Shown: piece after piece, positions 1-64,000 of the stretch
Position numbering within the stretch: the first letter of the stretch is position 1
Layout: each line of letters starts with the position of its first letter
DNA from: Candidatus Freyarchaeum deiterrae
Lineage (GTDB): Archaea > Asgardarchaeota > Jordiarchaeia > Jordiarchaeales > Jordiarchaeaceae
Direction of reading: 5' to 3'
Length of the DNA stretch: 64,000 nt
NCBI GenBank assembly: GCA_037305845.1
Contig: CP147778.1
Coordinates: 1,792,001-1,856,000 of the forward strand
Made by a program: the position numbers and the translations under genes
The notes under the pieces: generated by a model
The model's input: only the letters and a program-made list of their open reading frames with translations
Databases searched by the model: none
What the model was told of the DNA's origin: nothing

Positions 1-1507
1 TTATTATGCAAGGGTCTCCTTCGATGATATCCGGTCTTGAACTGGATCCTTCTACTTGTTGGAAAAAGTCTGCCAGAAAAGGATTGCTTCCTTGATGGAA
101 GATTCTTTCTCGCAGCTCTTTCGACAGGTATTCCGGATGAGTTGTGTGAATTGCAGTAGCTTCGCTTATCATTCCATCAATGTAAACTGGTACCTCTCGT
201 AACATCCTTTTTCTCATATATTCTTCTATTACTAACATGAGTTCCTGCGCCCGCCCCACTGCTAGAACAGGAATAAGGACTTTGCCATCTTTAGATAGAG
301 TTGCATTTATTATCTCTACTAAGTCTCTTTCTGCTCTTCTTCGTGAAGGCATGATATCATTGGGCGCTCCATAAGTGCTTTCAATTATAATTGTTTCCAG
401 TCTTGGAAATGTAAAATTTGCAGATTCCAATAGGTGTGATTTCGAAAATTTGAAATCGCCCGTGTAAGCAATATTGTATAGACCATCGCCTATATGTAAG
501 TGCGCAATCGCTGAGCCCAATATATGACCCGCATTATGAAGAGTAAGTCGTATATCTGGAGCAATATCTGTTACTTCGCCGTAATCTAGAGGGATTGTGT
601 GCAAAATTGCTTTTCTAACATCTTTCTGACTATAAGGGGAAAGTTTTCCTTCTCGTTCTGCCACATCCAGATAATCCAATTGTAGAAGTGTCATTAAGTT
701 TAGCGTGGCTCTGGTACAATAGATAGGGCCTTCATAACCATATTTGAATAAAAAGGGTAAAAATCCACTATGGTCCAGGTGGGCATGAGTAATTATAACA
801 GCGTCCAAATTTTCTAAATCGAATTCTGGTAAATCTATGCGTGGAAAAGTTTGGTTTGAAACTCCTACATTAACACCGCAATCAATTAAAACGGAGCTTT
901 CAGTAGTTTGAACGAGAATTGCAGTTCTTCCTACTTCTCTAAAGCCACCGAGAGCAGTTACACGCAACCAGCCATCTTTAACTAATAACGGACGATGTAT
1001 TCTCCTTCCAATATTTCTTAAAATCTGCTTTCTACTCTCACTTTCTGTTTGCAAAGCATGCCTAATTTTTAGTACCATTTCTGAGGTAAGTGGAGGAGTT
1101 CTAATCACTGAAGGTCTCCAGAGAACAGTCCTCGTTATTTCTTTCAGTGTTACACCATTTCTTCCGATAACGAGGCCTGGCTTTTTTGCTTCAATTATAA
1201 CCTCGCCTACATTTTCGTCGAAAGTTACGTTTGTTACTTCCGCTTCTTTAGTAACTATTTCTTTTACCTTTTGTGCAGCCTCTGCTTGCGGCATTCTAAC
1301 AGATGGATCTGATCTAATTACTATTCTCTTGCGTATGCGCTTAGCAAGTTCTTTAACAAGTTCATTATCATCTACTAAAATTTTAGGATTTTTGAGATAT
1401 ATGGCAATCTCTGGTCCTTCAAATTCCACTTCTGTAACATTAGCTTCTTTGGGGATTCCTTGTAAAATAGAATTTTTTATTTCACTAAGAATTTCTTGCG
1501 ATAACAA
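1..1507 (-). CDS. fttA: aCPSF1/FttA beta-CASP ribonuclease with N-terminal KH domains (runs off the left edge)
   Basis: Not in the ORF track; translated by hand from TTG at 1507 after an AGGAGG SD. Reads LSQEILSEIKNSILQGIPKEANVTEVEFEGPEIAIY...KPGLVIGRNG...ALGGFREVGR...ITHAHLDHSG...HNAGHILGS...YTGDFKF...ESTYG, typical of archaeal CPSF1. Confidence 0.93.
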   Translation of the reverse strand, partial: MLSQEILSEIKNSILQGIPKEANVTEVEFEGPEIAIYLKNPKILVDDNELVKELAKRIRKRIVIRSDPSVRMPQAEAAQKVKEIVTKEAEVTNVTFDENVGEVIIEAKKPGLVIGRNGVTLKEITRTVLWRPSVIRTPPLTSEMVLKIRHALQTESESRKQILRNIGRRIHRPLLVKDGWLRVTALGGFREVGRTAILVQTTESSVLIDCGVNVGVSNQTFPRIDLPEFDLENLDAVIITHAHLDHSGFLPFLFKYGYEGPIYCTRATLNLMTLLQLDYLDVAEREGKLSPYSQKDVRKAILHTIPLDYGEVTDIAPDIRLTLHNAGHILGSAIAHLHIGDGLYNIAYTGDFKFSKSHLLESANFTFPRLETIIIESTYGAPNDIMPSRRRAERDLVEIINATLSKDGKVLIPVLAVGRAQELMLVIEEYMRKRMLREVPVYIDGMISEATAIHTTHPEYLSKELRERIFHQGSNPFLADFFQQVEGSSSRPDIIEGDPCII

Positions 1508-2379
1508 CTCGTATCCTCCTTACTATTCCGAAGAATTATTCTCTCTCATTTAGATTTTACTTGGATGTAATGCACTCGATTCGTTTCGAGTCTGGTAAAC
1601 TCTAATTCCGGAATATTCGGCAGTTGTATTTTGGAGGGATAATCCCTTTACTTTGTTCTCTAAAATAACTTATGTTAACCAAACTAGTTTTTGGGTGATT
1701 TTTATGTTAGAATAATTTTGTTAGTTTTTGAAACTTCTTCAGCTCATTATCGGATCCAAGCATCCGAGTTTAGGGCAAGTCTTAGATATAAAATCTTGAA
1801 CAACAAATATTATGCACCTAACATTGAATTCTTAAGCTTAAGAAAAATCGACTTGCAGAACTTACGTTCACTGATTACCCGCGAGGTAATAAATATTTCG
1901 TAAAAAGTAGGAGAAGAGCAACTGCTACCGGCTAAGGCTATGCGGTTTGCACAGGGGTCACTACACTCCTTGGCAATTTGGTACACATCCAATCAAAAAA
2001 CCTTATACATTGCTACTTAAGCCAAATGTTTCCGCTTTGCAGACAAGCTGGTTGACTGCAGCTCCTATGCTGGAAAACTGGTACCAGTGCTCCGACATTA
2101 CAAAAAATTTATCAGAAAATATTTAAAGACAACTCGAATCCTTCTCACCCTTTCTCATGGAGCCTTCGCGAGGTGCTTAGATAACAAATTGTATTTAAAT
2201 CTTTAGACTTATTTTTAAGGTAGTAAAAGATATACTTAACTATGCCCAAAAATGAGGATTAATATTTTAGCAGGCTCCTAGAGTTAGTAGTAATGATTCT
2301 TCTTAAAAAAAATTAAAATGCGAAAGACAGAAAGGTAAATAAAACAATCGTATAAAATAATAATGACTTTAGCCAACCG

Positions 2380-3447
2380 GTGAAAAAAGGCATGAAATTA
2401 GACTTTTCCACAGATAAAAGGTTACCTAGTTCAATTTTGATTGACCAAAATGCCATCGAAAGAATAGGAAAAGTTTGCTCAAAATTGGGTATTTCAAACA
2501 GAGTTCTGATGGTATCAGATCCTACAGTAATCAAAATTACTGAAGATAAAATTTCCAAATCCCTTCAAGAATCAAAAATAGACTACTCTGTTAAGTTAAT
2601 AGACGAATCTACAAAAGCGGCTGTTGAACAAGTTAGAGAAGAAATTCGAAAATTGAAAAGCAAAGTTATATTGGGAGTGGGAGGCGGGGGTGTTATAGAT
2701 GTATCAAAACTTTCTGCAACACAAGAAAACATACCTTTTATTAGTGTTCCCACCACAGCCTCCCATGATGGAATCGCTTCTCCTCGTGCAAAAATCAATA
2801 ATGTTGCTCCGTATTCTATTGAGGCGAATGGTCCCATCGCAATTATCGCGGATATAGATATAATATCAAGAGCTCCGTATCGACTAACTGCATCGGGTTG
2901 TGGGGATTTATTAGCTAAAATTACTGCTGTGAAAGATTGGGAATTATCCCATTTGCGCACAAATGAAAAGTTTGATGAAAAAGCCGCAAATTTGGCGAGA
3001 GGAAGTGCTGAAAGCCTAATAAAAAATGCTGAATTAGTAAAGAAAAGAACTAAAAAAGGTTATCAGAAAGTTGTTGAGGCTCTGATTAACTGCGGCATTT
3101 GCATGTCTTTGGCTGGTTCAAGCCGCCCTTCGAGTGGTTCTGAACATATGTTTAGCCATACATTGGATCAGATAGCACCTAATCCCGCATATCATGGAGA
3201 ACAGTGTGGAATTGGAACCATAATTATGATGTATTTACATGATGATGATTGGATGAAAATAGTTGATACTTTGAAAATAGTTGGGGCTCCAACAAGCGCG
3301 AAAGAAATACACATTGATAGTGAGTTGATCATCAAAGCGCTTTGCGAGGCAAGAGACCTTAGGAAAGATAGGTACACCATACTTGATGAAAAAATAATGG
3401 TTCCTAAAGTAGCAGAAGAAATTGCAACAATTACTGGAGTTATTTGA
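2380..3447 (+). CDS. egsA: sn-glycerol-1-phosphate dehydrogenase
   Basis: Motifs GVGGGGVIDVSK, PTTASHDGIASP, SRPSSGSEHMFSH and HGEQCGIG; sits next to UPF0179. Confidence 0.93.
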   Translation: MKKGMKLDFSTDKRLPSSILIDQNAIERIGKVCSKLGISNRVLMVSDPTVIKITEDKISKSLQESKIDYSVKLIDESTKAAVEQVREEIRKLKSKVILGVGGGGVIDVSKLSATQENIPFISVPTTASHDGIASPRAKINNVAPYSIEANGPIAIIADIDIISRAPYRLTASGCGDLLAKITAVKDWELSHLRTNEKFDEKAANLARGSAESLIKNAELVKKRTKKGYQKVVEALINCGICMSLAGSSRPSSGSEHMFSHTLDQIAPNPAYHGEQCGIGTIIMMYLHDDDWMKIVDTLKIVGAPTSAKEIHIDSELIIKALCEARDLRKDRYTILDEKIMVPKVAEEIATITGVI

Positions 3448-3473
3448 GAGATAATAAATTTTTGGAGATCAAC

Positions 3474-3917
3474 ATGACTGGTATTTTAACTCTTGTTGGT
3501 ATTAAACAGGCGAAGAAAGGAGCAAAATTTGTAAATGTCGGTCATGCCGAAATATGTGAAAATTGTGAACTTTACAAGGTATGTATCGGTAATCTAGAGC
3601 CTAAGAGAGTGTATGAAATTATTGATATTCGTAACATAGAACATCCATGTAAAATTCACGAAGAAGGTGTCCGAGTCGTAGAAGTTGCACACTCAAATAT
3701 TCAAGCAGCTTTAGAGGCTAGGCAAGCCATACCTGGCGCTACAATCACTTATTCGCCAATAGAATGCACTTTTTATGATTGCCCTTCCCTAGATATCTGC
3801 AAACCTAGTGGGCTATTTGAAGGGGATAAGTGCCTCATTGAAAATTTATTAGAAAAGATAAATGTATGTAGAGCAGGAAAGGCTCTTAGAATGGTGAATC
3901 TTAAGTTTTTGCGGTAG
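3474..3917 (+). CDS. UPF0179 family protein
   Basis: LTLVGIKQAKKG, CENCELYKVC and HPCKIHEEGVRVVEV pattern. ATG 3474 after GGAG preferred over the track start at 3444. Confidence 0.8.
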   Translation: MTGILTLVGIKQAKKGAKFVNVGHAEICENCELYKVCIGNLEPKRVYEIIDIRNIEHPCKIHEEGVRVVEVAHSNIQAALEARQAIPGATITYSPIECTFYDCPSLDICKPSGLFEGDKCLIENLLEKINVCRAGKALRMVNLKFLR

Positions 3918-4617
3918 CGGGCTTTTCGAATATTTCCAAGAATTTAACACTTTCAAAACCAAAATTTGAAAAGATATCACTTACAATTCCAATTTTAGCA
4001 AATTGAATATTTTCAGTAAGCACTGCTTCATTGGGTATAGCTATTTCAACTGACTTTTCACCAACATTAATTTTAAATTTGCTAAGATCTATGCCCACAA
4101 TTCTTCGACTAATGAGAGCTTTTATTTTATCCTCATCATTTTGCAGTATGTTCTTTACTGTTACCTCGTATTCTAAGATCTGGCCTGCTAATGGATGATT
4201 CATATCAACACGAATTCTACCACCGCCTACCTTTTGAACGGTACCTAGTCGTCCCTTTATTCGGATCGTCATTCCTGGCCTTGGTTTAACATTTTGTTTT
4301 AAAAATTCCCTAGCGGGAAAGACTTTTACATTCTTGGGATCTTTTTCACCAAATCCTTTTTCTGGAGGGATTTCTATAGTTTTCGTCTCCCCAATATGTA
4401 ATCCTTCTAAGGCTTCATCTAATCCAGGAAGGACCCAACCGGCACCAACTACAACAAGTCTGGGTTGATATATCTCTCGTTCATTAAAAATATCTGCTTT
4501 CATAGCCACTTCTTGGACTGTAGTATCAAAAACCTTGGCATTATCTTTGATACGCCCAATAAACTCAACTAAAACAAAGTCATTTTTCTTAATTTTCCTT
4601 TCCTTACTTTCTGACAT
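3901..4617 (-). CDS. slyD: Long-type archaeal FKBP peptidyl-prolyl cis-trans isomerase
   Basis: DFVLVEFIGRIKD, VFDTT, VLPGLDEAL, IPPEKGFG and RVDMNHPLAGQ motifs. Confidence 0.9.
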   Translation of the reverse strand: MSESKERKIKKNDFVLVEFIGRIKDNAKVFDTTVQEVAMKADIFNEREIYQPRLVVVGAGWVLPGLDEALEGLHIGETKTIEIPPEKGFGEKDPKNVKVFPAREFLKQNVKPRPGMTIRIKGRLGTVQKVGGGRIRVDMNHPLAGQILEYEVTVKNILQNDEDKIKALISRRIVGIDLSKFKINVGEKSVEIAIPNEAVLTENIQFAKIGIVSDIFSNFGFESVKFLEIFEKPATAKT

Positions 4618-4970
4618 TACTGTTCACCACGTAATTCTAGAAATTCCAGTAATAGATTATTATTAAACCTTTTTGGTTTCTTGACCTATCGTATAATTGT
4701 TAGCTTCTCTCATCTTGTTAATTTTTTAGAAGCCAAAACTTTTTCTTTCCTTTTCCACATTTTTTCCGTTTGGAAGACTTCGCCAAAACATATTATTTAC
4801 CACAAAACTTCTTAGAGATTAAAACACGAATGTTTAATATGAATCATTTCCCTTACTATGGGAACACTGTATTATAATCTATTGAGTATCTCAATTTATA
4901 ATTCAGCCTGATAATTACTTGAGTTAAAAACTAATTATAACATACTCATAGATAAGGGTGAAGATTAAAA

Positions 4971-5510
4971 ATGATTGAAGTTGAAATAAAATGCCCTATA
5001 AGTGATCCTGAGGTCATCGCTGAAAAATTGTTACGAAAGGTTAACGCAAAATTCATTAAAACAGTTTTTCAAAAAGATTTCTACCTGCAACACCCTTCAA
5101 GAGATTTCAAAGAAACTGATGAAGCGGTAAGAATACGTGATTCAGATGAAGGAACTCAATTAACATATAAAGGCCCTAAAATAGATGCTTTAACAAAAAC
5201 AAGAGAGGAACTATGTGTTAACGTAGATAATCTTGAAATAATTCTAAAAATTTTTGAAAGAATAGGATTTCTACCCATTGCTAAGGTAATTAAATCTCGA
5301 AGAATTTTTCACATAGATGGAAATATAATTGCATCTATAGACAAGGTTCAGGATCTGGGTAACTTTATAGAATTAGAGTATGATGCTGAGGATTCTACTC
5401 TAGTAGAAGTTAAAAGAGAGGAGTTATTCTCTACACTGGCCAAATTGGGTCTATCAAGGGAGAAAACTGAAAGGAGATCCTATTTAGAACTGATAACATC
5501 AAGATTCTAA
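4971..5510 (+). CDS. cyaB: CYTH-domain protein (class IV adenylate cyclase-like / triphosphate tunnel enzyme)
   Basis: N-terminal EVEIK (ExExK), QKDFY, RIR, TYKGPK, LGNFIELE and RSYLEL. Confidence 0.88.
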   Translation: MIEVEIKCPISDPEVIAEKLLRKVNAKFIKTVFQKDFYLQHPSRDFKETDEAVRIRDSDEGTQLTYKGPKIDALTKTREELCVNVDNLEIILKIFERIGFLPIAKVIKSRRIFHIDGNIIASIDKVQDLGNFIELEYDAEDSTLVEVKREELFSTLAKLGLSREKTERRSYLELITSRF

Positions 5511-5644
5511 AAAGTTATTAAATTATATTTTTCGTTCTGAATTTATTGAGCCGCTTATTCACCCACGTTAGATTTAAGTCGTTCCACTCTTTATGAGAAA
5601 TTGGTGAAGGTAAAAATTATTGAATTAAAAGGAAGTAAAACTAT

Positions 5645-5872
5645 ATGTGTCTAGCAATACCCGCCAAAGTACTCGAAATAAATGGTGAAAAGGCTGTTGT
5701 AGATTTTGGAGGCGTTAAGAGAGAAGCATGGATAACACTAGTAGATAACGTAAGAGTGGGAGATTATCTAATAATCCATACAGGGTACGCGATTCAAAGA
5801 TTGGATAAAAAGGATGCTGAAGAAACGTTAAAATTGTTCAAAGAGCTTGAAAGTTTTGAAAACCAAAAATAA
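5645..5872 (+). CDS. hypC: Hydrogenase maturation chaperone HypC
   Basis: MCLAIPAKV start, VDFGGVKRE and VGDYLIIHTGYAI. Confidence 0.95.
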   Translation: MCLAIPAKVLEINGEKAVVDFGGVKREAWITLVDNVRVGDYLIIHTGYAIQRLDKKDAEETLKLFKELESFENQK

Positions 5873-6282
5873 GAGTTCATGAGAAATAAACTTTCAGATG
5901 AAAATTATTGTAAGTGTTGGTTAATCTGTTTTTTGCTTTTTTAACTAAAACTTTACAGAGCGTGCCAATACTTTTTTCCTTCTCCGATACGACAAGAGTA
6001 CCATTCACTATGTTTGTTACATAAGTGTAGTATCCTGTCCGTTTTCTGTTTCCATTTATTAAAGGAGGTTTATTCTCGGGAATTCTTTTTATAAAAGCAG
6101 GTATCCTGCATCATTATTACAGGACTCCCTGTCTAAGTCAGACGCCTTAGGATGCCAAAAATTTTTCATTGAAGTATTTCAAGCTATAAATGAGGCATTT
6201 TATACCTCAAAATGCGAGTTTTTTCACGTTTTTTGGTGCGACATAAATAAGGATTAAATTGTGAAAGGGGAGCAAAAATAGC

Positions 6283-6696
6283 TTATTTCAGAGGAACATA
6301 CATGCTGCTTTTTGTTGCACCTATTCCGGGGCTCCCGTGCATCACACGTTTACAAGTTGGGGAGTATTCACCCAAATAGTGACCTATCATCTCCGGTTCA
6401 ACTTTTATTTCAATAAAAGTTTTCCCATTATGAATCGCAACATCTAATCCCACCATCTCAGGCAAGATTACCATATCTCGATTATGAGTACGCACCATCA
6501 CCTTTTTACCCTTTCTTTGTGCTCTCTTTGCTCGCCTAAGTTTCTCGAGCAATTTTTTTTGACGGGGAGGGAGGCCTCTTAATAAGCTTCTTCTCTGACG
6601 CGAAGGTAGAAGTTTTATAAACTCATCCATCGGCATCCTCTGAAGCTCTTCCAAAGAAGACCCGCGATATGTGAACTTTTTAACCATAATCTTCAA
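6283..6696 (-). CDS. rps19: 30S ribosomal protein uS19 (S19P)
   Basis: [35 protein letters not shown] and [15 protein letters not shown]. Confidence 0.97.
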
Positions 6697-6793
6697 CCTT
6701 ATTTCGCTTTTAAAGCTATAAACTGAATTAAAATGATTAAATTTAAAGTTTTCTCAAGATAAATATAGTTTTCCATACTTTAGGCAATTGAAT

Positions 6794-6811
6794 AGAAAAA
6801 AATTTATATTA
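6794..6811 (+). promoter_or_regulatory. BRE/TATA promoter of tRNA-Pro
   Basis: GAAAAAAATTTATATT about 25-30 nt upstream of the tRNA 5' end. Confidence 0.55.
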
Positions 6812-6835
6812 TCTATTCTTCGTCTTAAATACTAT

Positions 6836-7053
6836 GGGGTTGTAGTCTAGAGGATTAAGGTTCTCTTAGACCGGAAAAATTGGTATGAGCCCTCGAGAAC
6901 CCCCTCGATGGGTACAATTCCGCTTAAGGCTTTTTAAGCGGCGAGAGTCCTGCCTGGGGCGGAGAACTCAGAGTTTTCCACTGAACGCAGGCGGTCCCGA
7001 GTTCAAGATACCATCTCAAATCGGTTGGTTTGGAAATCTCGGCAACCCCACCA
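6836..7053 (+). tRNA. tRNA-Pro(GGG) with five putative introns; CCA encoded
   Basis: Removing 6851-6878, 6889-6917, 6919-6947, 6960-6985 and 7008-7036 gives a 77-nt cloverleaf. Acceptor GGGGTTG/CAACCCC, anticodon stem CCTGC/GCAGG with loop CTGGGGC, T arm CCGAG-TTCAAGT-CTCGG. Confidence 0.88.
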
Positions 7054-7065
7054 TTTTTTCTCTTT

Positions 7066-8247
7066 TTATGAGGAATTAGAACCAGCATCTACAGTGTAAT
7101 CTCTGGAAAAACTTGGCTGTCGATTCCTTTTTTTCCAAGCCATAACCGCAGAAATTATCGATAGAGCAGAGACGGGGGTAAGAATGGCGATCTTACTCGT
7201 AAGCGAATCTCCTTCACTTAAAAATGGCAATAATGTTAATGCTGAAAAGCCTGATGTCTCTTTTTCAACCGTATAATAAGTACTTGAATCATTGATACAC
7301 TGGGTTCCATTGTAAAAAACAAGTACATTTAACGCATATTTGCCAGATATTAAGGGCGCGTTAATAGTTCCTGTCCAATTATTGCCCGCTGCATTCTCTA
7401 ATGGAAAACTATCATTAATAAACACTAAAACTAGGGGGTCACTATAATTAAGTTCTATATTCACAAGAATTGGCGTATTTGGCTCAACTCTGGTTGCATT
7501 CAAAGCAATCGATACAATTTCTATGGAGGGGGAAATAATAGACACATTAAATTCACTTTCAGTTGAACCATATAATTGAGTACCTCCAAATTCTAGATAA
7601 AAGCTAAGCTGTCCAATAGCAGTACCAGGTGGAATCATCCAAGATAATTTACAATGGCCAAATGCATCCGTAGTTGATTCAGTAAGATTATTGTTTTGGT
7701 AATCGCACAATTGTACCTGCTGATTGGAAATCGAATTGTAAATGTTATCCTTTAGGTCTGCTTCAACTACCAAATACTCTCCAGAATAAGCTGACATCTG
7801 GTAGGTGAGATTCACAAAAGTTGTTCTGGCTTTAATAAGAAGATCAGTATACACAGGTATAGCATCGGGCCTACTAGGACATGAAGCTTTGATGGTCGTT
7901 AATCCTAGGGGGCAATTCTGTGCTATACCCCAATTTAGCACCGCGTACCCACTAGAATTAGTATATTCACCACCAATTGACAGATTGTTTGTCAAATCGT
8001 CAAAATAGGTTATTACTCCTGTAAGAGGGTCTCCGCTCGAATTCATAATTCTCACGGTTACTGTTACATATTCGCCCCTATAACAGATCAAGGGTTGGCT
8101 CTTGCTCAATGAACCAGTTGAAAAATTGGATGGGTAACAGATGTTATTCTGGTATCGTGTAAATATAAAAACTAGCATTAAGACTGAAATTATTAGCATG
8201 ATTCGACCTTTTTTGCCGAAGATTATTTTTCTATAATGAAGTTTCAT
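7066..8247 (-). CDS. Membrane-anchored cell-surface protein with Ig-like beta-sandwich domains
   Basis: N-terminal hydrophobic signal or anchor, two similar T(N/D)xxGxxxLxWxI units, many N-x-S/T sequons, C-terminal TM followed by KKRNR. Confidence 0.6.
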   Translation of the reverse strand: MKLHYRKIIFGKKGRIMLIISVLMLVFIFTRYQNNICYPSNFSTGSLSKSQPLICYRGEYVTVTVRIMNSSGDPLTGVITYFDDLTNNLSIGGEYTNSSGYAVLNWGIAQNCPLGLTTIKASCPSRPDAIPVYTDLLIKARTTFVNLTYQMSAYSGEYLVVEADLKDNIYNSISNQQVQLCDYQNNNLTESTTDAFGHCKLSWMIPPGTAIGQLSFYLEFGGTQLYGSTESEFNVSIISPSIEIVSIALNATRVEPNTPILVNIELNYSDPLVLVFINDSFPLENAAGNNWTGTINAPLISGKYALNVLVFYNGTQCINDSSTYYTVEKETSGFSALTLLPFLSEGDSLTSKIAILTPVSALSIISAVMAWKKRNRQPSFSRDYTVDAGSNSS

Positions 8248-8479
8248 GATTACACCTAAGAAAATATTGCGGTCGAATATTTATACCCCCCTTTTTATCT
8301 GAAAATTAGGAGTAATTATATTTGTTTTTTTATCTTTTATAAGTTAAAATGTGTAAAAGGCGAATATTTTTACTTAAAACGCGGTAAAAGCGTTAAGCAA
8401 AATATTAAACTAATCCTATAAATAAAGGATTAGTAAAAAAGGAATTCAGTTTGTTATTATCTAATGGAGCGAGATTTAA

Positions 8480-9532
8480 TTGGCTAAGACTGGTATCATT
8501 TATCATCCAGATTATTTAGAACATGAAACTGGAAATCATCCCGAAAATAAAAAGAGATTAATAGTCACAATGGATTTTTTGAAAGAAAAGGGCGTTTTAG
8601 ATAGACCAGAAATTGAAATGTTCAGCCCTGAAAAGGCACCTACTGAAATAGTTGCTCTAAACCATAGTATGGAGTACATAGAACATGTTAATCACCTCAG
8701 TGAAAGAGGAGGAGGAATGCTCGACCCAGACACTGTTGTTAGCGCTAGAACATTCGAGGTAGCACTCAGAGCTGTTGGAGGGGCATTATTAGGCGCAGAA
8801 AAAATTAAGAAAGGCGAAGTTGAAAACAGTTTTGCATTAGTAAGACCACCAGGACATCACGCAACTTATGATCACGGACATGGTTTTTGTATCTTTAACA
8901 ATATAGCTATCTTATCTAGATATATGCTCAAAAATTGGGGTGTTAAAAGAATTCTTATAGTTGATTTTGATGCCCACCACGGGAATGGCACGCAAGACTC
9001 TTTTTACGACAGCCCGAATGTTTTATACTTCACCTTACAACAATGGGGAATATACCCTGGATCAGGTTGGTACCAAGAAATCGGAGAAAAAGAGGGAAAA
9101 GGATATACCGTAAATGTGCCTCTACCTTGGGGAACCGATGATGAAAGCTATCTTTTTGCTCTCCGAGAATTGCTCTATCCAATAGCGGATCAGTATAATC
9201 CCGAATTTATTCTGGTTTCAGCGGGTTTTGATTCACACTACTCTGACACATTGACATCTATGAATATTAGTTCCGCAGGACATGGAAAAATAATGGAAAC
9301 AATCTTAGACATTGCTAAACAGAAATGCGGTGGTAAAGTTGCAGTGCTTCTCGAAGGAGGATACAGCCTGCCAGCCCTTCCACAAAGCATATTTAACGTG
9401 ATTTCTCGCATGGCAGATTTGGGCGAATTCCTTGAAGATGACCAGCCAAAATCTGAACCAAGAACTAGAGAAGAGGTACAGCGGCTAGTAGACGAAATCA
9501 AGAAAGTATTAAAACCCTATTGGAAATTCTAA
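8480..9532 (+). CDS. Zn-dependent histone deacetylase-family (class II HDAC-like) deacylase
   Basis: HPE, RPPGHHA, GFCIFNN, VDFDAHHGNGTQD, SAGFD and LEGGY motifs. Confidence 0.93.
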   Translation: MAKTGIIYHPDYLEHETGNHPENKKRLIVTMDFLKEKGVLDRPEIEMFSPEKAPTEIVALNHSMEYIEHVNHLSERGGGMLDPDTVVSARTFEVALRAVGGALLGAEKIKKGEVENSFALVRPPGHHATYDHGHGFCIFNNIAILSRYMLKNWGVKRILIVDFDAHHGNGTQDSFYDSPNVLYFTLQQWGIYPGSGWYQEIGEKEGKGYTVNVPLPWGTDDESYLFALRELLYPIADQYNPEFILVSAGFDSHYSDTLTSMNISSAGHGKIMETILDIAKQKCGGKVAVLLEGGYSLPALPQSIFNVISRMADLGEFLEDDQPKSEPRTREEVQRLVDEIKKVLKPYWKF

Positions 9533-9605
9533 ACTCACGTCTAGGGAAAAAATCATAATAAATACTACTTTATTTAAAATAATCCTCATACTACTACTGT
9601 TTGGC

Positions 9606-11825
9606 TTAGTTAAAATCTTTTAATGATGTTTGCTTATCGGTTGGAAAAATTAAATTCGCATTACCTTCTGTTGTATTATTCAGTTGTTCCTTAATTTTTT
9701 TGGCTAATTCTTTACCTATGGTAGGAATTTTTGATAGCTCTTCAATGTTTACAGAGGCTAAATCCCGAGTGTTCTTCAGGCCAGCATCGTATAATCTTCT
9801 TGCTCTAATTCGCCCTATTCCAACGAGTTTTACAAGGTCTAATAGTTCTTCTTTCACTCCGTAATTTATTCTTGTTCTAATGCGTCGGATATAGGAGAAT
9901 TCCTCCTTAATATTTAATAGCTTTGCAATTTCGTACGTGGAGTAGAGCAACCAATCTGCTGTTTCAACAAACCTAAATATGTCACCTGAACCCACCCCAA
10001 ATTGTGAAATAATCTGATCCTCCGAAGCTTCGCTAATCCATCTATCAAGCAAATAAGTCATCTTCAATTCGGATAAAAACCATTCATACTCCCCTGGATC
10101 ATCCCCTTCATTTGGCGGAATTATACGAAGTTCAAATTTATGTTCATCAGCAAAAAAACTCAATTCCTTGTAATCTTTTCTCCCAAGATAGAGACGCGGC
10201 ATATCAGACGTATGGGAAATTAGATGTAAATAGCCAATATCCGCTGGTTGCTCTACATTTGCCTTTAGACCATCTCTAATTATAACCGCTGACATGGGGT
10301 CAATGTAGAGTTCCGATATTCTTCTACCAAAGGGTGTGGCAACTAAAATATTTTTTTCAGGCTCTATCATCCCCTCTGATACCAAAAAAGTAAGGATACC
10401 ATCCAGAATCATTTCAATAAAATCTGAACCGAACTGATGAGCATAGAAGGTGTTCTCCATAAACGCCATTATACCTTTACGGTTGTTAGCATAATTCGAA
10501 GCAATCGTAGCAAGTATCTGCGTTCTGAGAAAAGACTCTGATGCTAATTTTGATTCAATAATTTCTGGAGCGCCCTTAATGTACCTCTCCATAAGTATAT
10601 TCTCCTCCCCCGCACTCTTGGCTATAAGAACAGACTCTCCCTCAATGTCGTATTTCGGTCTTCCTGCCCTACCAGCCATTTGCTTATACTCTAGAACCGG
10701 AATCAGTCTATACCCAAAATTAGAATCATATCTTCTATAATTTCTAATAATCACTCTTCTAGCAGGAAGGTTAACCCCGGCAGCTAAAGTAGGGGTTGCA
10801 CAAACCACTTTAATCAAATTATTTTTAAAATTCTCCTCAACCACCTTTCTTTGATTATAATTAAGCCCAGCATGATGAAAAGCCACCCCACCTTCAATGC
10901 AAGACGCTAACTGCTTAGAAATTTGTGTAAGTTCTCCACCATGAAGCAGCTCCCGCGCCAGGAGCTTAAGCCTCTTTTTCTCAACATTACTCAGGTAACT
11001 GGATAAAATACTGGAAACGCGGCTCGCAATGGAAACAGCATTTCTTCTTGTAGAATCAAATATTAAAGCCTGCCCTCTGTTCTTTATGGTATCAACCGCT
11101 AAACAAATTGAATATTCCGGATCTATTAAAGGGACACTTTGAGAACTACCATCCAAGTAACTAATAACTCCATTATGAAGCACCCCCTCTTTTAGAATTA
11201 CTGGCCTCCAATCACTTAAGACTAATTCTGCCTCCAACCATTCCGCAAGTTGATTCGCATTGCTTATTGTTGCACTAAGAGCAATAATCTGCGCGGTAGG
11301 ATTTATCTGTCGCAAACGTGCAAGAACCACTTCAAGTGTCGGTCCACGATCAGTGGAATTAATCAGGTGAATTTCATCAGCAATAATTACTGTAATTTTA
11401 GAAATCCAATCCGCGTGATGCCTCAGAAGAGAATCCGCTTTCTCGTTAGTACAGACTAAAATATCATATCTGCCAAGTTCGGAACCCGAAGAATCAAGAT
11501 CTCCTGTAGACAAACCAACTCTTATTCCAAGGCTTTCCCATTTCTTAAATTCTTCAAATTTTTCGCTGGCGAGGGCACGTAAAGGTACAAGATAGATGGC
11601 TTTACCTTTATTTAATATGCTCTTAATCATACATAATTCTGCGATTAGTGTTTTTCCGGAAGCTGTAGGAATAGCCAAAACTAGATTCACGTTATTCAAA
11701 ACACCTGCTCTAACAGCATCCTCCTGGGGAGGATAAAGAGATTTATAGCCCAACTCGACCAAAATTTTTTTAACAGCCTCTGAAATATCTAGATCTTCTA
11801 TAAGCAAAATACAACCCTCAGGCAA
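9606..11825 (-). CDS. hel308: Hel308/Hjm Ski2-like SF2 DNA helicase
   Basis: PTASGKT, DEIH, ALSAT, FHHAGL, TPTLAAGVNLPARRV, QMAGRAGRP and a C-terminal HhH with IGRIRAR. Confidence 0.95.
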   Translation of the reverse strand: MPEGCILLIEDLDISEAVKKILVELGYKSLYPPQEDAVRAGVLNNVNLVLAIPTASGKTLIAELCMIKSILNKGKAIYLVPLRALASEKFEEFKKWESLGIRVGLSTGDLDSSGSELGRYDILVCTNEKADSLLRHHADWISKITVIIADEIHLINSTDRGPTLEVVLARLRQINPTAQIIALSATISNANQLAEWLEAELVLSDWRPVILKEGVLHNGVISYLDGSSQSVPLIDPEYSICLAVDTIKNRGQALIFDSTRRNAVSIASRVSSILSSYLSNVEKKRLKLLARELLHGGELTQISKQLASCIEGGVAFHHAGLNYNQRKVVEENFKNNLIKVVCATPTLAAGVNLPARRVIIRNYRRYDSNFGYRLIPVLEYKQMAGRAGRPKYDIEGESVLIAKSAGEENILMERYIKGAPEIIESKLASESFLRTQILATIASNYANNRKGIMAFMENTFYAHQFGSDFIEMILDGILTFLVSEGMIEPEKNILVATPFGRRISELYIDPMSAVIIRDGLKANVEQPADIGYLHLISHTSDMPRLYLGRKDYKELSFFADEHKFELRIIPPNEGDDPGEYEWFLSELKMTYLLDRWISEASEDQIISQFGVGSGDIFRFVETADWLLYSTYEIAKLLNIKEEFSYIRRIRTRINYGVKEELLDLVKLVGIGRIRARRLYDAGLKNTRDLASVNIEELSKIPTIGKELAKKIKEQLNNTTEGNANLIFPTDKQTSLKDFN

Positions 11826-12119
11826 GCCAACAAATTAAACTAACCATAACCATATAAATATCATTTTTCGAAGCAAGTATTTAACGAAATCATCTTAAAC
11901 TATCTATTAGAAATTATAAACTGAACGCTCAAAATCATAACACAATCTCAATTACAAAGTAAAGCCTTTATAATTTAAAAAACATTAAAATTTTCCTAAA
12001 ACAGCACAAATACAGGCATAAAAACAAGGATTGCTGTTACGAAAGCAAAAAATTTATCTAATATTAACTGCAACTAACTACCACAACTCTTTGCGTCAAA
12101 TCCATAAAAATAAAGGTAT

Positions 12120-12286
12120 GGGCCCGTAGCTCAGAGGAATAAACTAATACTTCCGAGAAACCTGGTAGAGCGACAGAATTCTGCCAGAAAATCGTCGAAG
12201 CTCATATGTAACGCTGAGAAACCTGTTGGTCCAGGGTTCGAAAGAGCTTTATCAGTAAAGCTCCGAACATCCCTGCGGGCCCACCA
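12120..12286 (+). tRNA. tRNA with CAT anticodon, most likely tRNA-Ile2 (agmatidine), with four BHB introns; CCA encoded
   Basis: Introns 12135-12160 (15/16), 12177-12199 (30/31), 12207-12220 (37/38) and 12243-12269 (59/60) leave a 77-nt cloverleaf. The GGGCCCG/CGGGCCC acceptor with A73 resembles archaeal Ile tRNAs more than Met tRNAs. Confidence 0.9.
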
Positions 12287-12629
12287 CCACTAAAATAACA
12301 CAATTCAATAATCATTATTAAGCTCGCACAAAAATAATACTGCTTCACTTTTTAAAACAAATATTTCATACCCTCTTAAACCACTTTATCTTTACTCAAT
12401 CACCCCATAACATCCGCATTATGTTCTTCCATACTATTGCTTGCGGTTGAAATTTAGCGGTTAAGCAAAGCCTACTACCACATTCAAAGTAAACTAGGCC
12501 ACAAAATTCAAATCAGACTTTCACATTTTTTGATACCTTCTTTCACCTATCAGATTCACCCCAAACAAAGTATAAGCCGCTAAATCCATCAATTAAATCC
12601 CTCAACTCAAAAATTTATCATTTCCAAAA

Positions 12630-12648
12630 CCGAAAAAGTTATATTAAC
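12630..12648 (+). promoter_or_regulatory. Putative BRE/TATA promoter of the 16S rRNA gene
   Basis: CCGAAAAAGTTATATTAA about 250 nt upstream of the mature 16S. Confidence 0.5.
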
Positions 12649-12840
12649 ACAATCCGAAGGCATAAGTGCGGAAAATTATCCGTGAAATAGCCATAGCAAC
12701 CGGCGTCAATCCAGAAAAAGGGTCAAAGACCAAATATGAAGGATTGAAAATATTCCGCTATGGAAAAAATCAAATAAATGCGGATTTGAATAACTGGGCG
12801 TGCAAACGTCTGAAAGATTCATGATCCTAGAAAGGCTCAT

Positions 12841-12877
12841 AAAACCCAACGCAAAACAAGCTGGACCCTAAAAAGCC
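12841..12877 (+). other. 5' strand of the pre-16S processing stem (BHB-like)
   Basis: AAAACCCA-ACGCA-ACAAGCTGGAC...AAGCC is complementary to GGCTT...GTCCAGCTTGT-GCGT...TGGGTTTT at 14530-14567. Confidence 0.8.
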
Positions 12878-13165
12878 TTGCAAAACCCGCCACCAAAACC
12901 GGTTGATCCTGCCGGACTTGACCGCTATCGGGCTGAGACTAAGCCATGCAAGTCGTACGTTTCAGGCCACGCTGAAACGTGGCGTACTGCTCAGTAACAC
13001 GTTGTCAATCTGCCCTCAGGACAGGGACAACCTCGGGAAACTGAGGATAATCCCTGATAGGTGACACGGCCTGGAATGGTGTGCCCCCTAAAGGACTCAA
13101 TGGCATGCTCATTGACGTCGCCTGAGGATGAGACTGCGTCTGATTAGGTAGTTGGTGGGGTAGAG

Positions 13166-13255
13166 GTGTAACACCCCAAAAAACCAATACAACAACTAGA
13201 GTGCCCACATCACAAATTGGACATTCAGTAGTATTGGCGGGATGTCCCACTACAA
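13166..13255 (+). other. 90-nt BHB intron in 16S helix 11 (~E. coli 265/266), no ORF
   Basis: Clean BHB: GGTGGG/CCCACC outer helix, GTAG/CTAC central helix, bulges AG|G and AA|G. Splicing restores GGTGGGGTAGAGGCCCACC. Confidence 0.9.
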
Positions 13256-13324
13256 GCCCACCAAGCCGATAATCAGTACGGGCCACGGGAGTGGTAGCCC
13301 GGAGATGGGGACTGAGACAAGGCC

Positions 13325-13355
<31 letters not shown>

Positions 13356-13719
13356 ACTCCGCAATGCACGAAAGTGTGACGGGGCCAGCCCGAGTGCCAA
13401 CTGAAAATGTTGGCTTTTCACCCGCGCAAATAGCTGGTGGAATAAGGGGAGGGCAAGGCTGGTGCCAGCCGCCGCGGTAAAACCAGCTCCTCGAGTAGTC
13501 AAGACGATTATTGGGCCTAAAGCGTCCGTAGCCGGCTTAGTAAGTCTCTGGTCAAATCTAACGGCTCAACCGTTAGGCTGCTAGAGATACTGCTAGACTC
13601 GGAGGCGGGATAGGTCGAGGGTACTCTCAGGGTAGGGGTGAAATCCTATAATCCTGAGGGGACCACCAGTGGCGAAGGCGCTCGACTGGAACGCGCTCGA
13701 CGGTGAGGGACGAAAGCCA

Positions 13720-13774
<55 letters not shown>

Positions 13775-13854
13775 AAGTGTTAGGGCGGCCACGAGCTGCC
13801 CTAGTGCTGGAGGGAAGCCGTTAAGTCCACCGCCTGGGGAGTACGGCCGCAAGG

Positions 13855-13896
<42 letters not shown>

Positions 13897-14317
13897 AAGC
13901 CTGCGGTTTAATTGGACTCAACGCCGGAAATCTTATCGGGAGCGACAGCAGCATGAAGGCCAGGCTGATGACCTTGCCTAACGAGCTGAGAGGAGGTGCA
14001 TGGCCGTCGCCAGTTCGTGCCGTGAGGTGTCCTGTTAAGTCAGGCAACGAACGAGACCCTTGTCCTTAGTTGCCAGCGGGACTTCAAATAGTTGCCGGGC
14101 ACACTAAGGAGACTGCCATCGATAAGATGGAGGAAGGTAAGGGCCACGGCAGGTCAGTATGCCCCGAATCTCCCGAGCCACACGCGGGCTGCAATGGCTA
14201 GGACAATGGGTTCCGACATCGAAAGGTGAAGGTAATCCCCCAAACCTAGTCTCAGTTGGGATCGAGGGCTGTAACCCGCCCTCGTGAACATGGAATCCCT
14301 AGTAATCGCGTGTCATC

Positions 14318-14375
<58 letters not shown>

Positions 14376-14424
14376 CGAGTTTGGATGAAACATAATCCTT
14401 CGGGTTGTGTTAAATCCTGGTTCG

Positions 14425-14494
<70 letters not shown>

Positions 14495-14500
14495 AACCTG

Positions 14501-14613
14501 CGGCTGGATCACCTCCTTCGAAGAAAACGGGCTTATAGTTAGTCCAGCTTGTGCGTATATGGGTTTTTGGGCTTTCTTTTGTTCTATTGTTTTTTTCTTT
14601 AATGGGTTTGTTT
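14501..14613 (+). repeat. R1: native 16S 3' end plus processing strand and trailer (source of the direct repeats)
   Basis: Re-occurs at 41337-41446, 42687-42791 and 44139-44203. Confidence 0.9.
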
Positions 14614-14739
14614 TTTCTGTCTGTAATTTTTTCCGTGTTTGTCCTCTTGTTCTCGAAATTTTCACTCGAATTTTTTAATAAGTGCAAATCACAACATCAA
14701 AACAAAAAAGGGAAAAAGAAGTTTTAAACCTCGTCGTTT

Positions 14740-16182
14740 CTAGGTTCCACGCCTAGACCGCAAGAAGACAATAGTGCCTAACACTACCACAGCGGCTAAG
14801 AGACCACCGCCTATTAAAAGCGGCAAGCTAAGTCCAGTACCAGACTGACCAAGCACCATAGCCAGAAGAGGCAGAGGTGAAATACTGGCAGAAGAAAGGT
14901 TTCCAACTCGGAAGTAAACACCTAAGCCACTACCATCCTGACCCAAGCTCTCCCAAGCTACCACGAAGGACCCATTCTCAAGGCATTGAACTGAAGGATA
15001 CTCTTGACGGTCATTGATGTATTCGTTCACATGAACCTCGTCGGTAAAACTTTGCCCCATTGAGTTGAAGACCCTACAGTAAATACCGTCGTTAGCTTCA
15101 CCATAACCTTCCTGAAGCCAACTACTCCATACAACGATGTAGCCTGAATTATTAGAGAAACAGCATACAGAAGGCATCCTCTGATGGGCCGAGGTGTAGG
15201 TATTCACTTGAATATCGCCAGTCAGGGCATTACCCGCAGAGTTGAATAACCTAGTGTAAACCCCTTCGGCACTTCCGTCAGGGCTCTCCCAAGCCATAAC
15301 GAAGGCTCCATTAGAGAAACAATAGACAGTAGCATGATTTTGAGAGTACTCTATGTTAACAGGTGCGAGAATATCATTGGTCTGATTATTTCCCGAAGAG
15401 TCGAAAATTTTAAAGTAAACATCCCACCAGTTATAGACATCCTGATTATCCCACACTACAACAAAGGATTCATTACCGACACAGCAGACATTCGCATTTT
15501 CTTGTTCGAAGGCGGTTTCAGTGTTCACCTGTATGTCATCGGTTAGATTGTTGCCCGTAGAGTCAAAAACCTTGATATAAACACTGTCATCATCTATCTG
15601 ACCAGCACCTTCCCAAGCTACAACGAACCCATCGTTATCGAAACAGTATACAGAAGCAAAATTTTGCCTGTTTGCGGTGTAGCCATTCACCCGAACGTCA
15701 TCGGTAGTGTTGTCACCGGCAGAGTTGAAAAGCTTAAAATAAACGTCGGCGTTACCAGTTTGATTGCTGTCCCATGCTACAACGAAGGAGCCATTAGAAC
15801 GAGTGGACAAAGAGGGATTTGCCTGATTATTTGAGGTGTTACCGTTCACTCTTATATCTTCAGTCAAGTTATTACCTGTGGAGTCAAAAATTTTGAAGTA
15901 AACATCCAAGTCTCCAGTCTGATTGCTATGCCAAGCGATTACGAAGGAACCGTCGGAACGACTGCGGAGAGAAAGACTCGCTTGGTCATTTGTGGTGTTA
16001 GTGTTTACACGAGTTTCGTTCCCCCATACCACAATCAAACCCTTAGAAGTCGACTGCTGAACAGTAATTGTATGAGTTAATGACCACATTGGTGTCGGAG
16101 TGTTTTTCACTGTTAGTGCCACCGTGGTTAGACTCAGAGTGAGAGCCACCAGAATTAGAGCAAAAACCGTTTTTTTCTTAAT
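14740..16182 (-). CDS. Membrane-anchored surface glycoprotein with seven ~52-aa repeats (probable 7-bladed beta-propeller)
   Basis: Seven (G/E)xFVVxW...VYxxxFxSxGxxxTxDIxVN units, C-terminal TM followed by RSRRGT. The track start is GTG 16149; an in-frame ATT at 16182 after GAGGAGG gives a complete signal peptide. Confidence 0.75.
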   Translation of the reverse strand: MKKKTVFALILVALTLSLTTVALTVKNTPTPMWSLTHTITVQQSTSKGLIVVWGNETRVNTNTTNDQASLSLRSRSDGSFVIAWHSNQTGDLDVYFKIFDSTGNNLTEDIRVNGNTSNNQANPSLSTRSNGSFVVAWDSNQTGNADVYFKLFNSAGDNTTDDVRVNGYTANRQNFASVYCFDNDGFVVAWEGAGQIDDDSVYIKVFDSTGNNLTDDIQVNTETAFEQENANVCCVGNESFVVVWDNQDVYNWWDVYFKIFDSSGNNQTNDILAPVNIEYSQNHATVYCFSNGAFVMAWESPDGSAEGVYTRLFNSAGNALTGDIQVNTYTSAHQRMPSVCCFSNNSGYIVVWSSWLQEGYGEANDGIYCRVFNSMGQSFTDEVHVNEYINDRQEYPSVQCLENGSFVVAWESLGQDGSGLGVYFRVGNLSSASISPLPLLAMVLGQSGTGLSLPLLIGGGLLAAVVVLGTIVFLRSRRGT

Positions 16183-16827
16183 CCGTATTCCTCCTCATAC
16201 TTGTGAACTCATTATCTTAAATTATCACAACTCCTCTCTTCACGAAAATTACACTAACCTATCTCAATCTCAGAATTGTTTTAGTATAAAAATTTAATGC
16301 AAGCATCATATACTGCTTTAACACTATTTCATAAAAACCTCCCACCAACAATAGAATAAAACATGAATTTCAATAATCGGAGACTTTCACCCATTTTTCT
16401 AACAGGAGAATCTATCCCCCAAAATATGTAATTTTTTTACACATTTTTACATATTTTTTGCAAACGATAGTTAAACAACGGATAACCCGCCTCCTTATAC
16501 TAAAAGAAAAAAATCTCATAAAACTCTAAAATGGAAACCAAAGATAAAAACGAGATAAATGGAAAAAAACAGCAAAAAACGGAAAAAAATAATGAAAAAA
16601 AGGCTTTAAAAACCTCCAAATCAAACAAAAACCCCCCAAAAAAACAAGCATACGCCTTTATAAAGGAAAACGCCACCAGAAAACCACTTGGATGCGGCGC
16701 AAAAATCACCTCAATAGACTTTCTCACGAAATAACAAAAATCAATACATAAAATTGTTAAAACAGCGCCGCATCACCAAACAAACAACCAATATGAGAAT
16801 CAAAAAAATGGAGGGAGGCGAACCCTT

Positions 16828-17430
16828 TTGCTCAGCACCATGAAAATGGCGGAAAGATGGGCAGCAGCCACCATAGCACTGCTCGCGGTAAGCATCATCA
16901 CGCTGGCCTACCACTCCACAAAGGTATACTGGTACACCAGCCTAACACTAGCACTGACGCTGGGGCCCACGCCCACGGGAATCCTCAGTCTCGCAGTCCT
17001 TAGCGCCTACCCGGCGGAATTCAGCATAGGGGTAAACGCAGGCATCTTCGCGGGATTCTGGTACAAACTCTTACTGGACCTAGCCTACCTGGCACCCGTA
17101 GGAGTAGCCCTCTTCACAAGCCTAGTCGTCACCCTGTGCTACTCCCTGAGAGAGTTCCCAGGCTGCGAAACAGCCGACGGCATAGTAAAGAGAATAAACC
17201 AGATAATAACTCTGGGCGAAGAACGAGACCAGATGGAAGCAACCCTAGCCCTGATCGTGATACCCTGCATACTAATGAGCATCCAAACCTACGTCTACGC
17301 TCTAACACCGGTAACAAACCCCCTAAACCCCCTAATCCTAGTCATAATCCTCGCACTAAACCTGCTGACCACGTACAATTTCGGCACAAGCATAGGACGC
17401 ATCATACAACGTGAAGAAGTAATACGCTAA
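16828..17430 (+). CDS. Hypothetical multi-pass membrane protein
   Basis: 200 aa with about 6 hydrophobic segments, GGAGG SD upstream, and a C/A-rich codon style like the 5' end of the giant gene. Confidence 0.7.
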   Translation: MLSTMKMAERWAAATIALLAVSIITLAYHSTKVYWYTSLTLALTLGPTPTGILSLAVLSAYPAEFSIGVNAGIFAGFWYKLLLDLAYLAPVGVALFTSLVVTLCYSLREFPGCETADGIVKRINQIITLGEERDQMEATLALIVIPCILMSIQTYVYALTPVTNPLNPLILVIILALNLLTTYNFGTSIGRIIQREEVIR

Positions 17431-17580
17431 AAGGTGGATTTGCAATGAAGACGGGAAAAAGAACATGCTACAGCGTTTAATCTACAAACCATTCCCAAAC
17501 CCGCACAAAACCATAAAACAAGATGATTCGGAGTAAGCGGGGACAATAAATACCCCCATAACAAGAAAAACTAAAATGAT

Positions 17581-17662
17581 GCTGAGGTACCAGGTTCTCA
17601 TGGGACATATATTTAGTACCTGAGATGCCTGTTCTGCTGGCGCGCTTGCCTGGTACCTTAGC
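17581..17662. repeat. Inverted repeat / stem-loop element
   Basis: GCTGAGGTACCAGG pairs with CCTGGTACCTTAGC over 14 bp (one G-T); inner TCTCA/TGAGA stem. Confidence 0.6.
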
Positions 17663-18227
17663 GACCAATTCTCCTATACAAGCGGGTCTGGTTCAAAACT
17701 TGTTTCATCCGAAGCGTTAAAACTATTTTTCCTGAGGTCTGTAACCGCTTCCCGATTCAACACCTTTAAGAAAGAGCTTTTATCCGAAATATAATAAATC
17801 TTCCGATTTTTCATACCACTCTCAAATCTTACATAAATGAGAGCAGGGAAGACCTTCACACACGCCCAAAACCTGTTTGAACTTTTCCAATTAGGCTCTC
17901 TTCAGTCTCTGCAAGTGCCAAACTCTTTCGAAAAATTCAGGCTCAAAAGAGATCTGCCCTCCTATAAACCAAAAAGTTTATAATAAAGATAAACGGAAAA
18001 AGTACAAGCGCGTCGACAGGGGATAAAAGGTACACTAAATATCACACCATGTGCCGTAAGGCACACAAACCAACTCAAATTAACTTAACTCGGTTCGTAA
18101 AGAACTGCTTGAATAAATGAATAAATGCGAGGAGCTTATTTGAGGAGGCTGGATGGGTAGTGAGCGTACCCGGGTTTGGAGGATATCGAGTTAACAATCG
18201 TGGGAGGATGCTACCATAGGGGCCATC

Positions 18228-21200
18228 ATGTGCGTATTCCTGATCGCACTCTTCATAGGTGCGGACGCCCAGCAGATGCAAGCGGTCCAACAGCAGATAG
18301 ACGACATCCTCCACTACGTGAACATGCCCGATATACAGCAGGCGGAAAGAGACGGAAACATCACCCACTCTCTCAACATTTTCTTCCAAGGACAAGCAAT
18401 AGGACTATACGAAGGAGGATGGCCCTGGGGACACGGCTACGAAGCCGACGTGTGGGATTCCGACTATGAAAAGACCAACCCTGGCCACGTCTACGTCTAT
18501 AATAACACCAAGAATATAGGAGGCCGAAGAACCCTCTACTTCGAAATAATAAGTTACCCATACTACGACATAAACAGCCTCCCCGACGGCTTGGTGCGCG
18601 AACTGTGCGGTAACTACACAGACCCCCTAGCCAAACCTGAACCGCTGGTAATCTACTGCCAGTACGATGATGAGAAGGTTCCCTGGGCTGGCGACAAAAC
18701 CTCGCTCTCCACGTTTCTGGGAAGAATGCTTCTACTCTCCAAGCTCAGGCACATAGACTACAGCAGCCCCATAGACCTAGCGGAGCAGTGGTCCAATTAT
18801 CTGGATAGGTATCAGTTCGACTTCAACGATCTGGACTACATATATCGGAACTTTCCTCTGGTATTGCAGAATCCCTGGTTATGGCTCCAAAGCGGCTCCA
18901 GCCTGAACAGTTTAATGGAGCTTGTAGGCTCCGGTGTAAAGCTGAGTGATTTCAGCTTCGTGAGCGGCGATAACCCGCTATTCAATTTTCTGAACTCCGT
19001 TTGGGGGGCGGAGGAGTACCACTCCCTCTGGGAGGCGGCTTTTAACCAAACCAACGCCTGGCAGCTAGTACGCTACAACGATACCTTTGTACCTCTGCCA
19101 TACTTGGTAACCTACACCCACATCTTGGACGAGATGGGTGTTCTCGACCTGTTTGGCGAATCGGGCTCCGAACTCTACGGCGCGTATAATAATTGGGGCC
19201 TCAATCTGAACGGTTCCAACTCTTTGTATAGTTACGAGTTCATCCTGAGCAGTATCTTTGATTCACGGGCGGAAAGCCTTCTAATTGATAGCTGTAGCAA
19301 CGCCTCAATGTGGAACGCAACCGGGGAGAACGCTACCCTATCCACAGACGGCTACAGCGTAACAGTAAGCGTTATGGGCAACCACTCAAACACCACCACC
19401 CTCAGCCACAATTTAGCTCAGCCCGTAGACCTCTCCCCTTATGACAGCTTGCTTCTGTGGTTCAATATGATTAACGCCACTAGAAGCAACTTCGCAACCC
19501 TCAAGATTACTCTGTATGATGGGGAGGGAGACTGGAGGGAATACTCCACCTGGGCTTACGATACCTCTGACAGGTGGGAGAGAATAACACTGGACTTGGA
19601 TGAACCTGACCTTCAGAGTGGAAGCTTCGGCTCCCTGACCAATATCACTATTACCGCCACCCTCAACCAAATCCTCAATTACAGCCTCTCAATTGATGAT
19701 GTTCGCGTCAATTCTCATATATTGGGTGAGTGCCTCTGGGACACAGATTGGTCGCATCAACTGGTTAATGGGACTGGAGACCTCAACATCGCGGTTTACG
19801 GCTTCCCCTACGTTTACGACTACTATCCATACAGCCTCGGTCTCGAGTGGAACTTGTCCAGTTCAAACGGCTCCGCCGCTTACGTTTATGATCCTCAAGG
19901 GGTCTGGAGCCTTGATTCCCAGAGCTTCCTAACCTTCATGCTCTACGGCTTTGGGACCGAGGATCAGAACGCCAGCCTCAAGGTACGCCTGTGCATCGAT
20001 GAAAACAACTCTCTGGACTACTCTCTGGGAAAGGTGGACTGGTACGGTTGGAGAAAAGTAGTCATCCCCCTAAGCCTGATGAATGAGACTGGAAACGAGA
20101 ATCTCTCCAGCGTGGACTACCTCAAATTTGAACTCGGCGAAATGAGTAACGGCACAGGAATGCTGGTTGTGAGCGATGCGGAATTGGACTCCGCTCAATG
20201 GGCTAAGGTGGAGTTCGTGGTTCCTGATACGGTGCGCGATGCGGACGGTGACAACCACCCCAGCATAAGTCTGGACTGCTGGAATGGAGCAGAGTGGGTT
20301 ACAGTGGGGCAGTGGGATGCGGACGATTCAAACAGCACTATAGCACAAGAAACACTGTGGGGCAATCTAACATATCTGGACGGCACCCCTTCGAGTGACC
20401 TCTTCTCAGGTCAGAGTCTATGCTTGTATCCTGTGGGCACTGGATCTCAGAATCCCTACTCAGGTTTTGCTGGAGACATAAACTATACTACGGCGGAGGA
20501 CTCTGCGGGCTTTGCTGTACTGCTGCCTTCTCCCTCTCAAGAAAACCTGAGCAGTGTCCTGTTCAGGGTGGAGGTGTGCTTTGATGACTCAAACTATTAT
20601 GTTAACACTCGGGATTATCCGCTCGCCTTCTTTTACTTTAACTCCTCTTTCACCAACATGAGCCTGAAGGCTAACGATACTGAAATGGCCGAGCATGAAC
20701 TGTTTTACGGTAACGGTTCCACGGTTCTCTTCCTCGACTTGGAGGCCGCTCTGGATAACGTGAACCTCAAGGAGTTTCGAGCAGACGCTGGAAATGTAAC
20801 CCTAACCTCAGCCTTTTTCAGTTGTTTGGATGATTGGACGGTGGACAGCCTGAACTCCACCGTTTTTGTGGCGGGTGGTGAGGAGGAAGGAGGAGTCTTC
20901 GTTCAGGGCTCGGAACACCTCTATCTAAACTACACCTTCTCACCCGAACTCAGCATAAGCTATGATAATGCTTATGTTGATGTGGTTTACTCCAGCTCCT
21001 ACAGCAGCAGTAGTGAGCAAAACCAGACGAACCTCGCCCTTTGGGTAAGGGTTGATGATAACTGGCTGAATTACAGCCTGCCCAACGACGCGGAATCCAA
21101 GAGGATTCGAATCCCACTCAACGGCACCCACATGGAAGAAATATGCTTTGAGCACACTACAAATAATACTACTACCGACTGGTTCAAAGTTGAATCCCTA

Positions 21201-24200
21201 GAAGTTTTCTACCTCACCAACATCACACAATATTTACAGACTGCTCTAGGCTATATGAATGAAACCAGTTTGACGGCACCCGGATACAATCCCCGATTCA
21301 CTCAGACACTGAACACGACAGAGCTTCCCACGAGTTTGTCCGCGTGGGCATATGTGAACGGAAGCAGCTCGCTCACCGTAGAGTTCTTTGATGAGAATGG
21401 AGCCTTCCTAAAATCGGATACGGTGTGCAGCGGGGGTTCCAACTGGTATCCGGTCTGCCTAGTGGACTTGACTCAGCCTGCGAACGCATCAACTCTGAAG
21501 TTTATAGTGGCAGCGGATAAACTGGATCATGCTTACCTCTGTCCCTCAATCTTGACCAGCAGTGGAATATATGAAAGCTTCAACAGCCTTGAGGGCTGGA
21601 CTGCTTTAGGCAACGGGACAGCGGAGAATAACAGTCAGGGATTAACGGTAACACTGAACAACGGGACTCTGACCCTGTGGACTGATGTATCGGAGCTGGG
21701 ATTCGACTTTTCAAGTTTCGACACCATAGCCGCCGCATATAACATAAGCGGCGACGTGAAGGCGAACATAGTTTTCGACTGGCTTCTTGTGGATGCGGAC
21801 GGAAACCAAGCGGAGTATCAGTCTTACGTGAATCTGTCCCGAGATTCAGCTTGCGCTATTGACCCTATATCCCAGTATTATAAGATTTATGCTCCAATTT
21901 CCTTCCCATTTGAGGATTGTGTGGAGAACTTCTCTTACACGAATTTTGACTTGAACCGAATCATGCTCAACTTCTCGGGAACCGGTCAGGCTAACGTATC
22001 CTGGGTTCAGACCCTGTATATTCCCGATTGGTACTTCATATCGGTAACCGAGAATATAACATCAACCCACCTATACGTGAACTGGCTCACCAAATCCCTA
22101 GTGTTCGGCGGCGTTTTTAACAGCAGTGCGGGTGAGCCGAACTGGGTGGGGCTTATGCACACTTTCTCAGAGGATGTGAACCTCACAACTAATCCAGTAT
22201 TGGAAGTGAATTTCCGAACCCAGAACACCAGCCTCAAGCTGGGCTTAGAAGTCTTGGTTTATGATGAGCTGGGCTTTCAGTGGGTATGGGCGAAGCTACC
22301 CGCCTCAGAAGTTATCTTCGAGCACCCCATATACACACCAACCTTCGTGAACATTCCCGATTACCTTCGGTCGAACAACGGACGTCTGTACACATCCCTC
22401 CGAGCCATCCGACTGTACGTGAATGATACAACTGGTAACTATTCCGGACTGGGAAGCATGGAGATATCAAGCATTTGGCTACACCCCGCCTGCGGCGCTC
22501 CCCTGTCTTTCTTGGTATTGGATGATTTCGAGGCCGATGACCTTTCCCGGTGGCAGGAAGAGGCGGGCTGGCTTCTCCCCTACACCGACCTCAACCAGTG
22601 GAGCAGCAACCAGATAATCTGCGGCGGAAACATAGCGTATGGTCCCCCTGGTTGGGAGGACGACAGCTTTCAGACCGGCTGGTACAGCGGGTACAACTAC
22701 TCCTCAAACGGTGACGTCCTGACTTGGACCCCCTCCAACTACCCGTTAAACGTCTACAACATCACCGGCGGTAGCTCAGACGCCGAGGTCGAGTTAAGCA
22801 CGTATCTCAATACTCGGTGGTTCCGCCCCGGGGACACTCAGATGAGGCTGGGCCGCGAGGACACGACCTGTTGGGTCTACGTACCTCCCTATGCTTATCC
22901 TGTTACTGTATATGTTTACAAGCGAACCTTCGTCCGGTTTCCGCTCTACATCCCCGAGAACGCTATCATAACCAACGCTTGGATAAGCCTCAAGTCTAAG
23001 ACCAACGAAACCAATAGCATTCCCTGCGCCGTAAACCTGCTGGACTCCGGCAACTTTCCAGAATTCACAGACGACCCCTGGAATTGGCCGACCTCTGGTG
23101 GCGCTGTGGGTTGGACTGCGCCGAGTACCATTGCGGATTGCTGGTACAATACTTCAAACATTTCCACATTGGTTCAACGTTTCATAAACACGACGGGATA
23201 CTACCCCGGTAAATACGTGGGATTCAGACTTATGGACAACGATACCATAGGTGCCTGGAAGACTTGGTATACCTACGAGAGTGACCCGCAGAATGCCCCC
23301 AAGCTCTACGTGTCCTATACCGTTCCGGGGAACTACTACATTTCGAAGGCTGTAAATGTGGATGTCGGCGAGTATCCCTGCCTCGTTTTCAGAGCGAAGT
23401 GTAACGTGGACAACAGCACGATACATCTGGCTCTAGGAACTCCTGAGGATCGTTACTATTTTAAAACTTACTTCGAACTCAATCAGTCCTACCGAACCTT
23501 CGCTATTCCCATATCCAACGGCTTCAACGCCACCAGCATCACGATCTTTTATCCAGACTTTCAAAACGTGAAAGTGGACATAGACTATCTAGGACTGCTA
23601 AGGTCGGTGAGTCTCGAGGGCACGGTAATGAACAGCTCCCTCTCGGTGAACGGTGGATTTGAAAACGGCGACTTCTATAACTGGACCCTGTCGCAGTGCT
23701 ACGGGTGCACAGTTGAATCCCCTGAGTTGGTTGCTGAGGGGGTTCATGCTGGGAATATTACCTGCAATGGTGTTGGTCAGTGGCTTTCACGCACCGTGTC
23801 TGGTGATAACATAGTCAAGTTCTCAATCTACAAGCCGAGTAGCTTTAACGCAAGTAACAGATACTTCTTCCAACTATACGATGCAGACCCGTGGGGCTCA
23901 GGGAAAAAGATAACTTTCTACTTGGTGGACTCCTTTGATACAAATATGAGTGAATATGGAGACAGTAAAAACAAGGCTCTCAAATGGTCTCAGAAGAATG
24001 GAACCTATAAAGACTACTACATAGACCCCCACGCCCTGTATAATCTATACTGGAATAATACTGACCCCACACAGATTGAGGTTCGGTTCGGTGTGGAGGC
24101 AAACCAGTCATCGAACATGGTTATCGACGGCTTCGGGGTCTGGGACCGCGGTTCAGGTTTGGCACCAAATAATATTGCGATTTATCCAAGCATGCCTTTG

Positions 24201-27200
24201 GATAATCATGATTCTCTGAAGCTTTTGTACTCATTTCCCAGTGAGAGCACCGATGTCTGCACTTACACCTTCACCATAGATAGGGACTTCAGTCAAGAGA
24301 AGTACTTCTCCCTCTGGGTTTACCAAGACCAGTACAATAAGAAGTGGAACCACACGCTGGACATTTGCCTGCGCTGCAAGGACGGTAGCTTCGGCGGCTG
24401 GAACATGACCATGAACTGGTCGCAGGATTTGAAGAGGCTGGTTCTCCCACTGGACAATTTCACGTACGAGTCTGGATCAGTGGTTTCTGGGCAGTTGGAA
24501 AAAATAGTAGTCAGTTTGAAAGACCAGTACGGTTACGTCAAGGAGGACGGCTGGATTCTATTAAGCGGTCTGCTTTTCGGACACCAGTACAATTTCACTC
24601 TCACCAGTGAGAGCTATAGCGGAAGCGGAGCGGTGAGAATACAGAATCCGAGTGGAGGCTGGGTAAAAATATTTGCGTCGGGTAACGAAACGGGTACTAT
24701 TCCCTTCACGCCCGATGAGCTTCTCTGCTTCGCGGCTAAGCCTAAGGGTGACACTCCCTGGGCGGTCATGGTGGATTTAGCTCTAAAGGATGGGAGCACC
24801 GCAACCCTCGTCTGGTACCGCGGCAGTCGTCCCATTCCCTCAGAGTATCCTTACGATTACTTAACACAGATTGACTCTAACCCCGACAACTGGAACGAGT
24901 ACCGCCTGAACCTGTTCGACGCCGTAAAGAACTACGCCGAGCAGATGGGCAGGGGCGGCTTCCAGCGCATAGAGAAGATTGCGTTTCTAGTGGGCCCAGG
25001 GGAGGTGGTTTTCGACAGCGTTCTCGTGAGGAATGTTCCTGAGAACCTAGATACCAGCCCCTTAAGCGTCTTAAGCAGCCCTGTGATATTCTTCTACGAC
25101 GAGGCTTATCCCTGTAGTTGCGGCGCGGGAGGGAATGACTGGAGTTTGGTTAACGAGACCCTTACCACGCTTGAAGCAGGTTTAAAGAGCATGAACATCA
25201 GTGTGGTTTGGGCTGATGCTCAGGAAGTGAGGAAACTTGTAAGCACTTATCCCCGAAGCGTCCTTGTAATCGTAGGTAGTATTGTGCCCGATACCCTCTG
25301 CGGTAGGGAGGGTTATTCGGTTCTTGAAAACTTCGTGGAGCGTGGAGGCACGGTACTCTTTCTCAGTGATGATTACGCTCCCGTAAGCGCTGTAGGGCGG
25401 GAGGGATACGAAACACTCTGGTTCCAAGGTATGGGGCTGGAGTATCTTTTGGACGCTAAGTCTCCGACCATAGAGCTATTCAACTATTCAAGTTTGAAGC
25501 CTCTGAGCATAACCATGGATCCTACAGAGATGGGGGGCGGTCTCGGAGCTTTAAACGGTTTGAACACTTCGGGTTTCGCGTGGCTCATCCCCTACCTCCG
25601 TTATCAAAACCTGTGGGTTGAAACCTACTACTACAACAGTTCAGAACAGTTGGGGCGTGGAGTATGTGTGCGTCCTCAAGACTCGTTGGGCTACGTGGCG
25701 GAGTTCCCTCTGTCAATGGTTTCGGATGGTAACGATACCGGTGTGGTTGTGAAGTTTGTATCCGACCACTTTATCGATTTGTGGCTGGACACGTCTGGTT
25801 CTAACTTCGATGACTATGAGAGGCCTTTACCGGGGGTCTCCGATGAAAAGTTTATGGACTACTATGGAGAGATGAAGGCAGGAAACTGGAGCTTCTCAAC
25901 TGATATACCGGAGGAGGAATACTACGCTTCCGCAGAGTTCCAAGCCTTCTGGCACGTTTACCTGAACGCCTCCCTGAGTTCCGAGAGAAACGACTCCATA
26001 ACCGCCACCTATACGGTTAGCCCGAACAGCACCATTCTTCTATCGGAGTTCCCGTTCTTCACCGCAACGGTTCTCACTATAGGAAACTATACTAGGCTCA
26101 AGTTGGAGGCGGAAGTTTCGGGGCAATACTACACCCTTTTTGACGATAATGCGTCTGATTGGCGCAAGTACGTCTGGTATCTTCCCAATATTTGCGCGGA
26201 GGACGAATTTCAGGGTATGCGGGTAACTTTGTACGAGAACGATACCTGCGGTACGGGTAATGCGAGCGTCACGCTCACCAACTTAGGCGCTTACACTGTA
26301 GCCGTGCCTGAATACGGTTTCCCAAAATCCCTGAATGTGAACTTCCAGAACTCCTCTGTTTATGATTACCTGTTCTCAGGGGACAGTGATTATCCCTTCA
26401 TGGGCTTCAAGTTTAACGACACTCAGAACAGCGTTTACACTATAACCCGAGAATATCCCCACCCCTTCAGTTTCTTGGAATACCCCTACTTGGAGTTCGC
26501 CTCATCGGGCAGCGAGGGAAACTACACGGTGGAGCTGTGGCTTCAGAAGAAGTGTGGCGAGCAGAGCTACGCTTGGTACCTGCTTGACTGTTTCAACGGC
26601 TCCGATTCAGGCTCCTCACAAATGGTTATGGGATACAACCTCTACGCTAAATTCAATGCTTACTACGAACAATTCAAGAGTATAACTGCCGACCTGAAGG
26701 GCTGGAAATTAATTGTGAGGGGCAACGCCTCGCAGAACTCCTCAAAGAACTGCCTCTTCACACTAAAATACATCGCCCTCACCGATTATTACACCGGTTG
26801 GAGAATATACCCCGGTGGAATGGACTACACTGGTGGGCAAGGTTACGGTGATGGAGGAGAAATCGTCCTGAGCTTGGAGCAAGAATTAGGAGCATCAGAT
26901 AGCAGCATAAGCTCGAAGGAGAATATCGGTCTCAGTCCAAACGTCAGCTCGGTGGGTGATAGTAGCAGTTCAGGGCAGGATTCCCCTACCGTATCTGAGA
27001 GTGTCAAACCCTCCGAAGTGGATGTTTCCGAAATAGTCTCAAAGGAGGACTACTGCCTGAGCCCCAGCGCCTGGTGCGTATATAACAGCAGCGGGGGAGT
27101 CGAAGCCAAAATAGTGTCTGGCGAGTTCATTGAACTCCGGATGAGGCGGGCAATCGCCGATGACTGGGCGATGTTCAGATACGATCTGGGTGAGGGTGTT

Positions 27201-30200
27201 AACGTTTCTCAAACCAATTTCATAGACTTTAAGATGAGAGTGAGGCCCGAGGGTGGACTAAGGATTGTGGCTTACGCCGAGTTTTCATCTGCTGGTGGCC
27301 TTGTGGAGCTGGGTGAGTACTCGGCTGACGGAGTTTGGATTTCTTGGAGGCTTGATGTTCTTTCTCTGCTGGCGAAGGCGGGGGTCAACAATAGTTTGGT
27401 GACAGGGCTGGTGTTCAAGCTGGTGTGTGAGGGTGGCTCCGGCAGATACGACTGCTATGTGGATCTCTCTTACCTCAAGTTCTCGGGTTTCGCCTCATGG
27501 CGGGGCGGCTTGTCAACACTGTTCTATGATGATGGTGTCTACTCGGTTTTCCACTTTGAAGGCCTACAGGGGGCCACAATAATCTACAGCATACCTTCCG
27601 ATTATCACGACTTCAGCCTCACCTTCAATGCCAACTATCTCCTTGAGAAAACCAGTAAGGGCGTAAATGTGTTCTTCTACGACTTCACACAGGGAAGCTG
27701 GGTACATATATCAACCCTTGACCGAATGGACTCTTGGGAGAATGTAAGCGTGGGCATCGATGGAAACTTTGTGAGAGGTTATGACGGCAGATTTCTGGTG
27801 TATTTAGCTCCCATATACTCTCAGGATATTGACGTGAATCTCAGATTAGACTCGGCTGAGGTTATGGCAACCACCTCCACTCAGAACTACCTCGTTCAGA
27901 GCGGCTTATTGACTATGGGTTTGGACGGCACAGTGGATAGTGGTGATAGTTCACTGCCCACAAACTTGGATCACGTTTTCGACCACTTGGGCGGGGAGGC
28001 GGTGTGGTTTGGCGAAGACTACTACCGCGGCGGTAGCGTGAGCGACTGGCTTACCGGTTGGAGTTACCGCAAACCAGTGAGAGTGAATAATAGCGGCTCA
28101 GTGGATCTTTACAATTTTCAGGTTAAGCTAACACTTCAAGGGACTAATTCCAGTCAGGTGGGATACGTGGACTTTGGTAAGATTGCTCCCGACGGCAGTG
28201 ATATCCGGTTTACCGCAGCTGACGGGCTGAACCCTATTAGTTTCTGGATTGAGAACTGGAACAACACTAACCAGACTGCCACTGTGTGGATCAAGTGCCC
28301 GCTTCTAGGGAATAACTCGGTGACCGTTTACTACATGTACTACGGTTTCAAGAATGCGGAGAGCCTGAGCAACGGTGAGGACACCTTCCTATTCTTCGAC
28401 GACTTCTCCGGAGATATTCTGAATCCGGGGAACTGGATTGTTACGGGAAACGTGACCGTGAACAATGGCGTGGTAACCATAGGCGGGAACTCCATTGAGT
28501 CGAGGATTGAGAGCACTTACAAGTACGGTAATATGACGATTGTTCAGTGTCGGGGCCAAGTTTCAGACGACTGGAGTACGCCCACTCAGGTTACGAGGAT
28601 CTACTCTGTGGATGGCTCCGCTTCAGACTCCGAGTTATGGACCGTGGTTGTATATGGTACTTATTATGAGAATCACTATACCTTGAGCTCAATGATGCTG
28701 GGGCCCTACATTTATTATGGGAGTCCTTTTGGATCCCTCAGCGACTTCGTTAGGTTCAAGCTCGACATCCCCGTGGGCTCAACTATCACCAACGCCTACA
28801 TCAGTTTGAAGTCTACCAACAACGAGAGTAGCACCAACATTCAGAGCCAGGTGTGGCTGCTTAACTATTACAACTGTCCAGACTTCAGCGGCGGCGCCGT
28901 CGCTATCCAAGACATGCCCACTGTCGGTAGTCCTGTTTACTGGACTCCGACGGTTACCTATCAGGACTGCTGGTGCAACACCGCGAATATTTCCAGCCTC
29001 ATACAGAGTTACATAAGCATGAGTAATTATCAGCCCGGTGTCTGCTACGTGGGTCTCAGACTTAACGATATGAATACTCAGGTGGCTGATAAGAGTTGGT
29101 ATCAGTACGATAGCGGTGCGGGTAACGCGCCTAAACTTGTGGTCGCCTATGTTCCTCCCCCTGGTGAGGGTCAGTCGAGCGCTGTTGTATCTCTCAGCGA
29201 TTACTCAGACCCTGACCCCAGTGATGTTATCACCCTTGGGCAAGTTGACTGTTACGATTATAAGGGTAAGTGGGTGGGTGCGTTTAGGGACTATCCTCCA
29301 ATCAATTACACCATAGTGAATACTAACTGGTCTGCGGACACCAACTGGCATACTTTCCAAATATACTGGCTGGGGGCTAACAGCACCAGTCTGTGGATTG
29401 ATAGCAATAAGTGCAATATAAGTAGTTGGTATGTTCCCGACGGGGATAATCCTCTGCGTGTTATGCATGAGGCTAACGCTGCGCAGAGGAGCGGCACTAA
29501 GCTTTTTGTGGATTACACCTTCGTGAGGAAGTATGCTCAGGTTGAGCCGATGGTGAGTTATGATTCGGAGCAACTTCCACCCAGCATTCCACCCGCTTCG
29601 TCTTCTTCTGTTCCTGTTGACCGGTTGAGTGGCTCTGAGATGGTGCATTTGTACTGGCATATGCTTGAGAATGTTTCAAGTATTGATGATTACTACTTGG
29701 AGTTCCGATTGCGCAGTGATATGGGTGCGGTTTTCAAGGAGAATGTTCAGGGTGAAGCGAACGCTAAACTGGATTTGTACAGGGAGTTTATGCTCTCCCT
29801 CAGGAGCGTAATAGAGCCGCCTGTGAACTATTCTCCTGATAGTGATTACAGTAATGTGAATATGACGGTTAGACTATATGTGCAGTACTTCTACGCGAAC
29901 AATTCGGCTATCCCGAACGGCACCATTCTGTTCAATGAGACCACAATCACCTATCTTGATGATAATAACTGGGTTAGCTATGTTCTTGATGTTCCCAGTA
30001 GAGCTCCGGCTGGAGCTAGTAAATGGACGCCCCTTATACGGGCTGTGGGTCGCCCTGCGGACAGCTTCTGCCATCTGTTCATTGACGATATGAAGTGCCC
30101 CCAGACCTACCAGACTTCGCAGCAGAACACGAGTGCTAATATTGCTTGGGTGGCGGGAGGAGATGGACATGGGCATGTTTTGAACTGCTCTAGTAATGGT

Positions 30201-33200
30201 AGTGGGGACTTGACTATTTGGGACCAGATTTTGAATATTCCTTTCTCACCCGACTTGCTGTTTAACTTCGACATTAACCCAATTAGTGGTGATGGCTGGT
30301 GGCTAGGGTTAAAGTTCCGAGTGCAGCTTTATGAATTTTTAACCAGTTACAACGCTACGCTGAACGTTACCTCTCCCACTAGTTACGTGGGTCCTGTGGA
30401 TGTTTCTTTGAGCTTTGATAACGGGAGTTGCTATAAGGGTAGTTTGTTCGTGATGGAGGATAACGCGACCCATGTTCCTTTCACCGTAAGGAATCAGACC
30501 GTTTTAGGAGACTATGTTTCGAATATGAGTATCAGCATTCTCGCGAATGTTTCTGCGGGTGAGACGAAGCAGTACAAGATATTTTGGTCGGATTACGATA
30601 ATCCGCTGCCTGATCTGGTTTCGCCGAACCTAAGGGTTGTGAACTGGACTGATAGCACTCAAGGCGAGAATGTTTCCGTGAACTGCACAGCTACGGATGC
30701 AAACATGAGCCGAGTAGTTCTGCACTACTATGATGGTTCTGCTAATTGCAGTAAGGACTTGGTTTTGCAGTCCGGTTTCTACGTAGGGAATTTCTCCTAC
30801 TCTGGGTCTTACCAGTTTTGGGTGGAGGCTTTTGATAATTGCAGTAACCCTATGAGGACTTGGATTTACCCCAGTAATTTGCCAGTTTTGAATGTCAATA
30901 TGAGTGAGAGTGAGGTTTATATCCGCGACAGCATTCCCGCGGGCACCGATTCTGTTTGGCTGTACTACAGTAACGGTGCTGAGAAGTGCCTGAATAGCAC
31001 GGAGAATAGTTTGACTTACGGTTACCGGTTGAATTGCGGTGAGGGTTGGAACCGATTCCCGCGTCTTCCCTACTCGGACATCTTGGAGATTTTCACTCTT
31101 CGGTATGAGACTCTGCCCACTTGGGAGCCTATGGTTCTTGAGAGGATTGAAGGGGGCGGTATCGGTAATAGTAGTTATATGCTTGATAATATGAGGTGGG
31201 GGTTGTATCCGCGTACGGTTCTTGACTACTCCAGGCAGAGTGCTATGAACTTCTACTTCAGCTATGACTCCAGTATTCCTGTGGTTAGTATTGTTTCGGG
31301 GCATGTGCTTTCTGGTGTGGCTTTGCTTAATGCTAGTTGCAGCGATATTCCTTCACAGATTTTGAATGAAACTATAGGGGGCATTGAGCATGTGGAGTAC
31401 ACTGTTTCTAATAGTACGGGTGTGGTTTATAATTCGATCATGGTGAAGGAGCATACGGGGAACGATACTTATGTTTATACTGATTTCTGGTACGATTACT
31501 TTGATTCGACTCTGCTGCCCGATGGCTTCTACAAGCTGAATGTGAGTGTTTGGGATAAGTCTGGTAACCGGGCGGATGACCTACAGTACGTTATAGTTTA
31601 TAATAGCAGGCCTCTAGTGGAGTTCCTCAACGTTTATGGTAACATGAGTGTGGGTGGGGTTCTCAAGGTGCTTGTGAGAACCACTGATGTGTTTGATGTT
31701 ACCAACACCAGCCTCACGGTTACCAATATTGGAACGGGTAACACTACAGTTTACAATATGAGGGAGGGCTACTTCCAGAACCAAAATGTCTGGATTTACA
31801 ATGTGCTGTTTAACCAGAGTGGAACATACACCCTGAGCTGTAATGCTACGGACTACTTCGGCGTGGGGAGCGATATGGTGAGTGTGGACATTTCTGTGGA
31901 TACGAATCTGCCCAATGTGGTTATTAACTCTCCGCAGCCGAATGAGTGGGTTGGTGGGCGGTATCTCCTGAATGTGACTGCTTTTGATGATAACAATATT
32001 AGCAGTGTGCAGTGGAGAGTGTACATGATTGCGGATGAAACTACTGGGCGGTGGGAGATACCTTATGGCTACAGTGATATTTGGAATGATACCACTCCTG
32101 TTGGTGGCGACACATACACGGCTAATTGGAACACCACTGCTCTGAATGTGAGCGAGTGGCAGACTCATCGTTACGTGGTGGTGTTTAGGGCCACGGATAA
32201 TAATACTGTTCCCAGCACTGTTTACCGTAATGTTACTGTTGTCGTGGATAATGATAATCCGAATATTATTAGTGGCCCCAATATCGTTGCTTCGAATAAT
32301 GTAGAGGAGGGGTTCAGTTATAACGAGGCTGGTACTGTTATTTACACAAAGTGTGATACCGCTAGCTTGACCTTTGCGGTTAGTGATTTTAGATCGAGTT
32401 TGTTTTATGATATCGAGCATAATTGGAGTCGGGCTAATCTGGAGGCTTATCTAGGTTGTTTGAACATCACAGTACTTGACGAGTACGAGGATGGAAGTAG
32501 ACTTTACTCGGATTATATTATGGTTGAGGGTTCTGGAAGCTTTTTCCTAGAAATCGATAACTATGCCTTGATTAACGGAACGCATAATCTCACGATTACT
32601 GCGAATGACTTGGCTGGGAACATGAATCAGAGCATCCGAAAGATTGACGTGGTGGTGGATAAGACTCCGCCGATTGTAATCCCTATTCTGCCGAGAAACG
32701 GGATGTGGCTCAAACGTATTATAAGTGCCAACTGGCTTCTAGAGCCTATTCTGAACCTTTACAGTTGGCTCTCTAGTCTATTAGATGAAGGAGAGCGTAC
32801 ACCCAGCTGGGAAGAAGGTGTTCTCTTCGGTGTGTATGTCGACGACCTTGATTCTCCAGTTTTAACCAATGCTATCTGGTTGGACCTGTCTAATCGTCCA
32901 GGACTACACTTCACAATGTCACCCGATTACCATCAATATATGGGTATGTTTGATGAGCTTCCTGAACAATGGATTATATATGATATGTTCAGTATGATAA
33001 ATAAGGAAGGTAGTGAGGATATCTTTTCTTCACTTCTTGCAGGCAGTGGGTATACTGATTTAGGTCTCATAAAATTTAAAGAATTGTACGGTGATAATGT
33101 TTTCTGGTACGGTGCGTATTTCACACCCCTTGATTTCTTCTTTAACATTTGGAGCCTTAGTTGTCTCAATCCTACTACTTTTACGTGTAAATTCACGGCT

Positions 33201-36200
33201 TGGGATAAAGCGGGCAATATTGGAACCGTTTATTCCACGTTTGGCATTATTCCATACTCTGATAAATATTCTCTTCATTTTCAAGGATCAGATAATTATT
33301 ATTATGGATGTGCTTCATTTGCTGCTTACGTTCAAATGATTCAACAAGAAATTGAGAGCGCGCACCTGCGGGGAAACGGAACCAGTCAGGGGGGCTCTGC
33401 CCGAGGTGTAGACGAGTCTGGTTCCGAGCTGGTCTTCAATGGACTTGCCCCTATGGGTGTTTCCGAGAAGAGTGCTTCTAGTTTTGGCCTCTTTTCTAGT
33501 GATTATGATGTTTGTGGAGGAACTGGTGAGGGTGGTAATGAAAGTGGTGGAGAACCTCTTGAGAACCCAGTTACCGTGGAGCAGGCTTTGAATTACGAGT
33601 TCTCCGAGGATGTCTCTTTCCTTCCCTGGATGAAGATGTCGTTCCGAGTCTTTGGGTCTCCTCGGGATATTAGTTTGAACGTGAAGTTCGGTGTTGCTCC
33701 GTATATTCGATTGTTCTTTGATCCGTTGAGCTTTGAGCAGTATGGAAGCAAGGAGGACAGTGCGCTTCTACGCTCTACTCCTGACACTTGGAACACTTTC
33801 ACGATACCCTTGTACCGCATGGCTAAGGAGCTGGGCTTGTTTAATGGTTTTAACGCTCCTACTAACATCAGCACGATTAGTGTTAGTGCTTATGGTGAGC
33901 GTAAGACTTGGGAGAGTTGGGCGATTTTCGATAACTTCTGGGTGGCGACGCCGGTTCCTCTGGTTGAGGATTACGCGGAAAAGGCGGCTCTCTCCCGCGA
34001 CAACTACTACAAGATTCTCAACGTTACTAAGGAGAGTAATTTTGAGCTTTTGAAGCAGGACATTTCTGAGATTTTTGCGGCGAGCTACATGGGTGACTTT
34101 GAGTACTTGGCGGAGGTTCTGGGGATTTTCACTCAGCACCTGTTTCCATCGGGCGAGATGGCGGAGTTCACGGACGCCTCTGTCCGAGTCATAAGCTATA
34201 ATAACAGTTTGAATGAAAGCGTGCCCCTGTTCGTGTTATACAGCTTCCCAGGAGGTTTGGAGAACGTTTCCTTCTTAGCCGCCTATAACTATACTAATAT
34301 TCCGAATTTGGATCTTTCGCGAGAGGCGGTACTTAACGCTAACCTCACGCAATTGTGTCAACTGCTGGCTCGGGGCGGAGGTGTGCTTACGCCTTATGGT
34401 TTAAGTGACCAAGATTTGGCGTATCTGCCGTATGGTACGGCGAGCTTCGTTATAATTAATGATACGGTTTGTATTGACCGTTTGAGCGCCAAGCCGTGCA
34501 CCATCCAGAGCGTGCTGGCTACCATTGCCAGTATTGCGGAGAGGGTGTGGAATCACAAGTGTGTGGCTCAGGTTGTGGAGCAGGAGGAGGAGGCTCAGGA
34601 GATTGGGTCTCTGAGAGCGTTCATTAACGAGGAGGCTTATCGGGTTGATACGTTCAATAAGTTGCTGGCGGCTTTGCAGTGGGTTAACTACATGCACCCG
34701 TATAACTGGGACAAGAAGAGCTTTGATGTTCTCCTCGACCCTGTTAATAGCCCTTACTGGCTCTCCTACACTTATGCGGCTTGGGGTAACGAGACTGGGT
34801 ATGAGCGGCTGAGCGAGTGTCTGGCTAATATTACTCAGATGCTGGATTTTGGCGATTACTTCGGAGCTCCGCCGGTGTTCATCACTTCTGGTGAGTATAA
34901 CCGTACCGCGGGTGCGGCGGGGGAGAAATGTGTGCTTATCTATAAGGCTCTAGAGAGGGATGCAAGCTGGAATTATCTATTGGGTGCGGTTCAGGGTGAG
35001 ATTTTGTGTGCTATATTTAATGACACTGATGTTTTGAATGTGGCTAGGGAGTTCGGGAGGCGGGTGAACTCCACACTGGCGGATGTTTACGTTTACCTCG
35101 CGGAAATGGCTTTCATGTATACCAGACCCTACAACACAGAGGATATACTCGGTAGTCCTGTTTCTGAAAATATACAAGCATTGTTCAGCGGGTCTCTTGG
35201 AGGAGTCGAACAGATTCTCAGTAACATAGGGGAGTTTGCTGATAACCTTACTATGCTTCCCTTCCTTAATCTTAAGAATACATTGGACATTATGTTCATG
35301 CAAAAACTCAACAAACAATTGGCAATTTTGGGCGTGGGTATGGGTTTGGGACCAACGGGGTTTAAAGACGTCATAGATAGGTTAGGGGATGAAGAAACAT
35401 CTAAGGCAAGTTCGGTTTACTCTTCAGAAGAAGACTATATTATAGACCCTGAGTTACTTTCAGTTTCTTGCCCACTAATTCCAATGCCTTCGGAATCATT
35501 TCTCTATGAAAGCTCAGAATCACACTGGAGATCGGTAATAGATAATCCGTATACCAATTTTCTATTACCTGATATGGTGGAATACGCTAAGAAAGTGAAT
35601 GTGAATCTTCCAGAGGGACAGAAGAAGGGAATAATCAGCCCTATAATAAATACGGCTTTACAAACTTTTGGATTGGAGAGTGGGTCGATAGGCTCAGTTA
35701 TGCTTAGACTATTTGCAGCAGGACGATGGCCTGTGGGCCAACCCCTTAAAATATTCATTGACCAGAAAATTGCGGACTATATGAATTTACCTAAAACGAC
35801 CGACCTAAAAGTAGCTGACTACTGGTTTGAGAAGCTAATCGACGCTTCGCCTTGGTACTTGGATTTGACAACAGGCTTACTCGAGATGCTGGATGATTAT
35901 GAGAACCCGGCGGGTACAGTATACTGGGGAGTTGATGTTTTTAGCTCAATTCTTGTTCCTGCAGGGAGTGGTGGAGCGTTTCTCAAAGTTAGTGTTTCCA
36001 TCAAGAACGATCCTGGTACTTGCAACGGGAGATTAGCGTATCTAAGCATGAGAGATGGTGAGGGGAAATTGATTCTTAGTAACGAGAGGCTGGTATCGAT
36101 GGGATGGGGGATACTGAAAAACCACGACCTGCCCGACGGCGACGGTGTAGGGCAGCTCTGGCATAATGATAATGTTGAACTGTTTATTGATAGAAATACT

Positions 36201-39200
36201 GGGAGGATAACGAAGTACATGGTTCAAGATATGACTACTCTGAAAAACCCAGACTTGGATGAAGGCTTTGCTAATGGTCAGCGTTACGGTGCGGATAACA
36301 TGGATAGGGTGATCATTGATATACCTCAAGAAGGTGGTGAAGAGATGGTTGATTGTGATGTAACAAATCGCGAGTGGATGGGAAGCGCAAAGACTGGTTG
36401 CGGTATGACTCATATGTGCTTCGTTTTCAAAAATTTGGATAGGATTAACCCAGTTCAAACTATCTCCGGTGAAGATAAAGTATCTGGTATCCATAGATCT
36501 CTTTGGAAATCGAGAATAGCCTATGAAAAGGAGACAGGAGGATATAAAAACAGGCCGATGCAACAAGAAATTCCTGATGCCCCTGAATTTCAGTATTATC
36601 CTATTTTAAGATATTTAATACGTGATTTAGGTCTGTCATACGCTGAACCAATTTACAGAATGCGTATTGAAAATACTCCTGCATCTGATAAATCGGTACC
36701 ACAGATAAATAGTATCTTAGAATTATTTGATGTGGCTGCGCGTATGCCTCTGGATTGGGCTGTCATTAAAGATTTTGTGCACCATAACTTCATGGAACTA
36801 GAGTTGGACGTTATGACAAGTCCAGATAGAATAATTAGTGAGCGAACAAGCTATCTTTCACTGTTCCATGAGGCTCTACTAGATTACGATGGCAAGAAGG
36901 TCTTTGTTAGCCGAATTATGGATCTCCTTCTTTTATCTTACACTCATTGTCTCTTCGGAACCAGCCATGCTAACACCGAATACTTTGTTATTCCTGAGAA
37001 TACGATTAAGGAACAGCCTAAAGATGGCCTAGGAAACATAATACCTACGAGCGAGTGGGATCATAGTAAGAAATCCCTAGCAATATTCCTAGACCAAATG
37101 CCCTACCCCTCACAGCCCAAAGTTTCTCTAATAGCCATACCTGTATTCAAAGAGGGGGCGGGAATAACACAGCTTACTCCCATCGACAAGATATTTGAAC
37201 GCCAGCATAAACAGCCGAGTCCAGCTATCCCTATTGAAAATAAAGAGGAACTTGTGTATGGTAATGTGGAATATTACCTGTTATATCATTATGTTCCCAG
37301 TGACGTAGAGAATCCCTACAAACCTTACTCAAACATTGTAAATCCCAGTACAAACATTTTTGCTCCGGATGATCTAAAATTGGGAGACATGAACGAAATA
37401 ATCAAGTTCCTCAGAATCATGCAAAGGATATGTCAATTAACCGGTAGCTACGGTAGACCGGGCCAAGAGAATTACGATCGTTCCACTGCAGCGTTCCTAA
37501 AACAACTGGAGGGGTTGATGATGAATTATCAGGAGGCTGGTTTAAAAATATTCGAGGCGCTGGGTGGATTTGAGGCCATGGATAAGATGCGGGAATTTTA
37601 TCCACTCCACCCACTGACAAATACGCAACAACAAGGGCTAATCATGGTCAAGGACATGTTCAGTGACCTCTTCGATATTATAAATAGTAAGACGGCTACA
37701 GAACAAGAAAAAGCAGCTGCGCAAGGCCTTCTAAAGTCTCGTAAGGAAAGTTACCCTGAGGCTTGGGCTTTTTATGAAATTCTACCCGAAACTGATTGGA
37801 TTCCTACTGATATTAACGGTTTTATATTCCTTCTTTCAATTATAGGAGCTGAAAGAGTTGGAGGGAACATCTATATTCCAATGAAGTGGCATGAATCCAA
37901 TAACTTCTTCGCCTTCTCAACTGAGGATAAAGTAGGAGAAAATGAAAAAGGAGTGGCTACATTTAACCCCGATGAGTTTGTTGAAAAATTAAATAAATTA
38001 GGTACACCTATGAAAATTAAGCTGGTTAACGGAGAAATGGTGAGATATAAAGATGGCAGATGCCAGTTAGAGCCTTTCAAAGATGAGTTGGGCAATAAAA
38101 AAACGTTTGGTCTGCTTACCCCTGAGGAGCGTAGTCAGGTAGTTGCCATAAATCTTGAAACGAATGTTGACCCGTATCTTATTAGGAATGCTTTCGGAAA
38201 TAAGATAATGGTAAATGATAGGTTGCTGGTGGAGACTCCACAGGGTACTGACCCAATGAAGAACTGTCTTGAATGGTATAAGGCTGTTACGAAGTGTGAA
38301 TCGATTCGTACAGGAGGGCGACCTGCGGCTTTATACGCTTGTTGGAAATTTATTGCTGGAGAGTATTATGATTTAGAATTAGATATTGTAAAAGATAATC
38401 AGTTTAAACTTGAACTTCTTGATTACGCTATTGAAAAGTTCCACAAGTTGATTCCTGTAGAAATTCTTAAGATGTGGGAACTTCACACCGAATCGCATAA
38501 AGAGTTAAATGTTCTCCGCTCGGTTCTTCAGCTTTTTATTATAATTGATGCTACTGGTGCTAGTACTGAAGCTGGTGTCACACAAGATTTCGGTCAGCGA
38601 CGTGGAAGCCCTAAGGTGGATACCTTTTATATTAATCTTATAAATAAACTGACTGACGTAGTTAAGAGTGGTAATGTTTACGAGATTACGGGGCTCATCT
38701 TTACAGATGCCTTGATTTTTATGGCAAATGAACTGCAGAAGAACCCGAACACTGCATTTCAAGCCTTTATGCTTCACAATATTATCAAGTTGGGAAGCGT
38801 TGCGAGCGCTATTGAATCTCTACGACCTGAGAATGTTCTACACGGTGGGGCTATGACGCTTTGGAGTATCCAACTTTCTAAGATTATGACGGAGAAAATT
38901 GCAATGGCTTCAGAAAACCTAAAGAAATACAGTTCCGTAGAAACCGTCAAATCTCTATACGGTCAGGAACTCGTTGCTATGCTCAAGTACGAAGGATGTA
39001 ACGAAGCACAAATATCATACATCACGGGGTTCACGTTGGCAGAGGTAAACCAGTTTGTGCAGGAATGGAAGATTCGCTGTGATAAGGAAAATATAGAGGA
39101 AAGAATGGCGCAGGAAATATTTGTATCTGTGATTGATAAGGTCTGTCAGGTTGCAAACCTTAAGTTCACCGATAAGTTCAAATTCCAGTTGATAGCGGGA

Positions 39201-39953
39201 GGTAGCTTGACTCTCAACTCTCTTTACATGGCTGGAAAAAACGTGGTTCCCTTCCTCATGATATTCGCTCCTATTATGCAGGTAATCGGCTACACTGCTG
39301 TCAGCTGGTTTGAAGGTCGGTCAATCTCTCTTCTGCCCGTTTTCGGTAACGACTCTCTCTTTGGTGGGGCGGTAACCCGATGGTGCTTGGATCCCACTCA
39401 GAATATGCTCACCTCTATTCTGATGGGGTTCGCCGTGGAATTGACCGATTACATGGAGTTTGGGGCTGAGGGGAGTCCTTTCGCTGGAAAAAGCTTCGAA
39501 AAGTTGGGCAAAATCATAGACATGGACTATATTAACGTTATTTTGACTGGCTGTCAGGGTGGTATGATTAATCTTGGTTTGAGCTACGTTTCTGGGGATA
39601 CTATAGCTGACCTTATGAAGCCTCTTTTTGGTGTTGTGGGTATCGTTTCTATGATTCCTCAGGTTGATCAGTTCTACAAGACCTGCATCTGGCCCATCGC
39701 CAAATTTACACTAGGAGCCGCACTCATGGGTGGAATTAAACCTATCGTGGGGAGCGCCATCGCTAACGTGGCTGCAATTAACGCCATTAACGCTGCTGAA
39801 AATGCCTTCATGAACAGCGTGTTTGGCACAGGACTTTTTGATGACGTAACCTTTGATTTTAGCGCTTTTACTGATTATCTTCCAGGTTTCGGCTGGGGTG
39901 ACTACGATTACATTTCAAACTATATCACCCACTATATGTACGGGGTCTGGTAG
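18228..39953 (+). CDS. Giant (7241 aa) secreted/surface glycoprotein: CBM-like modules, two DNRLRE-like domains, DUF2341, Ig-like (Big) repeats and an unrelated C-terminal region with hydrophobic helices
   Basis: 21.7-kb uninterrupted ORF with a hydrophobic N terminus and dense N-x-S/T sequons. DUF2341 signature WLTGWSYRKPV...DGSDIRF...FWIE...VWIK...YYG...FFDDFSG; Ig-like P...LNVTAxD...VDxxxP units at ~31250-33250. Confidence 0.88.
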   Translation: MCVFLIALFIGADAQQMQAVQQQIDDILHYVNMPDIQQAERDGNITHSLNIFFQGQAIGLYEGGWPWGHGYEADVWDSDYEKTNPGHVYVYNNTKNIGGRRTLYFEIISYPYYDINSLPDGLVRELCGNYTDPLAKPEPLVIYCQYDDEKVPWAGDKTSLSTFLGRMLLLSKLRHIDYSSPIDLAEQWSNYLDRYQFDFNDLDYIYRNFPLVLQNPWLWLQSGSSLNSLMELVGSGVKLSDFSFVSGDNPLFNFLNSVWGAEEYHSLWEAAFNQTNAWQLVRYNDTFVPLPYLVTYTHILDEMGVLDLFGESGSELYGAYNNWGLNLNGSNSLYSYEFILSSIFDSRAESLLIDSCSNASMWNATGENATLSTDGYSVTVSVMGNHSNTTTLSHNLAQPVDLSPYDSLLLWFNMINATRSNFATLKITLYDGEGDWREYSTWAYDTSDRWERITLDLDEPDLQSGSFGSLTNITITATLNQILNYSLSIDDVRVNSHILGECLWDTDWSHQLVNGTGDLNIAVYGFPYVYDYYPYSLGLEWNLSSSNGSAAYVYDPQGVWSLDSQSFLTFMLYGFGTEDQNASLKVRLCIDENNSLDYSLGKVDWYGWRKVVIPLSLMNETGNENLSSVDYLKFELGEMSNGTGMLVVSDAELDSAQWAKVEFVVPDTVRDADGDNHPSISLDCWNGAEWVTVGQWDADDSNSTIAQETLWGNLTYLDGTPSSDLFSGQSLCLYPVGTGSQNPYSGFAGDINYTTAEDSAGFAVLLPSPSQENLSSVLFRVEVCFDDSNYYVNTRDYPLAFFYFNSSFTNMSLKANDTEMAEHELFYGNGSTVLFLDLEAALDNVNLKEFRADAGNVTLTSAFFSCLDDWTVDSLNSTVFVAGGEEEGGVFVQGSEHLYLNYTFSPELSISYDNAYVDVVYSSSYSSSSEQNQTNLALWVRVDDNWLNYSLPNDAESKRIRIPLNGTHMEEICFEHTTNNTTTDWFKVESLEVFYLTNITQYLQTALGYMNETSLTAPGYNPRFTQTLNTTELPTSLSAWAYVNGSSSLTVEFFDENGAFLKSDTVCSGGSNWYPVCLVDLTQPANASTLKFIVAADKLDHAYLCPSILTSSGIYESFNSLEGWTALGNGTAENNSQGLTVTLNNGTLTLWTDVSELGFDFSSFDTIAAAYNISGDVKANIVFDWLLVDADGNQAEYQSYVNLSRDSACAIDPISQYYKIYAPISFPFEDCVENFSYTNFDLNRIMLNFSGTGQANVSWVQTLYIPDWYFISVTENITSTHLYVNWLTKSLVFGGVFNSSAGEPNWVGLMHTFSEDVNLTTNPVLEVNFRTQNTSLKLGLEVLVYDELGFQWVWAKLPASEVIFEHPIYTPTFVNIPDYLRSNNGRLYTSLRAIRLYVNDTTGNYSGLGSMEISSIWLHPACGAPLSFLVLDDFEADDLSRWQEEAGWLLPYTDLNQWSSNQIICGGNIAYGPPGWEDDSFQTGWYSGYNYSSNGDVLTWTPSNYPLNVYNITGGSSDAEVELSTYLNTRWFRPGDTQMRLGREDTTCWVYVPPYAYPVTVYVYKRTFVRFPLYIPENAIITNAWISLKSKTNETNSIPCAVNLLDSGNFPEFTDDPWNWPTSGGAVGWTAPSTIADCWYNTSNISTLVQRFINTTGYYPGKYVGFRLMDNDTIGAWKTWYTYESDPQNAPKLYVSYTVPGNYYISKAVNVDVGEYPCLVFRAKCNVDNSTIHLALGTPEDRYYFKTYFELNQSYRTFAIPISNGFNATSITIFYPDFQNVKVDIDYLGLLRSVSLEGTVMNSSLSVNGGFENGDFYNWTLSQCYGCTVESPELVAEGVHAGNITCNGVGQWLSRTVSGDNIVKFSIYKPSSFNASNRYFFQLYDADPWGSGKKITFYLVDSFDTNMSEYGDSKNKALKWSQKNGTYKDYYIDPHALYNLYWNNTDPTQIEVRFGVEANQSSNMVIDGFGVWDRGSGLAPNNIAIYPSMPLDNHDSLKLLYSFPSESTDVCTYTFTIDRDFSQEKYFSLWVYQDQYNKKWNHTLDICLRCKDGSFGGWNMTMNWSQDLKRLVLPLDNFTYESGSVVSGQLEKIVVSLKDQYGYVKEDGWILLSGLLFGHQYNFTLTSESYSGSGAVRIQNPSGGWVKIFASGNETGTIPFTPDELLCFAAKPKGDTPWAVMVDLALKDGSTATLVWYRGSRPIPSEYPYDYLTQIDSNPDNWNEYRLNLFDAVKNYAEQMGRGGFQRIEKIAFLVGPGEVVFDSVLVRNVPENLDTSPLSVLSSPVIFFYDEAYPCSCGAGGNDWSLVNETLTTLEAGLKSMNISVVWADAQEVRKLVSTYPRSVLVIVGSIVPDTLCGREGYSVLENFVERGGTVLFLSDDYAPVSAVGREGYETLWFQGMGLEYLLDAKSPTIELFNYSSLKPLSITMDPTEMGGGLGALNGLNTSGFAWLIPYLRYQNLWVETYYYNSSEQLGRGVCVRPQDSLGYVAEFPLSMVSDGNDTGVVVKFVSDHFIDLWLDTSGSNFDDYERPLPGVSDEKFMDYYGEMKAGNWSFSTDIPEEEYYASAEFQAFWHVYLNASLSSERNDSITATYTVSPNSTILLSEFPFFTATVLTIGNYTRLKLEAEVSGQYYTLFDDNASDWRKYVWYLPNICAEDEFQGMRVTLYENDTCGTGNASVTLTNLGAYTVAVPEYGFPKSLNVNFQNSSVYDYLFSGDSDYPFMGFKFNDTQNSVYTITREYPHPFSFLEYPYLEFASSGSEGNYTVELWLQKKCGEQSYAWYLLDCFNGSDSGSSQMVMGYNLYAKFNAYYEQFKSITADLKGWKLIVRGNASQNSSKNCLFTLKYIALTDYYTGWRIYPGGMDYTGGQGYGDGGEIVLSLEQELGASDSSISSKENIGLSPNVSSVGDSSSSGQDSPTVSESVKPSEVDVSEIVSKEDYCLSPSAWCVYNSSGGVEAKIVSGEFIELRMRRAIADDWAMFRYDLGEGVNVSQTNFIDFKMRVRPEGGLRIVAYAEFSSAGGLVELGEYSADGVWISWRLDVLSLLAKAGVNNSLVTGLVFKLVCEGGSGRYDCYVDLSYLKFSGFASWRGGLSTLFYDDGVYSVFHFEGLQGATIIYSIPSDYHDFSLTFNANYLLEKTSKGVNVFFYDFTQGSWVHISTLDRMDSWENVSVGIDGNFVRGYDGRFLVYLAPIYSQDIDVNLRLDSAEVMATTSTQNYLVQSGLLTMGLDGTVDSGDSSLPTNLDHVFDHLGGEAVWFGEDYYRGGSVSDWLTGWSYRKPVRVNNSGSVDLYNFQVKLTLQGTNSSQVGYVDFGKIAPDGSDIRFTAADGLNPISFWIENWNNTNQTATVWIKCPLLGNNSVTVYYMYYGFKNAESLSNGEDTFLFFDDFSGDILNPGNWIVTGNVTVNNGVVTIGGNSIESRIESTYKYGNMTIVQCRGQVSDDWSTPTQVTRIYSVDGSASDSELWTVVVYGTYYENHYTLSSMMLGPYIYYGSPFGSLSDFVRFKLDIPVGSTITNAYISLKSTNNESSTNIQSQVWLLNYYNCPDFSGGAVAIQDMPTVGSPVYWTPTVTYQDCWCNTANISSLIQSYISMSNYQPGVCYVGLRLNDMNTQVADKSWYQYDSGAGNAPKLVVAYVPPPGEGQSSAVVSLSDYSDPDPSDVITLGQVDCYDYKGKWVGAFRDYPPINYTIVNTNWSADTNWHTFQIYWLGANSTSLWIDSNKCNISSWYVPDGDNPLRVMHEANAAQRSGTKLFVDYTFVRKYAQVEPMVSYDSEQLPPSIPPASSSSVPVDRLSGSEMVHLYWHMLENVSSIDDYYLEFRLRSDMGAVFKENVQGEANAKLDLYREFMLSLRSVIEPPVNYSPDSDYSNVNMTVRLYVQYFYANNSAIPNGTILFNETTITYLDDNNWVSYVLDVPSRAPAGASKWTPLIRAVGRPADSFCHLFIDDMKCPQTYQTSQQNTSANIAWVAGGDGHGHVLNCSSNGSGDLTIWDQILNIPFSPDLLFNFDINPISGDGWWLGLKFRVQLYEFLTSYNATLNVTSPTSYVGPVDVSLSFDNGSCYKGSLFVMEDNATHVPFTVRNQTVLGDYVSNMSISILANVSAGETKQYKIFWSDYDNPLPDLVSPNLRVVNWTDSTQGENVSVNCTATDANMSRVVLHYYDGSANCSKDLVLQSGFYVGNFSYSGSYQFWVEAFDNCSNPMRTWIYPSNLPVLNVNMSESEVYIRDSIPAGTDSVWLYYSNGAEKCLNSTENSLTYGYRLNCGEGWNRFPRLPYSDILEIFTLRYETLPTWEPMVLERIEGGGIGNSSYMLDNMRWGLYPRTVLDYSRQSAMNFYFSYDSSIPVVSIVSGHVLSGVALLNASCSDIPSQILNETIGGIEHVEYTVSNSTGVVYNSIMVKEHTGNDTYVYTDFWYDYFDSTLLPDGFYKLNVSVWDKSGNRADDLQYVIVYNSRPLVEFLNVYGNMSVGGVLKVLVRTTDVFDVTNTSLTVTNIGTGNTTVYNMREGYFQNQNVWIYNVLFNQSGTYTLSCNATDYFGVGSDMVSVDISVDTNLPNVVINSPQPNEWVGGRYLLNVTAFDDNNISSVQWRVYMIADETTGRWEIPYGYSDIWNDTTPVGGDTYTANWNTTALNVSEWQTHRYVVVFRATDNNTVPSTVYRNVTVVVDNDNPNIISGPNIVASNNVEEGFSYNEAGTVIYTKCDTASLTFAVSDFRSSLFYDIEHNWSRANLEAYLGCLNITVLDEYEDGSRLYSDYIMVEGSGSFFLEIDNYALINGTHNLTITANDLAGNMNQSIRKIDVVVDKTPPIVIPILPRNGMWLKRIISANWLLEPILNLYSWLSSLLDEGERTPSWEEGVLFGVYVDDLDSPVLTNAIWLDLSNRPGLHFTMSPDYHQYMGMFDELPEQWIIYDMFSMINKEGSEDIFSSLLAGSGYTDLGLIKFKELYGDNVFWYGAYFTPLDFFFNIWSLSCLNPTTFTCKFTAWDKAGNIGTVYSTFGIIPYSDKYSLHFQGSDNYYYGCASFAAYVQMIQQEIESAHLRGNGTSQGGSARGVDESGSELVFNGLAPMGVSEKSASSFGLFSSDYDVCGGTGEGGNESGGEPLENPVTVEQALNYEFSEDVSFLPWMKMSFRVFGSPRDISLNVKFGVAPYIRLFFDPLSFEQYGSKEDSALLRSTPDTWNTFTIPLYRMAKELGLFNGFNAPTNISTISVSAYGERKTWESWAIFDNFWVATPVPLVEDYAEKAALSRDNYYKILNVTKESNFELLKQDISEIFAASYMGDFEYLAEVLGIFTQHLFPSGEMAEFTDASVRVISYNNSLNESVPLFVLYSFPGGLENVSFLAAYNYTNIPNLDLSREAVLNANLTQLCQLLARGGGVLTPYGLSDQDLAYLPYGTASFVIINDTVCIDRLSAKPCTIQSVLATIASIAERVWNHKCVAQVVEQEEEAQEIGSLRAFINEEAYRVDTFNKLLAALQWVNYMHPYNWDKKSFDVLLDPVNSPYWLSYTYAAWGNETGYERLSECLANITQMLDFGDYFGAPPVFITSGEYNRTAGAAGEKCVLIYKALERDASWNYLLGAVQGEILCAIFNDTDVLNVAREFGRRVNSTLADVYVYLAEMAFMYTRPYNTEDILGSPVSENIQALFSGSLGGVEQILSNIGEFADNLTMLPFLNLKNTLDIMFMQKLNKQLAILGVGMGLGPTGFKDVIDRLGDEETSKASSVYSSEEDYIIDPELLSVSCPLIPMPSESFLYESSESHWRSVIDNPYTNFLLPDMVEYAKKVNVNLPEGQKKGIISPIINTALQTFGLESGSIGSVMLRLFAAGRWPVGQPLKIFIDQKIADYMNLPKTTDLKVADYWFEKLIDASPWYLDLTTGLLEMLDDYENPAGTVYWGVDVFSSILVPAGSGGAFLKVSVSIKNDPGTCNGRLAYLSMRDGEGKLILSNERLVSMGWGILKNHDLPDGDGVGQLWHNDNVELFIDRNTGRITKYMVQDMTTLKNPDLDEGFANGQRYGADNMDRVIIDIPQEGGEEMVDCDVTNREWMGSAKTGCGMTHMCFVFKNLDRINPVQTISGEDKVSGIHRSLWKSRIAYEKETGGYKNRPMQQEIPDAPEFQYYPILRYLIRDLGLSYAEPIYRMRIENTPASDKSVPQINSILELFDVAARMPLDWAVIKDFVHHNFMELELDVMTSPDRIISERTSYLSLFHEALLDYDGKKVFVSRIMDLLLLSYTHCLFGTSHANTEYFVIPENTIKEQPKDGLGNIIPTSEWDHSKKSLAIFLDQMPYPSQPKVSLIAIPVFKEGAGITQLTPIDKIFERQHKQPSPAIPIENKEELVYGNVEYYLLYHYVPSDVENPYKPYSNIVNPSTNIFAPDDLKLGDMNEIIKFLRIMQRICQLTGSYGRPGQENYDRSTAAFLKQLEGLMMNYQEAGLKIFEALGGFEAMDKMREFYPLHPLTNTQQQGLIMVKDMFSDLFDIINSKTATEQEKAAAQGLLKSRKESYPEAWAFYEILPETDWIPTDINGFIFLLSIIGAERVGGNIYIPMKWHESNNFFAFSTEDKVGENEKGVATFNPDEFVEKLNKLGTPMKIKLVNGEMVRYKDGRCQLEPFKDELGNKKTFGLLTPEERSQVVAINLETNVDPYLIRNAFGNKIMVNDRLLVETPQGTDPMKNCLEWYKAVTKCESIRTGGRPAALYACWKFIAGEYYDLELDIVKDNQFKLELLDYAIEKFHKLIPVEILKMWELHTESHKELNVLRSVLQLFIIIDATGASTEAGVTQDFGQRRGSPKVDTFYINLINKLTDVVKSGNVYEITGLIFTDALIFMANELQKNPNTAFQAFMLHNIIKLGSVASAIESLRPENVLHGGAMTLWSIQLSKIMTEKIAMASENLKKYSSVETVKSLYGQELVAMLKYEGCNEAQISYITGFTLAEVNQFVQEWKIRCDKENIEERMAQEIFVSVIDKVCQVANLKFTDKFKFQLIAGGSLTLNSLYMAGKNVVPFLMIFAPIMQVIGYTAVSWFEGRSISLLPVFGNDSLFGGAVTRWCLDPTQNMLTSILMGFAVELTDYMEFGAEGSPFAGKSFEKLGKIIDMDYINVILTGCQGGMINLGLSYVSGDTIADLMKPLFGVVGIVSMIPQVDQFYKTCIWPIAKFTLGAALMGGIKPIVGSAIANVAAINAINAAENAFMNSVFGTGLFDDVTFDFSAFTDYLPGFGWGDYDYISNYITHYMYGVW

Positions 39954-40070
39954 TCGCAGTGACTGTGAGCCCCATAATGTTTTTTTAATTTTCAGGGATT
40001 TTTGGTGTACTTAGCTCTCAATATGGTGATGGTGAATTGAGTAATCAGCGGCTTTTTATTCCGAGAGAAC

Positions 40071-52012: not shown

Positions 52013-53320
52013 CTAGTAGGAGGATTCTCTATACTTTTCTAAAAACGTGTCAAGCTCTTCCCCATAATCCCCTTCTGCTCTTAGGTCAATCAGCTTTTTC
52101 CCCTTTCTACCAATAACCGGGATACTGTCTTTTTCCACAACTTTTACTGTAGTGGGGTTAAACCAGAGCTTACCACCAAACCTGTCAGATATACTACCAA
52201 GTTGACTAGGAGTAAGCGAATCAGAATCAATGAAAACATCTATGCGATCTAAGCCGGATGAATCCTCACTAACCACAACCAAGTAATCTCTAATACCCTT
52301 ATAATCGAAAATTGCAGAATCGATGGCGAAAGGACTAGTAAGAGTCCCCTTTATCTTAATCAAACCATCCAAACGATACTCCGGAGGCATAACCCTTCGA
52401 GTAACACGGCCACAAGAACAGTCACCACTAACTACAAAAGAACTATCCCTAGAGCGAAACCTGATAGCCAAAGTACCCGTTCTGGAGAGAGTAGTGTAAA
52501 CCAATTCTCCCCTCTCGCCTTCAGGCAATCTCTCACTTGTCTCTGGATTAATAACCTCAACAAATGAAAGATCTTCGGGCCAGTGTACACCAAATTTTTC
52601 CTCACACTCACCCCCACTACCAGCCTCCGTCAGTCCATATCCGATCCTGAGATCGATGCCCCAAATATCCTCTGTACGCTTCCTCTTCACCTCCGGCACA
52701 GGCTCACCGAGTGCATACCCTTTCTCAAGGGAACTTTCCCGAGGATCCTCACCAAAGATATCCTCGTACATAGTAGCCCACTTCAATATAAATTGAGCAA
52801 TACCAATGATACTAGTGGGACGATAAAAGTGAATCATATCCACCTGTTGCCTACTACTCGTTAGCTTACCAGCCGGAACAACAACAGCTCCAATCCGTCG
52901 AAGAGCCTCGTGGAAACACAACCCTGCAAAGAACATACCATACGGACTGCAATTGATTACCGTGTCTCCTTTTTTGATTCCTGCTGTTTGCAGGTTTCGG
53001 GCTTCGTTTGAGACTTGTACCTCTACATCGTTGTTGGTGTAACCTACTACGGTTGGTGTGCCTGAGGTTCCTGAGGTTGTGTGGAAGACTGATAGGTCGT
53101 CGGGGTCTGCGATTGCTGCCCTGTAGTCTTTAACTATGTCTTGTTTGCTGGAGAAGGGGAGTTTTTCTAGATCTTTGATGTTTGTGATGTCTGCGGGTCT
53201 TAGTCCTGCTTCTTTGAACTTTTCGCTGTACAACTTTGTTCTGAATGCTAGTTCCATTGTGCGCTTGAACTTCTTTTCTTGAATCTTCAACAACTCTTCT
53301 CTGGTCATGTCCGGCTCCAT
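52013..53320 (-). CDS. Phenylacetate-CoA ligase (PaaK)-family adenylate-forming enzyme
   Basis: LEKLPF, TTSGTSGTP, GYGLTE, GELVYTTL, RFRSRD and CSCGR. Confidence 0.85.
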   Translation of the reverse strand: MEPDMTREELLKIQEKKFKRTMELAFRTKLYSEKFKEAGLRPADITNIKDLEKLPFSSKQDIVKDYRAAIADPDDLSVFHTTSGTSGTPTVVGYTNNDVEVQVSNEARNLQTAGIKKGDTVINCSPYGMFFAGLCFHEALRRIGAVVVPAGKLTSSRQQVDMIHFYRPTSIIGIAQFILKWATMYEDIFGEDPRESSLEKGYALGEPVPEVKRKRTEDIWGIDLRIGYGLTEAGSGGECEEKFGVHWPEDLSFVEVINPETSERLPEGERGELVYTTLSRTGTLAIRFRSRDSSFVVSGDCSCGRVTRRVMPPEYRLDGLIKIKGTLTSPFAIDSAIFDYKGIRDYLVVVSEDSSGLDRIDVFIDSDSLTPSQLGSISDRFGGKLWFNPTTVKVVEKDSIPVIGRKGKKLIDLRAEGDYGEELDTFLEKYRESSY

Positions 53321-53421
53321 AACAACACCATCAAAGTTTTAGAATTAAGTATATAAAAAGATTATTGAGTAGTAAAGTCATGTATAACGCAAATAACTTC
53401 TGGAAAATCATTTGAAGTAAG

Positions 53422-53760
53422 GTGTTTGATTTGCAGCGGAGAAATTGCAGGGAAATGAGTGCTGAGGAAATCGAATACTGGAGAATAAATGTGTTAGAGA
53501 AAAGTATAGATATAGATTCTACTGAGTGGCACAGAAGAGCTCTTCTCGCCATGCAAAGTTCTGTAAGGCGTGATATTCTGATTCTTCTAAAAGATAAGGC
53601 GCTTACGATAGTCGAAATAATAAGCAATTTAAAGCTGGAAGAAAAGGCGGTGCAATTTCATCTTCAATTTCTCAAACAAACCCTTTTCATAACAATAGAA
53701 GGGAGCATAGTAGACCTAACACCTTTTGGATTTGTATACCTAAAAAATGTTATAAGATAA
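53422..53760 (+). CDS. Winged-helix (ArsR-like) transcriptional regulator
   Basis: RRDILILL...LTIVEI...VQFHLQFL...LTPFG; divergent from the PaaK-family gene. Confidence 0.7.
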   Translation: MFDLQRRNCREMSAEEIEYWRINVLEKSIDIDSTEWHRRALLAMQSSVRRDILILLKDKALTIVEIISNLKLEEKAVQFHLQFLKQTLFITIEGSIVDLTPFGFVYLKNVIR

Positions 53761-53959
53761 AACACTATAAAACCGCAAATATAGTATAAAGCCTATCCAA
53801 ACGTTTTCAATAAATTTGTAAAGCGTAATAAGCCGTAAACAATCTTACTAAAAATAAATTAACGAGAATTGATTGCGATAGGTTTCGAAAATTCGCGAGT
53901 ACAAAGGTAAACTCTTTGATGTACATACGGATTAAAAAGAGAAGGGTGGGTAACCCCTT

Positions 53960-55012
53960 TTAAAAATCATAGTCCGTCACAACATATTTTTTATCAGTAC
54001 CTATACTGAATACACTGAATTTTTTGCCCTTTGGTGTTACCATGTCGAGTTTAAGCAAAGGATATACAAATATCGGGTACTCTGGGGTCTCAGCCCCTTT
54101 AGGGCCCTTTTTCTCTAGATCCTTGAAAGTTGTCCTAGCCTTGTTCATTTTATCTTCTACTTCTTTGTTGTAGAATCCGAGCTGTGGGGTGATCTCCTTT
54201 TCATTAAGACTGTTGTAGTCTTTAACACTTATTCCCTCAATGTTAGCGAATTCTTTGTTAATCACATCTGCCAAATGCTTTTCGAATTCTGCTCTAAAGA
54301 ACAGATGAGGGATGCCTTCGGTCTTAAACGGTACAGCACCGTTAGCGTATTCAAACATAGTACCAGTACCTTTGCACTGTTTGCAAGTGGTTTTTGCTTC
54401 TCCATGACACTTGTCACAATCAACCTTCCCAGTACCACCACAAGTAGTACATTTTATTGTTCCAAGGCCACCGCAAGTATAACAGTTATGAGGCAGGTCC
54501 ATATCGGTTTTCTTTCCCTCTGTCATGACCTTTAGCTTTAAATAAAGCTTCTTATCTCCCTTACAAGTGGGACAAGTAAGGTTTCCACTTCCATTACACT
54601 TCTTACACGCCAAAGCCCCTGAACCATTACACTTATCACAGGTGATGAAACCCTTTCCGCTGCATTCATCGCATCTAATTTCTTTTATTGAAGAGTGCAA
54701 AGGAACTACGTTCTCATCCTTCCATTCCGTTGAGTCCACTTCTTTGTTCTCGAAGTGGTGAAAGGTCACTTTCTGCAAATCTTCATAGTTAACTACATTT
54801 TTCTCAACTTCGGTTGTAGAAGAGGGTTCTATCCTAGAATGAAAGAAAAATACTGCATGCTTCTCTACATTCTTAACAGATTCTGCTGCAGAAACATTAG
54901 CCCTCTCGAACTTAACACGCTTCACAGAAAACAATTTCTCAAGCTTTCCCATATCCGCGCGTTCTAACCACTTTGCGAATACATCATCCGCCAAAGGACT
55001 TTTCATAGACAT
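53960..55012 (-). CDS. DnaJ-type CxxCxGxG zinc-finger repeat protein without a J domain (SSUH2-like)
   Basis: Eight CxxCxG repeats in two blocks; no HPD motif. Confidence 0.75.
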   Translation of the reverse strand: MSMKSPLADDVFAKWLERADMGKLEKLFSVKRVKFERANVSAAESVKNVEKHAVFFFHSRIEPSSTTEVEKNVVNYEDLQKVTFHHFENKEVDSTEWKDENVVPLHSSIKEIRCDECSGKGFITCDKCNGSGALACKKCNGSGNLTCPTCKGDKKLYLKLKVMTEGKKTDMDLPHNCYTCGGLGTIKCTTCGGTGKVDCDKCHGEAKTTCKQCKGTGTMFEYANGAVPFKTEGIPHLFFRAEFEKHLADVINKEFANIEGISVKDYNSLNEKEITPQLGFYNKEVEDKMNKARTTFKDLEKKGPKGAETPEYPIFVYPLLKLDMVTPKGKKFSVFSIGTDKKYVVTDYDF

Positions 55013-55318
55013 AAAAACGCACCTCTAAAAATTTGGTGTAATATAAATAACCAAATCTACTTAAAATCTTTACCAAAAGCCACAAAGAAAACAAATACAC
55101 AATAGAAGTGAAATTATAAATAAAAAACAAAATAATTCATAAAACCAATAACCAAACAATTTTTAAATATAGAGTATGCAGCATTATAAAAAATAAAAAG
55201 ACACTTATTTAAACCAAAATGAATCATTCATTAAAAACCTAATTATCCCTAAATCTACAAATACTTCGGAAAAAAAGAACCAAATAATAAGGGGGAAATT
55301 CCCCTCGTATAATCGAAA

Positions 55319-56173
55319 TCAGTACAGTGCGAGATCGAGAACTCTGCCACAAGAACATTTTCGCTCTTTTGGAATTCTGCTCAAAGCCGCATATAACAAC
55401 TTTCGAACATTTTCCACATTTTCTTTCATACTTTTCGCCACAGCCGCGGCGTTAACCGGCCTTAACCCGTAAACATCTATGTCTGTAGGCATCGAAATAT
55501 TCACCATGCAAATCTCTGCTTCCTTTGCCAGAGCGCACTCAGGGTAACAAGTCATTCCTACAACTGAGAATCCCTGACCCTTATAGAAGAGGCTCTCCGC
55601 TCTCGTGCTAAACCTCGGCCCATTTATGCAAACATAGGTACCTTCTCCATGTATCTTTAAACCTAATTCACGAGCGGTATCAATAACCGTTTTTCTTAAC
55701 TCAGGGCAGAATGGATCTGCGAACTCTACATGACACACGACGCCACCCTCGAAGTAGGTGTCCTTTCTTTGCCCAAAGGTTCTGTCAAATACTTGTGTGG
55801 ATATTACGAATTCTCCAGGCTTAATTGTTTCAGGTTGTAAACTCCCACATGCAGCAGGGGAAATGATTCTTGTCGCCCCCAAGCTTTTGAACGCCCAGAT
55901 ATTGGCTCTATAATTAATAGCGTGTGGGGGAATCGTGTGATTTCTTCCATGCCTTGCTAGAAAGGCTACTTTGCGTCCTTTTACCAGCCCAATTATAACA
56001 TTATCTGATGGGGCTCCATATGGAGTGTAAACTTTAATTTCTCTTGGATTTTCAAATATTGCCGGATCATAGTTTCCTGTTCCACCCAGAATACCTATTT
56101 CTACTGGAAGGAACTCTTCGACTTCGTCTTTGGAGACACCAATCGGCACAAATACGGCTTCTTTTCTCGTCAT
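55319..56173 (-). CDS. mtnP: S-methyl-5'-thioadenosine phosphorylase
   Basis: IGILGGTG, TPYGAPSD, FLARHG, NYRANIWA, DPFCPELR, GPRFSTRAES and VVGMT. Confidence 0.92.
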   Translation of the reverse strand: MTRKEAVFVPIGVSKDEVEEFLPVEIGILGGTGNYDPAIFENPREIKVYTPYGAPSDNVIIGLVKGRKVAFLARHGRNHTIPPHAINYRANIWAFKSLGATRIISPAACGSLQPETIKPGEFVISTQVFDRTFGQRKDTYFEGGVVCHVEFADPFCPELRKTVIDTARELGLKIHGEGTYVCINGPRFSTRAESLFYKGQGFSVVGMTCYPECALAKEAEICMVNISMPTDIDVYGLRPVNAAAVAKSMKENVENVRKLLYAALSRIPKERKCSCGRVLDLALY

Positions 56174-56337
56174 TTGGTTATCCTCCTATTTTTCAGTTGT
56201 TTTGATTGCAATTATTAAGCTACTTTAGCTCTTATTTCTTGAGATTTTCTCGGTTTATAAAATTAATTATTTTTTTACTTTTCATTCGTTCTTCTACGTA
56301 GGTGTAATGCGGTTAATGAACTATTTCCCGTTACTCG

Positions 56338-57417
56338 TTATTTGGTTTTGAGTTGCTTTTTAAGATTGTAAGGTGGTTCTATGATTTGTTTTTCTGTTAC
56401 TATCTTTGAGATATACTTCGCAGGCGTGATGTCGAATACGGGGTTTTTAGCTAGGTCTTTAGAATATAGCTTAATTGTTTGAATTTCCTTTTTTTCTTCA
56501 TTGCAACCCTTTAAATAAGTTATCTCTTTTGAGTCCCTCTCCTCTATTATAACGTCTTCGGCCTTTTGATTAAGGTCTATAGATGTTATGGGGGCGGCTA
56601 CAACGAAAGGGATTTTGTTTTCATGTGCCAGTATTGCCAACGTATATGTGCCAATCTTGTTTATGATGTCGCCATTTGATAATATTCTATCAGCACCCAC
56701 TAACACTATTCGGACATCTCCATTTTTAATATAATATCCTGCGGCGTTATCTGCTATAACATAGTGTTCGATGTCCTCCTGTATCAACTCCCAGCTGGTG
56801 AGTCTCCCCTGCAGCCAGGGACGCGTTTCGGTTGCCAATACATAGAAGTCTTTATTCTGATAGTGAGCGAACCTTATTATGCTTAAGGCAGTTCCATAAT
56901 CAACTGTTCCTAAGGCTCCGGTGTTGCAGTGTGTTAGCACCCCGCCCTTATCTTTGATTAAGTTTCTGCCCAAGAGTCCAATGTTCTTGCATGCTTCCGC
57001 GTTTTCCTCCGCTATACGCTGAGATTCATTAATAGCAATTTCTACGCATTGTTGAGGAGTTTCTGCTTGCTTCATAGCTATAAGCATTCTCGCAACCATG
57101 TTGTGCATATCTACGGCGGTGGGACGAGTGTTAAGAAATTCTTGGGCAACATCCTCCATTTGCTTCCAGAATTTTTTTGTTTCCAAACCATTGAATTCCA
57201 TGGCGGCTTGTGCTAATCCATATGACGCAGCTACACCGATTGCTGGTGCTCCTCTAATCTGCATTCTTCTTATTGCTTCGGCGGTTTCTTTGTAGTTTTT
57301 TGTCTGGTGGACTTTAAATTCAAAAGGTAATTTGGTTTGATCAATCATGTTAACTGTTTCGCCATCCATCCAAACGTTGCGGTAGCTCACCGTCTTCCCG
57401 TCAATTTTAACCTTCAT
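56338..57417 (-). CDS. mtnA: Methylthioribose-1-phosphate isomerase
   Basis: IDQTKLP, IRGAPAIG, TRPTAV, THCNTG, ETRPWLQG, GADRI...NKIGT and NPVFDITP; adjacent to mtnP. Confidence 0.9.
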   Translation of the reverse strand: MKVKIDGKTVSYRNVWMDGETVNMIDQTKLPFEFKVHQTKNYKETAEAIRRMQIRGAPAIGVAASYGLAQAAMEFNGLETKKFWKQMEDVAQEFLNTRPTAVDMHNMVARMLIAMKQAETPQQCVEIAINESQRIAEENAEACKNIGLLGRNLIKDKGGVLTHCNTGALGTVDYGTALSIIRFAHYQNKDFYVLATETRPWLQGRLTSWELIQEDIEHYVIADNAAGYYIKNGDVRIVLVGADRILSNGDIINKIGTYTLAILAHENKIPFVVAAPITSIDLNQKAEDVIIEERDSKEITYLKGCNEEKKEIQTIKLYSKDLAKNPVFDITPAKYISKIVTEKQIIEPPYNLKKQLKTK

Positions 57418-57660
57418 GGAGACACCTCAAAAGCAACTAAAACATGTTGTACCTCGTTTCCTATTACACTAATGCTCCTTTATGAGTTTTCTCAGAACTT
57501 TTCCAGGATACACTTCAATAAATCTATCATCTCTAATACTAGATCAAAATATGCAGCCTTCCTGCGAAGACATACAAAGTAGTAACTTTTTTTAACTAAA
57601 ACTTTTGCTAATTTATTGTTGGGCAAACTTCAGATTATGAAAAGTAGAGGTGACGATTCA

Positions 57661-58743
57661 ATGGATTACTACAACCGAGACCGACTTCAAAAATATTTCA
57701 GCAAAATACTCGGCGCCGATGTGAAGATTATAAATATTAGAGGGATAGGTGGAAAAGATGAAGAGCAATTGAAAAAGGGTGGACATAGTATCCATCATTT
57801 AGTAGAGCTAGAGCTTAAAGGCGCTAGAAAAAAGTACGTGATAGAAGTCGTAGCGCCTTCACAATTTGGACATGAAACCATGCCTGACCGGGCGCAGGTT
57901 GCTCTCTTAGCTCATAACACTTATAATCTCCTGCCTCTTCACGCCCGTTCGCTAGACTGTGGAGCATTTATGAAGGATGGGAGCATCGTTTCGGTAGGCA
58001 ATGCTGAAGAATTTTTCATGAATATTGAGTTCATTGAAGGCACCATTTACAAAGTTGATTTGTATAACATTTCTGATAGGGGCAATTTGGCAGATTTGGA
58101 TAAGCAACGAACACAGAAGTTATCCGATTATCTAGTAGAAATTCATGCCCAGAAAAAGAATGAACCGGGCCTCTACATTAAAAGAATTAGAGAATTAGTG
58201 GGACATGGTGAGTGCATTTTTGGATTAACTGATTCTTACCCTCCAGATTTTGAATTTGCCGGTTCTAAAAGGCTTAGTGAGATAGAAAAGAAATGTATAG
58301 ATTGGCGGTGGAAACTTAAGAACTATACACATAGACTGTGTCAAGAACACGGTGATTTTCATCCTTGGAATATTATATTTAGGGAAGGCACAGATTTATC
58401 GGTGTTTGATAGAAGTCGTGGAGAGTGGGGAGAAGCCGCTGACGATGTTACCGCTTTAACCATAAACTACATTTTCTTTAGCATAATAAAGTATGGAAAG
58501 CTCAAGGGAGCCTTCGAAGAGCTTTATCATCTATTCTTTAATAATTATTTGGAAAAAACTGGCGACGAAGAGATACTCGAAGTCCTACAACCCTTCTACG
58601 CTTGGAGGTGTCTGGTGACCGCAAACCCTATTTGGTACCCTCATTTGAAGGCGGATACACGAATCAAACTGTTCAACTTCATAGACAACGTTTTGAACTC
58701 TGATATCTTTGACCCCAAAGAGGTAAACTCATATCTTAAATAG
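57661..58743 (+). CDS. APH/choline-kinase-fold phosphotransferase
   Basis: HGDFHPWNI followed by VFDRSRG...D. Start taken at ATG 57661 after GAGGTGA (track start 57616). Confidence 0.8.
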   Translation: MDYYNRDRLQKYFSKILGADVKIINIRGIGGKDEEQLKKGGHSIHHLVELELKGARKKYVIEVVAPSQFGHETMPDRAQVALLAHNTYNLLPLHARSLDCGAFMKDGSIVSVGNAEEFFMNIEFIEGTIYKVDLYNISDRGNLADLDKQRTQKLSDYLVEIHAQKKNEPGLYIKRIRELVGHGECIFGLTDSYPPDFEFAGSKRLSEIEKKCIDWRWKLKNYTHRLCQEHGDFHPWNIIFREGTDLSVFDRSRGEWGEAADDVTALTINYIFFSIIKYGKLKGAFEELYHLFFNNYLEKTGDEEILEVLQPFYAWRCLVTANPIWYPHLKADTRIKLFNFIDNVLNSDIFDPKEVNSYLK

Positions 58744-58831
58744 CTAGTAATACCCCCTCATGAGCCATACCGAAAGTAGTTTCAAATAATATATGCCCTG
58801 TTTTCGATTCCACAAAATTTAATTATCTAAT

Positions 58832-59884
58832 TTGTTACGTAAATTTGTTATTTCCATTGAGTATCAGGTTCTGATAAATTTGCCAAATAAAGAAAAGGTT
58901 GCAATTTCGGGTTCTGCAGCATTTGACGTAATAGCCTTTACCGAAGAAACACTCGATGAAATTTTTATGCATGCTCTTGAAAAAAAGGAAGGAGATACAA
59001 GGATTAGCTTTTCTTTTTTGGTAAATAAAAAGGTATCATTCGGCGGAACCGCTTTAAACATCGCGTATAACATGAAATTAACTAATGGTGATCCTTTTCC
59101 AATATCTTGTGTTGGAAAGGATTTCGTCAACCGTAATTATAAAAAACATTTGGAAAATCTCGGTATCGATCTAAGTGGGTTAGTGGTAAAAGAGGGGGAA
59201 GACACCGCCGAGGCTTATATTGTAACAGGCAGAATAGGAGATCAAATGTCCATTTTCCATACCGGGGCACTTAGTGATACCTGTAACATAAAAATTAAAG
59301 AAATAATAAAAAATAAAAAAGTTGAAATGAGCATAATATCACCAAACCCTGTAAATACCATGCTACGGCACTCTAATGAATTTCAGAAACTAAATATTCC
59401 CTTTATTGCAGACCCGGGACAAATGATCAACAATTTTAAACCCGAAGAATTACAAGAATTTGTCAGTAACGCATCAATGCTAATAGTTAATGATTACGAA
59501 GCAAATCTGGTTGAAAACAAATTACCAAACAAGCTAAAAAATATCATAGATCCGGTAATTATTACTCGCGGTGAGCACGGCTGCTCTGTCTATAAAAAAG
59601 ATGATCATGTCGACATACTGGCGGTAAAAATATCAAAACTGGTGGACCCCACAGGCGCGGGCGATGCTTTTAGAGGCGGCTTATTATCAGGGCTATCTAA
59701 AATTAATCAGAAACTAGAAGATTTAACCCTACAAGAACTAAAAACAGCGTGTCAGATGGGAGCAGTCTGCGGCGGATACGCCGTGGAAAAAGAAGGAACC
59801 CAAAACCATCAATTCTCAATCGAAGAATTCAAAGCAAGATACGAAAAAAATTACGGAAAAATCGATGAAGAACTTACATACTGA
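58832..59884 (+). CDS. PfkB-family nucleoside/carbohydrate kinase
   Basis: FGGTALNIAY, DPGQ, NDYE, TRGEHG and DPTGAGDAFRGG. Confidence 0.88.
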   Translation: MLRKFVISIEYQVLINLPNKEKVAISGSAAFDVIAFTEETLDEIFMHALEKKEGDTRISFSFLVNKKVSFGGTALNIAYNMKLTNGDPFPISCVGKDFVNRNYKKHLENLGIDLSGLVVKEGEDTAEAYIVTGRIGDQMSIFHTGALSDTCNIKIKEIIKNKKVEMSIISPNPVNTMLRHSNEFQKLNIPFIADPGQMINNFKPEELQEFVSNASMLIVNDYEANLVENKLPNKLKNIIDPVIITRGEHGCSVYKKDDHVDILAVKISKLVDPTGAGDAFRGGLLSGLSKINQKLEDLTLQELKTACQMGAVCGGYAVEKEGTQNHQFSIEEFKARYEKNYGKIDEELTY

Positions 59885-60051
59885 AACTTTAAGAATACCG
59901 AAGCACTACAACACTTCTAAACTTGTAATTAGTTTAGCAAGCCTCATTTTATATCCACTTTAAAAATACACGCAAGCTGTTCAACTAAACAGATAAAATT
60001 TTAAAAAACCGAAGCCTCTTCCCCAAAGAGGAGAAATTGCAACTTAAATGG

Positions 60052-60594
60052 TTAGTAATATCTATCCAGAATTTCATTAAGAATTTTTTTAGCGTTTTCC
60101 AGCGCTGTAAACTTCACAGAGTCCAGCAGTATGTCGGGATTTTCAGGCACTTCAAATAAGACGCCCAATCCCGGCACAGTATCACTTTCCCCCGCTAATC
60201 CCCTCTTATATATGTCTCTCGGAGCCCCATAGGTTTCCTTCCTTTCCGCCTCTCTCTTCATACAAATTTCCAAAGGACACTCCACATAAGCTATCAAGAT
60301 GTTTTCAATTTCATCCTTTCCCTTTTCACGATAAGCACTACGATTAGCCGTCGCATCCAGTATAACATTTACCTCATTTTGGTTCAAGATTTTCGCTATA
60401 AAAACCAGCGTTGAATAAACCACTCCACGTTCCTTCTCAGTATAGGTTGGTTCAGGTGTTACCACCTTTCTGAGAATATCCGTACCCAAAACTTGGGCAT
60501 GCAATCCACTCTCCTCTAAAAGAGACTCAAGCTCTCTCGCTATAGTCGATTTACCTGAACCAGGGCGTCCGCAAATCCACACCGTCCAAGCCAA
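60052..60594 (-). CDS. Adenylyl-sulfate-kinase-like P-loop kinase
   Basis: WICGRPGSGKST, DILRK and YVECPLEICMKR. It lacks the canonical LDGD motif and there are no sulfate genes nearby. Confidence 0.7.
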   Translation of the reverse strand: MAWTVWICGRPGSGKSTIARELESLLEESGLHAQVLGTDILRKVVTPEPTYTEKERGVVYSTLVFIAKILNQNEVNVILDATANRSAYREKGKDEIENILIAYVECPLEICMKREAERKETYGAPRDIYKRGLAGESDTVPGLGVLFEVPENPDILLDSVKFTALENAKKILNEILDRYY

Positions 60595-60762
60595 TCAAGA
60601 AACCTCCAAGTTGGATGTACGTTTCCTACTCCTCAAAAGATTTATTAACCAAAAAATTACTTTTCCATAATTAATTTATTAGGGAAATGGTTCAATCATA
60701 ATTCTATCATAAAATTTTTATCTATAAAGTTTAACCCTAAAAAAACTGTTGAGGGAATAACA

Positions 60763-61647
60763 ATGGATAGAGTAATAATTGGAGGTTCTTCCTCATATGT
60801 TTTAGCAATAAAGATAGCAAGAGAACTTAACGCAACTCTACTAGGAACGGATATTAAAAAATTTCCTGACGGAGAAAAATACGTCCGCATAAACGGAAAC
60901 TTGAACGGAGTCGATGCGGTAGTAGTTCAGTCAATGTACCTCAACCCTGACGAGTACCTTATGGAATACTTCCTAATGGTTGAAGCTCTGAAAGATTCGG
61001 GGGCAAAAAAAGTTACAGGCGTAATCCCCTACTTCGCTTACGCAAGGCAGGATGATAAATTCAACCCCGGGGAAGCAATAAGCCTCAGAACTGTCTCCAA
61101 ACTCATAGAAACCGTGGGAACAGACCAACTTTTTACTGTTGATATACATCTCCACAGAGTGGAAGATATGAGCAAAATTTTCAACACCCCCGCAGAAAAC
61201 CTCACAGCTATACCTGATATAGCCCGCTATATAGGAGAACACCTATCCTTAGAAAAGCCTCTAATTATAGGACCAGACGAAGAAGCAGAACAATGGGCTC
61301 GGACCGCAGCAGAACATTTGGAAACAGATTATGATGTACTAGAAAAAAAGAGACTGTCGTCAACAGAGGTCGAAATAACAACCAGAGAACTGGACGTGAA
61401 AAATAGAAACGTAGTAATAATAGACGACATTATATCCACAGGAGGAACAATCGCAAAAACCATCGAAGCACTCAAAAAGAAAGGCGCGAAAAAAATAGTC
61501 GCCGCATGCAGCCACCCCGTCTTAGTAGATAATGCACTTAAAAAGATATACACGGCCGGAGCATACAATGTTATAGGAACCACAAGTATCCCCTCTCCCA
61601 TATCTGTCGTTGAAATAGCAGGTACCCTAGCAAATGCTTTAAAATAA
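60763..61647 (+). CDS. prs: Ribose-phosphate pyrophosphokinase
   Basis: FPDGEKYVRI, IPYFAYARQD, VDIH and IIDDIISTGGT. Confidence 0.95.
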   Translation: MDRVIIGGSSSYVLAIKIARELNATLLGTDIKKFPDGEKYVRINGNLNGVDAVVVQSMYLNPDEYLMEYFLMVEALKDSGAKKVTGVIPYFAYARQDDKFNPGEAISLRTVSKLIETVGTDQLFTVDIHLHRVEDMSKIFNTPAENLTAIPDIARYIGEHLSLEKPLIIGPDEEAEQWARTAAEHLETDYDVLEKKRLSSTEVEITTRELDVKNRNVVIIDDIISTGGTIAKTIEALKKKGAKKIVAACSHPVLVDNALKKIYTAGAYNVIGTTSIPSPISVVEIAGTLANALK

Positions 61648-61759
61648 AAAGTGCCATTTTTCCAATTATCTCCTAATATAAGTTCACAGATACGAAAAAT
61701 TTATCTGATAATAAACATCTAAAACTCATGCCAGAAAGGGCTGCGAAGCCCAAAGAAAT

Positions 61760-61884
61760 CCCGCAGTAACTCAGACTGGCTAGAGTGCCCGGCTGTAGAG
61801 TTGCACTTGTCAGTGTGACTATTCCCAGTAGGCACTCGCACAGACACCGGGACGTCGCAAGTTCAAATCTTGCCTGCGGGACCA
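61760..61884 (+). tRNA. tRNA-Tyr(GTA) with a 47-nt intron at 37/38 (61799-61845); CCA encoded
   Basis: C1-G72 acceptor CCCGCAG/CTGCGGG; BHB CTGT/ACAG with bulges AG|A and AC|A; T arm GCAAG-TTCAAAT-CTTGC. Confidence 0.95.
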
Positions 61885-62007
61885 TTCTTTTATGTTTTCT
61901 CTTCGGTCTTCGTTTCTTATTGATTTTTAAGTGGGTTAGAACGCGTTTTCTGGGAATACTTATAAAGCTTTTATGTAAGTGTTTTAGTAGTTTTATGGAT
62001 AGATTGT

Positions 62008-63180
62008 TTGGTGTTGTGTATTGCTATGATGTTGCCCTCGTTACAGTTTGGGTTAACGAGTACTGATCCTACCCTCAACCTCATCTACGTCCTTCTGTCT
62101 ATTTTATCGTTTGTGTTCATTATTATCATGATGTTCAGTGGGCTTCTTTTAAAAGTTCAGTCTAATCAGTATTTGGCTCAGATTCGGGGGGTCATAACTC
62201 AGCTCGAGAAGTGGTCTGATGAGGGCAAAAATGTTACAATAAAGATGATTAGAGAGTTGGGTAAGCCTGAGAAGGATCCCACCTCCTTGGTTGAGAATTA
62301 TATGGAATTTATTTTGATTGAGCCTGTGGAGCGTGATCCCTCGGGTGTTCTTAAAAGACTTGAACACCTGCTTGATGTGAGGAAATCTAGATTTGATGAT
62401 GTTGTTACGCAGTTGGCTCCTGCGGCTGATCGCGATCAGCAGGCTAATATCGAGATGACCTTTGAAGCAGCTATGGCTTTGCGTCAAATGTTCTTGGTTA
62501 TTCGGCACCTGTACTTTATGGGTAAAGAAACCAATAATTTTGCCATGATTGCAAGTATTCAGATTATGCTTTCAATTATTATGAAGTACGCTAAGGCTTA
62601 TTACACCGCTTTAAAGGCCTTCACCGAAGGGCAACCCATTGGTGATGGCGCGGGTGCACTTGCAGCCTCCATTCTTATGAATGAATTCTCGAAGAACGGA
62701 AACTATGAGACTAGCGAAATCGCTGAAGACATATCTTTAACTAATACAGTCTTCGAGGATAGAAATGTGTTAATTGTGAGAGCTATTGGTCCAGGTGGAC
62801 GTATTGGAAAGCCAGGCGATGCTATTGTTACTCTGATTAAGGAATCTAATGGTAATATTGCTAGAGTTATTATGATAGACGCAGGAGCAAAATTTGAGGG
62901 AGAAAAGACTGGTAAAATAGTGGAAGGCGTAGGCGCAGCTATTGGTGGACCGGAGGTCGATAAGTTTAAGATAGAAGAAAAGGTAACCAGCCAGAAAGTT
63001 CCTTTAGATGCGATTATAATTAAACTGTCCATCGAGGAGGCCTTAACTCCCATGTCGAAAGAAATTTTTGATGGGGCTTATAAAGCTGCAGAGCGTGTGA
63101 AAAACATAATCCTTGAACGCACCAAATCTGGGGACACAGTTATTGTTGCAGGCATAGGAAACTGTATGGGTATAGGATAA
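62008..63180 (+). CDS. DUF1512 family membrane protein
   Basis: N-terminal TM, IEPVERDPSGVLKRLEHLL, PIGDGAG, IMIDAGAKFEGE and GIGNCMGIG. The true start is probably a few codons downstream. Confidence 0.8.
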   Translation: MVLCIAMMLPSLQFGLTSTDPTLNLIYVLLSILSFVFIIIMMFSGLLLKVQSNQYLAQIRGVITQLEKWSDEGKNVTIKMIRELGKPEKDPTSLVENYMEFILIEPVERDPSGVLKRLEHLLDVRKSRFDDVVTQLAPAADRDQQANIEMTFEAAMALRQMFLVIRHLYFMGKETNNFAMIASIQIMLSIIMKYAKAYYTALKAFTEGQPIGDGAGALAASILMNEFSKNGNYETSEIAEDISLTNTVFEDRNVLIVRAIGPGGRIGKPGDAIVTLIKESNGNIARVIMIDAGAKFEGEKTGKIVEGVGAAIGGPEVDKFKIEEKVTSQKVPLDAIIIKLSIEEALTPMSKEIFDGAYKAAERVKNIILERTKSGDTVIVAGIGNCMGIG

Positions 63181-63197
63181 AATAGAGGAAGATAATT

Positions 63198-63611
63198 ATG
63201 CCGCAAAAAAGAAGAACACTCCTAAATGTGGTTTTATTTACATTCTCAGGTGTGATTGCCGCATTCGGGGTTTACCTGATATATCTTTACTTAACCCCTT
63301 CGTTTTACGATCTGTTTAATGATCTGTTTACTGGTATTAGAAATCAGAGATTGTTCTACGCCTTTTTGTCATTTCTCATTGCTGCTTATCCTGCTTTAGC
63401 ATTTTCTCGCTCTAAGCCGGTTAAAGAGTATAAGACGGTGACTGTTGTGAACTGTTATGGTTGTGATTACCGAGAGATTAGAGAATTCCAAAAAGGTGAC
63501 TATATTTTTAAAAAGTTGGGTGCTTGTAGCGCTTGCGGTTCTGAACAATACATAAGTGCTATATACTCTATACCATTGTCTAAAGTTGAGGAGAAGGAAG
63601 AAGCTCTCTAG
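63198..63611 (+). CDS. Small membrane protein with a C-terminal zinc ribbon
   Basis: Two TM helices, then CYGC...REFQKGDYIFK...CSAC...ISAIY. Confidence 0.75.
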   Translation: MPQKRRTLLNVVLFTFSGVIAAFGVYLIYLYLTPSFYDLFNDLFTGIRNQRLFYAFLSFLIAAYPALAFSRSKPVKEYKTVTVVNCYGCDYREIREFQKGDYIFKKLGACSACGSEQYISAIYSIPLSKVEEKEEAL

Positions 63612-64000
63612 GCAGAAGTTACCTCACATCCATTTTTCTTAACAATTAACGTGTGTTCAGCCTGTGAAACAACGCCTCTTTCTCTTTCCACCAAAACCGG
63701 ATAGTCTTGAAATGTGTCAGTCGACGCGAATTTTTTGATAAGCTCTTGGGCTTTTGGAAATTTGGAGACCAACCATCTAGCTGTGAAAGGTAGAGTTTTA
63801 AACTCGTGAGCAATGTACGATAAAAATGGGTTTGAAGTTTTCTGGCTAGGCATCCTGTAAATATAGGCGTATTTAGAATCATCAACCATTCCTGCCCCTG
63901 TTGTAGCGAAGGGTTCAATCGCGTAAACTTCGCCTTCTTTTAAAGCAAATCCTACCATTGTTTTAACGTTTGGAATGGATTTTCCAGCGTGAAGATTATA
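63608..64000 (-). CDS. map: Type II methionine aminopeptidase (5' part outside the window)
   Basis: YNLHAGKSIPN...YAIEPFATTG...YPVLVE...VSQAEHT. Confidence 0.92.
   Translation of the reverse strand, partial: YNLHAGKSIPNVKTMVGFALKEGEVYAIEPFATTGAGMVDDSKYAYIYRMPSQKTSNPFLSYIAHEFKTLPFTARWLVSKFPKAQELIKKFASTDTFQDYPVLVERERGVVSQAEHTLIVKKNGCEVTSA

What the first reader, a model, noticed from the sequence alone, without database searches (positions are those of the whole stretch)
6836..7053. tRNA-Pro(GGG) apparently split by five introns, including a 1-nt micro-exon
Seen: the 218-nt gene reduces to a regular 77-nt tRNA by removing five blocks of 28, 29, 29, 26 and 29 nt at positions 15/16, 24/25, 25/26, 37/38 and 59/60. 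The 24/25 (GTAT/GTAC) and 59/60 (TTCA/TGGA) junctions give good BHBs; the others are relaxed. Treating blocks 2 and 3 as one intron would leave a G10-G25 mismatch, whereas the micro-exon T6918 restores G10-U25. Established: multi-intron archaeal tRNAs are known from Thermoproteales, with up to three introns as far as I recall. Inference: ordered, sequential splicing by a permissive EndA; standard tRNA finders probably miss this gene.
Basis: partly seen in the sequence, partly recalled or inferred. Interest (0 to 1): 0.85.

Follow-up and report, generated by a model that had tools for sequence, protein, structure and literature searches.

The report
Five-intron tRNA with one-base exon
The only proline tRNA (anticodon GGG) gene found in the Asgard archaeon Ca. 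Freyarchaeum deiterrae is cut by five short enzyme-spliced introns, two of them separated by one base that must end up in the finished tRNA, so they very probably come out one after the other; heavily interrupted tRNAs are already published for this group, but I found no description of a one-base tRNA exon.

Summary
Confirmed. Removing 6851-78, 6889-6917, 6919-47, 6960-85 and 7008-36 (15/16, 24/25, 25/26, 37/38, 59/60) gives a 77-nt tRNA-Pro(GGG); exon 3 is T6918 alone. The genome is Ca. Freyarchaeum deiterrae. Its paper lists this gene with three introns (tRNAscan-SE), missing the D-arm pair. Nine Jordarchaeia orthologs settle the micro-exon. One has only the 24/25 intron and reads U25-U26 directly. 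In four, the base after T is A, which fixes the exon at 1 nt. The 25/26 splice helix pairs 29/32 once 24/25 is removed, but 18/32 before, so the order is probably 24/25 then 25/26. A single 58-nt intron would give G25 or A25 and costs 14-19 kcal/mol. The genome encodes an (αβ)2 EndA with the broad-specificity loop, and RtcB. Already known: four introns in this genome's tRNAs, up to five per gene in Asgard (bioRxiv 2026), and ordered 'nested' splicing in crenarchaea. Apparently undescribed: the one-nucleotide exon, which the preprint's alignment rule merges away. This scan already found the same exon in a four-intron Jordarchaeum ortholog. No RNA evidence.

The parts
6794..6810 (+). Archaeal promoter-like element: A-rich BRE-like run, then TATA-like TTTATATT (6803-6810)
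   Evidence: Sequence; the same element lies upstream of the three other Freyarchaeum orthologs. Function inferred.
6836..6850 (+). Exon 1, tRNA positions 1-15
6851..6878 (+). Intron 1, 15/16, 28 nt, relaxed BHB (3/4, G10 unpaired)
   Evidence: called by tRNAscan-SE in PMC11291895 Supp Data 4; present in 9/9 orthologs
6879..6888 (+). Exon 2, positions 16-24 (including 17a)
6889..6917 (+). Intron 2, 24/25, 29 nt, canonical BHB (G19-U22 with GTAC, 4/4)
   Evidence: 4/4 in 9/9 orthologs; not in the published annotation
6918..6918 (+). Exon 3: one nucleotide, U25, partner of G10
   Evidence: Invariant T in 9/9 orthologs; followed by A in four Jordarchaeaceae; G006 lacks intron 3 and reads TT
6919..6947 (+). 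Intron 3, 25/26, 29 nt, 9-bp inner hairpin; its central helix pairs with U20-G23, which reach the right register only after intron 2 is removed
   Evidence: present in 8/9 orthologs
6948..6959 (+). Exon 4, positions 26-37; anticodon GGG at 6956-6958
6960..6985 (+). Intron 4, canonical position 37/38, 26 nt, relaxed (2/4; keeps the C32:G(-3) pair)
   Evidence: called by tRNAscan-SE; in Freyarchaeum orthologs only
6986..7007 (+). Exon 5, positions 38-59
7008..7036 (+). Intron 5, 59/60, 29 nt, central helix TTCA/TGGA 4/4 (TGAA in G002)
   Evidence: called by tRNAscan-SE
7037..7053 (+). Exon 6, positions 60-76 with encoded CCA
7054..7067 (+). T-rich tract after CCA, probable archaeal terminator
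   Evidence: sequence; function inferred

Best explanation
This is the working, apparently single-copy tRNA-Pro(GGG) gene of Ca. Freyarchaeum deiterrae. It is transcribed as one precursor with five bulge-helix-bulge (BHB) introns, cut by the (αβ)2 EndA with the L1/CSL loop and joined by RtcB. The 24/25 intron forms a full BHB in the primary transcript and is cut first. Ligation joins A24 to U25. That builds the 5' bulge (A24, U25, first intron base) and brings U20-G23 into register with the 3' end of the 25/26 intron. EndA then cuts again one phosphodiester from the fresh junction, and U25, a one-nucleotide exon, is kept. Shown: sequence, orthologs, motif geometry, enzyme genes. Inferred: transcription, cleavage, order.
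For: Clean 77-nt cloverleaf. Paralogs Pro(CGG) and Pro(TGG) carry the uninterrupted U25-U26 D-arm. G006 has intron 2 without intron 3 and reads TT. In G007-G010 the base after T is A, so the exon is 1 nt. Intron 3 helix pairs 3,3,4,4,4,3,4,4 of 4 after intron 2 removal versus 2,1,3,2,3,2,3,2 before; apart from one T, its varying positions opposite U20 and U22 switch only between A and G. Forming the intron 3 BHB costs less after intron 2 removal in 8/8 genomes, by 0.6-5.7 kcal/mol. An unguided lowest-cost route removed intron 2 then 3 in G000, G001, G002, G004 and G009. EndA alpha has Y149/H157/K188 and the loop lysine K66, aligned to K44 of the closest solved EndA, recalled as A. pernix; the second paralog lacks the catalytic His. 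RtcB is present. No second Pro(GGG) locus was found.
Against: No RNA data. Relaxed BHB rules alone do not discriminate (about 95 candidate sites). The greedy folding route never reached the correct mature tRNA in any genome, and took intron 3 first in G010. Introns 1 and 4 have mismatched central helices. The orthologs are related, so 8/8 is not eight independent tests. Nearest-neighbour energies model BHB junctions poorly.
Confidence: 0.75

Rival explanations
1. Same five introns and the same 1-nt exon, but no required order: the permissive EndA can also cut intron 3 first, using intron 2's 3' end (TACA or TGCA) as a stand-in helix.
For: Intron 2's 3' end resembles exon 19-24, giving 2-3 of 4 pairs plus a 3-4 bp outer helix. 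The folding penalty is small in G002 and G010, and greedy folding took intron 3 first in G010. G006 keeps intron 2 without intron 3.
Against: Pairing is 18/32 versus 29/32. The invariant C of the intron 3 helix faces A in the precursor but G23 after splicing. This conformer must break intron 2's own 4/4 helix.
Confidence: 0.15
2. Blocks 2 and 3 leave as one 58-nt intron (6890-6947), so there are four introns, no micro-exon, and G at position 25.
For: A formal BHB can be drawn with the same central helix and a 2-bp inner helix. An alignment census with the 2026 preprint's settings calls one 58-nt insertion.
Against: The product has G25 (A25 in G002 and G007) facing G10, whereas G006 and both Pro paralogs have U25. 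The conformer costs 13.9-18.9 kcal/mol against 2.7-7.4 for intron 2 alone. Block 2 is a complete stand-alone intron in G006.
Confidence: 0.05
3. Five introns, but in Freyarchaeum the micro-exon is 2-4 nt, because intron 3 can slide right by up to 3 nt without changing the product.
For: Junction ambiguity in this genome.
Against: Registers shifted by +1 or +2 lose the inner helix (0 bp versus 9) and pair 1-2 of 4; +3 was not scored. In Jordarchaeaceae the next base is A, so no slide is possible.
Confidence: 0.02
4. The gene is a decaying pseudogene, or is not fully processed, and CCC/CCU codons are read by another tRNA.
For: Low published Infernal score (40.6), but that was scored with the D-arm block left in. 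Two relaxed junctions.
Against: Exons and splice helices are conserved across two families while intron interiors diverge. Promoter-like element conserved. Locus syntenic with hel308 in both families. No other GGG locus found.
Confidence: 0.03

Closest known systems
Heavily interrupted tRNA genes of Freyarchaeia/Atabeyarchaeia (Valentin-Alvarado et al. 2024, PMC11291895)
   Same: Same genome and same gene: listed as Pro GGG 1798836-1799053. In that paper 92-95% of tRNA genes carry introns, up to four per gene in its table.
   Different: The table gives this gene three introns, also after R2DT curation. The 24/25 and 25/26 introns and the 1-nt exon are absent from it.
Census of Asgard tRNA intervening sequences (Goswami, Ghosh, Sinha, bioRxiv 10.64898/2026.10.13.758758)
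   Same: Reports up to five insertions per gene, D-arm insertions missed by tRNAscan-SE, and (αβ)2 EndA in these families.
   Different: Its main text has no mention of nested or adjacent introns, micro-exons or splicing order. Its alignment settings merge introns 2 and 3 into one 58-nt block here even against the true mature sequence, and it groups positions within 3 nt. Its supplementary tables were not available.
'Nested' multi-intron pre-tRNAs of crenarchaea (Sugahara 2007; Tocchini-Valentini 2009; read only as cited in PMC3978253 and PMC3728597)
   Same: The last intron forms its BHB only after the others are removed.
   Different: Maximum of three introns (PMC4033280). I found no 1-nt exon described, but could not open the primary papers.
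ARMAN-2 tRNA-Pro(GGG) with introns at 53/54 and 59/60 (PMC3239211)
   Same: Two close introns in one arm of a tRNA-Pro(GGG).
   Different: The exon between them is 6 nt, not 1 nt; epsilon2-type EndA.
Single-base exon of placozoan mitochondrial cox1 (PMC5436844; title and abstract start only)
   Same: A one-nucleotide exon exists in nature.
   Different: An mRNA exon in an animal mitochondrion. From my own knowledge its introns are of self-splicing type, not protein-cut BHB introns in a tRNA.

Membership tests
tRNA-Pro(GGG) | Cloverleaf with intact stems, U33, GGG anticodon, A73 and CCA after splicing | tested here: met
   ARAGORN on the spliced product
tRNA-Pro(GGG) | Expressed, matured and charged with proline | not testable with these tools
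   No RNA data available
Archaeal BHB (EndA-type) tRNA introns | Canonical BHB: 4-bp central helix, two 3-nt bulges, at least one flanking helix | tested here: met
   Introns 2 and 5: 4/4; intron 3: 4/4 in 5 of 8 orthologs after intron 2 removal
Archaeal BHB (EndA-type) tRNA introns | BHB-like motif at the remaining junctions | tested here: inconclusive
   Introns 1 and 3 are 3/4 and intron 4 is 2/4 in this genome. Better than shuffles, but relaxed rules match many sites.
Archaeal BHB (EndA-type) tRNA introns | Short, ORF-less, hairpin intron; not a group I or II ribozyme | tested here: met
   26-29 nt hairpins; no Rfam intron match
Archaeal BHB (EndA-type) tRNA introns | Host encodes a broad-specificity EndA and an RNA ligase | tested here: met
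   Two PF01974 genes; alpha has the Tyr/His/Lys triad and the CSL lysine; RtcB present
Archaeal BHB (EndA-type) tRNA introns | Cleavage by EndA at the predicted phosphates | not testable with these tools
   Needs an in vitro assay
Nested (order-dependent) multi-intron pre-tRNAs | One intron's BHB forms only, or much better, after another intron is removed | tested here: met
   29/32 versus 18/32 helix pairs; lower folding cost in 8/8. Computational only.
Nested (order-dependent) multi-intron pre-tRNAs | Order seen in intermediates or in vitro | not testable with these tools
   No RNA data available
Split or permuted tRNAs | Pieces at separate loci or in swapped order | tested here: not met
   All six exons are colinear within 218 nt

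The most novel reading that the evidence does not exclude
A tRNA with the smallest possible exon. U25 lies between two EndA introns and is recovered by a required cut-ligate-refold-cut cycle, in which RtcB's junction becomes part of the next EndA bulge. The arrangement has been kept across two Jordarchaeia families. One lineage (G006) lost the 25/26 intron precisely. A cDNA copy of the mature tRNA could hardly do that alone, since it offers only one base of 5' homology before intron 2, so this points to DNA-level loss or a minor alternative route. Published censuses cannot see such exons, so intron counts in Asgard tRNAs may be underestimates.
Probability: 0.6. Interest if true: 0.55.

Novelty: new variant of a known kind. 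Interest (0 to 1): 0.45.

Why it matters
It shows how tightly BHB introns can be packed: an intron can sit inside another intron's splice bulge. It gives a natural minimal substrate for testing whether EndA cleavage and RtcB ligation must alternate, and G006 is a ready control without intron 3. It corrects the published annotation of this gene from three introns to five. It also exposes a blind spot in both tRNAscan-SE and the new alignment census, which matters for counts of intron gain in Asgard archaea. It is not a new splicing chemistry, and five per gene equals, rather than beats, the reported maximum.

Tried and rejected
ARAGORN and Rfam on the window: gene not found. ARAGORN at relaxed score over the genome: 664 mostly spurious calls. 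Metagenome scan with a 14-mer: too short, chance hits, no orthologs pursued. Phylum-wide gapped pattern: matched nearly every genome as the control pattern did, so it says nothing about the micro-exon outside Jordarchaeia. Exhaustive relaxed-BHB splicing: hit the state cap before depth five and ranked an implausible product first. Greedy lowest-energy splicing: found the early steps but never the final tRNA. Generic profile scan with introns: located the locus but parsed it wrongly. The 12-nt word shared between the 24/25-25/26 junction and the tRNA-Ala(TGC) intron as a sign of intron copying: not significant, p about 0.07. The sigma-70 promoter scan does not apply to archaea. Primary papers Sugahara 2007 and Tocchini-Valentini 2009 and 2011 were not held. 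Literature searches for 1-nt tRNA exons found none. That is absence in this library only.

Full report
Observation. The 218-nt stretch 6836-7053 starts and ends like a tRNA, with a 7-bp acceptor stem and encoded CCA. Joining 6836-6850, 6879-6888, 6918, 6948-6959, 6986-7007 and 7037-7053 gives 77 nt that ARAGORN calls tRNA-Pro(GGG) with full stems and G10-U25. Shuffling each intron gives an equally good junction with probability 8e-5 to 3e-3. Among 75 candidate relaxed BHB sites in the precursor, the five rank 1, 3, 6, 8 and 9 by folding cost (7e-6 if ranks were random, though the introns were first recognised partly by their hairpins). A TATA-like box at 6803-6810, conserved in relatives, and a T-tract after CCA flank the gene.

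Source and prior annotation. The genome is one contig of 3,576,204 bp. That equals the complete Freyarchaeia genome of Valentin-Alvarado et al. 2024 (PMC11291895), whose Supplementary Data 4 lists Pro GGG at 1798836-1799053, this gene exactly. It gives three introns (our 1, 4 and 5) and a score of 40.6, leaving a 135-nt 'mature' sequence. So tRNAscan-SE finds the gene but misses the D-arm pair; ARAGORN and Rfam miss it altogether. The same table has four-intron tRNAs (Arg TCT, Ile2, Leu GAG). A 2026 preprint reports up to five insertions per gene in these families.

Is the D-arm block one intron or two? Nine orthologs were recovered: four Freyarchaeum and five Jordarchaeaceae. The gene lies near hel308 in both families. 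All nine have the 15/16 and 24/25 introns, the latter with a 4/4 central helix every time. Eight then have T, a second hairpin, and T. G006 has no second hairpin and reads TT straight into the anticodon stem. Block 2 is therefore a stand-alone intron, and the mature tRNA has U25-U26, as do the paralogs Pro(CGG) and Pro(TGG), whose D-arms are uninterrupted there. In this genome intron 3 could slide right by up to 3 nt without changing the product, but shifts of 1-2 nt lose the 9-bp inner helix. In four Jordarchaeaceae the base after the T is A, which fixes the exon at one nucleotide. The single-intron rival (6890-6947) can be drawn as a BHB. It leaves G25 (A25 in G002 and G007) opposite G10, and its conformer costs 13.9-18.9 kcal/mol against 2.7-7.4 for intron 2 alone.

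How it most likely works. An EndA site needs four helix bases and two bulge bases from the 5' exon. For intron 3 these are U20-A21-U22-G23 and A24-U25, which are contiguous only after intron 2 is cut out and A24 is ligated to U25. In that state the helix pairs 3,3,4,4,4,3,4,4 of 4 in the eight orthologs (29/32). In the unspliced precursor it must use intron 2's own 3' end and pairs 18/32. The invariant C faces G23. The positions facing U20 and U22 vary between A and G (one T exception), both of which pair with U. Folding cost is lower after intron 2 removal in all eight. An unguided lowest-cost route removed intron 2 then intron 3 in five of eight, intron 3 first in one. The genome has two EndA paralogs. 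One carries Tyr149, His157, Lys188 and the loop lysine K66, which aligns with K44 of the top PDB match (3p1z/3ajv, recalled as A. pernix EndA); PMC5829648 ties A. pernix K44 to cleavage of relaxed motifs. That loop is conserved in the ten Jordarchaeia where the gene was found. The other paralog lacks the catalytic His. RtcB is present. Shown: anatomy, conservation, geometry, enzyme genes. Inferred: expression, cleavage, and the order 24/25 then 25/26. I have no evidence of an order for the other introns. The 37/38 junction is weak (2/4) but keeps the C32:G(-3) pair, known from eukaryotic pre-tRNAs (own knowledge).

History. On an RpoB tree G006 is sister to G007 (100/98), with G009 outside; both of those, and all Freyarchaeum orthologs found, have intron 3. 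One precise loss in G006 is the simplest reading. Jordarchaeaceae lack the 37/38 and 59/60 introns and have one at 42/43 instead (position read by hand), so five is the Freyarchaeum state. That intron 3 pairs with exon rather than with intron 2 suggests it is the older of the two, or has been selected in the spliced context (inference).

Uniqueness. The anticodon-arm 12-mer occurs once in this genome, and profile scans found no second GGG locus. Among the roughly 45 tRNA genes listed or recovered here I saw none with more than four introns by rough inspection. His and Ser(CGA) were not located.

Comparison and novelty. Multi-intron Asgard tRNAs are published, and so is order-dependent 'nested' splicing in crenarchaea. 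The closest spacing I found in print is a 6-nt exon in ARMAN-2 tRNA-Pro(GGG). I found no 1-nt tRNA exon in the papers searched, though three primary papers could not be opened. With the preprint's alignment settings the two D-arm introns merge into one 58-nt insertion even against the true mature sequence, so that census probably counts this gene as four. This scan has already reported the same one-base exon in a four-intron Jordarchaeum ortholog. Those are AI notes, not independent evidence; the orthologs were tested here directly.

Verdict. A real feature and a new variant of a known kind. Five introns equals the reported maximum. The one-base exon and the splicing order it implies are the new part; both are well supported by comparison and untested at the RNA level. 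Interest 0.45.

Noticed in passing
window 12120-12286 (+): tRNA-Ile2(CAT) with four introns, just upstream of the 16S gene. Already in the published table (score 101.7); missed by ARAGORN and by Rfam at the gathering score.
   Followed up: partly
window 12896-14517 and 44803-47888: 16S and 23S rRNA genes lie about 30 kb apart. The 16S alignment has about 93 nt where the model has 3, near model position 245; possibly an rRNA intron.
   Followed up: no
window 61760-61884 (+): tRNA-Tyr(GTA) with one 47-nt anticodon-loop intron.
   Followed up: partly
window 6283-6696 (-): The ribosomal protein uS19-like gene is divergent from the tRNA, 139 bp away; hel308-like helicase at 9606-11825 (-).
   Followed up: partly
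G000:C1 1547141-1547326 +, 1547648-1547842 +, 1501690-1501840 -, 1690130-1690305 -, 1790046-1790195 -, 1729308-1729446 +, 1631535-1631720 +: Multi-intron tRNA genes absent from the published table, read by inspection as Ala(GGC), Phe(GAA), Pro(TGG), Ser(GCT), Glu, initiator Met and Leu(CAG). His and Ser(CGA) were not found.
   Followed up: partly
G000:C1 1326639-1326821 + and 1545581-1545739 -: The published 'Ser AGA' looks like a four-intron Cys(GCA), and the published 'Met CAT' at 1545739 looks like Glu(CTC) (read by eye, not formally tested).
   Followed up: partly
G000:C1, ending at 1889092 +: A diverged second copy of the multi-intron tRNA-Leu(GAG), about 0.6 kb after the listed one; possibly a pseudogene.
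   Followed up: no
window 6917-6928 and G000:C1 near 1725411 (-): A 12-nt word at the intron 2/exon 3/intron 3 junction also starts the D-arm intron of tRNA-Ala(TGC); the 10 intronic bases are not significant against shuffles (p about 0.07).
   Followed up: yes
L147-L151: Jordarchaeaceae Pro(GGG) genes carry an intron at about 42/43 in the anticodon stem instead of 37/38 and 59/60.
   Followed up: partly

What the first reader, a model, noticed from the sequence alone, without database searches (positions are those of the whole stretch)
12120..12286. Four-intron tRNA(CAT), likely Ile2, with near-textbook BHB motifs
Seen: introns at 15/16, 30/31, 37/38 and 59/60 with central helices GCTC/GAGA, CGAC/GTCG, CTCA/TGAG and TTCG/CGAA and 3-nt bulges. 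The exon containing the anticodon is only 7 nt (12200-12206). The outer helix of the 37/38 BHB is complete only after the 30/31 intron is removed, which implies a splicing order. With tRNA-Pro, tRNA-Tyr and 16S, the window holds 12 insertions in four stable RNA genes, while 23S shows none.
Basis: partly seen in the sequence, partly recalled or inferred. Interest (0 to 1): 0.7.

Follow-up and report, generated by a model that had tools for sequence, protein, structure and literature searches.

The report
Four-intron isoleucine tRNA, already published
This is a real gene for the isoleucine tRNA that reads AUA codons, split by four small introns in an Asgard archaeon, but the same gene with the same four introns is already listed in the supplement of the 2024 paper describing this genome.

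Summary
Exons 12120-12134, 12161-12176, 12200-12206, 12221-12242 and 12270-12286 join into a 77-nt cloverleaf with anticodon CAT and an encoded CCA. Five orthologs in the same class have almost identical exons but carry one, two or four introns at exactly these junctions.

It is tRNA-Ile2, not tRNA-Met:
- It shares its acceptor stem, D-stem and discriminator with the genome's tRNA-Ile(GAT).
- The genome has a separate elongator tRNA-Met and an initiator tRNA.
- TiaS is present.
- AUA makes up 42% of Ile codons.

The genome encodes a two-subunit, crenarchaeal-type splicing endonuclease that keeps the loop lysine linked to cutting non-canonical introns.

Only the 59/60 intron is a strict hBHBh' motif. 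The splicing order (30/31 before 37/38) is favoured but not forced.

Novelty is low. The window lies in the complete Freyarchaeia genome of Valentin-Alvarado et al. 2024 (PMC11291895). Its Supplementary Data 4 lists this gene as Ile2-CAT with identical intron coordinates, along with other four-intron tRNAs.

Earlier notes of this scan report BHB introns in other genes of this genome, but not this tRNA.

The parts
12047..12059 (+). Promoter-like A-rich stretch plus TTTATCT (BRE/TATA-like). Its function is inferred.
   Evidence: AAAAAATTTATCT lies about 60 nt upstream of the gene. The same motif (AAAAA[A/G]TTTAT[C/T]T) sits upstream of all five orthologs although the flanks are otherwise unrelated.
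12120..12134 (+). Exon 1, tRNA positions 1-15 (5' acceptor strand, 5' D-stem strand, A14, G15)
   Evidence: Identical in all six genomes.
12135..12160 (+). Intron 1 at 15/16, 26 nt. Relaxed motif: 3-bp central helix plus a G.A mismatch, 4-bp inner helix, no outer helix.
   Evidence: Found only in the two genomes of this genus. Published coordinates 1804135-1804160.
12161..12176 (+). Exon 2, positions 16-30
12177..12199 (+). Intron 2 at 30/31, 23 nt. Central helix CGAC/GTCG 4/4, 3-bp outer helix G22-G24:C32-C34, no in-register inner helix.
   Evidence: The G006 ortholog has a 15-nt intron at the same site with a compensatory CGGC/GCCG helix.
12200..12206 (+). Exon 3, positions 31-37 (GCTCATA), a 7-nt micro-exon carrying anticodon CAT
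12207..12220 (+). Intron 3 at the canonical 37/38 site, 14 nt. Central helix CTCA/TGAG 4/4, 2-bp inner helix. The outer helix is the anticodon stem and is complete only after intron 2 is removed.
   Evidence: The G009 ortholog has a 21-nt intron at the same site.
12221..12242 (+). Exon 4, positions 38-59
12243..12269 (+). Intron 4 at 59/60 in the T-loop, 27 nt. Strict hBHBh': central helix TTCG/CGAA 4/4, inner helix of 8-9 bp, 5-bp outer helix (the T-stem).
   Evidence: It forms in the MFE fold of the whole precursor. Present in all six genomes, with different inner-helix sequences.
12270..12286 (+). Exon 5, positions 60-73 plus the encoded CCA (12284-12286)

Best explanation
Window 12120-12286 is the single-copy gene for tRNA-Ile2(CAU), the AUA decoder, in the complete Freyarchaeia (GTDB class Jordarchaeia, Asgard) genome. 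Its 167-nt transcript carries four introns. The archaeal splicing endonuclease most likely cuts each one in the two 3-nt bulges of a bulge-helix-bulge motif, and an RNA ligase then joins the exons.

The endonuclease appears to be a two-subunit (alpha2beta2) enzyme. Its catalytic subunit keeps the crenarchaeal-type loop lysine associated with cutting relaxed, non-canonical motifs.

Introns 1 and 4 can be cut independently. Introns 2 and 3 flank the 7-nt anticodon exon, and their motifs compete for nucleotides 32-34. They are therefore most likely removed one after the other, probably intron 2 first. After splicing, TiaS would convert C34 to agmatidine so that the tRNA reads AUA as Ile.

Shown here: the junctions, the motifs, the ortholog series, and the presence of the enzymes. 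Inferred: the actual cleavage, the order of splicing, the modification and the charging.
For: Gene and junctions:
- Spliced cloverleaf.
- Junctions are confirmed by orthologs with identical exons and 4, 4, 2, 2, 1 and 1 introns at the same sites.
- Compensatory change in the 30/31 central helix and differing inner helices at 59/60.
- BHB pairing far above chance.
- The published tRNAscan-SE and R2DT annotation is identical.

Ile2 identity:
- The acceptor stem matches Ile(GAT) at 6 of 7 positions and eMet at 2 of 7, with the same D-stem and A73.
- G1:C72 excludes an initiator.
- A separate eMet (#35) and an initiator-type gene exist.
- The TiaS match is full length, 449 bits, E 9e-135.
- AUA is 41.6% of Ile codons, and no Ile-TAT tRNA is listed for this genome.

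Endonuclease:
- The 211-aa paralog matches the A. pernix alpha subunit at 8e-43. It keeps the catalytic His (the residue mutated in 3AJV) and has K66 aligned to CSL Lys44.
- The 198-aa paralog has Ser in place of the catalytic His. It matches the N-terminal, structural half of two-domain EndA models.

Splicing order.
Against: - No RNA data were available, so splicing, intermediates and agmatidine are all unobserved.
- Intron 1's motif is weak (mismatch, no outer helix).
- The MFE fold of the primary transcript prefers a 9-bp exon 2/intron 2 helix over BHB-2.
- The TiaS score is below NCBIfam's equivalog cut-off of 600 bits.
- Four same-genus MAGs lack the gene altogether, most likely because they did not assemble this rRNA-adjacent region.
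Confidence: 0.93

Rival explanations
1. The tRNA is an elongator tRNA-Met rather than tRNA-Ile2.
For: The unmodified anticodon CAT reads AUG, and ARAGORN labels the spliced product tRNA-Met. Overall identity to eMet and to Ile(GAT) is the same, 60 of 77.
Against: - The acceptor stem, D-stem and discriminator follow Ile(GAT), not eMet.
- A typical eMet gene (#35) exists elsewhere.
- TiaS is present, AUA is the commonest Ile codon, and no other AUA decoder is listed.
- tRNAscan-SE's isotype models call it Ile2.
Confidence: 0.04
2. There is no obligatory splicing order: the endonuclease cuts all four introns independently, in any order.
For: - Alpha2beta2 enzymes cut relaxed motifs that lack an outer helix (PMC3488258).
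- Removing intron 3 first also lowers the cost of BHB-2, from +7.0 to +2.5 kcal/mol.
- With BHB-1 and BHB-4 forced, the conformers that present BHB-2 or BHB-3 differ by only 1.1 kcal/mol.
Against: - BHB-2's outer helix and BHB-3's central helix both need nucleotides 32-34, so they cannot form together.
- BHB-3 becomes part of the MFE fold only after intron 2 is removed: cost +9.7 falls to +0.9.
- Cutting both introns before ligation would free a 7-nt exon held by very few pairs (inference).
Confidence: 0.35
3. The gene is a decaying pseudogene overloaded with insertions, and is not expressed or not fully spliced.
For: It has the joint highest intron count in the published tRNA table for this genome. 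Standard finders (ARAGORN, Rfam) miss it.
Against: - The exons are identical or nearly so across an entire class while the introns diverge freely.
- A promoter-like motif is conserved upstream.
- It is single copy and is the only candidate AUA decoder in a genome where AUA occurs at 31 per 1000 codons.
- The spliced product scores 101.7 bits in tRNAscan-SE.
Confidence: 0.02

Closest known systems
tRNA #22 (Ile2-CAT) in Supplementary Data 4 of Valentin-Alvarado et al. 2024, Nat Commun (PMC11291895)
   Same: It is the same gene in the same assembly: 1804120-1804286 with introns 1804135-60, 1804177-99, 1804207-20 and 1804243-69. These equal the window coordinates plus 1,792,000. It is typed Ile2, with four introns by both tRNAscan-SE and R2DT.
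   Different: Nothing differs in the annotation. The paper's main text says only that over half of the tRNA genes have multiple introns. In the text and table I read, I saw no mention of four-intron genes, the motifs, the orthologs or a splicing order.
Multi-intron tRNAs of Thermoproteales (Sugahara 2008; reviewed by Kanai 2015, PMC4390854)
   Same: BHB-bounded introns at canonical and non-canonical positions in one tRNA, in a lineage with an alpha2beta2 endonuclease.
   Different: That review gives 'up to three introns', whereas this gene has four. The host here is an Asgard archaeon from wetland soil, not a hyperthermophilic crenarchaeon.
Three-intron nuclear tRNA-Ile(UAU) of the red alga Cyanidioschyzon merolae (PMC3728597)
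   Same: Introns in the D-arm, at 37/38 and in the T-loop. RT-PCR showed that the outer introns are removed before the 37/38 intron, and the order correlated with BHB stability.
   Different: It is eukaryotic and has three introns. Its order was shown experimentally, whereas the order here is only inferred from structure and energy.
Aeropyrum pernix alpha2beta2 EndA with the Crenarchaea-specific loop (PDB 3P1Z, 3AJV; PMC3488258)
   Same: Separate catalytic and structural subunits. The catalytic subunit aligns end to end at E 8e-43, with the His conserved and the loop Lys44 equivalent present as K66.
   Different: The structural subunit here resembles the M. jannaschii enzyme more closely than the A. 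pernix beta subunit. Assembly and specificity are untested.

Membership tests
Archaeal BHB (EndA-dependent) tRNA introns | Removing the intron restores a canonical cloverleaf | tested here: met
   Orthologs that lack individual introns read straight through the same junctions.
Archaeal BHB (EndA-dependent) tRNA introns | Two 3-nt bulges separated by a 4-bp helix, with cleavage after the second bulge nucleotide | tested here: met
   Introns 2, 3 and 4 have 4/4 Watson-Crick pairs. Intron 1 has 3 pairs plus G.A, a relaxed form. The chance rate for 4/4 is 0.46%.
Archaeal BHB (EndA-dependent) tRNA introns | Flanking outer and inner helices (strict hBHBh') | tested here: inconclusive
   Fully met only by intron 4. 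Intron 3 meets it after intron 2 is removed. Intron 1 lacks the outer helix and intron 2 lacks an in-register inner helix.
Archaeal BHB (EndA-dependent) tRNA introns | Cleavage by EndA and ligation demonstrated | not testable with these tools
   No RNA data or enzyme assay was available.
tRNA-Ile2 (agmatidine-dependent AUA decoder) | CAU anticodon on an elongator body that is not initiator-like | tested here: met
   G1:C72 and anticodon stem ACAGG/CCUGU. The initiator-type gene lies elsewhere.
tRNA-Ile2 (agmatidine-dependent AUA decoder) | Body resembles the genome's tRNA-Ile rather than its elongator tRNA-Met | tested here: met
   The acceptor stem matches Ile(GAT) at 6 of 7 positions and eMet at 2 of 7, with the same D-stem and A73. 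Overall identity does not discriminate.
tRNA-Ile2 (agmatidine-dependent AUA decoder) | TiaS encoded in the genome, and AUA codons in use | tested here: met
   Full-length TiaS match, 449 bits. AUA is 41.6% of Ile codons.
tRNA-Ile2 (agmatidine-dependent AUA decoder) | Isotype-specific covariance model scores Ile2 above Met | not tested
   Not run here. The published tRNAscan-SE 2.0 call is Ile2 at 101.7 bits.
tRNA-Ile2 (agmatidine-dependent AUA decoder) | Agmatidine at C34 and charging by IleRS | not testable with these tools
   Needs mass spectrometry or an aminoacylation assay.
Alpha2beta2 splicing endonuclease | Two separate genes, one catalytic and one structural | tested here: met
   Exactly two PF01974 hits. 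The 211-aa paralog keeps Tyr, His and Lys. The 198-aa paralog has Ser in place of His. The two map to the C- and N-terminal halves of two-domain EndA models.
Alpha2beta2 splicing endonuclease | Crenarchaea-specific loop with the substrate-recognition Lys (A. pernix K44) | tested here: met
   Gap-free alignment of YGQPLGIRKPKSPQF to the A. pernix loop, with K66 opposite K44 (role of K44 from PMC3488258). This is sequence-level evidence only.
Alpha2beta2 splicing endonuclease | Heterotetramer assembly and broad substrate specificity | not testable with these tools
   Needs biochemistry or a structure.

The most novel reading that the evidence does not exclude
The tRNA-Ile2 gene of Jordarchaeia records stepwise intron gain at fixed hot-spot sites. 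The 59/60 intron is in all six genomes. A 30/31 or a 37/38 intron was added in different lineages, and all four are present in the Freyarchaeum genus. In the four-intron form, the two motifs flanking the 7-nt anticodon exon are mutually exclusive, so splicing must be sequential and the micro-exon is never free at both ends. That would be a built-in ordering device, not just a difference in motif stability.
Probability: 0.4. Interest if true: 0.45.

Novelty: already known. Interest (0 to 1): 0.25.

Why it matters
Four introns in one archaeal tRNA exceeds the 'up to three' given in a 2015 review (PMC4390854). The most interrupted tRNA here is also the only candidate decoder for the genome's commonest Ile codon, so translation depends on four accurate splicing events per molecule. 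However, the gene and its introns are already on record, so the finding itself adds nothing new.

- A natural series of 1, 2 and 4 introns with identical exons, which could be used to study intron gain.
- A testable case of forced sequential splicing around a 7-nt exon.
- A sequence-level classification of the Asgard endonuclease as crenarchaeal-type alpha2beta2.
- Two probable corrections to the published tRNA list.

Tried and rejected
- ARAGORN and Rfam on the unspliced gene find nothing, even at E-value 10.
- Overall sequence identity does not separate Ile2 from Met: 60 of 77 against both. Only the acceptor stem does.
- Four same-genus MAGs and one same-order MAG lack even the 14-nt 3' exon with one mismatch allowed. 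I read this as an assembly gap beside the rRNA gene, not as absence.
- BLAST of the four introns, with and without flanks, found no second copy in the genome.
- Brute-force BHB splicing of the initiator gene's 5' half gave many ARAGORN-acceptable products and no unique answer.
- The insert of about 31 nt in the 16S helix-45 loop could not be assigned a unique BHB junction.
- The literature search for 'four introns' in archaeal tRNAs found no paper making that point in its text.

Full report
**What is there.** ARAGORN folds it as a perfect cloverleaf with anticodon CAT and an encoded CCA. The unspliced 167-nt gene is invisible to ARAGORN and to Rfam, even at E-value 10. The introns are 26, 23, 14 and 27 nt long and lie at tRNA positions 15/16, 30/31, 37/38 and 59/60.

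**Independent confirmation of the junctions.** The window lies at 1792001-1856000 of a closed 3.576 Mb, 40.7% GC chromosome. Searching relatives found the same gene in five other genomes of the class. Named records identify these as Candidatus Jordarchaeum and Jordarchaeia MAGs. Their exons are identical apart from two D-loop bases and position 27, but the intron content differs:
- The same-genus genome (Ca. Jordarchaeum madagascariense) has all four introns, with diverged intron sequences.
- G006 has only the 30/31 and 59/60 introns.
- G009 has only the 37/38 and 59/60 introns.
- G008 and G010 have only the 59/60 intron.

The 30/31 central helix changes from CGAC/GTCG to CGGC/GCCG, a compensatory double change. 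The 59/60 inner helices differ in sequence but still pair. Four same-genus MAGs and one same-order MAG lack the gene entirely. Because it sits 610 nt upstream of the 16S gene, I read this as an assembly gap.

**Quality of the motifs.** I scored each junction pair against the strict template: 4-bp central helix, two 3-nt bulges cut after the second base, and inner and outer helices.
- Intron 4 is a textbook hBHBh': 4/4 central, 8-9 bp inner, and a 5-bp outer helix that is the T-stem. It forms in the MFE fold of the whole precursor.
- Intron 3 has a 4/4 central helix made by nucleotides 32-35, a 2-bp inner helix, and a 1-bp outer helix that becomes the full anticodon stem only after intron 2 is removed.
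- Intron 2 has a 4/4 central helix and a 3-bp outer helix (G22-G24 with C32-C34), but no in-register inner helix.
- Intron 1 has three pairs plus a G.A mismatch, a 4-bp inner helix and no outer helix.

A perfect central helix occurs at 0.46% of random junction pairs in the window. 'Near-textbook' is therefore fair for one or two of the four. The others are the relaxed forms known from crenarchaeal tRNAs.

**Splicing order.** Intron 2's outer helix and intron 3's central helix both need nucleotides 32-34 of the 7-nt exon, so the two motifs cannot coexist. Constrained folding gives these costs:
- Forcing BHB-3 costs +9.7 kcal/mol in the primary transcript and +0.9 after intron 2 is removed, when it is essentially the MFE structure.
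- Forcing BHB-2 costs +7.0 in the primary transcript and +2.5 after intron 3 is removed.

Sequential removal is therefore well supported, and intron 2 first is modestly favoured. The reverse order is not excluded, especially for an enzyme that accepts relaxed motifs. These are nearest-neighbour energies at 37 C with no protein present. A 9-bp helix between exon 2 and intron 2 competes with BHB-2 in the MFE fold. In the same-genus ortholog it is kept, with a G-to-A change that turns a G.U pair into A-U. Its meaning is unknown.

**Ile2 or Met.** The spliced tRNA has G1:C72, so it is not an initiator. Compared with the genome's tRNA-Ile(GAT), it shares six of seven acceptor-stem positions, the D-stem and A73. 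With the elongator tRNA-Met (#35) it shares only two of seven acceptor positions. I also found an initiator-type gene at genome 1729286/1729308-1729443. It has an A1:U72 acceptor, a CAGGG/CCCTG anticodon stem and an encoded CCA. The classical archaeal trio of CAT tRNAs is therefore complete with this gene as Ile2. The genome encodes a full-length TiaS. AUA is its most used Ile codon, at 41.6% of Ile codons and 31 per 1000. No Ile-TAT tRNA is listed for it.

**The enzyme.** There are exactly two genes with the EndA catalytic domain.
- The 211-aa protein aligns end to end with the catalytic alpha subunit of the A. pernix alpha2beta2 enzyme (E 8e-43). It keeps the catalytic His, which is the residue changed in the 3AJV mutant. 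It matches the crenarchaeal-specific loop without gaps and places K66 opposite Lys44. Hirata et al. tie that lysine to broad substrate specificity (PMC3488258).
- The 198-aa protein has Ser where M. jannaschii has the catalytic His. It matches the N-terminal, structural half of two-domain EndA models, while the first protein matches the catalytic C-terminal half.

At sequence level this is an alpha2beta2 architecture.

**Already known.** The genome is the complete 'Freyarchaeia' genome (3.58 Mb) of Valentin-Alvarado et al. 2024. Supplementary Data 4 lists tRNA #22 at 1804120-1804286 as Ile2-CAT, score 101.7, with introns 1804135-60, 1804177-99, 1804207-20 and 1804243-69, four by both tRNAscan-SE and R2DT. 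The same table lists four introns by at least one of the two methods for Arg-TCT and Leu-GAG in this genome and for Lys-TTT and Trp-CCA in Atabeyarchaeia-2.

The table also shows that 15/16 and 59/60 are recurrent sites in this genome. Three other tRNAs have an intron starting 15 nt into the gene, and five others have one ending 17 nt before the gene's end, as here. Kanai's 2015 review gives 'up to three introns', so four is beyond the older literature but not beyond the 2024 paper. Earlier notes of this scan report BHB introns in many protein genes and in the RNase P RNA of this genome. I did not verify those. They make a heavily interrupted tRNA less surprising here.

**Verdict.** Novelty is nil for the gene itself. 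The new material is the ortholog series, the mutual exclusivity of the motifs around the micro-exon, the endonuclease typing, and two probable gaps in the published tRNA list.

Noticed in passing
G000:C1:1545581-1545739 (minus strand; outside the window): Published tRNA #31, listed as 'Met-CAT', is probably tRNA-Glu(CTC). From my own knowledge, its acceptor and D-arm look like archaeal tRNA-Glu. The tRNAscan junction has no BHB motif. A 16-nt intron after C34 has a perfect GGGC/GCCC central helix and gives the loop CTCTCGA. No tRNA-Glu is in the published list for this genome.
   Followed up: partly
G000:C1:1729286-1729443 (plus strand; outside the window): An initiator-type tRNA(CAT) gene is missing from the published 38-tRNA list. 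It has an A1:U72 acceptor, a CAGGG-CTCATAA-CCCTG anticodon arm and an encoded CCA. Its 5' half carries about 60-80 nt of insertions whose junctions I could not resolve uniquely. It lies just downstream of Ile-GAT #18.
   Followed up: partly
window 13166-13255: The 16S rRNA gene has a 90-nt insertion at Rfam model position 245, bounded by a strict BHB motif (4/4 central helix, 8-bp outer helix). It is very likely an rRNA intron.
   Followed up: partly
window about 14464-14495: About 31 extra nt sit inside the loop of 16S helix 45 (GGGGAA...ACCTGCGG), the loop that normally carries the two dimethyl-adenosines. No unique BHB junction could be assigned.
   Followed up: partly
window 12896-14517 and 44803-47888: The 16S and 23S genes are about 30 kb apart on the same strand, so they are not a linked operon. 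The tRNA-Ile2 gene lies 610 nt upstream of 16S on the same strand.
   Followed up: no
window 12162-12170 with 12179-12187: A 9-bp helix between exon 2 (CUGGUAGAG) and intron 2 (UUCUGCCAG) dominates the MFE fold and competes with BHB-2. The same-genus ortholog keeps it, with a G-to-A change that turns a G.U pair into A-U. Its function is unknown.
   Followed up: partly
L004, L005, L006 (orthologs in G010, G009, G008): CCA is encoded after the discriminator in this genus and in G006, but not in G008, G009 or G010, which have CTA or TCA.
   Followed up: no

What the first reader, a model, noticed from the sequence alone, without database searches (positions are those of the whole stretch)
18228..39953. 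7241-aa mosaic giant protein encoded inside the rRNA spacer
Seen: a sequon-rich extracellular N-terminal ~5600 aa with CBM-like, DNRLRE-like, DUF2341 and Ig-like modules. Nucleotide style changes abruptly along the gene: C/A-rich at the start, G/T-rich at ~29500-32500, and AT-richer at ~32900-33350 and from ~35100. Inference: a modular adhesin or contact apparatus assembled by recombination from several donors. It is among the largest size class of archaeal proteins.
Basis: partly seen in the sequence, partly recalled or inferred. Interest (0 to 1): 0.75.

Follow-up and report, generated by a model that had tools for sequence, protein, structure and literature searches.

The report
Giant Asgard surface protein, swappable tail
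A real 7,241-residue gene in a Freyarchaeia (Asgard) genome encodes a heavily sugar-tagged surface stalk joined to an exchangeable, sugar-free 1,400-residue tail of unknown fold that nearly always sits beside a HEAT-repeat partner gene, a layout like bacterial contact-dependent toxin/immunity loci, though no activity is shown.

Summary
The ORF (18228-39953, +, 7241 aa) is real. Independent metagenome contigs span its internal junction, and it is a called protein in the published complete Freyarchaeia genome.

It has two parts:
- Residues 1-5677 carry 183 N-glycosylation sequons (65.7 expected), DUF2341 and Ig-like domains, and high GC3.
- Residues 5838-7241 carry one sequon (8.6 expected), ordinary GC3, and no detectable relative outside this genus.

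A colinear 7,4xx-aa paralogue lies 0.9 Mb away. It shares 78-86% nucleotide identity from window 16420 up to 35147, then nothing. The same break recurs in six other giants of the genus.

The tail also occurs as stand-alone ORFs under purifying selection. A HEAT-repeat gene lies next to the tail in 10 of 11 loci, and a decayed tail relic lies downstream (41561-41802).

So the gene is a recombination mosaic, but "several donors" is not shown: high GC3 is typical of this genome's surface-glycoprotein genes, and every relative found is in the same genus.

The gene does sit in a 30-kb expansion of the 16S-23S spacer; a congener's spacer is 2.7 kb.

Function is untested. I favour a polymorphic contact system (0.4) over an anchored adhesin (0.3).

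The scan reached the same reading earlier on the paralogue (e1-5514216).

The parts
16420..35147 (+). Segment duplicated with the paralogous locus (G000:C1:2697097-2716499), 78-86% nucleotide identity. It ends abruptly inside the ORF at aa ~5640.
   Evidence: blastn of the two loci; per-window amino-acid identity
16828..17430 (+). 200-aa polytopic membrane protein, co-duplicated upstream of both giants (87% identity). No known family.
18153..18194 (+). Short in-frame upstream ORF ending in TAA-CAA. It is conserved upstream of both paralogues, and the hydrophobic core of the leader spans the annotated ATG.
   Evidence: no stable RNA fold, so no BHB intron signal
18228..35258 (+). Ectodomain or 'stalk', aa 1-5677: acidic, 183 sequons (O/E 2.8), GC3 mostly .5-.66.
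22920..23312 (+). DNRLRE-like module, copy 1 (below the family cut-off).
   Evidence: 45% identical to copy 2
28191..28439 (+). DUF2341 domain (PF10102).
   Evidence: E 2.5e-22
28704..29186 (+). DNRLRE-like module, copy 2.
31368..32660 (+). Region with three bacterial Ig-like domains: Big_3_2, Big_7 (weak) and Big_13.
35259..35318 (+). Last element conserved in all eight giants: helix motif PF[VL]NLxxTLxxxFxQKF. Sequon density switches exactly here.
35319..35738 (+). Variable linker, rich in indels and acidic or low-complexity stretches (aa 5698-5837).
35739..39227 (+). Soluble part of the exchangeable C-terminal module (aa 5838-7000): no sequon, mixed alpha/beta, no known fold, GC3 .36-.42.
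39228..39953 (+). Conserved Gly-rich, weakly hydrophobic helical C-terminal domain (aa 7001-7241). It has a recurrent sequon in the loop after its first helix (aa 7041) and the terminal motif YDYxxNYITHxxYGxW.
40071..41237 (-). Convergent 388-aa HEAT/ARM-repeat partner with no signal peptide.
41561..41802 (+). Decayed relic (in-frame TGA stops) of the tail end of a different C-terminal module. Its best match, 60%, is to the G002:C157 variant.
14509..14613 (+). 16S 3' end plus the start of the spacer. It is repeated at 42687-42791 (98%) and 44139-44203 (92%), with a 24-nt core at 41416-41439, so the repeats bracket the inserted gene block.

Best explanation
**What it is.** This is one of two paralogous giant cell-surface proteins of a family restricted to one Freyarchaeia genus.

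**Shown:**
- A 5,677-residue, acidic, heavily sequon-tagged region with Ig-like, DUF2341 and DNRLRE-like modules is fused, through a conserved helix and a variable linker, to a 1,400-residue module.
- The module almost lacks sequons, has no known fold, and ends in a conserved, weakly hydrophobic helical domain.
- The module is exchanged as a cassette together with a neighbouring HEAT-repeat gene.
- The stalk is kept similar between paralogues by recombination.

**Inferred:** the stalk is exported and N-glycosylated and serves cell-cell or cell-surface contact. The variable module plus its HEAT partner act as a polymorphic specificity pair, organised like bacterial polymorphic toxin/immunity systems, with the module as effector or recognition unit and the HEAT protein as its cytoplasmic binder.

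I say it works like such a system. I do not say it is a member of one.
For: - **Conserved N-terminus, variable C-terminus.** Paralogue identity is 85-95% over aa 1028-5650 and 25-35% afterwards. Nucleotide similarity ends at 35147. The same break follows the same helix in eight giants.
- **Partner gene.** A HEAT gene lies next to the module in 10 of 11 loci. The genome has only about 20 such loci in 3.6 Mb.
- **Stand-alone cassettes.** G002:C157 carries a 1422-aa module ORF. In G001:C204 homology starts exactly at aa 5838, with stops upstream.
- **Displaced relic** of another module's tail downstream of the gene.
- **Sequons.** O/E is 2.8-5 before the helix and 0.35 or less after it in all giants. 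Across 11 modules, 7 were observed against 53 expected, where low-sequon ORFs of this genome give O/E 0.82.
- **Precedent.** HEAT-repeat immunity proteins are known in polymorphic toxin systems (PMC3482391).
- **The gene is real.** Contigs from three runs bridge the junction with no differences. An independent 8.5-kb contig spans aa 5076-6495 at 100% identity. dN/dS is 0.08-0.29.
Against: - All modules belong to one homologous family of 1,400 aa. Their most conserved part is the extreme C-terminus, whereas classical systems carry unrelated small toxin domains.
- No toxin, peptidase or secretion domain was found.
- Stand-alone modules have been under purifying selection for a long time (dS 0.83, dN/dS 0.13-0.21), so they are not silent spares.
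- A distant module relative (G9) has no signal peptide or TM segment and sits beside a HerA-like ATPase.
- Module identity and HEAT identity do not co-vary (rho 0.01).
- The partner's orientation varies: convergent in 6 loci, co-directional in 4.
- From ATG 18228 the N-terminal leader is weak (KD 1.46, no basic n-region), unlike the other surface giants of this genome.
- No expression data were available.
Confidence: 0.4

Rival explanations
1. It is an anchored adhesion receptor. The glycosylated ectodomain lies outside. The conserved junction helix and the C-terminal helical domain cross the membrane. The sequon-free 1,300 residues between them are cytoplasmic and dock the cytoplasmic HEAT/ARM-repeat protein. 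This would make a structural or signalling link between the outside and the cytoplasm rather than a delivered effector.
For: - Sequons stop exactly at the junction helix (last one at aa 5673). They reappear only in the loop after the first C-terminal helix, at the same aligned position in 5 of 9 modules.
- A basic residue precedes that helix and an acidic residue follows it.
- The HEAT partner, stand-alone modules and G9 all lack signal peptides.
- The C-terminal domain is the most conserved part of the module, as expected of an anchor. Its weak best fold matches are transporter TM bundles (Z 5-6).
Against: - The junction helix contains Asn, Thr, Ser and Gln. By a hand estimate on the Hessa scale it is about +10 kcal/mol, and the first C-terminal helix about +4.9, so neither is a convincing TM segment. 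KD values are 1.2-1.8, against more than 2.5 for real signal anchors in this genome.
- This reading does not explain why an anchor would be swapped as a cassette and leave relics.
- No TM predictor could be run.
Confidence: 0.3
2. It is an ordinary structural envelope or matrix glycoprotein. The conserved-N, divergent-C pattern would be a by-product of partial gene conversion between two old duplicates, and the HEAT neighbour would have an unrelated cellular role.
For: - dS strata show that conversion tracts homogenise only parts of the gene.
- The whole gene is under purifying selection.
- High GC3 is shared with other surface glycoprotein genes.
- HEAT_PBS-type proteins are common in this genome.
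Against: - HEAT adjacency in 10 of 11 loci across three genomes is far above chance.
- Stand-alone modules, a deletion variant and a displaced relic show cassette-level exchange, not just conversion.
- The break falls at the same residue in eight giants.
Confidence: 0.15
3. It is an assembly chimera or a dead gene: the two 85%-identical paralogues were mis-joined, or the ORF is not expressed as one protein.
For: - Short-read contigs are fragmented over the paralogous stalk.
- The start codon context is odd.
- No RNA run was available.
Against: - The junction at 35147 is bridged without differences by contigs of 4187, 8440 and 1501 nt in three runs from two studies, and by an independent protein fragment.
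- The frame is open for 21.7 kb with dN/dS 0.08-0.29.
- The genome was curated to completion (PMC11291895).
Confidence: 0.03

Closest known systems
Polymorphic toxin systems (CdiA/CdiI, Rhs and others; Zhang et al. 2012, PMC3482391)
   Same: A long conserved N-terminal presentation region; a sharp junction followed by a variable C-terminal region; an adjacent small partner gene (HEAT-repeat immunity proteins are recorded); stand-alone C-terminal cassettes with their partners; displaced relics downstream.
   Different: The variable regions are all one 1,400-aa family of unknown fold, with a conserved hydrophobic end. They are not diverse small nuclease, deaminase or pore-forming domains. No haemagglutinin, RHS, VENN, peptidase or secretion-system domain is present. 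The partner is often convergent. Toxicity and immunity are untested. The host is an archaeon, where such systems are rare.
VARTIG modules of Thermococcales (Makarova et al. 2021, PMC8416519)
   Same: An archaeal large Ig-domain surface protein with a recombining hypervariable C-terminal part and variable downstream genes. The authors themselves compared it to polymorphic toxin systems, and its function is also unknown.
   Different: In VARTIG the variable part is itself an Ig domain and the proteins are far smaller. Here the variable part is a non-Ig 1,400-aa module with a constant HEAT partner. The lineages differ, and sequence homology between the two was not tested.
Giant extracellular proteins of uncultivated prokaryotes, e.g. 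'Dockerin-type' giants of Omnitrophota (West-Roberts et al. preprint, 10.1101/2023.11.21.568195)
   Same: A multi-thousand-residue, mostly extracellular protein with attachment-type domains. Hydrophobic or intracellular regions occur only near the C-terminus. The gene fragments in short-read assemblies, and Asgard archaea are noted as the archaeal group richest in very large genes.
   Different: No SecA-like, peptidase or glycoside-hydrolase domains were detected. The size is smaller (7.2 kaa against more than 10-30 kaa). The cassette exchange with a HEAT partner is not described there.

Membership tests
Polymorphic toxin systems | [quoted passage not shown] | tested here: met
Polymorphic toxin systems | The C-terminal region is a recognisable toxin domain, and the alternatives are diverse and unrelated | tested here: not met
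   No Pfam, NCBIfam, PADLOC or PDB sequence match. All modules align with each other (A1, A2).
Polymorphic toxin systems | Cognate immunity gene immediately next to the toxin-coding end | tested here: inconclusive
   A HEAT gene is adjacent in 10 of 11 loci, but its orientation varies, no co-variation was found, and immunity was not assayed.
Polymorphic toxin systems | Stand-alone C-terminal cassettes that can replace the resident one | tested here: met
   Stand-alone modules; relic of a displaced tail.
Polymorphic toxin systems | Trafficking or processing domains (T5SS/T6SS/T7SS adaptors, RHS or FilH repeats, HINT or other peptidase) | tested here: inconclusive
   None found by HMM searches. 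The stalk was not folded domain by domain.
DUF2341 (PF10102) | Score above Pfam's gathering cut-off | tested here: met
   79.6 bits against 23.4
Bacterial Ig-like domains (Big_13, Big_3_2) | Score above Pfam's gathering cut-off | tested here: met
   32.5 against 27 and 25.5 against 23.3. Big_7, at 19.8 against 24.1, is not met.
DNRLRE domain (NF033679) | Score above the NCBIfam cut-off | tested here: not met
   16.7 bits against 34
VARTIG (Thermococcales) | The hypervariable part is the C-terminal Ig domain of an arCOG07710 protein | tested here: not met
   The variable part (aa 5838-7241) has no Ig match. Homology to arCOG07710 itself was not tested.
Sorting-signal-anchored archaeal surface proteins (PGF-CTERM and the like) | Short C-terminal sorting signal recognised by NCBIfam/TIGRFAM models | tested here: not met
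   No such hit. Instead the protein ends in a 240-aa conserved helical domain.

The most novel reading that the evidence does not exclude
The protein is a transmembrane adhesion receptor of an Asgard archaeon. A 5,700-residue glycosylated ectodomain would be coupled across the membrane to a 1,300-residue cytoplasmic domain that docks a HEAT/ARM-repeat adaptor. That would be an outside-to-cytoplasm link analogous in logic to cadherin-catenin, with the cytoplasmic module and adaptor exchanged as a cassette.
Probability: 0.12. Interest if true: 0.9.

Novelty: new variant of a known kind. Interest (0 to 1): 0.6.

Why it matters
Classical polymorphic contact systems are rare in archaea, and none is described for Asgard archaea, the closest prokaryotic relatives of eukaryotes. 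How these cells touch partners and surfaces bears on ideas about symbiosis and eukaryogenesis.

This locus offers a concrete, lineage-specific candidate: a giant glycoprotein stalk, a new 1,400-residue module family with no relatives among 1.84 billion protein representatives, and a dedicated HEAT-repeat partner. The module/partner interaction can be tested in heterologous hosts. The cassette exchange can be tested in existing wetland long-read data.

The locus also shows that a 16S-23S spacer can take up about 30 kb of protein-coding DNA.

Tried and rejected
- **Word-indexed homologue searches.**
  - Giant-length proteins with the tail region: no hit.
  - The tail alone: two Freyarchaeota hits only.
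  - The stalk against shorter proteins: one Freyarchaeota fragment.
- **Profile search** of 1.84 billion representatives: 25 hits. The named top hits are Freyarchaeota; the rest, mostly short fragments, carry no taxonomy.
- **PDB sequence profile:** nothing meaningful.
- **ESM Atlas:** no usable hit for the tail or for aa 1-1400.
- **AlphaFold models.**
  - aa 5790-6989 (pLDDT 69.8, pTM .69) and aa 6950-7241 (pLDDT 65.7).
  - No Foldseek match at E<=1e-3 in PDB (both models) or BFVD (module model only).
  - VIA gave only a common three-helix arrangement (Z 7.6) and weak TM-bundle rows (Z 5-6).
- **PADLOC:** only repeat-level HEAT hits.
- **BHB intron or structured RNA around the upstream TAA:** fold z-scores +0.8 and +2.2, so rejected.
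- **Conserved TM segment at the junction:** the G1 segment LAILGVGMGLGPTGF is absent in the paralogue.
- **Module versus HEAT co-variation:** rho 0.01.
- **RNA evidence:** no RNA holder was listed among sequencing runs.
- **Upstream 200-aa membrane protein:** found only in this genome.
- **Foreign origin of the high-GC part:** not needed, because GC3 is high across this genome's sequon-dense genes.

Full report
**Identity and reality of the gene.**
- The window is G000:C1:1792001-1856000 of a single 3,576,204-bp contig with 40.7% GC. That length matches the complete Freyarchaeia genome of Valentin-Alvarado et al. 2024 (PMC11291895).
- The ORF 18228-39953 (+) is open for 7241 codons. The same 7241-aa protein is on record from NCBI.
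- It is not an assembly chimera. Logan contigs of 4187, 8440 and 1501 nt from three runs in two studies cross the critical internal junction with no differences, joints or indels. An independent 8.5-kb contig encodes aa 5076-6495 at 100% identity.
- dN/dS against the paralogue is 0.08-0.29 along the whole alignable length.

**Two-part anatomy.**
- Residues 1-5677 are acidic and carry 183 N-x-S/T sequons against 65.7 expected. The remaining 1544 residues carry one against 8.6 expected.
- Pfam recognises only DUF2341 (aa 3322-3404) and Ig-like domains (aa 4381-4811). Two mutually similar DNRLRE-like modules score below the family cut-off. A CBM call is not significant.
- The last 2441 residues match nothing in Pfam or NCBIfam. 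The C-terminal parts tested also match nothing in PADLOC, PDB sequences or the ESM Atlas.

**The paralogue and the junction.**
- A second giant ORF (7429 codons stop to stop) lies at C1:2699010-2721299.
- Nucleotide similarity (78-86%) runs from window 16420, upstream of a co-duplicated 200-aa membrane-protein gene, to 35147, and then stops.
- Amino-acid identity is 85-95% for aa 1028-5650, 25-35% for aa 5680-7078, and about 50% in the last 160 residues.
- In six further giants from two other genomes of the genus, similarity to the stalk also ends just after one conserved helix (PF[VL]NLxxTLxxxFxQKF, aa 5678-5697). A variable, indel-rich linker follows.
- Sequon density switches at that helix in every one of them.

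**The tail is an exchangeable cassette.**
- The region from aa 5838 onward also occurs as separate ORFs. Examples are a 1422-aa ORF in the middle of a 17-kb contig (G002:C157), and a 1385-aa ORF (G001:C204) whose homology to this gene begins exactly at aa 5838, with stop codons in all frames upstream.
- That copy is 86% identical in DNA, with dS 0.83 and dN/dS 0.13-0.21, so it has stayed functional.
- Downstream of the giant gene, at 41561-41802, lies a decayed relic of the last 80 residues or so of a different module. It has TGA stops and is closest (60%) to the G002:C157 variant.
- One relative (G002:C230) lacks aa 1522-4781 of the stalk.
- The very end (about 165-240 aa) is also found fused to an unrelated N-terminal part in a 417-aa protein.

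**The HEAT partner.**
- A HEAT/ARM-repeat gene lies immediately beyond the module in 10 of 11 loci with flanking sequence. This includes both giants of this genome and the distant relative G9.
- The genome holds only about 20 such loci.
- The partners lack signal peptides.
- Their pairwise identities do not track those of the modules (rho 0.01).

**Composition and 'mosaic'.**
- The style changes are real and lie at third codon positions. The largest one, at about 35150-35300, coincides with the stalk/tail junction.
- The high GC3 of the stalk is not evidence of a foreign donor. The 44 sequon-dense ORFs of this genome average GC3 .49 against .416 for the rest (P 1.6e-7).
- Synonymous divergence between the paralogues falls into blocks: 0.33-0.48 for aa 1000-4500, 0.7 for aa 4500-5500, 0.9 and 1.76 in the first 1000 residues, and saturated in the tail. 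This fits repeated partial gene conversion plus replacement of the tail.
- The family is genus-restricted: 3 of 6 congeners, 0 of 295 other Asgard genomes sampled, and 25 of 1.84 billion protein representatives.

**rRNA context.**
- 16S (12896-14517) and 23S (44803-47888) are co-oriented and 30.3 kb apart.
- The 16S 3' end plus about 96 nt of spacer is repeated at 42687-42791 and 44139-44203, with a 24-nt core at 41416-41439.
- In congener G004 the two genes are 2.7 kb apart and share only the flanks with this window.
- In G002 a module, a HEAT gene and a copy of the same repeat lie in the same order.
- The gene therefore sits in an expanded spacer. The paralogue is not near rRNA, so this position is not a feature of the family.

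**Structure and topology.**
- AlphaFold gives a mixed alpha/beta multidomain core for aa 5865-6780 (pTM .69) and a helical bundle for the last 240 residues.
- No significant match appeared in PDB or BFVD.
- Topology is unresolved. For a cytoplasmic tail:
  - the sequon switch at the junction helix;
  - the recurrent sequon in the loop after the first C-terminal helix (5 of 9 modules);
  - the cytoplasmic nature of the partner and of G9.
- Against a cytoplasmic tail: neither helix is hydrophobic enough by hand estimate, and KD values are 1.2-1.8, against more than 2.5 for genuine signal anchors of other surface giants here.
- The N-terminal leader from ATG 18228 is also weak. Its hydrophobic core extends upstream of the ATG. 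The paralogue has no ATG there, and both have an in-frame short ORF ending in TAA-CAA.

**Reading.**
- The shown facts fit four of the hallmarks of polymorphic toxin systems (PMC3482391). The archaeal VARTIG module (PMC8416519) is a looser analogue.
- One defining feature fails: recognisable, diverse toxin domains. I therefore describe the locus as working like such a system (0.4) and do not file it as a member.
- The main rival is an anchored receptor with a cytoplasmic module (0.3).
- An earlier follow-up on the paralogue (e1-5514216) reached the same layout independently of my tests.

Noticed in passing
window 18153-18230 and L028:2944-3020: Both paralogues have a 12-13-codon ORF in frame with the giant ORF, ending in a conserved TAA followed by CAA. 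The hydrophobic leader core spans the annotated start, and the paralogue has no ATG at that place. Initiation upstream with read-through, or a non-AUG start, would give a more normal signal peptide. No RNA structure was found there.
   Followed up: partly
window 14509-14613, 41416-41439, 42687-42791, 44139-44203; L038 (G004:C44:1-12000): Direct repeats of the 16S 3' end plus the spacer start bracket about 30 kb of protein genes without an integrase. A congener has a 2.7-kb spacer of unrelated sequence between the same flanks.
   Followed up: partly
L013 and L039 (G000:C1:1599001-1611000): G9, a 1697-aa distant relative of the tail module (22-27% over about 480 aa), has no signal peptide or TM segment. 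It lies in a co-directional set: a 111-aa ORF, an 829-aa HerA-like (DUF87) ATPase overlapping its start, G9, then a HEAT-repeat gene.
   Followed up: partly
L023 (G002:C230:3-7643, minus strand): A shorter giant of the same family joins stalk residues 295-1522 directly to 4781-5705, so it lacks about 3,260 residues. The 3' boundary coincides with a GC3 shift in the window gene.
   Followed up: no
P0018; G000:C1:858912-859570: A 417-aa protein from the database carries the conserved last 165 or so residues of the module behind an unrelated N-terminal part. A homologue of that N-terminal part, without the tail, is encoded elsewhere in this genome.
   Followed up: no
whole genome (G000): Sequon-dense (presumably surface glycoprotein) ORFs have markedly higher GC3 than other ORFs: 45% exceed 0.5, against 9% of the rest. 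The cause is unknown.
   Followed up: partly
L002:4492-5547 (G001:C204): The HEAT partner of the stand-alone module is only 158 aa long and is followed by a transposase-type HTH ORF. This may be a truncation by a mobile element.
   Followed up: no
window 61760-61881: Rfam calls a 122-nt tRNA that ARAGORN misses, consistent with an intron-containing archaeal tRNA.
   Followed up: no
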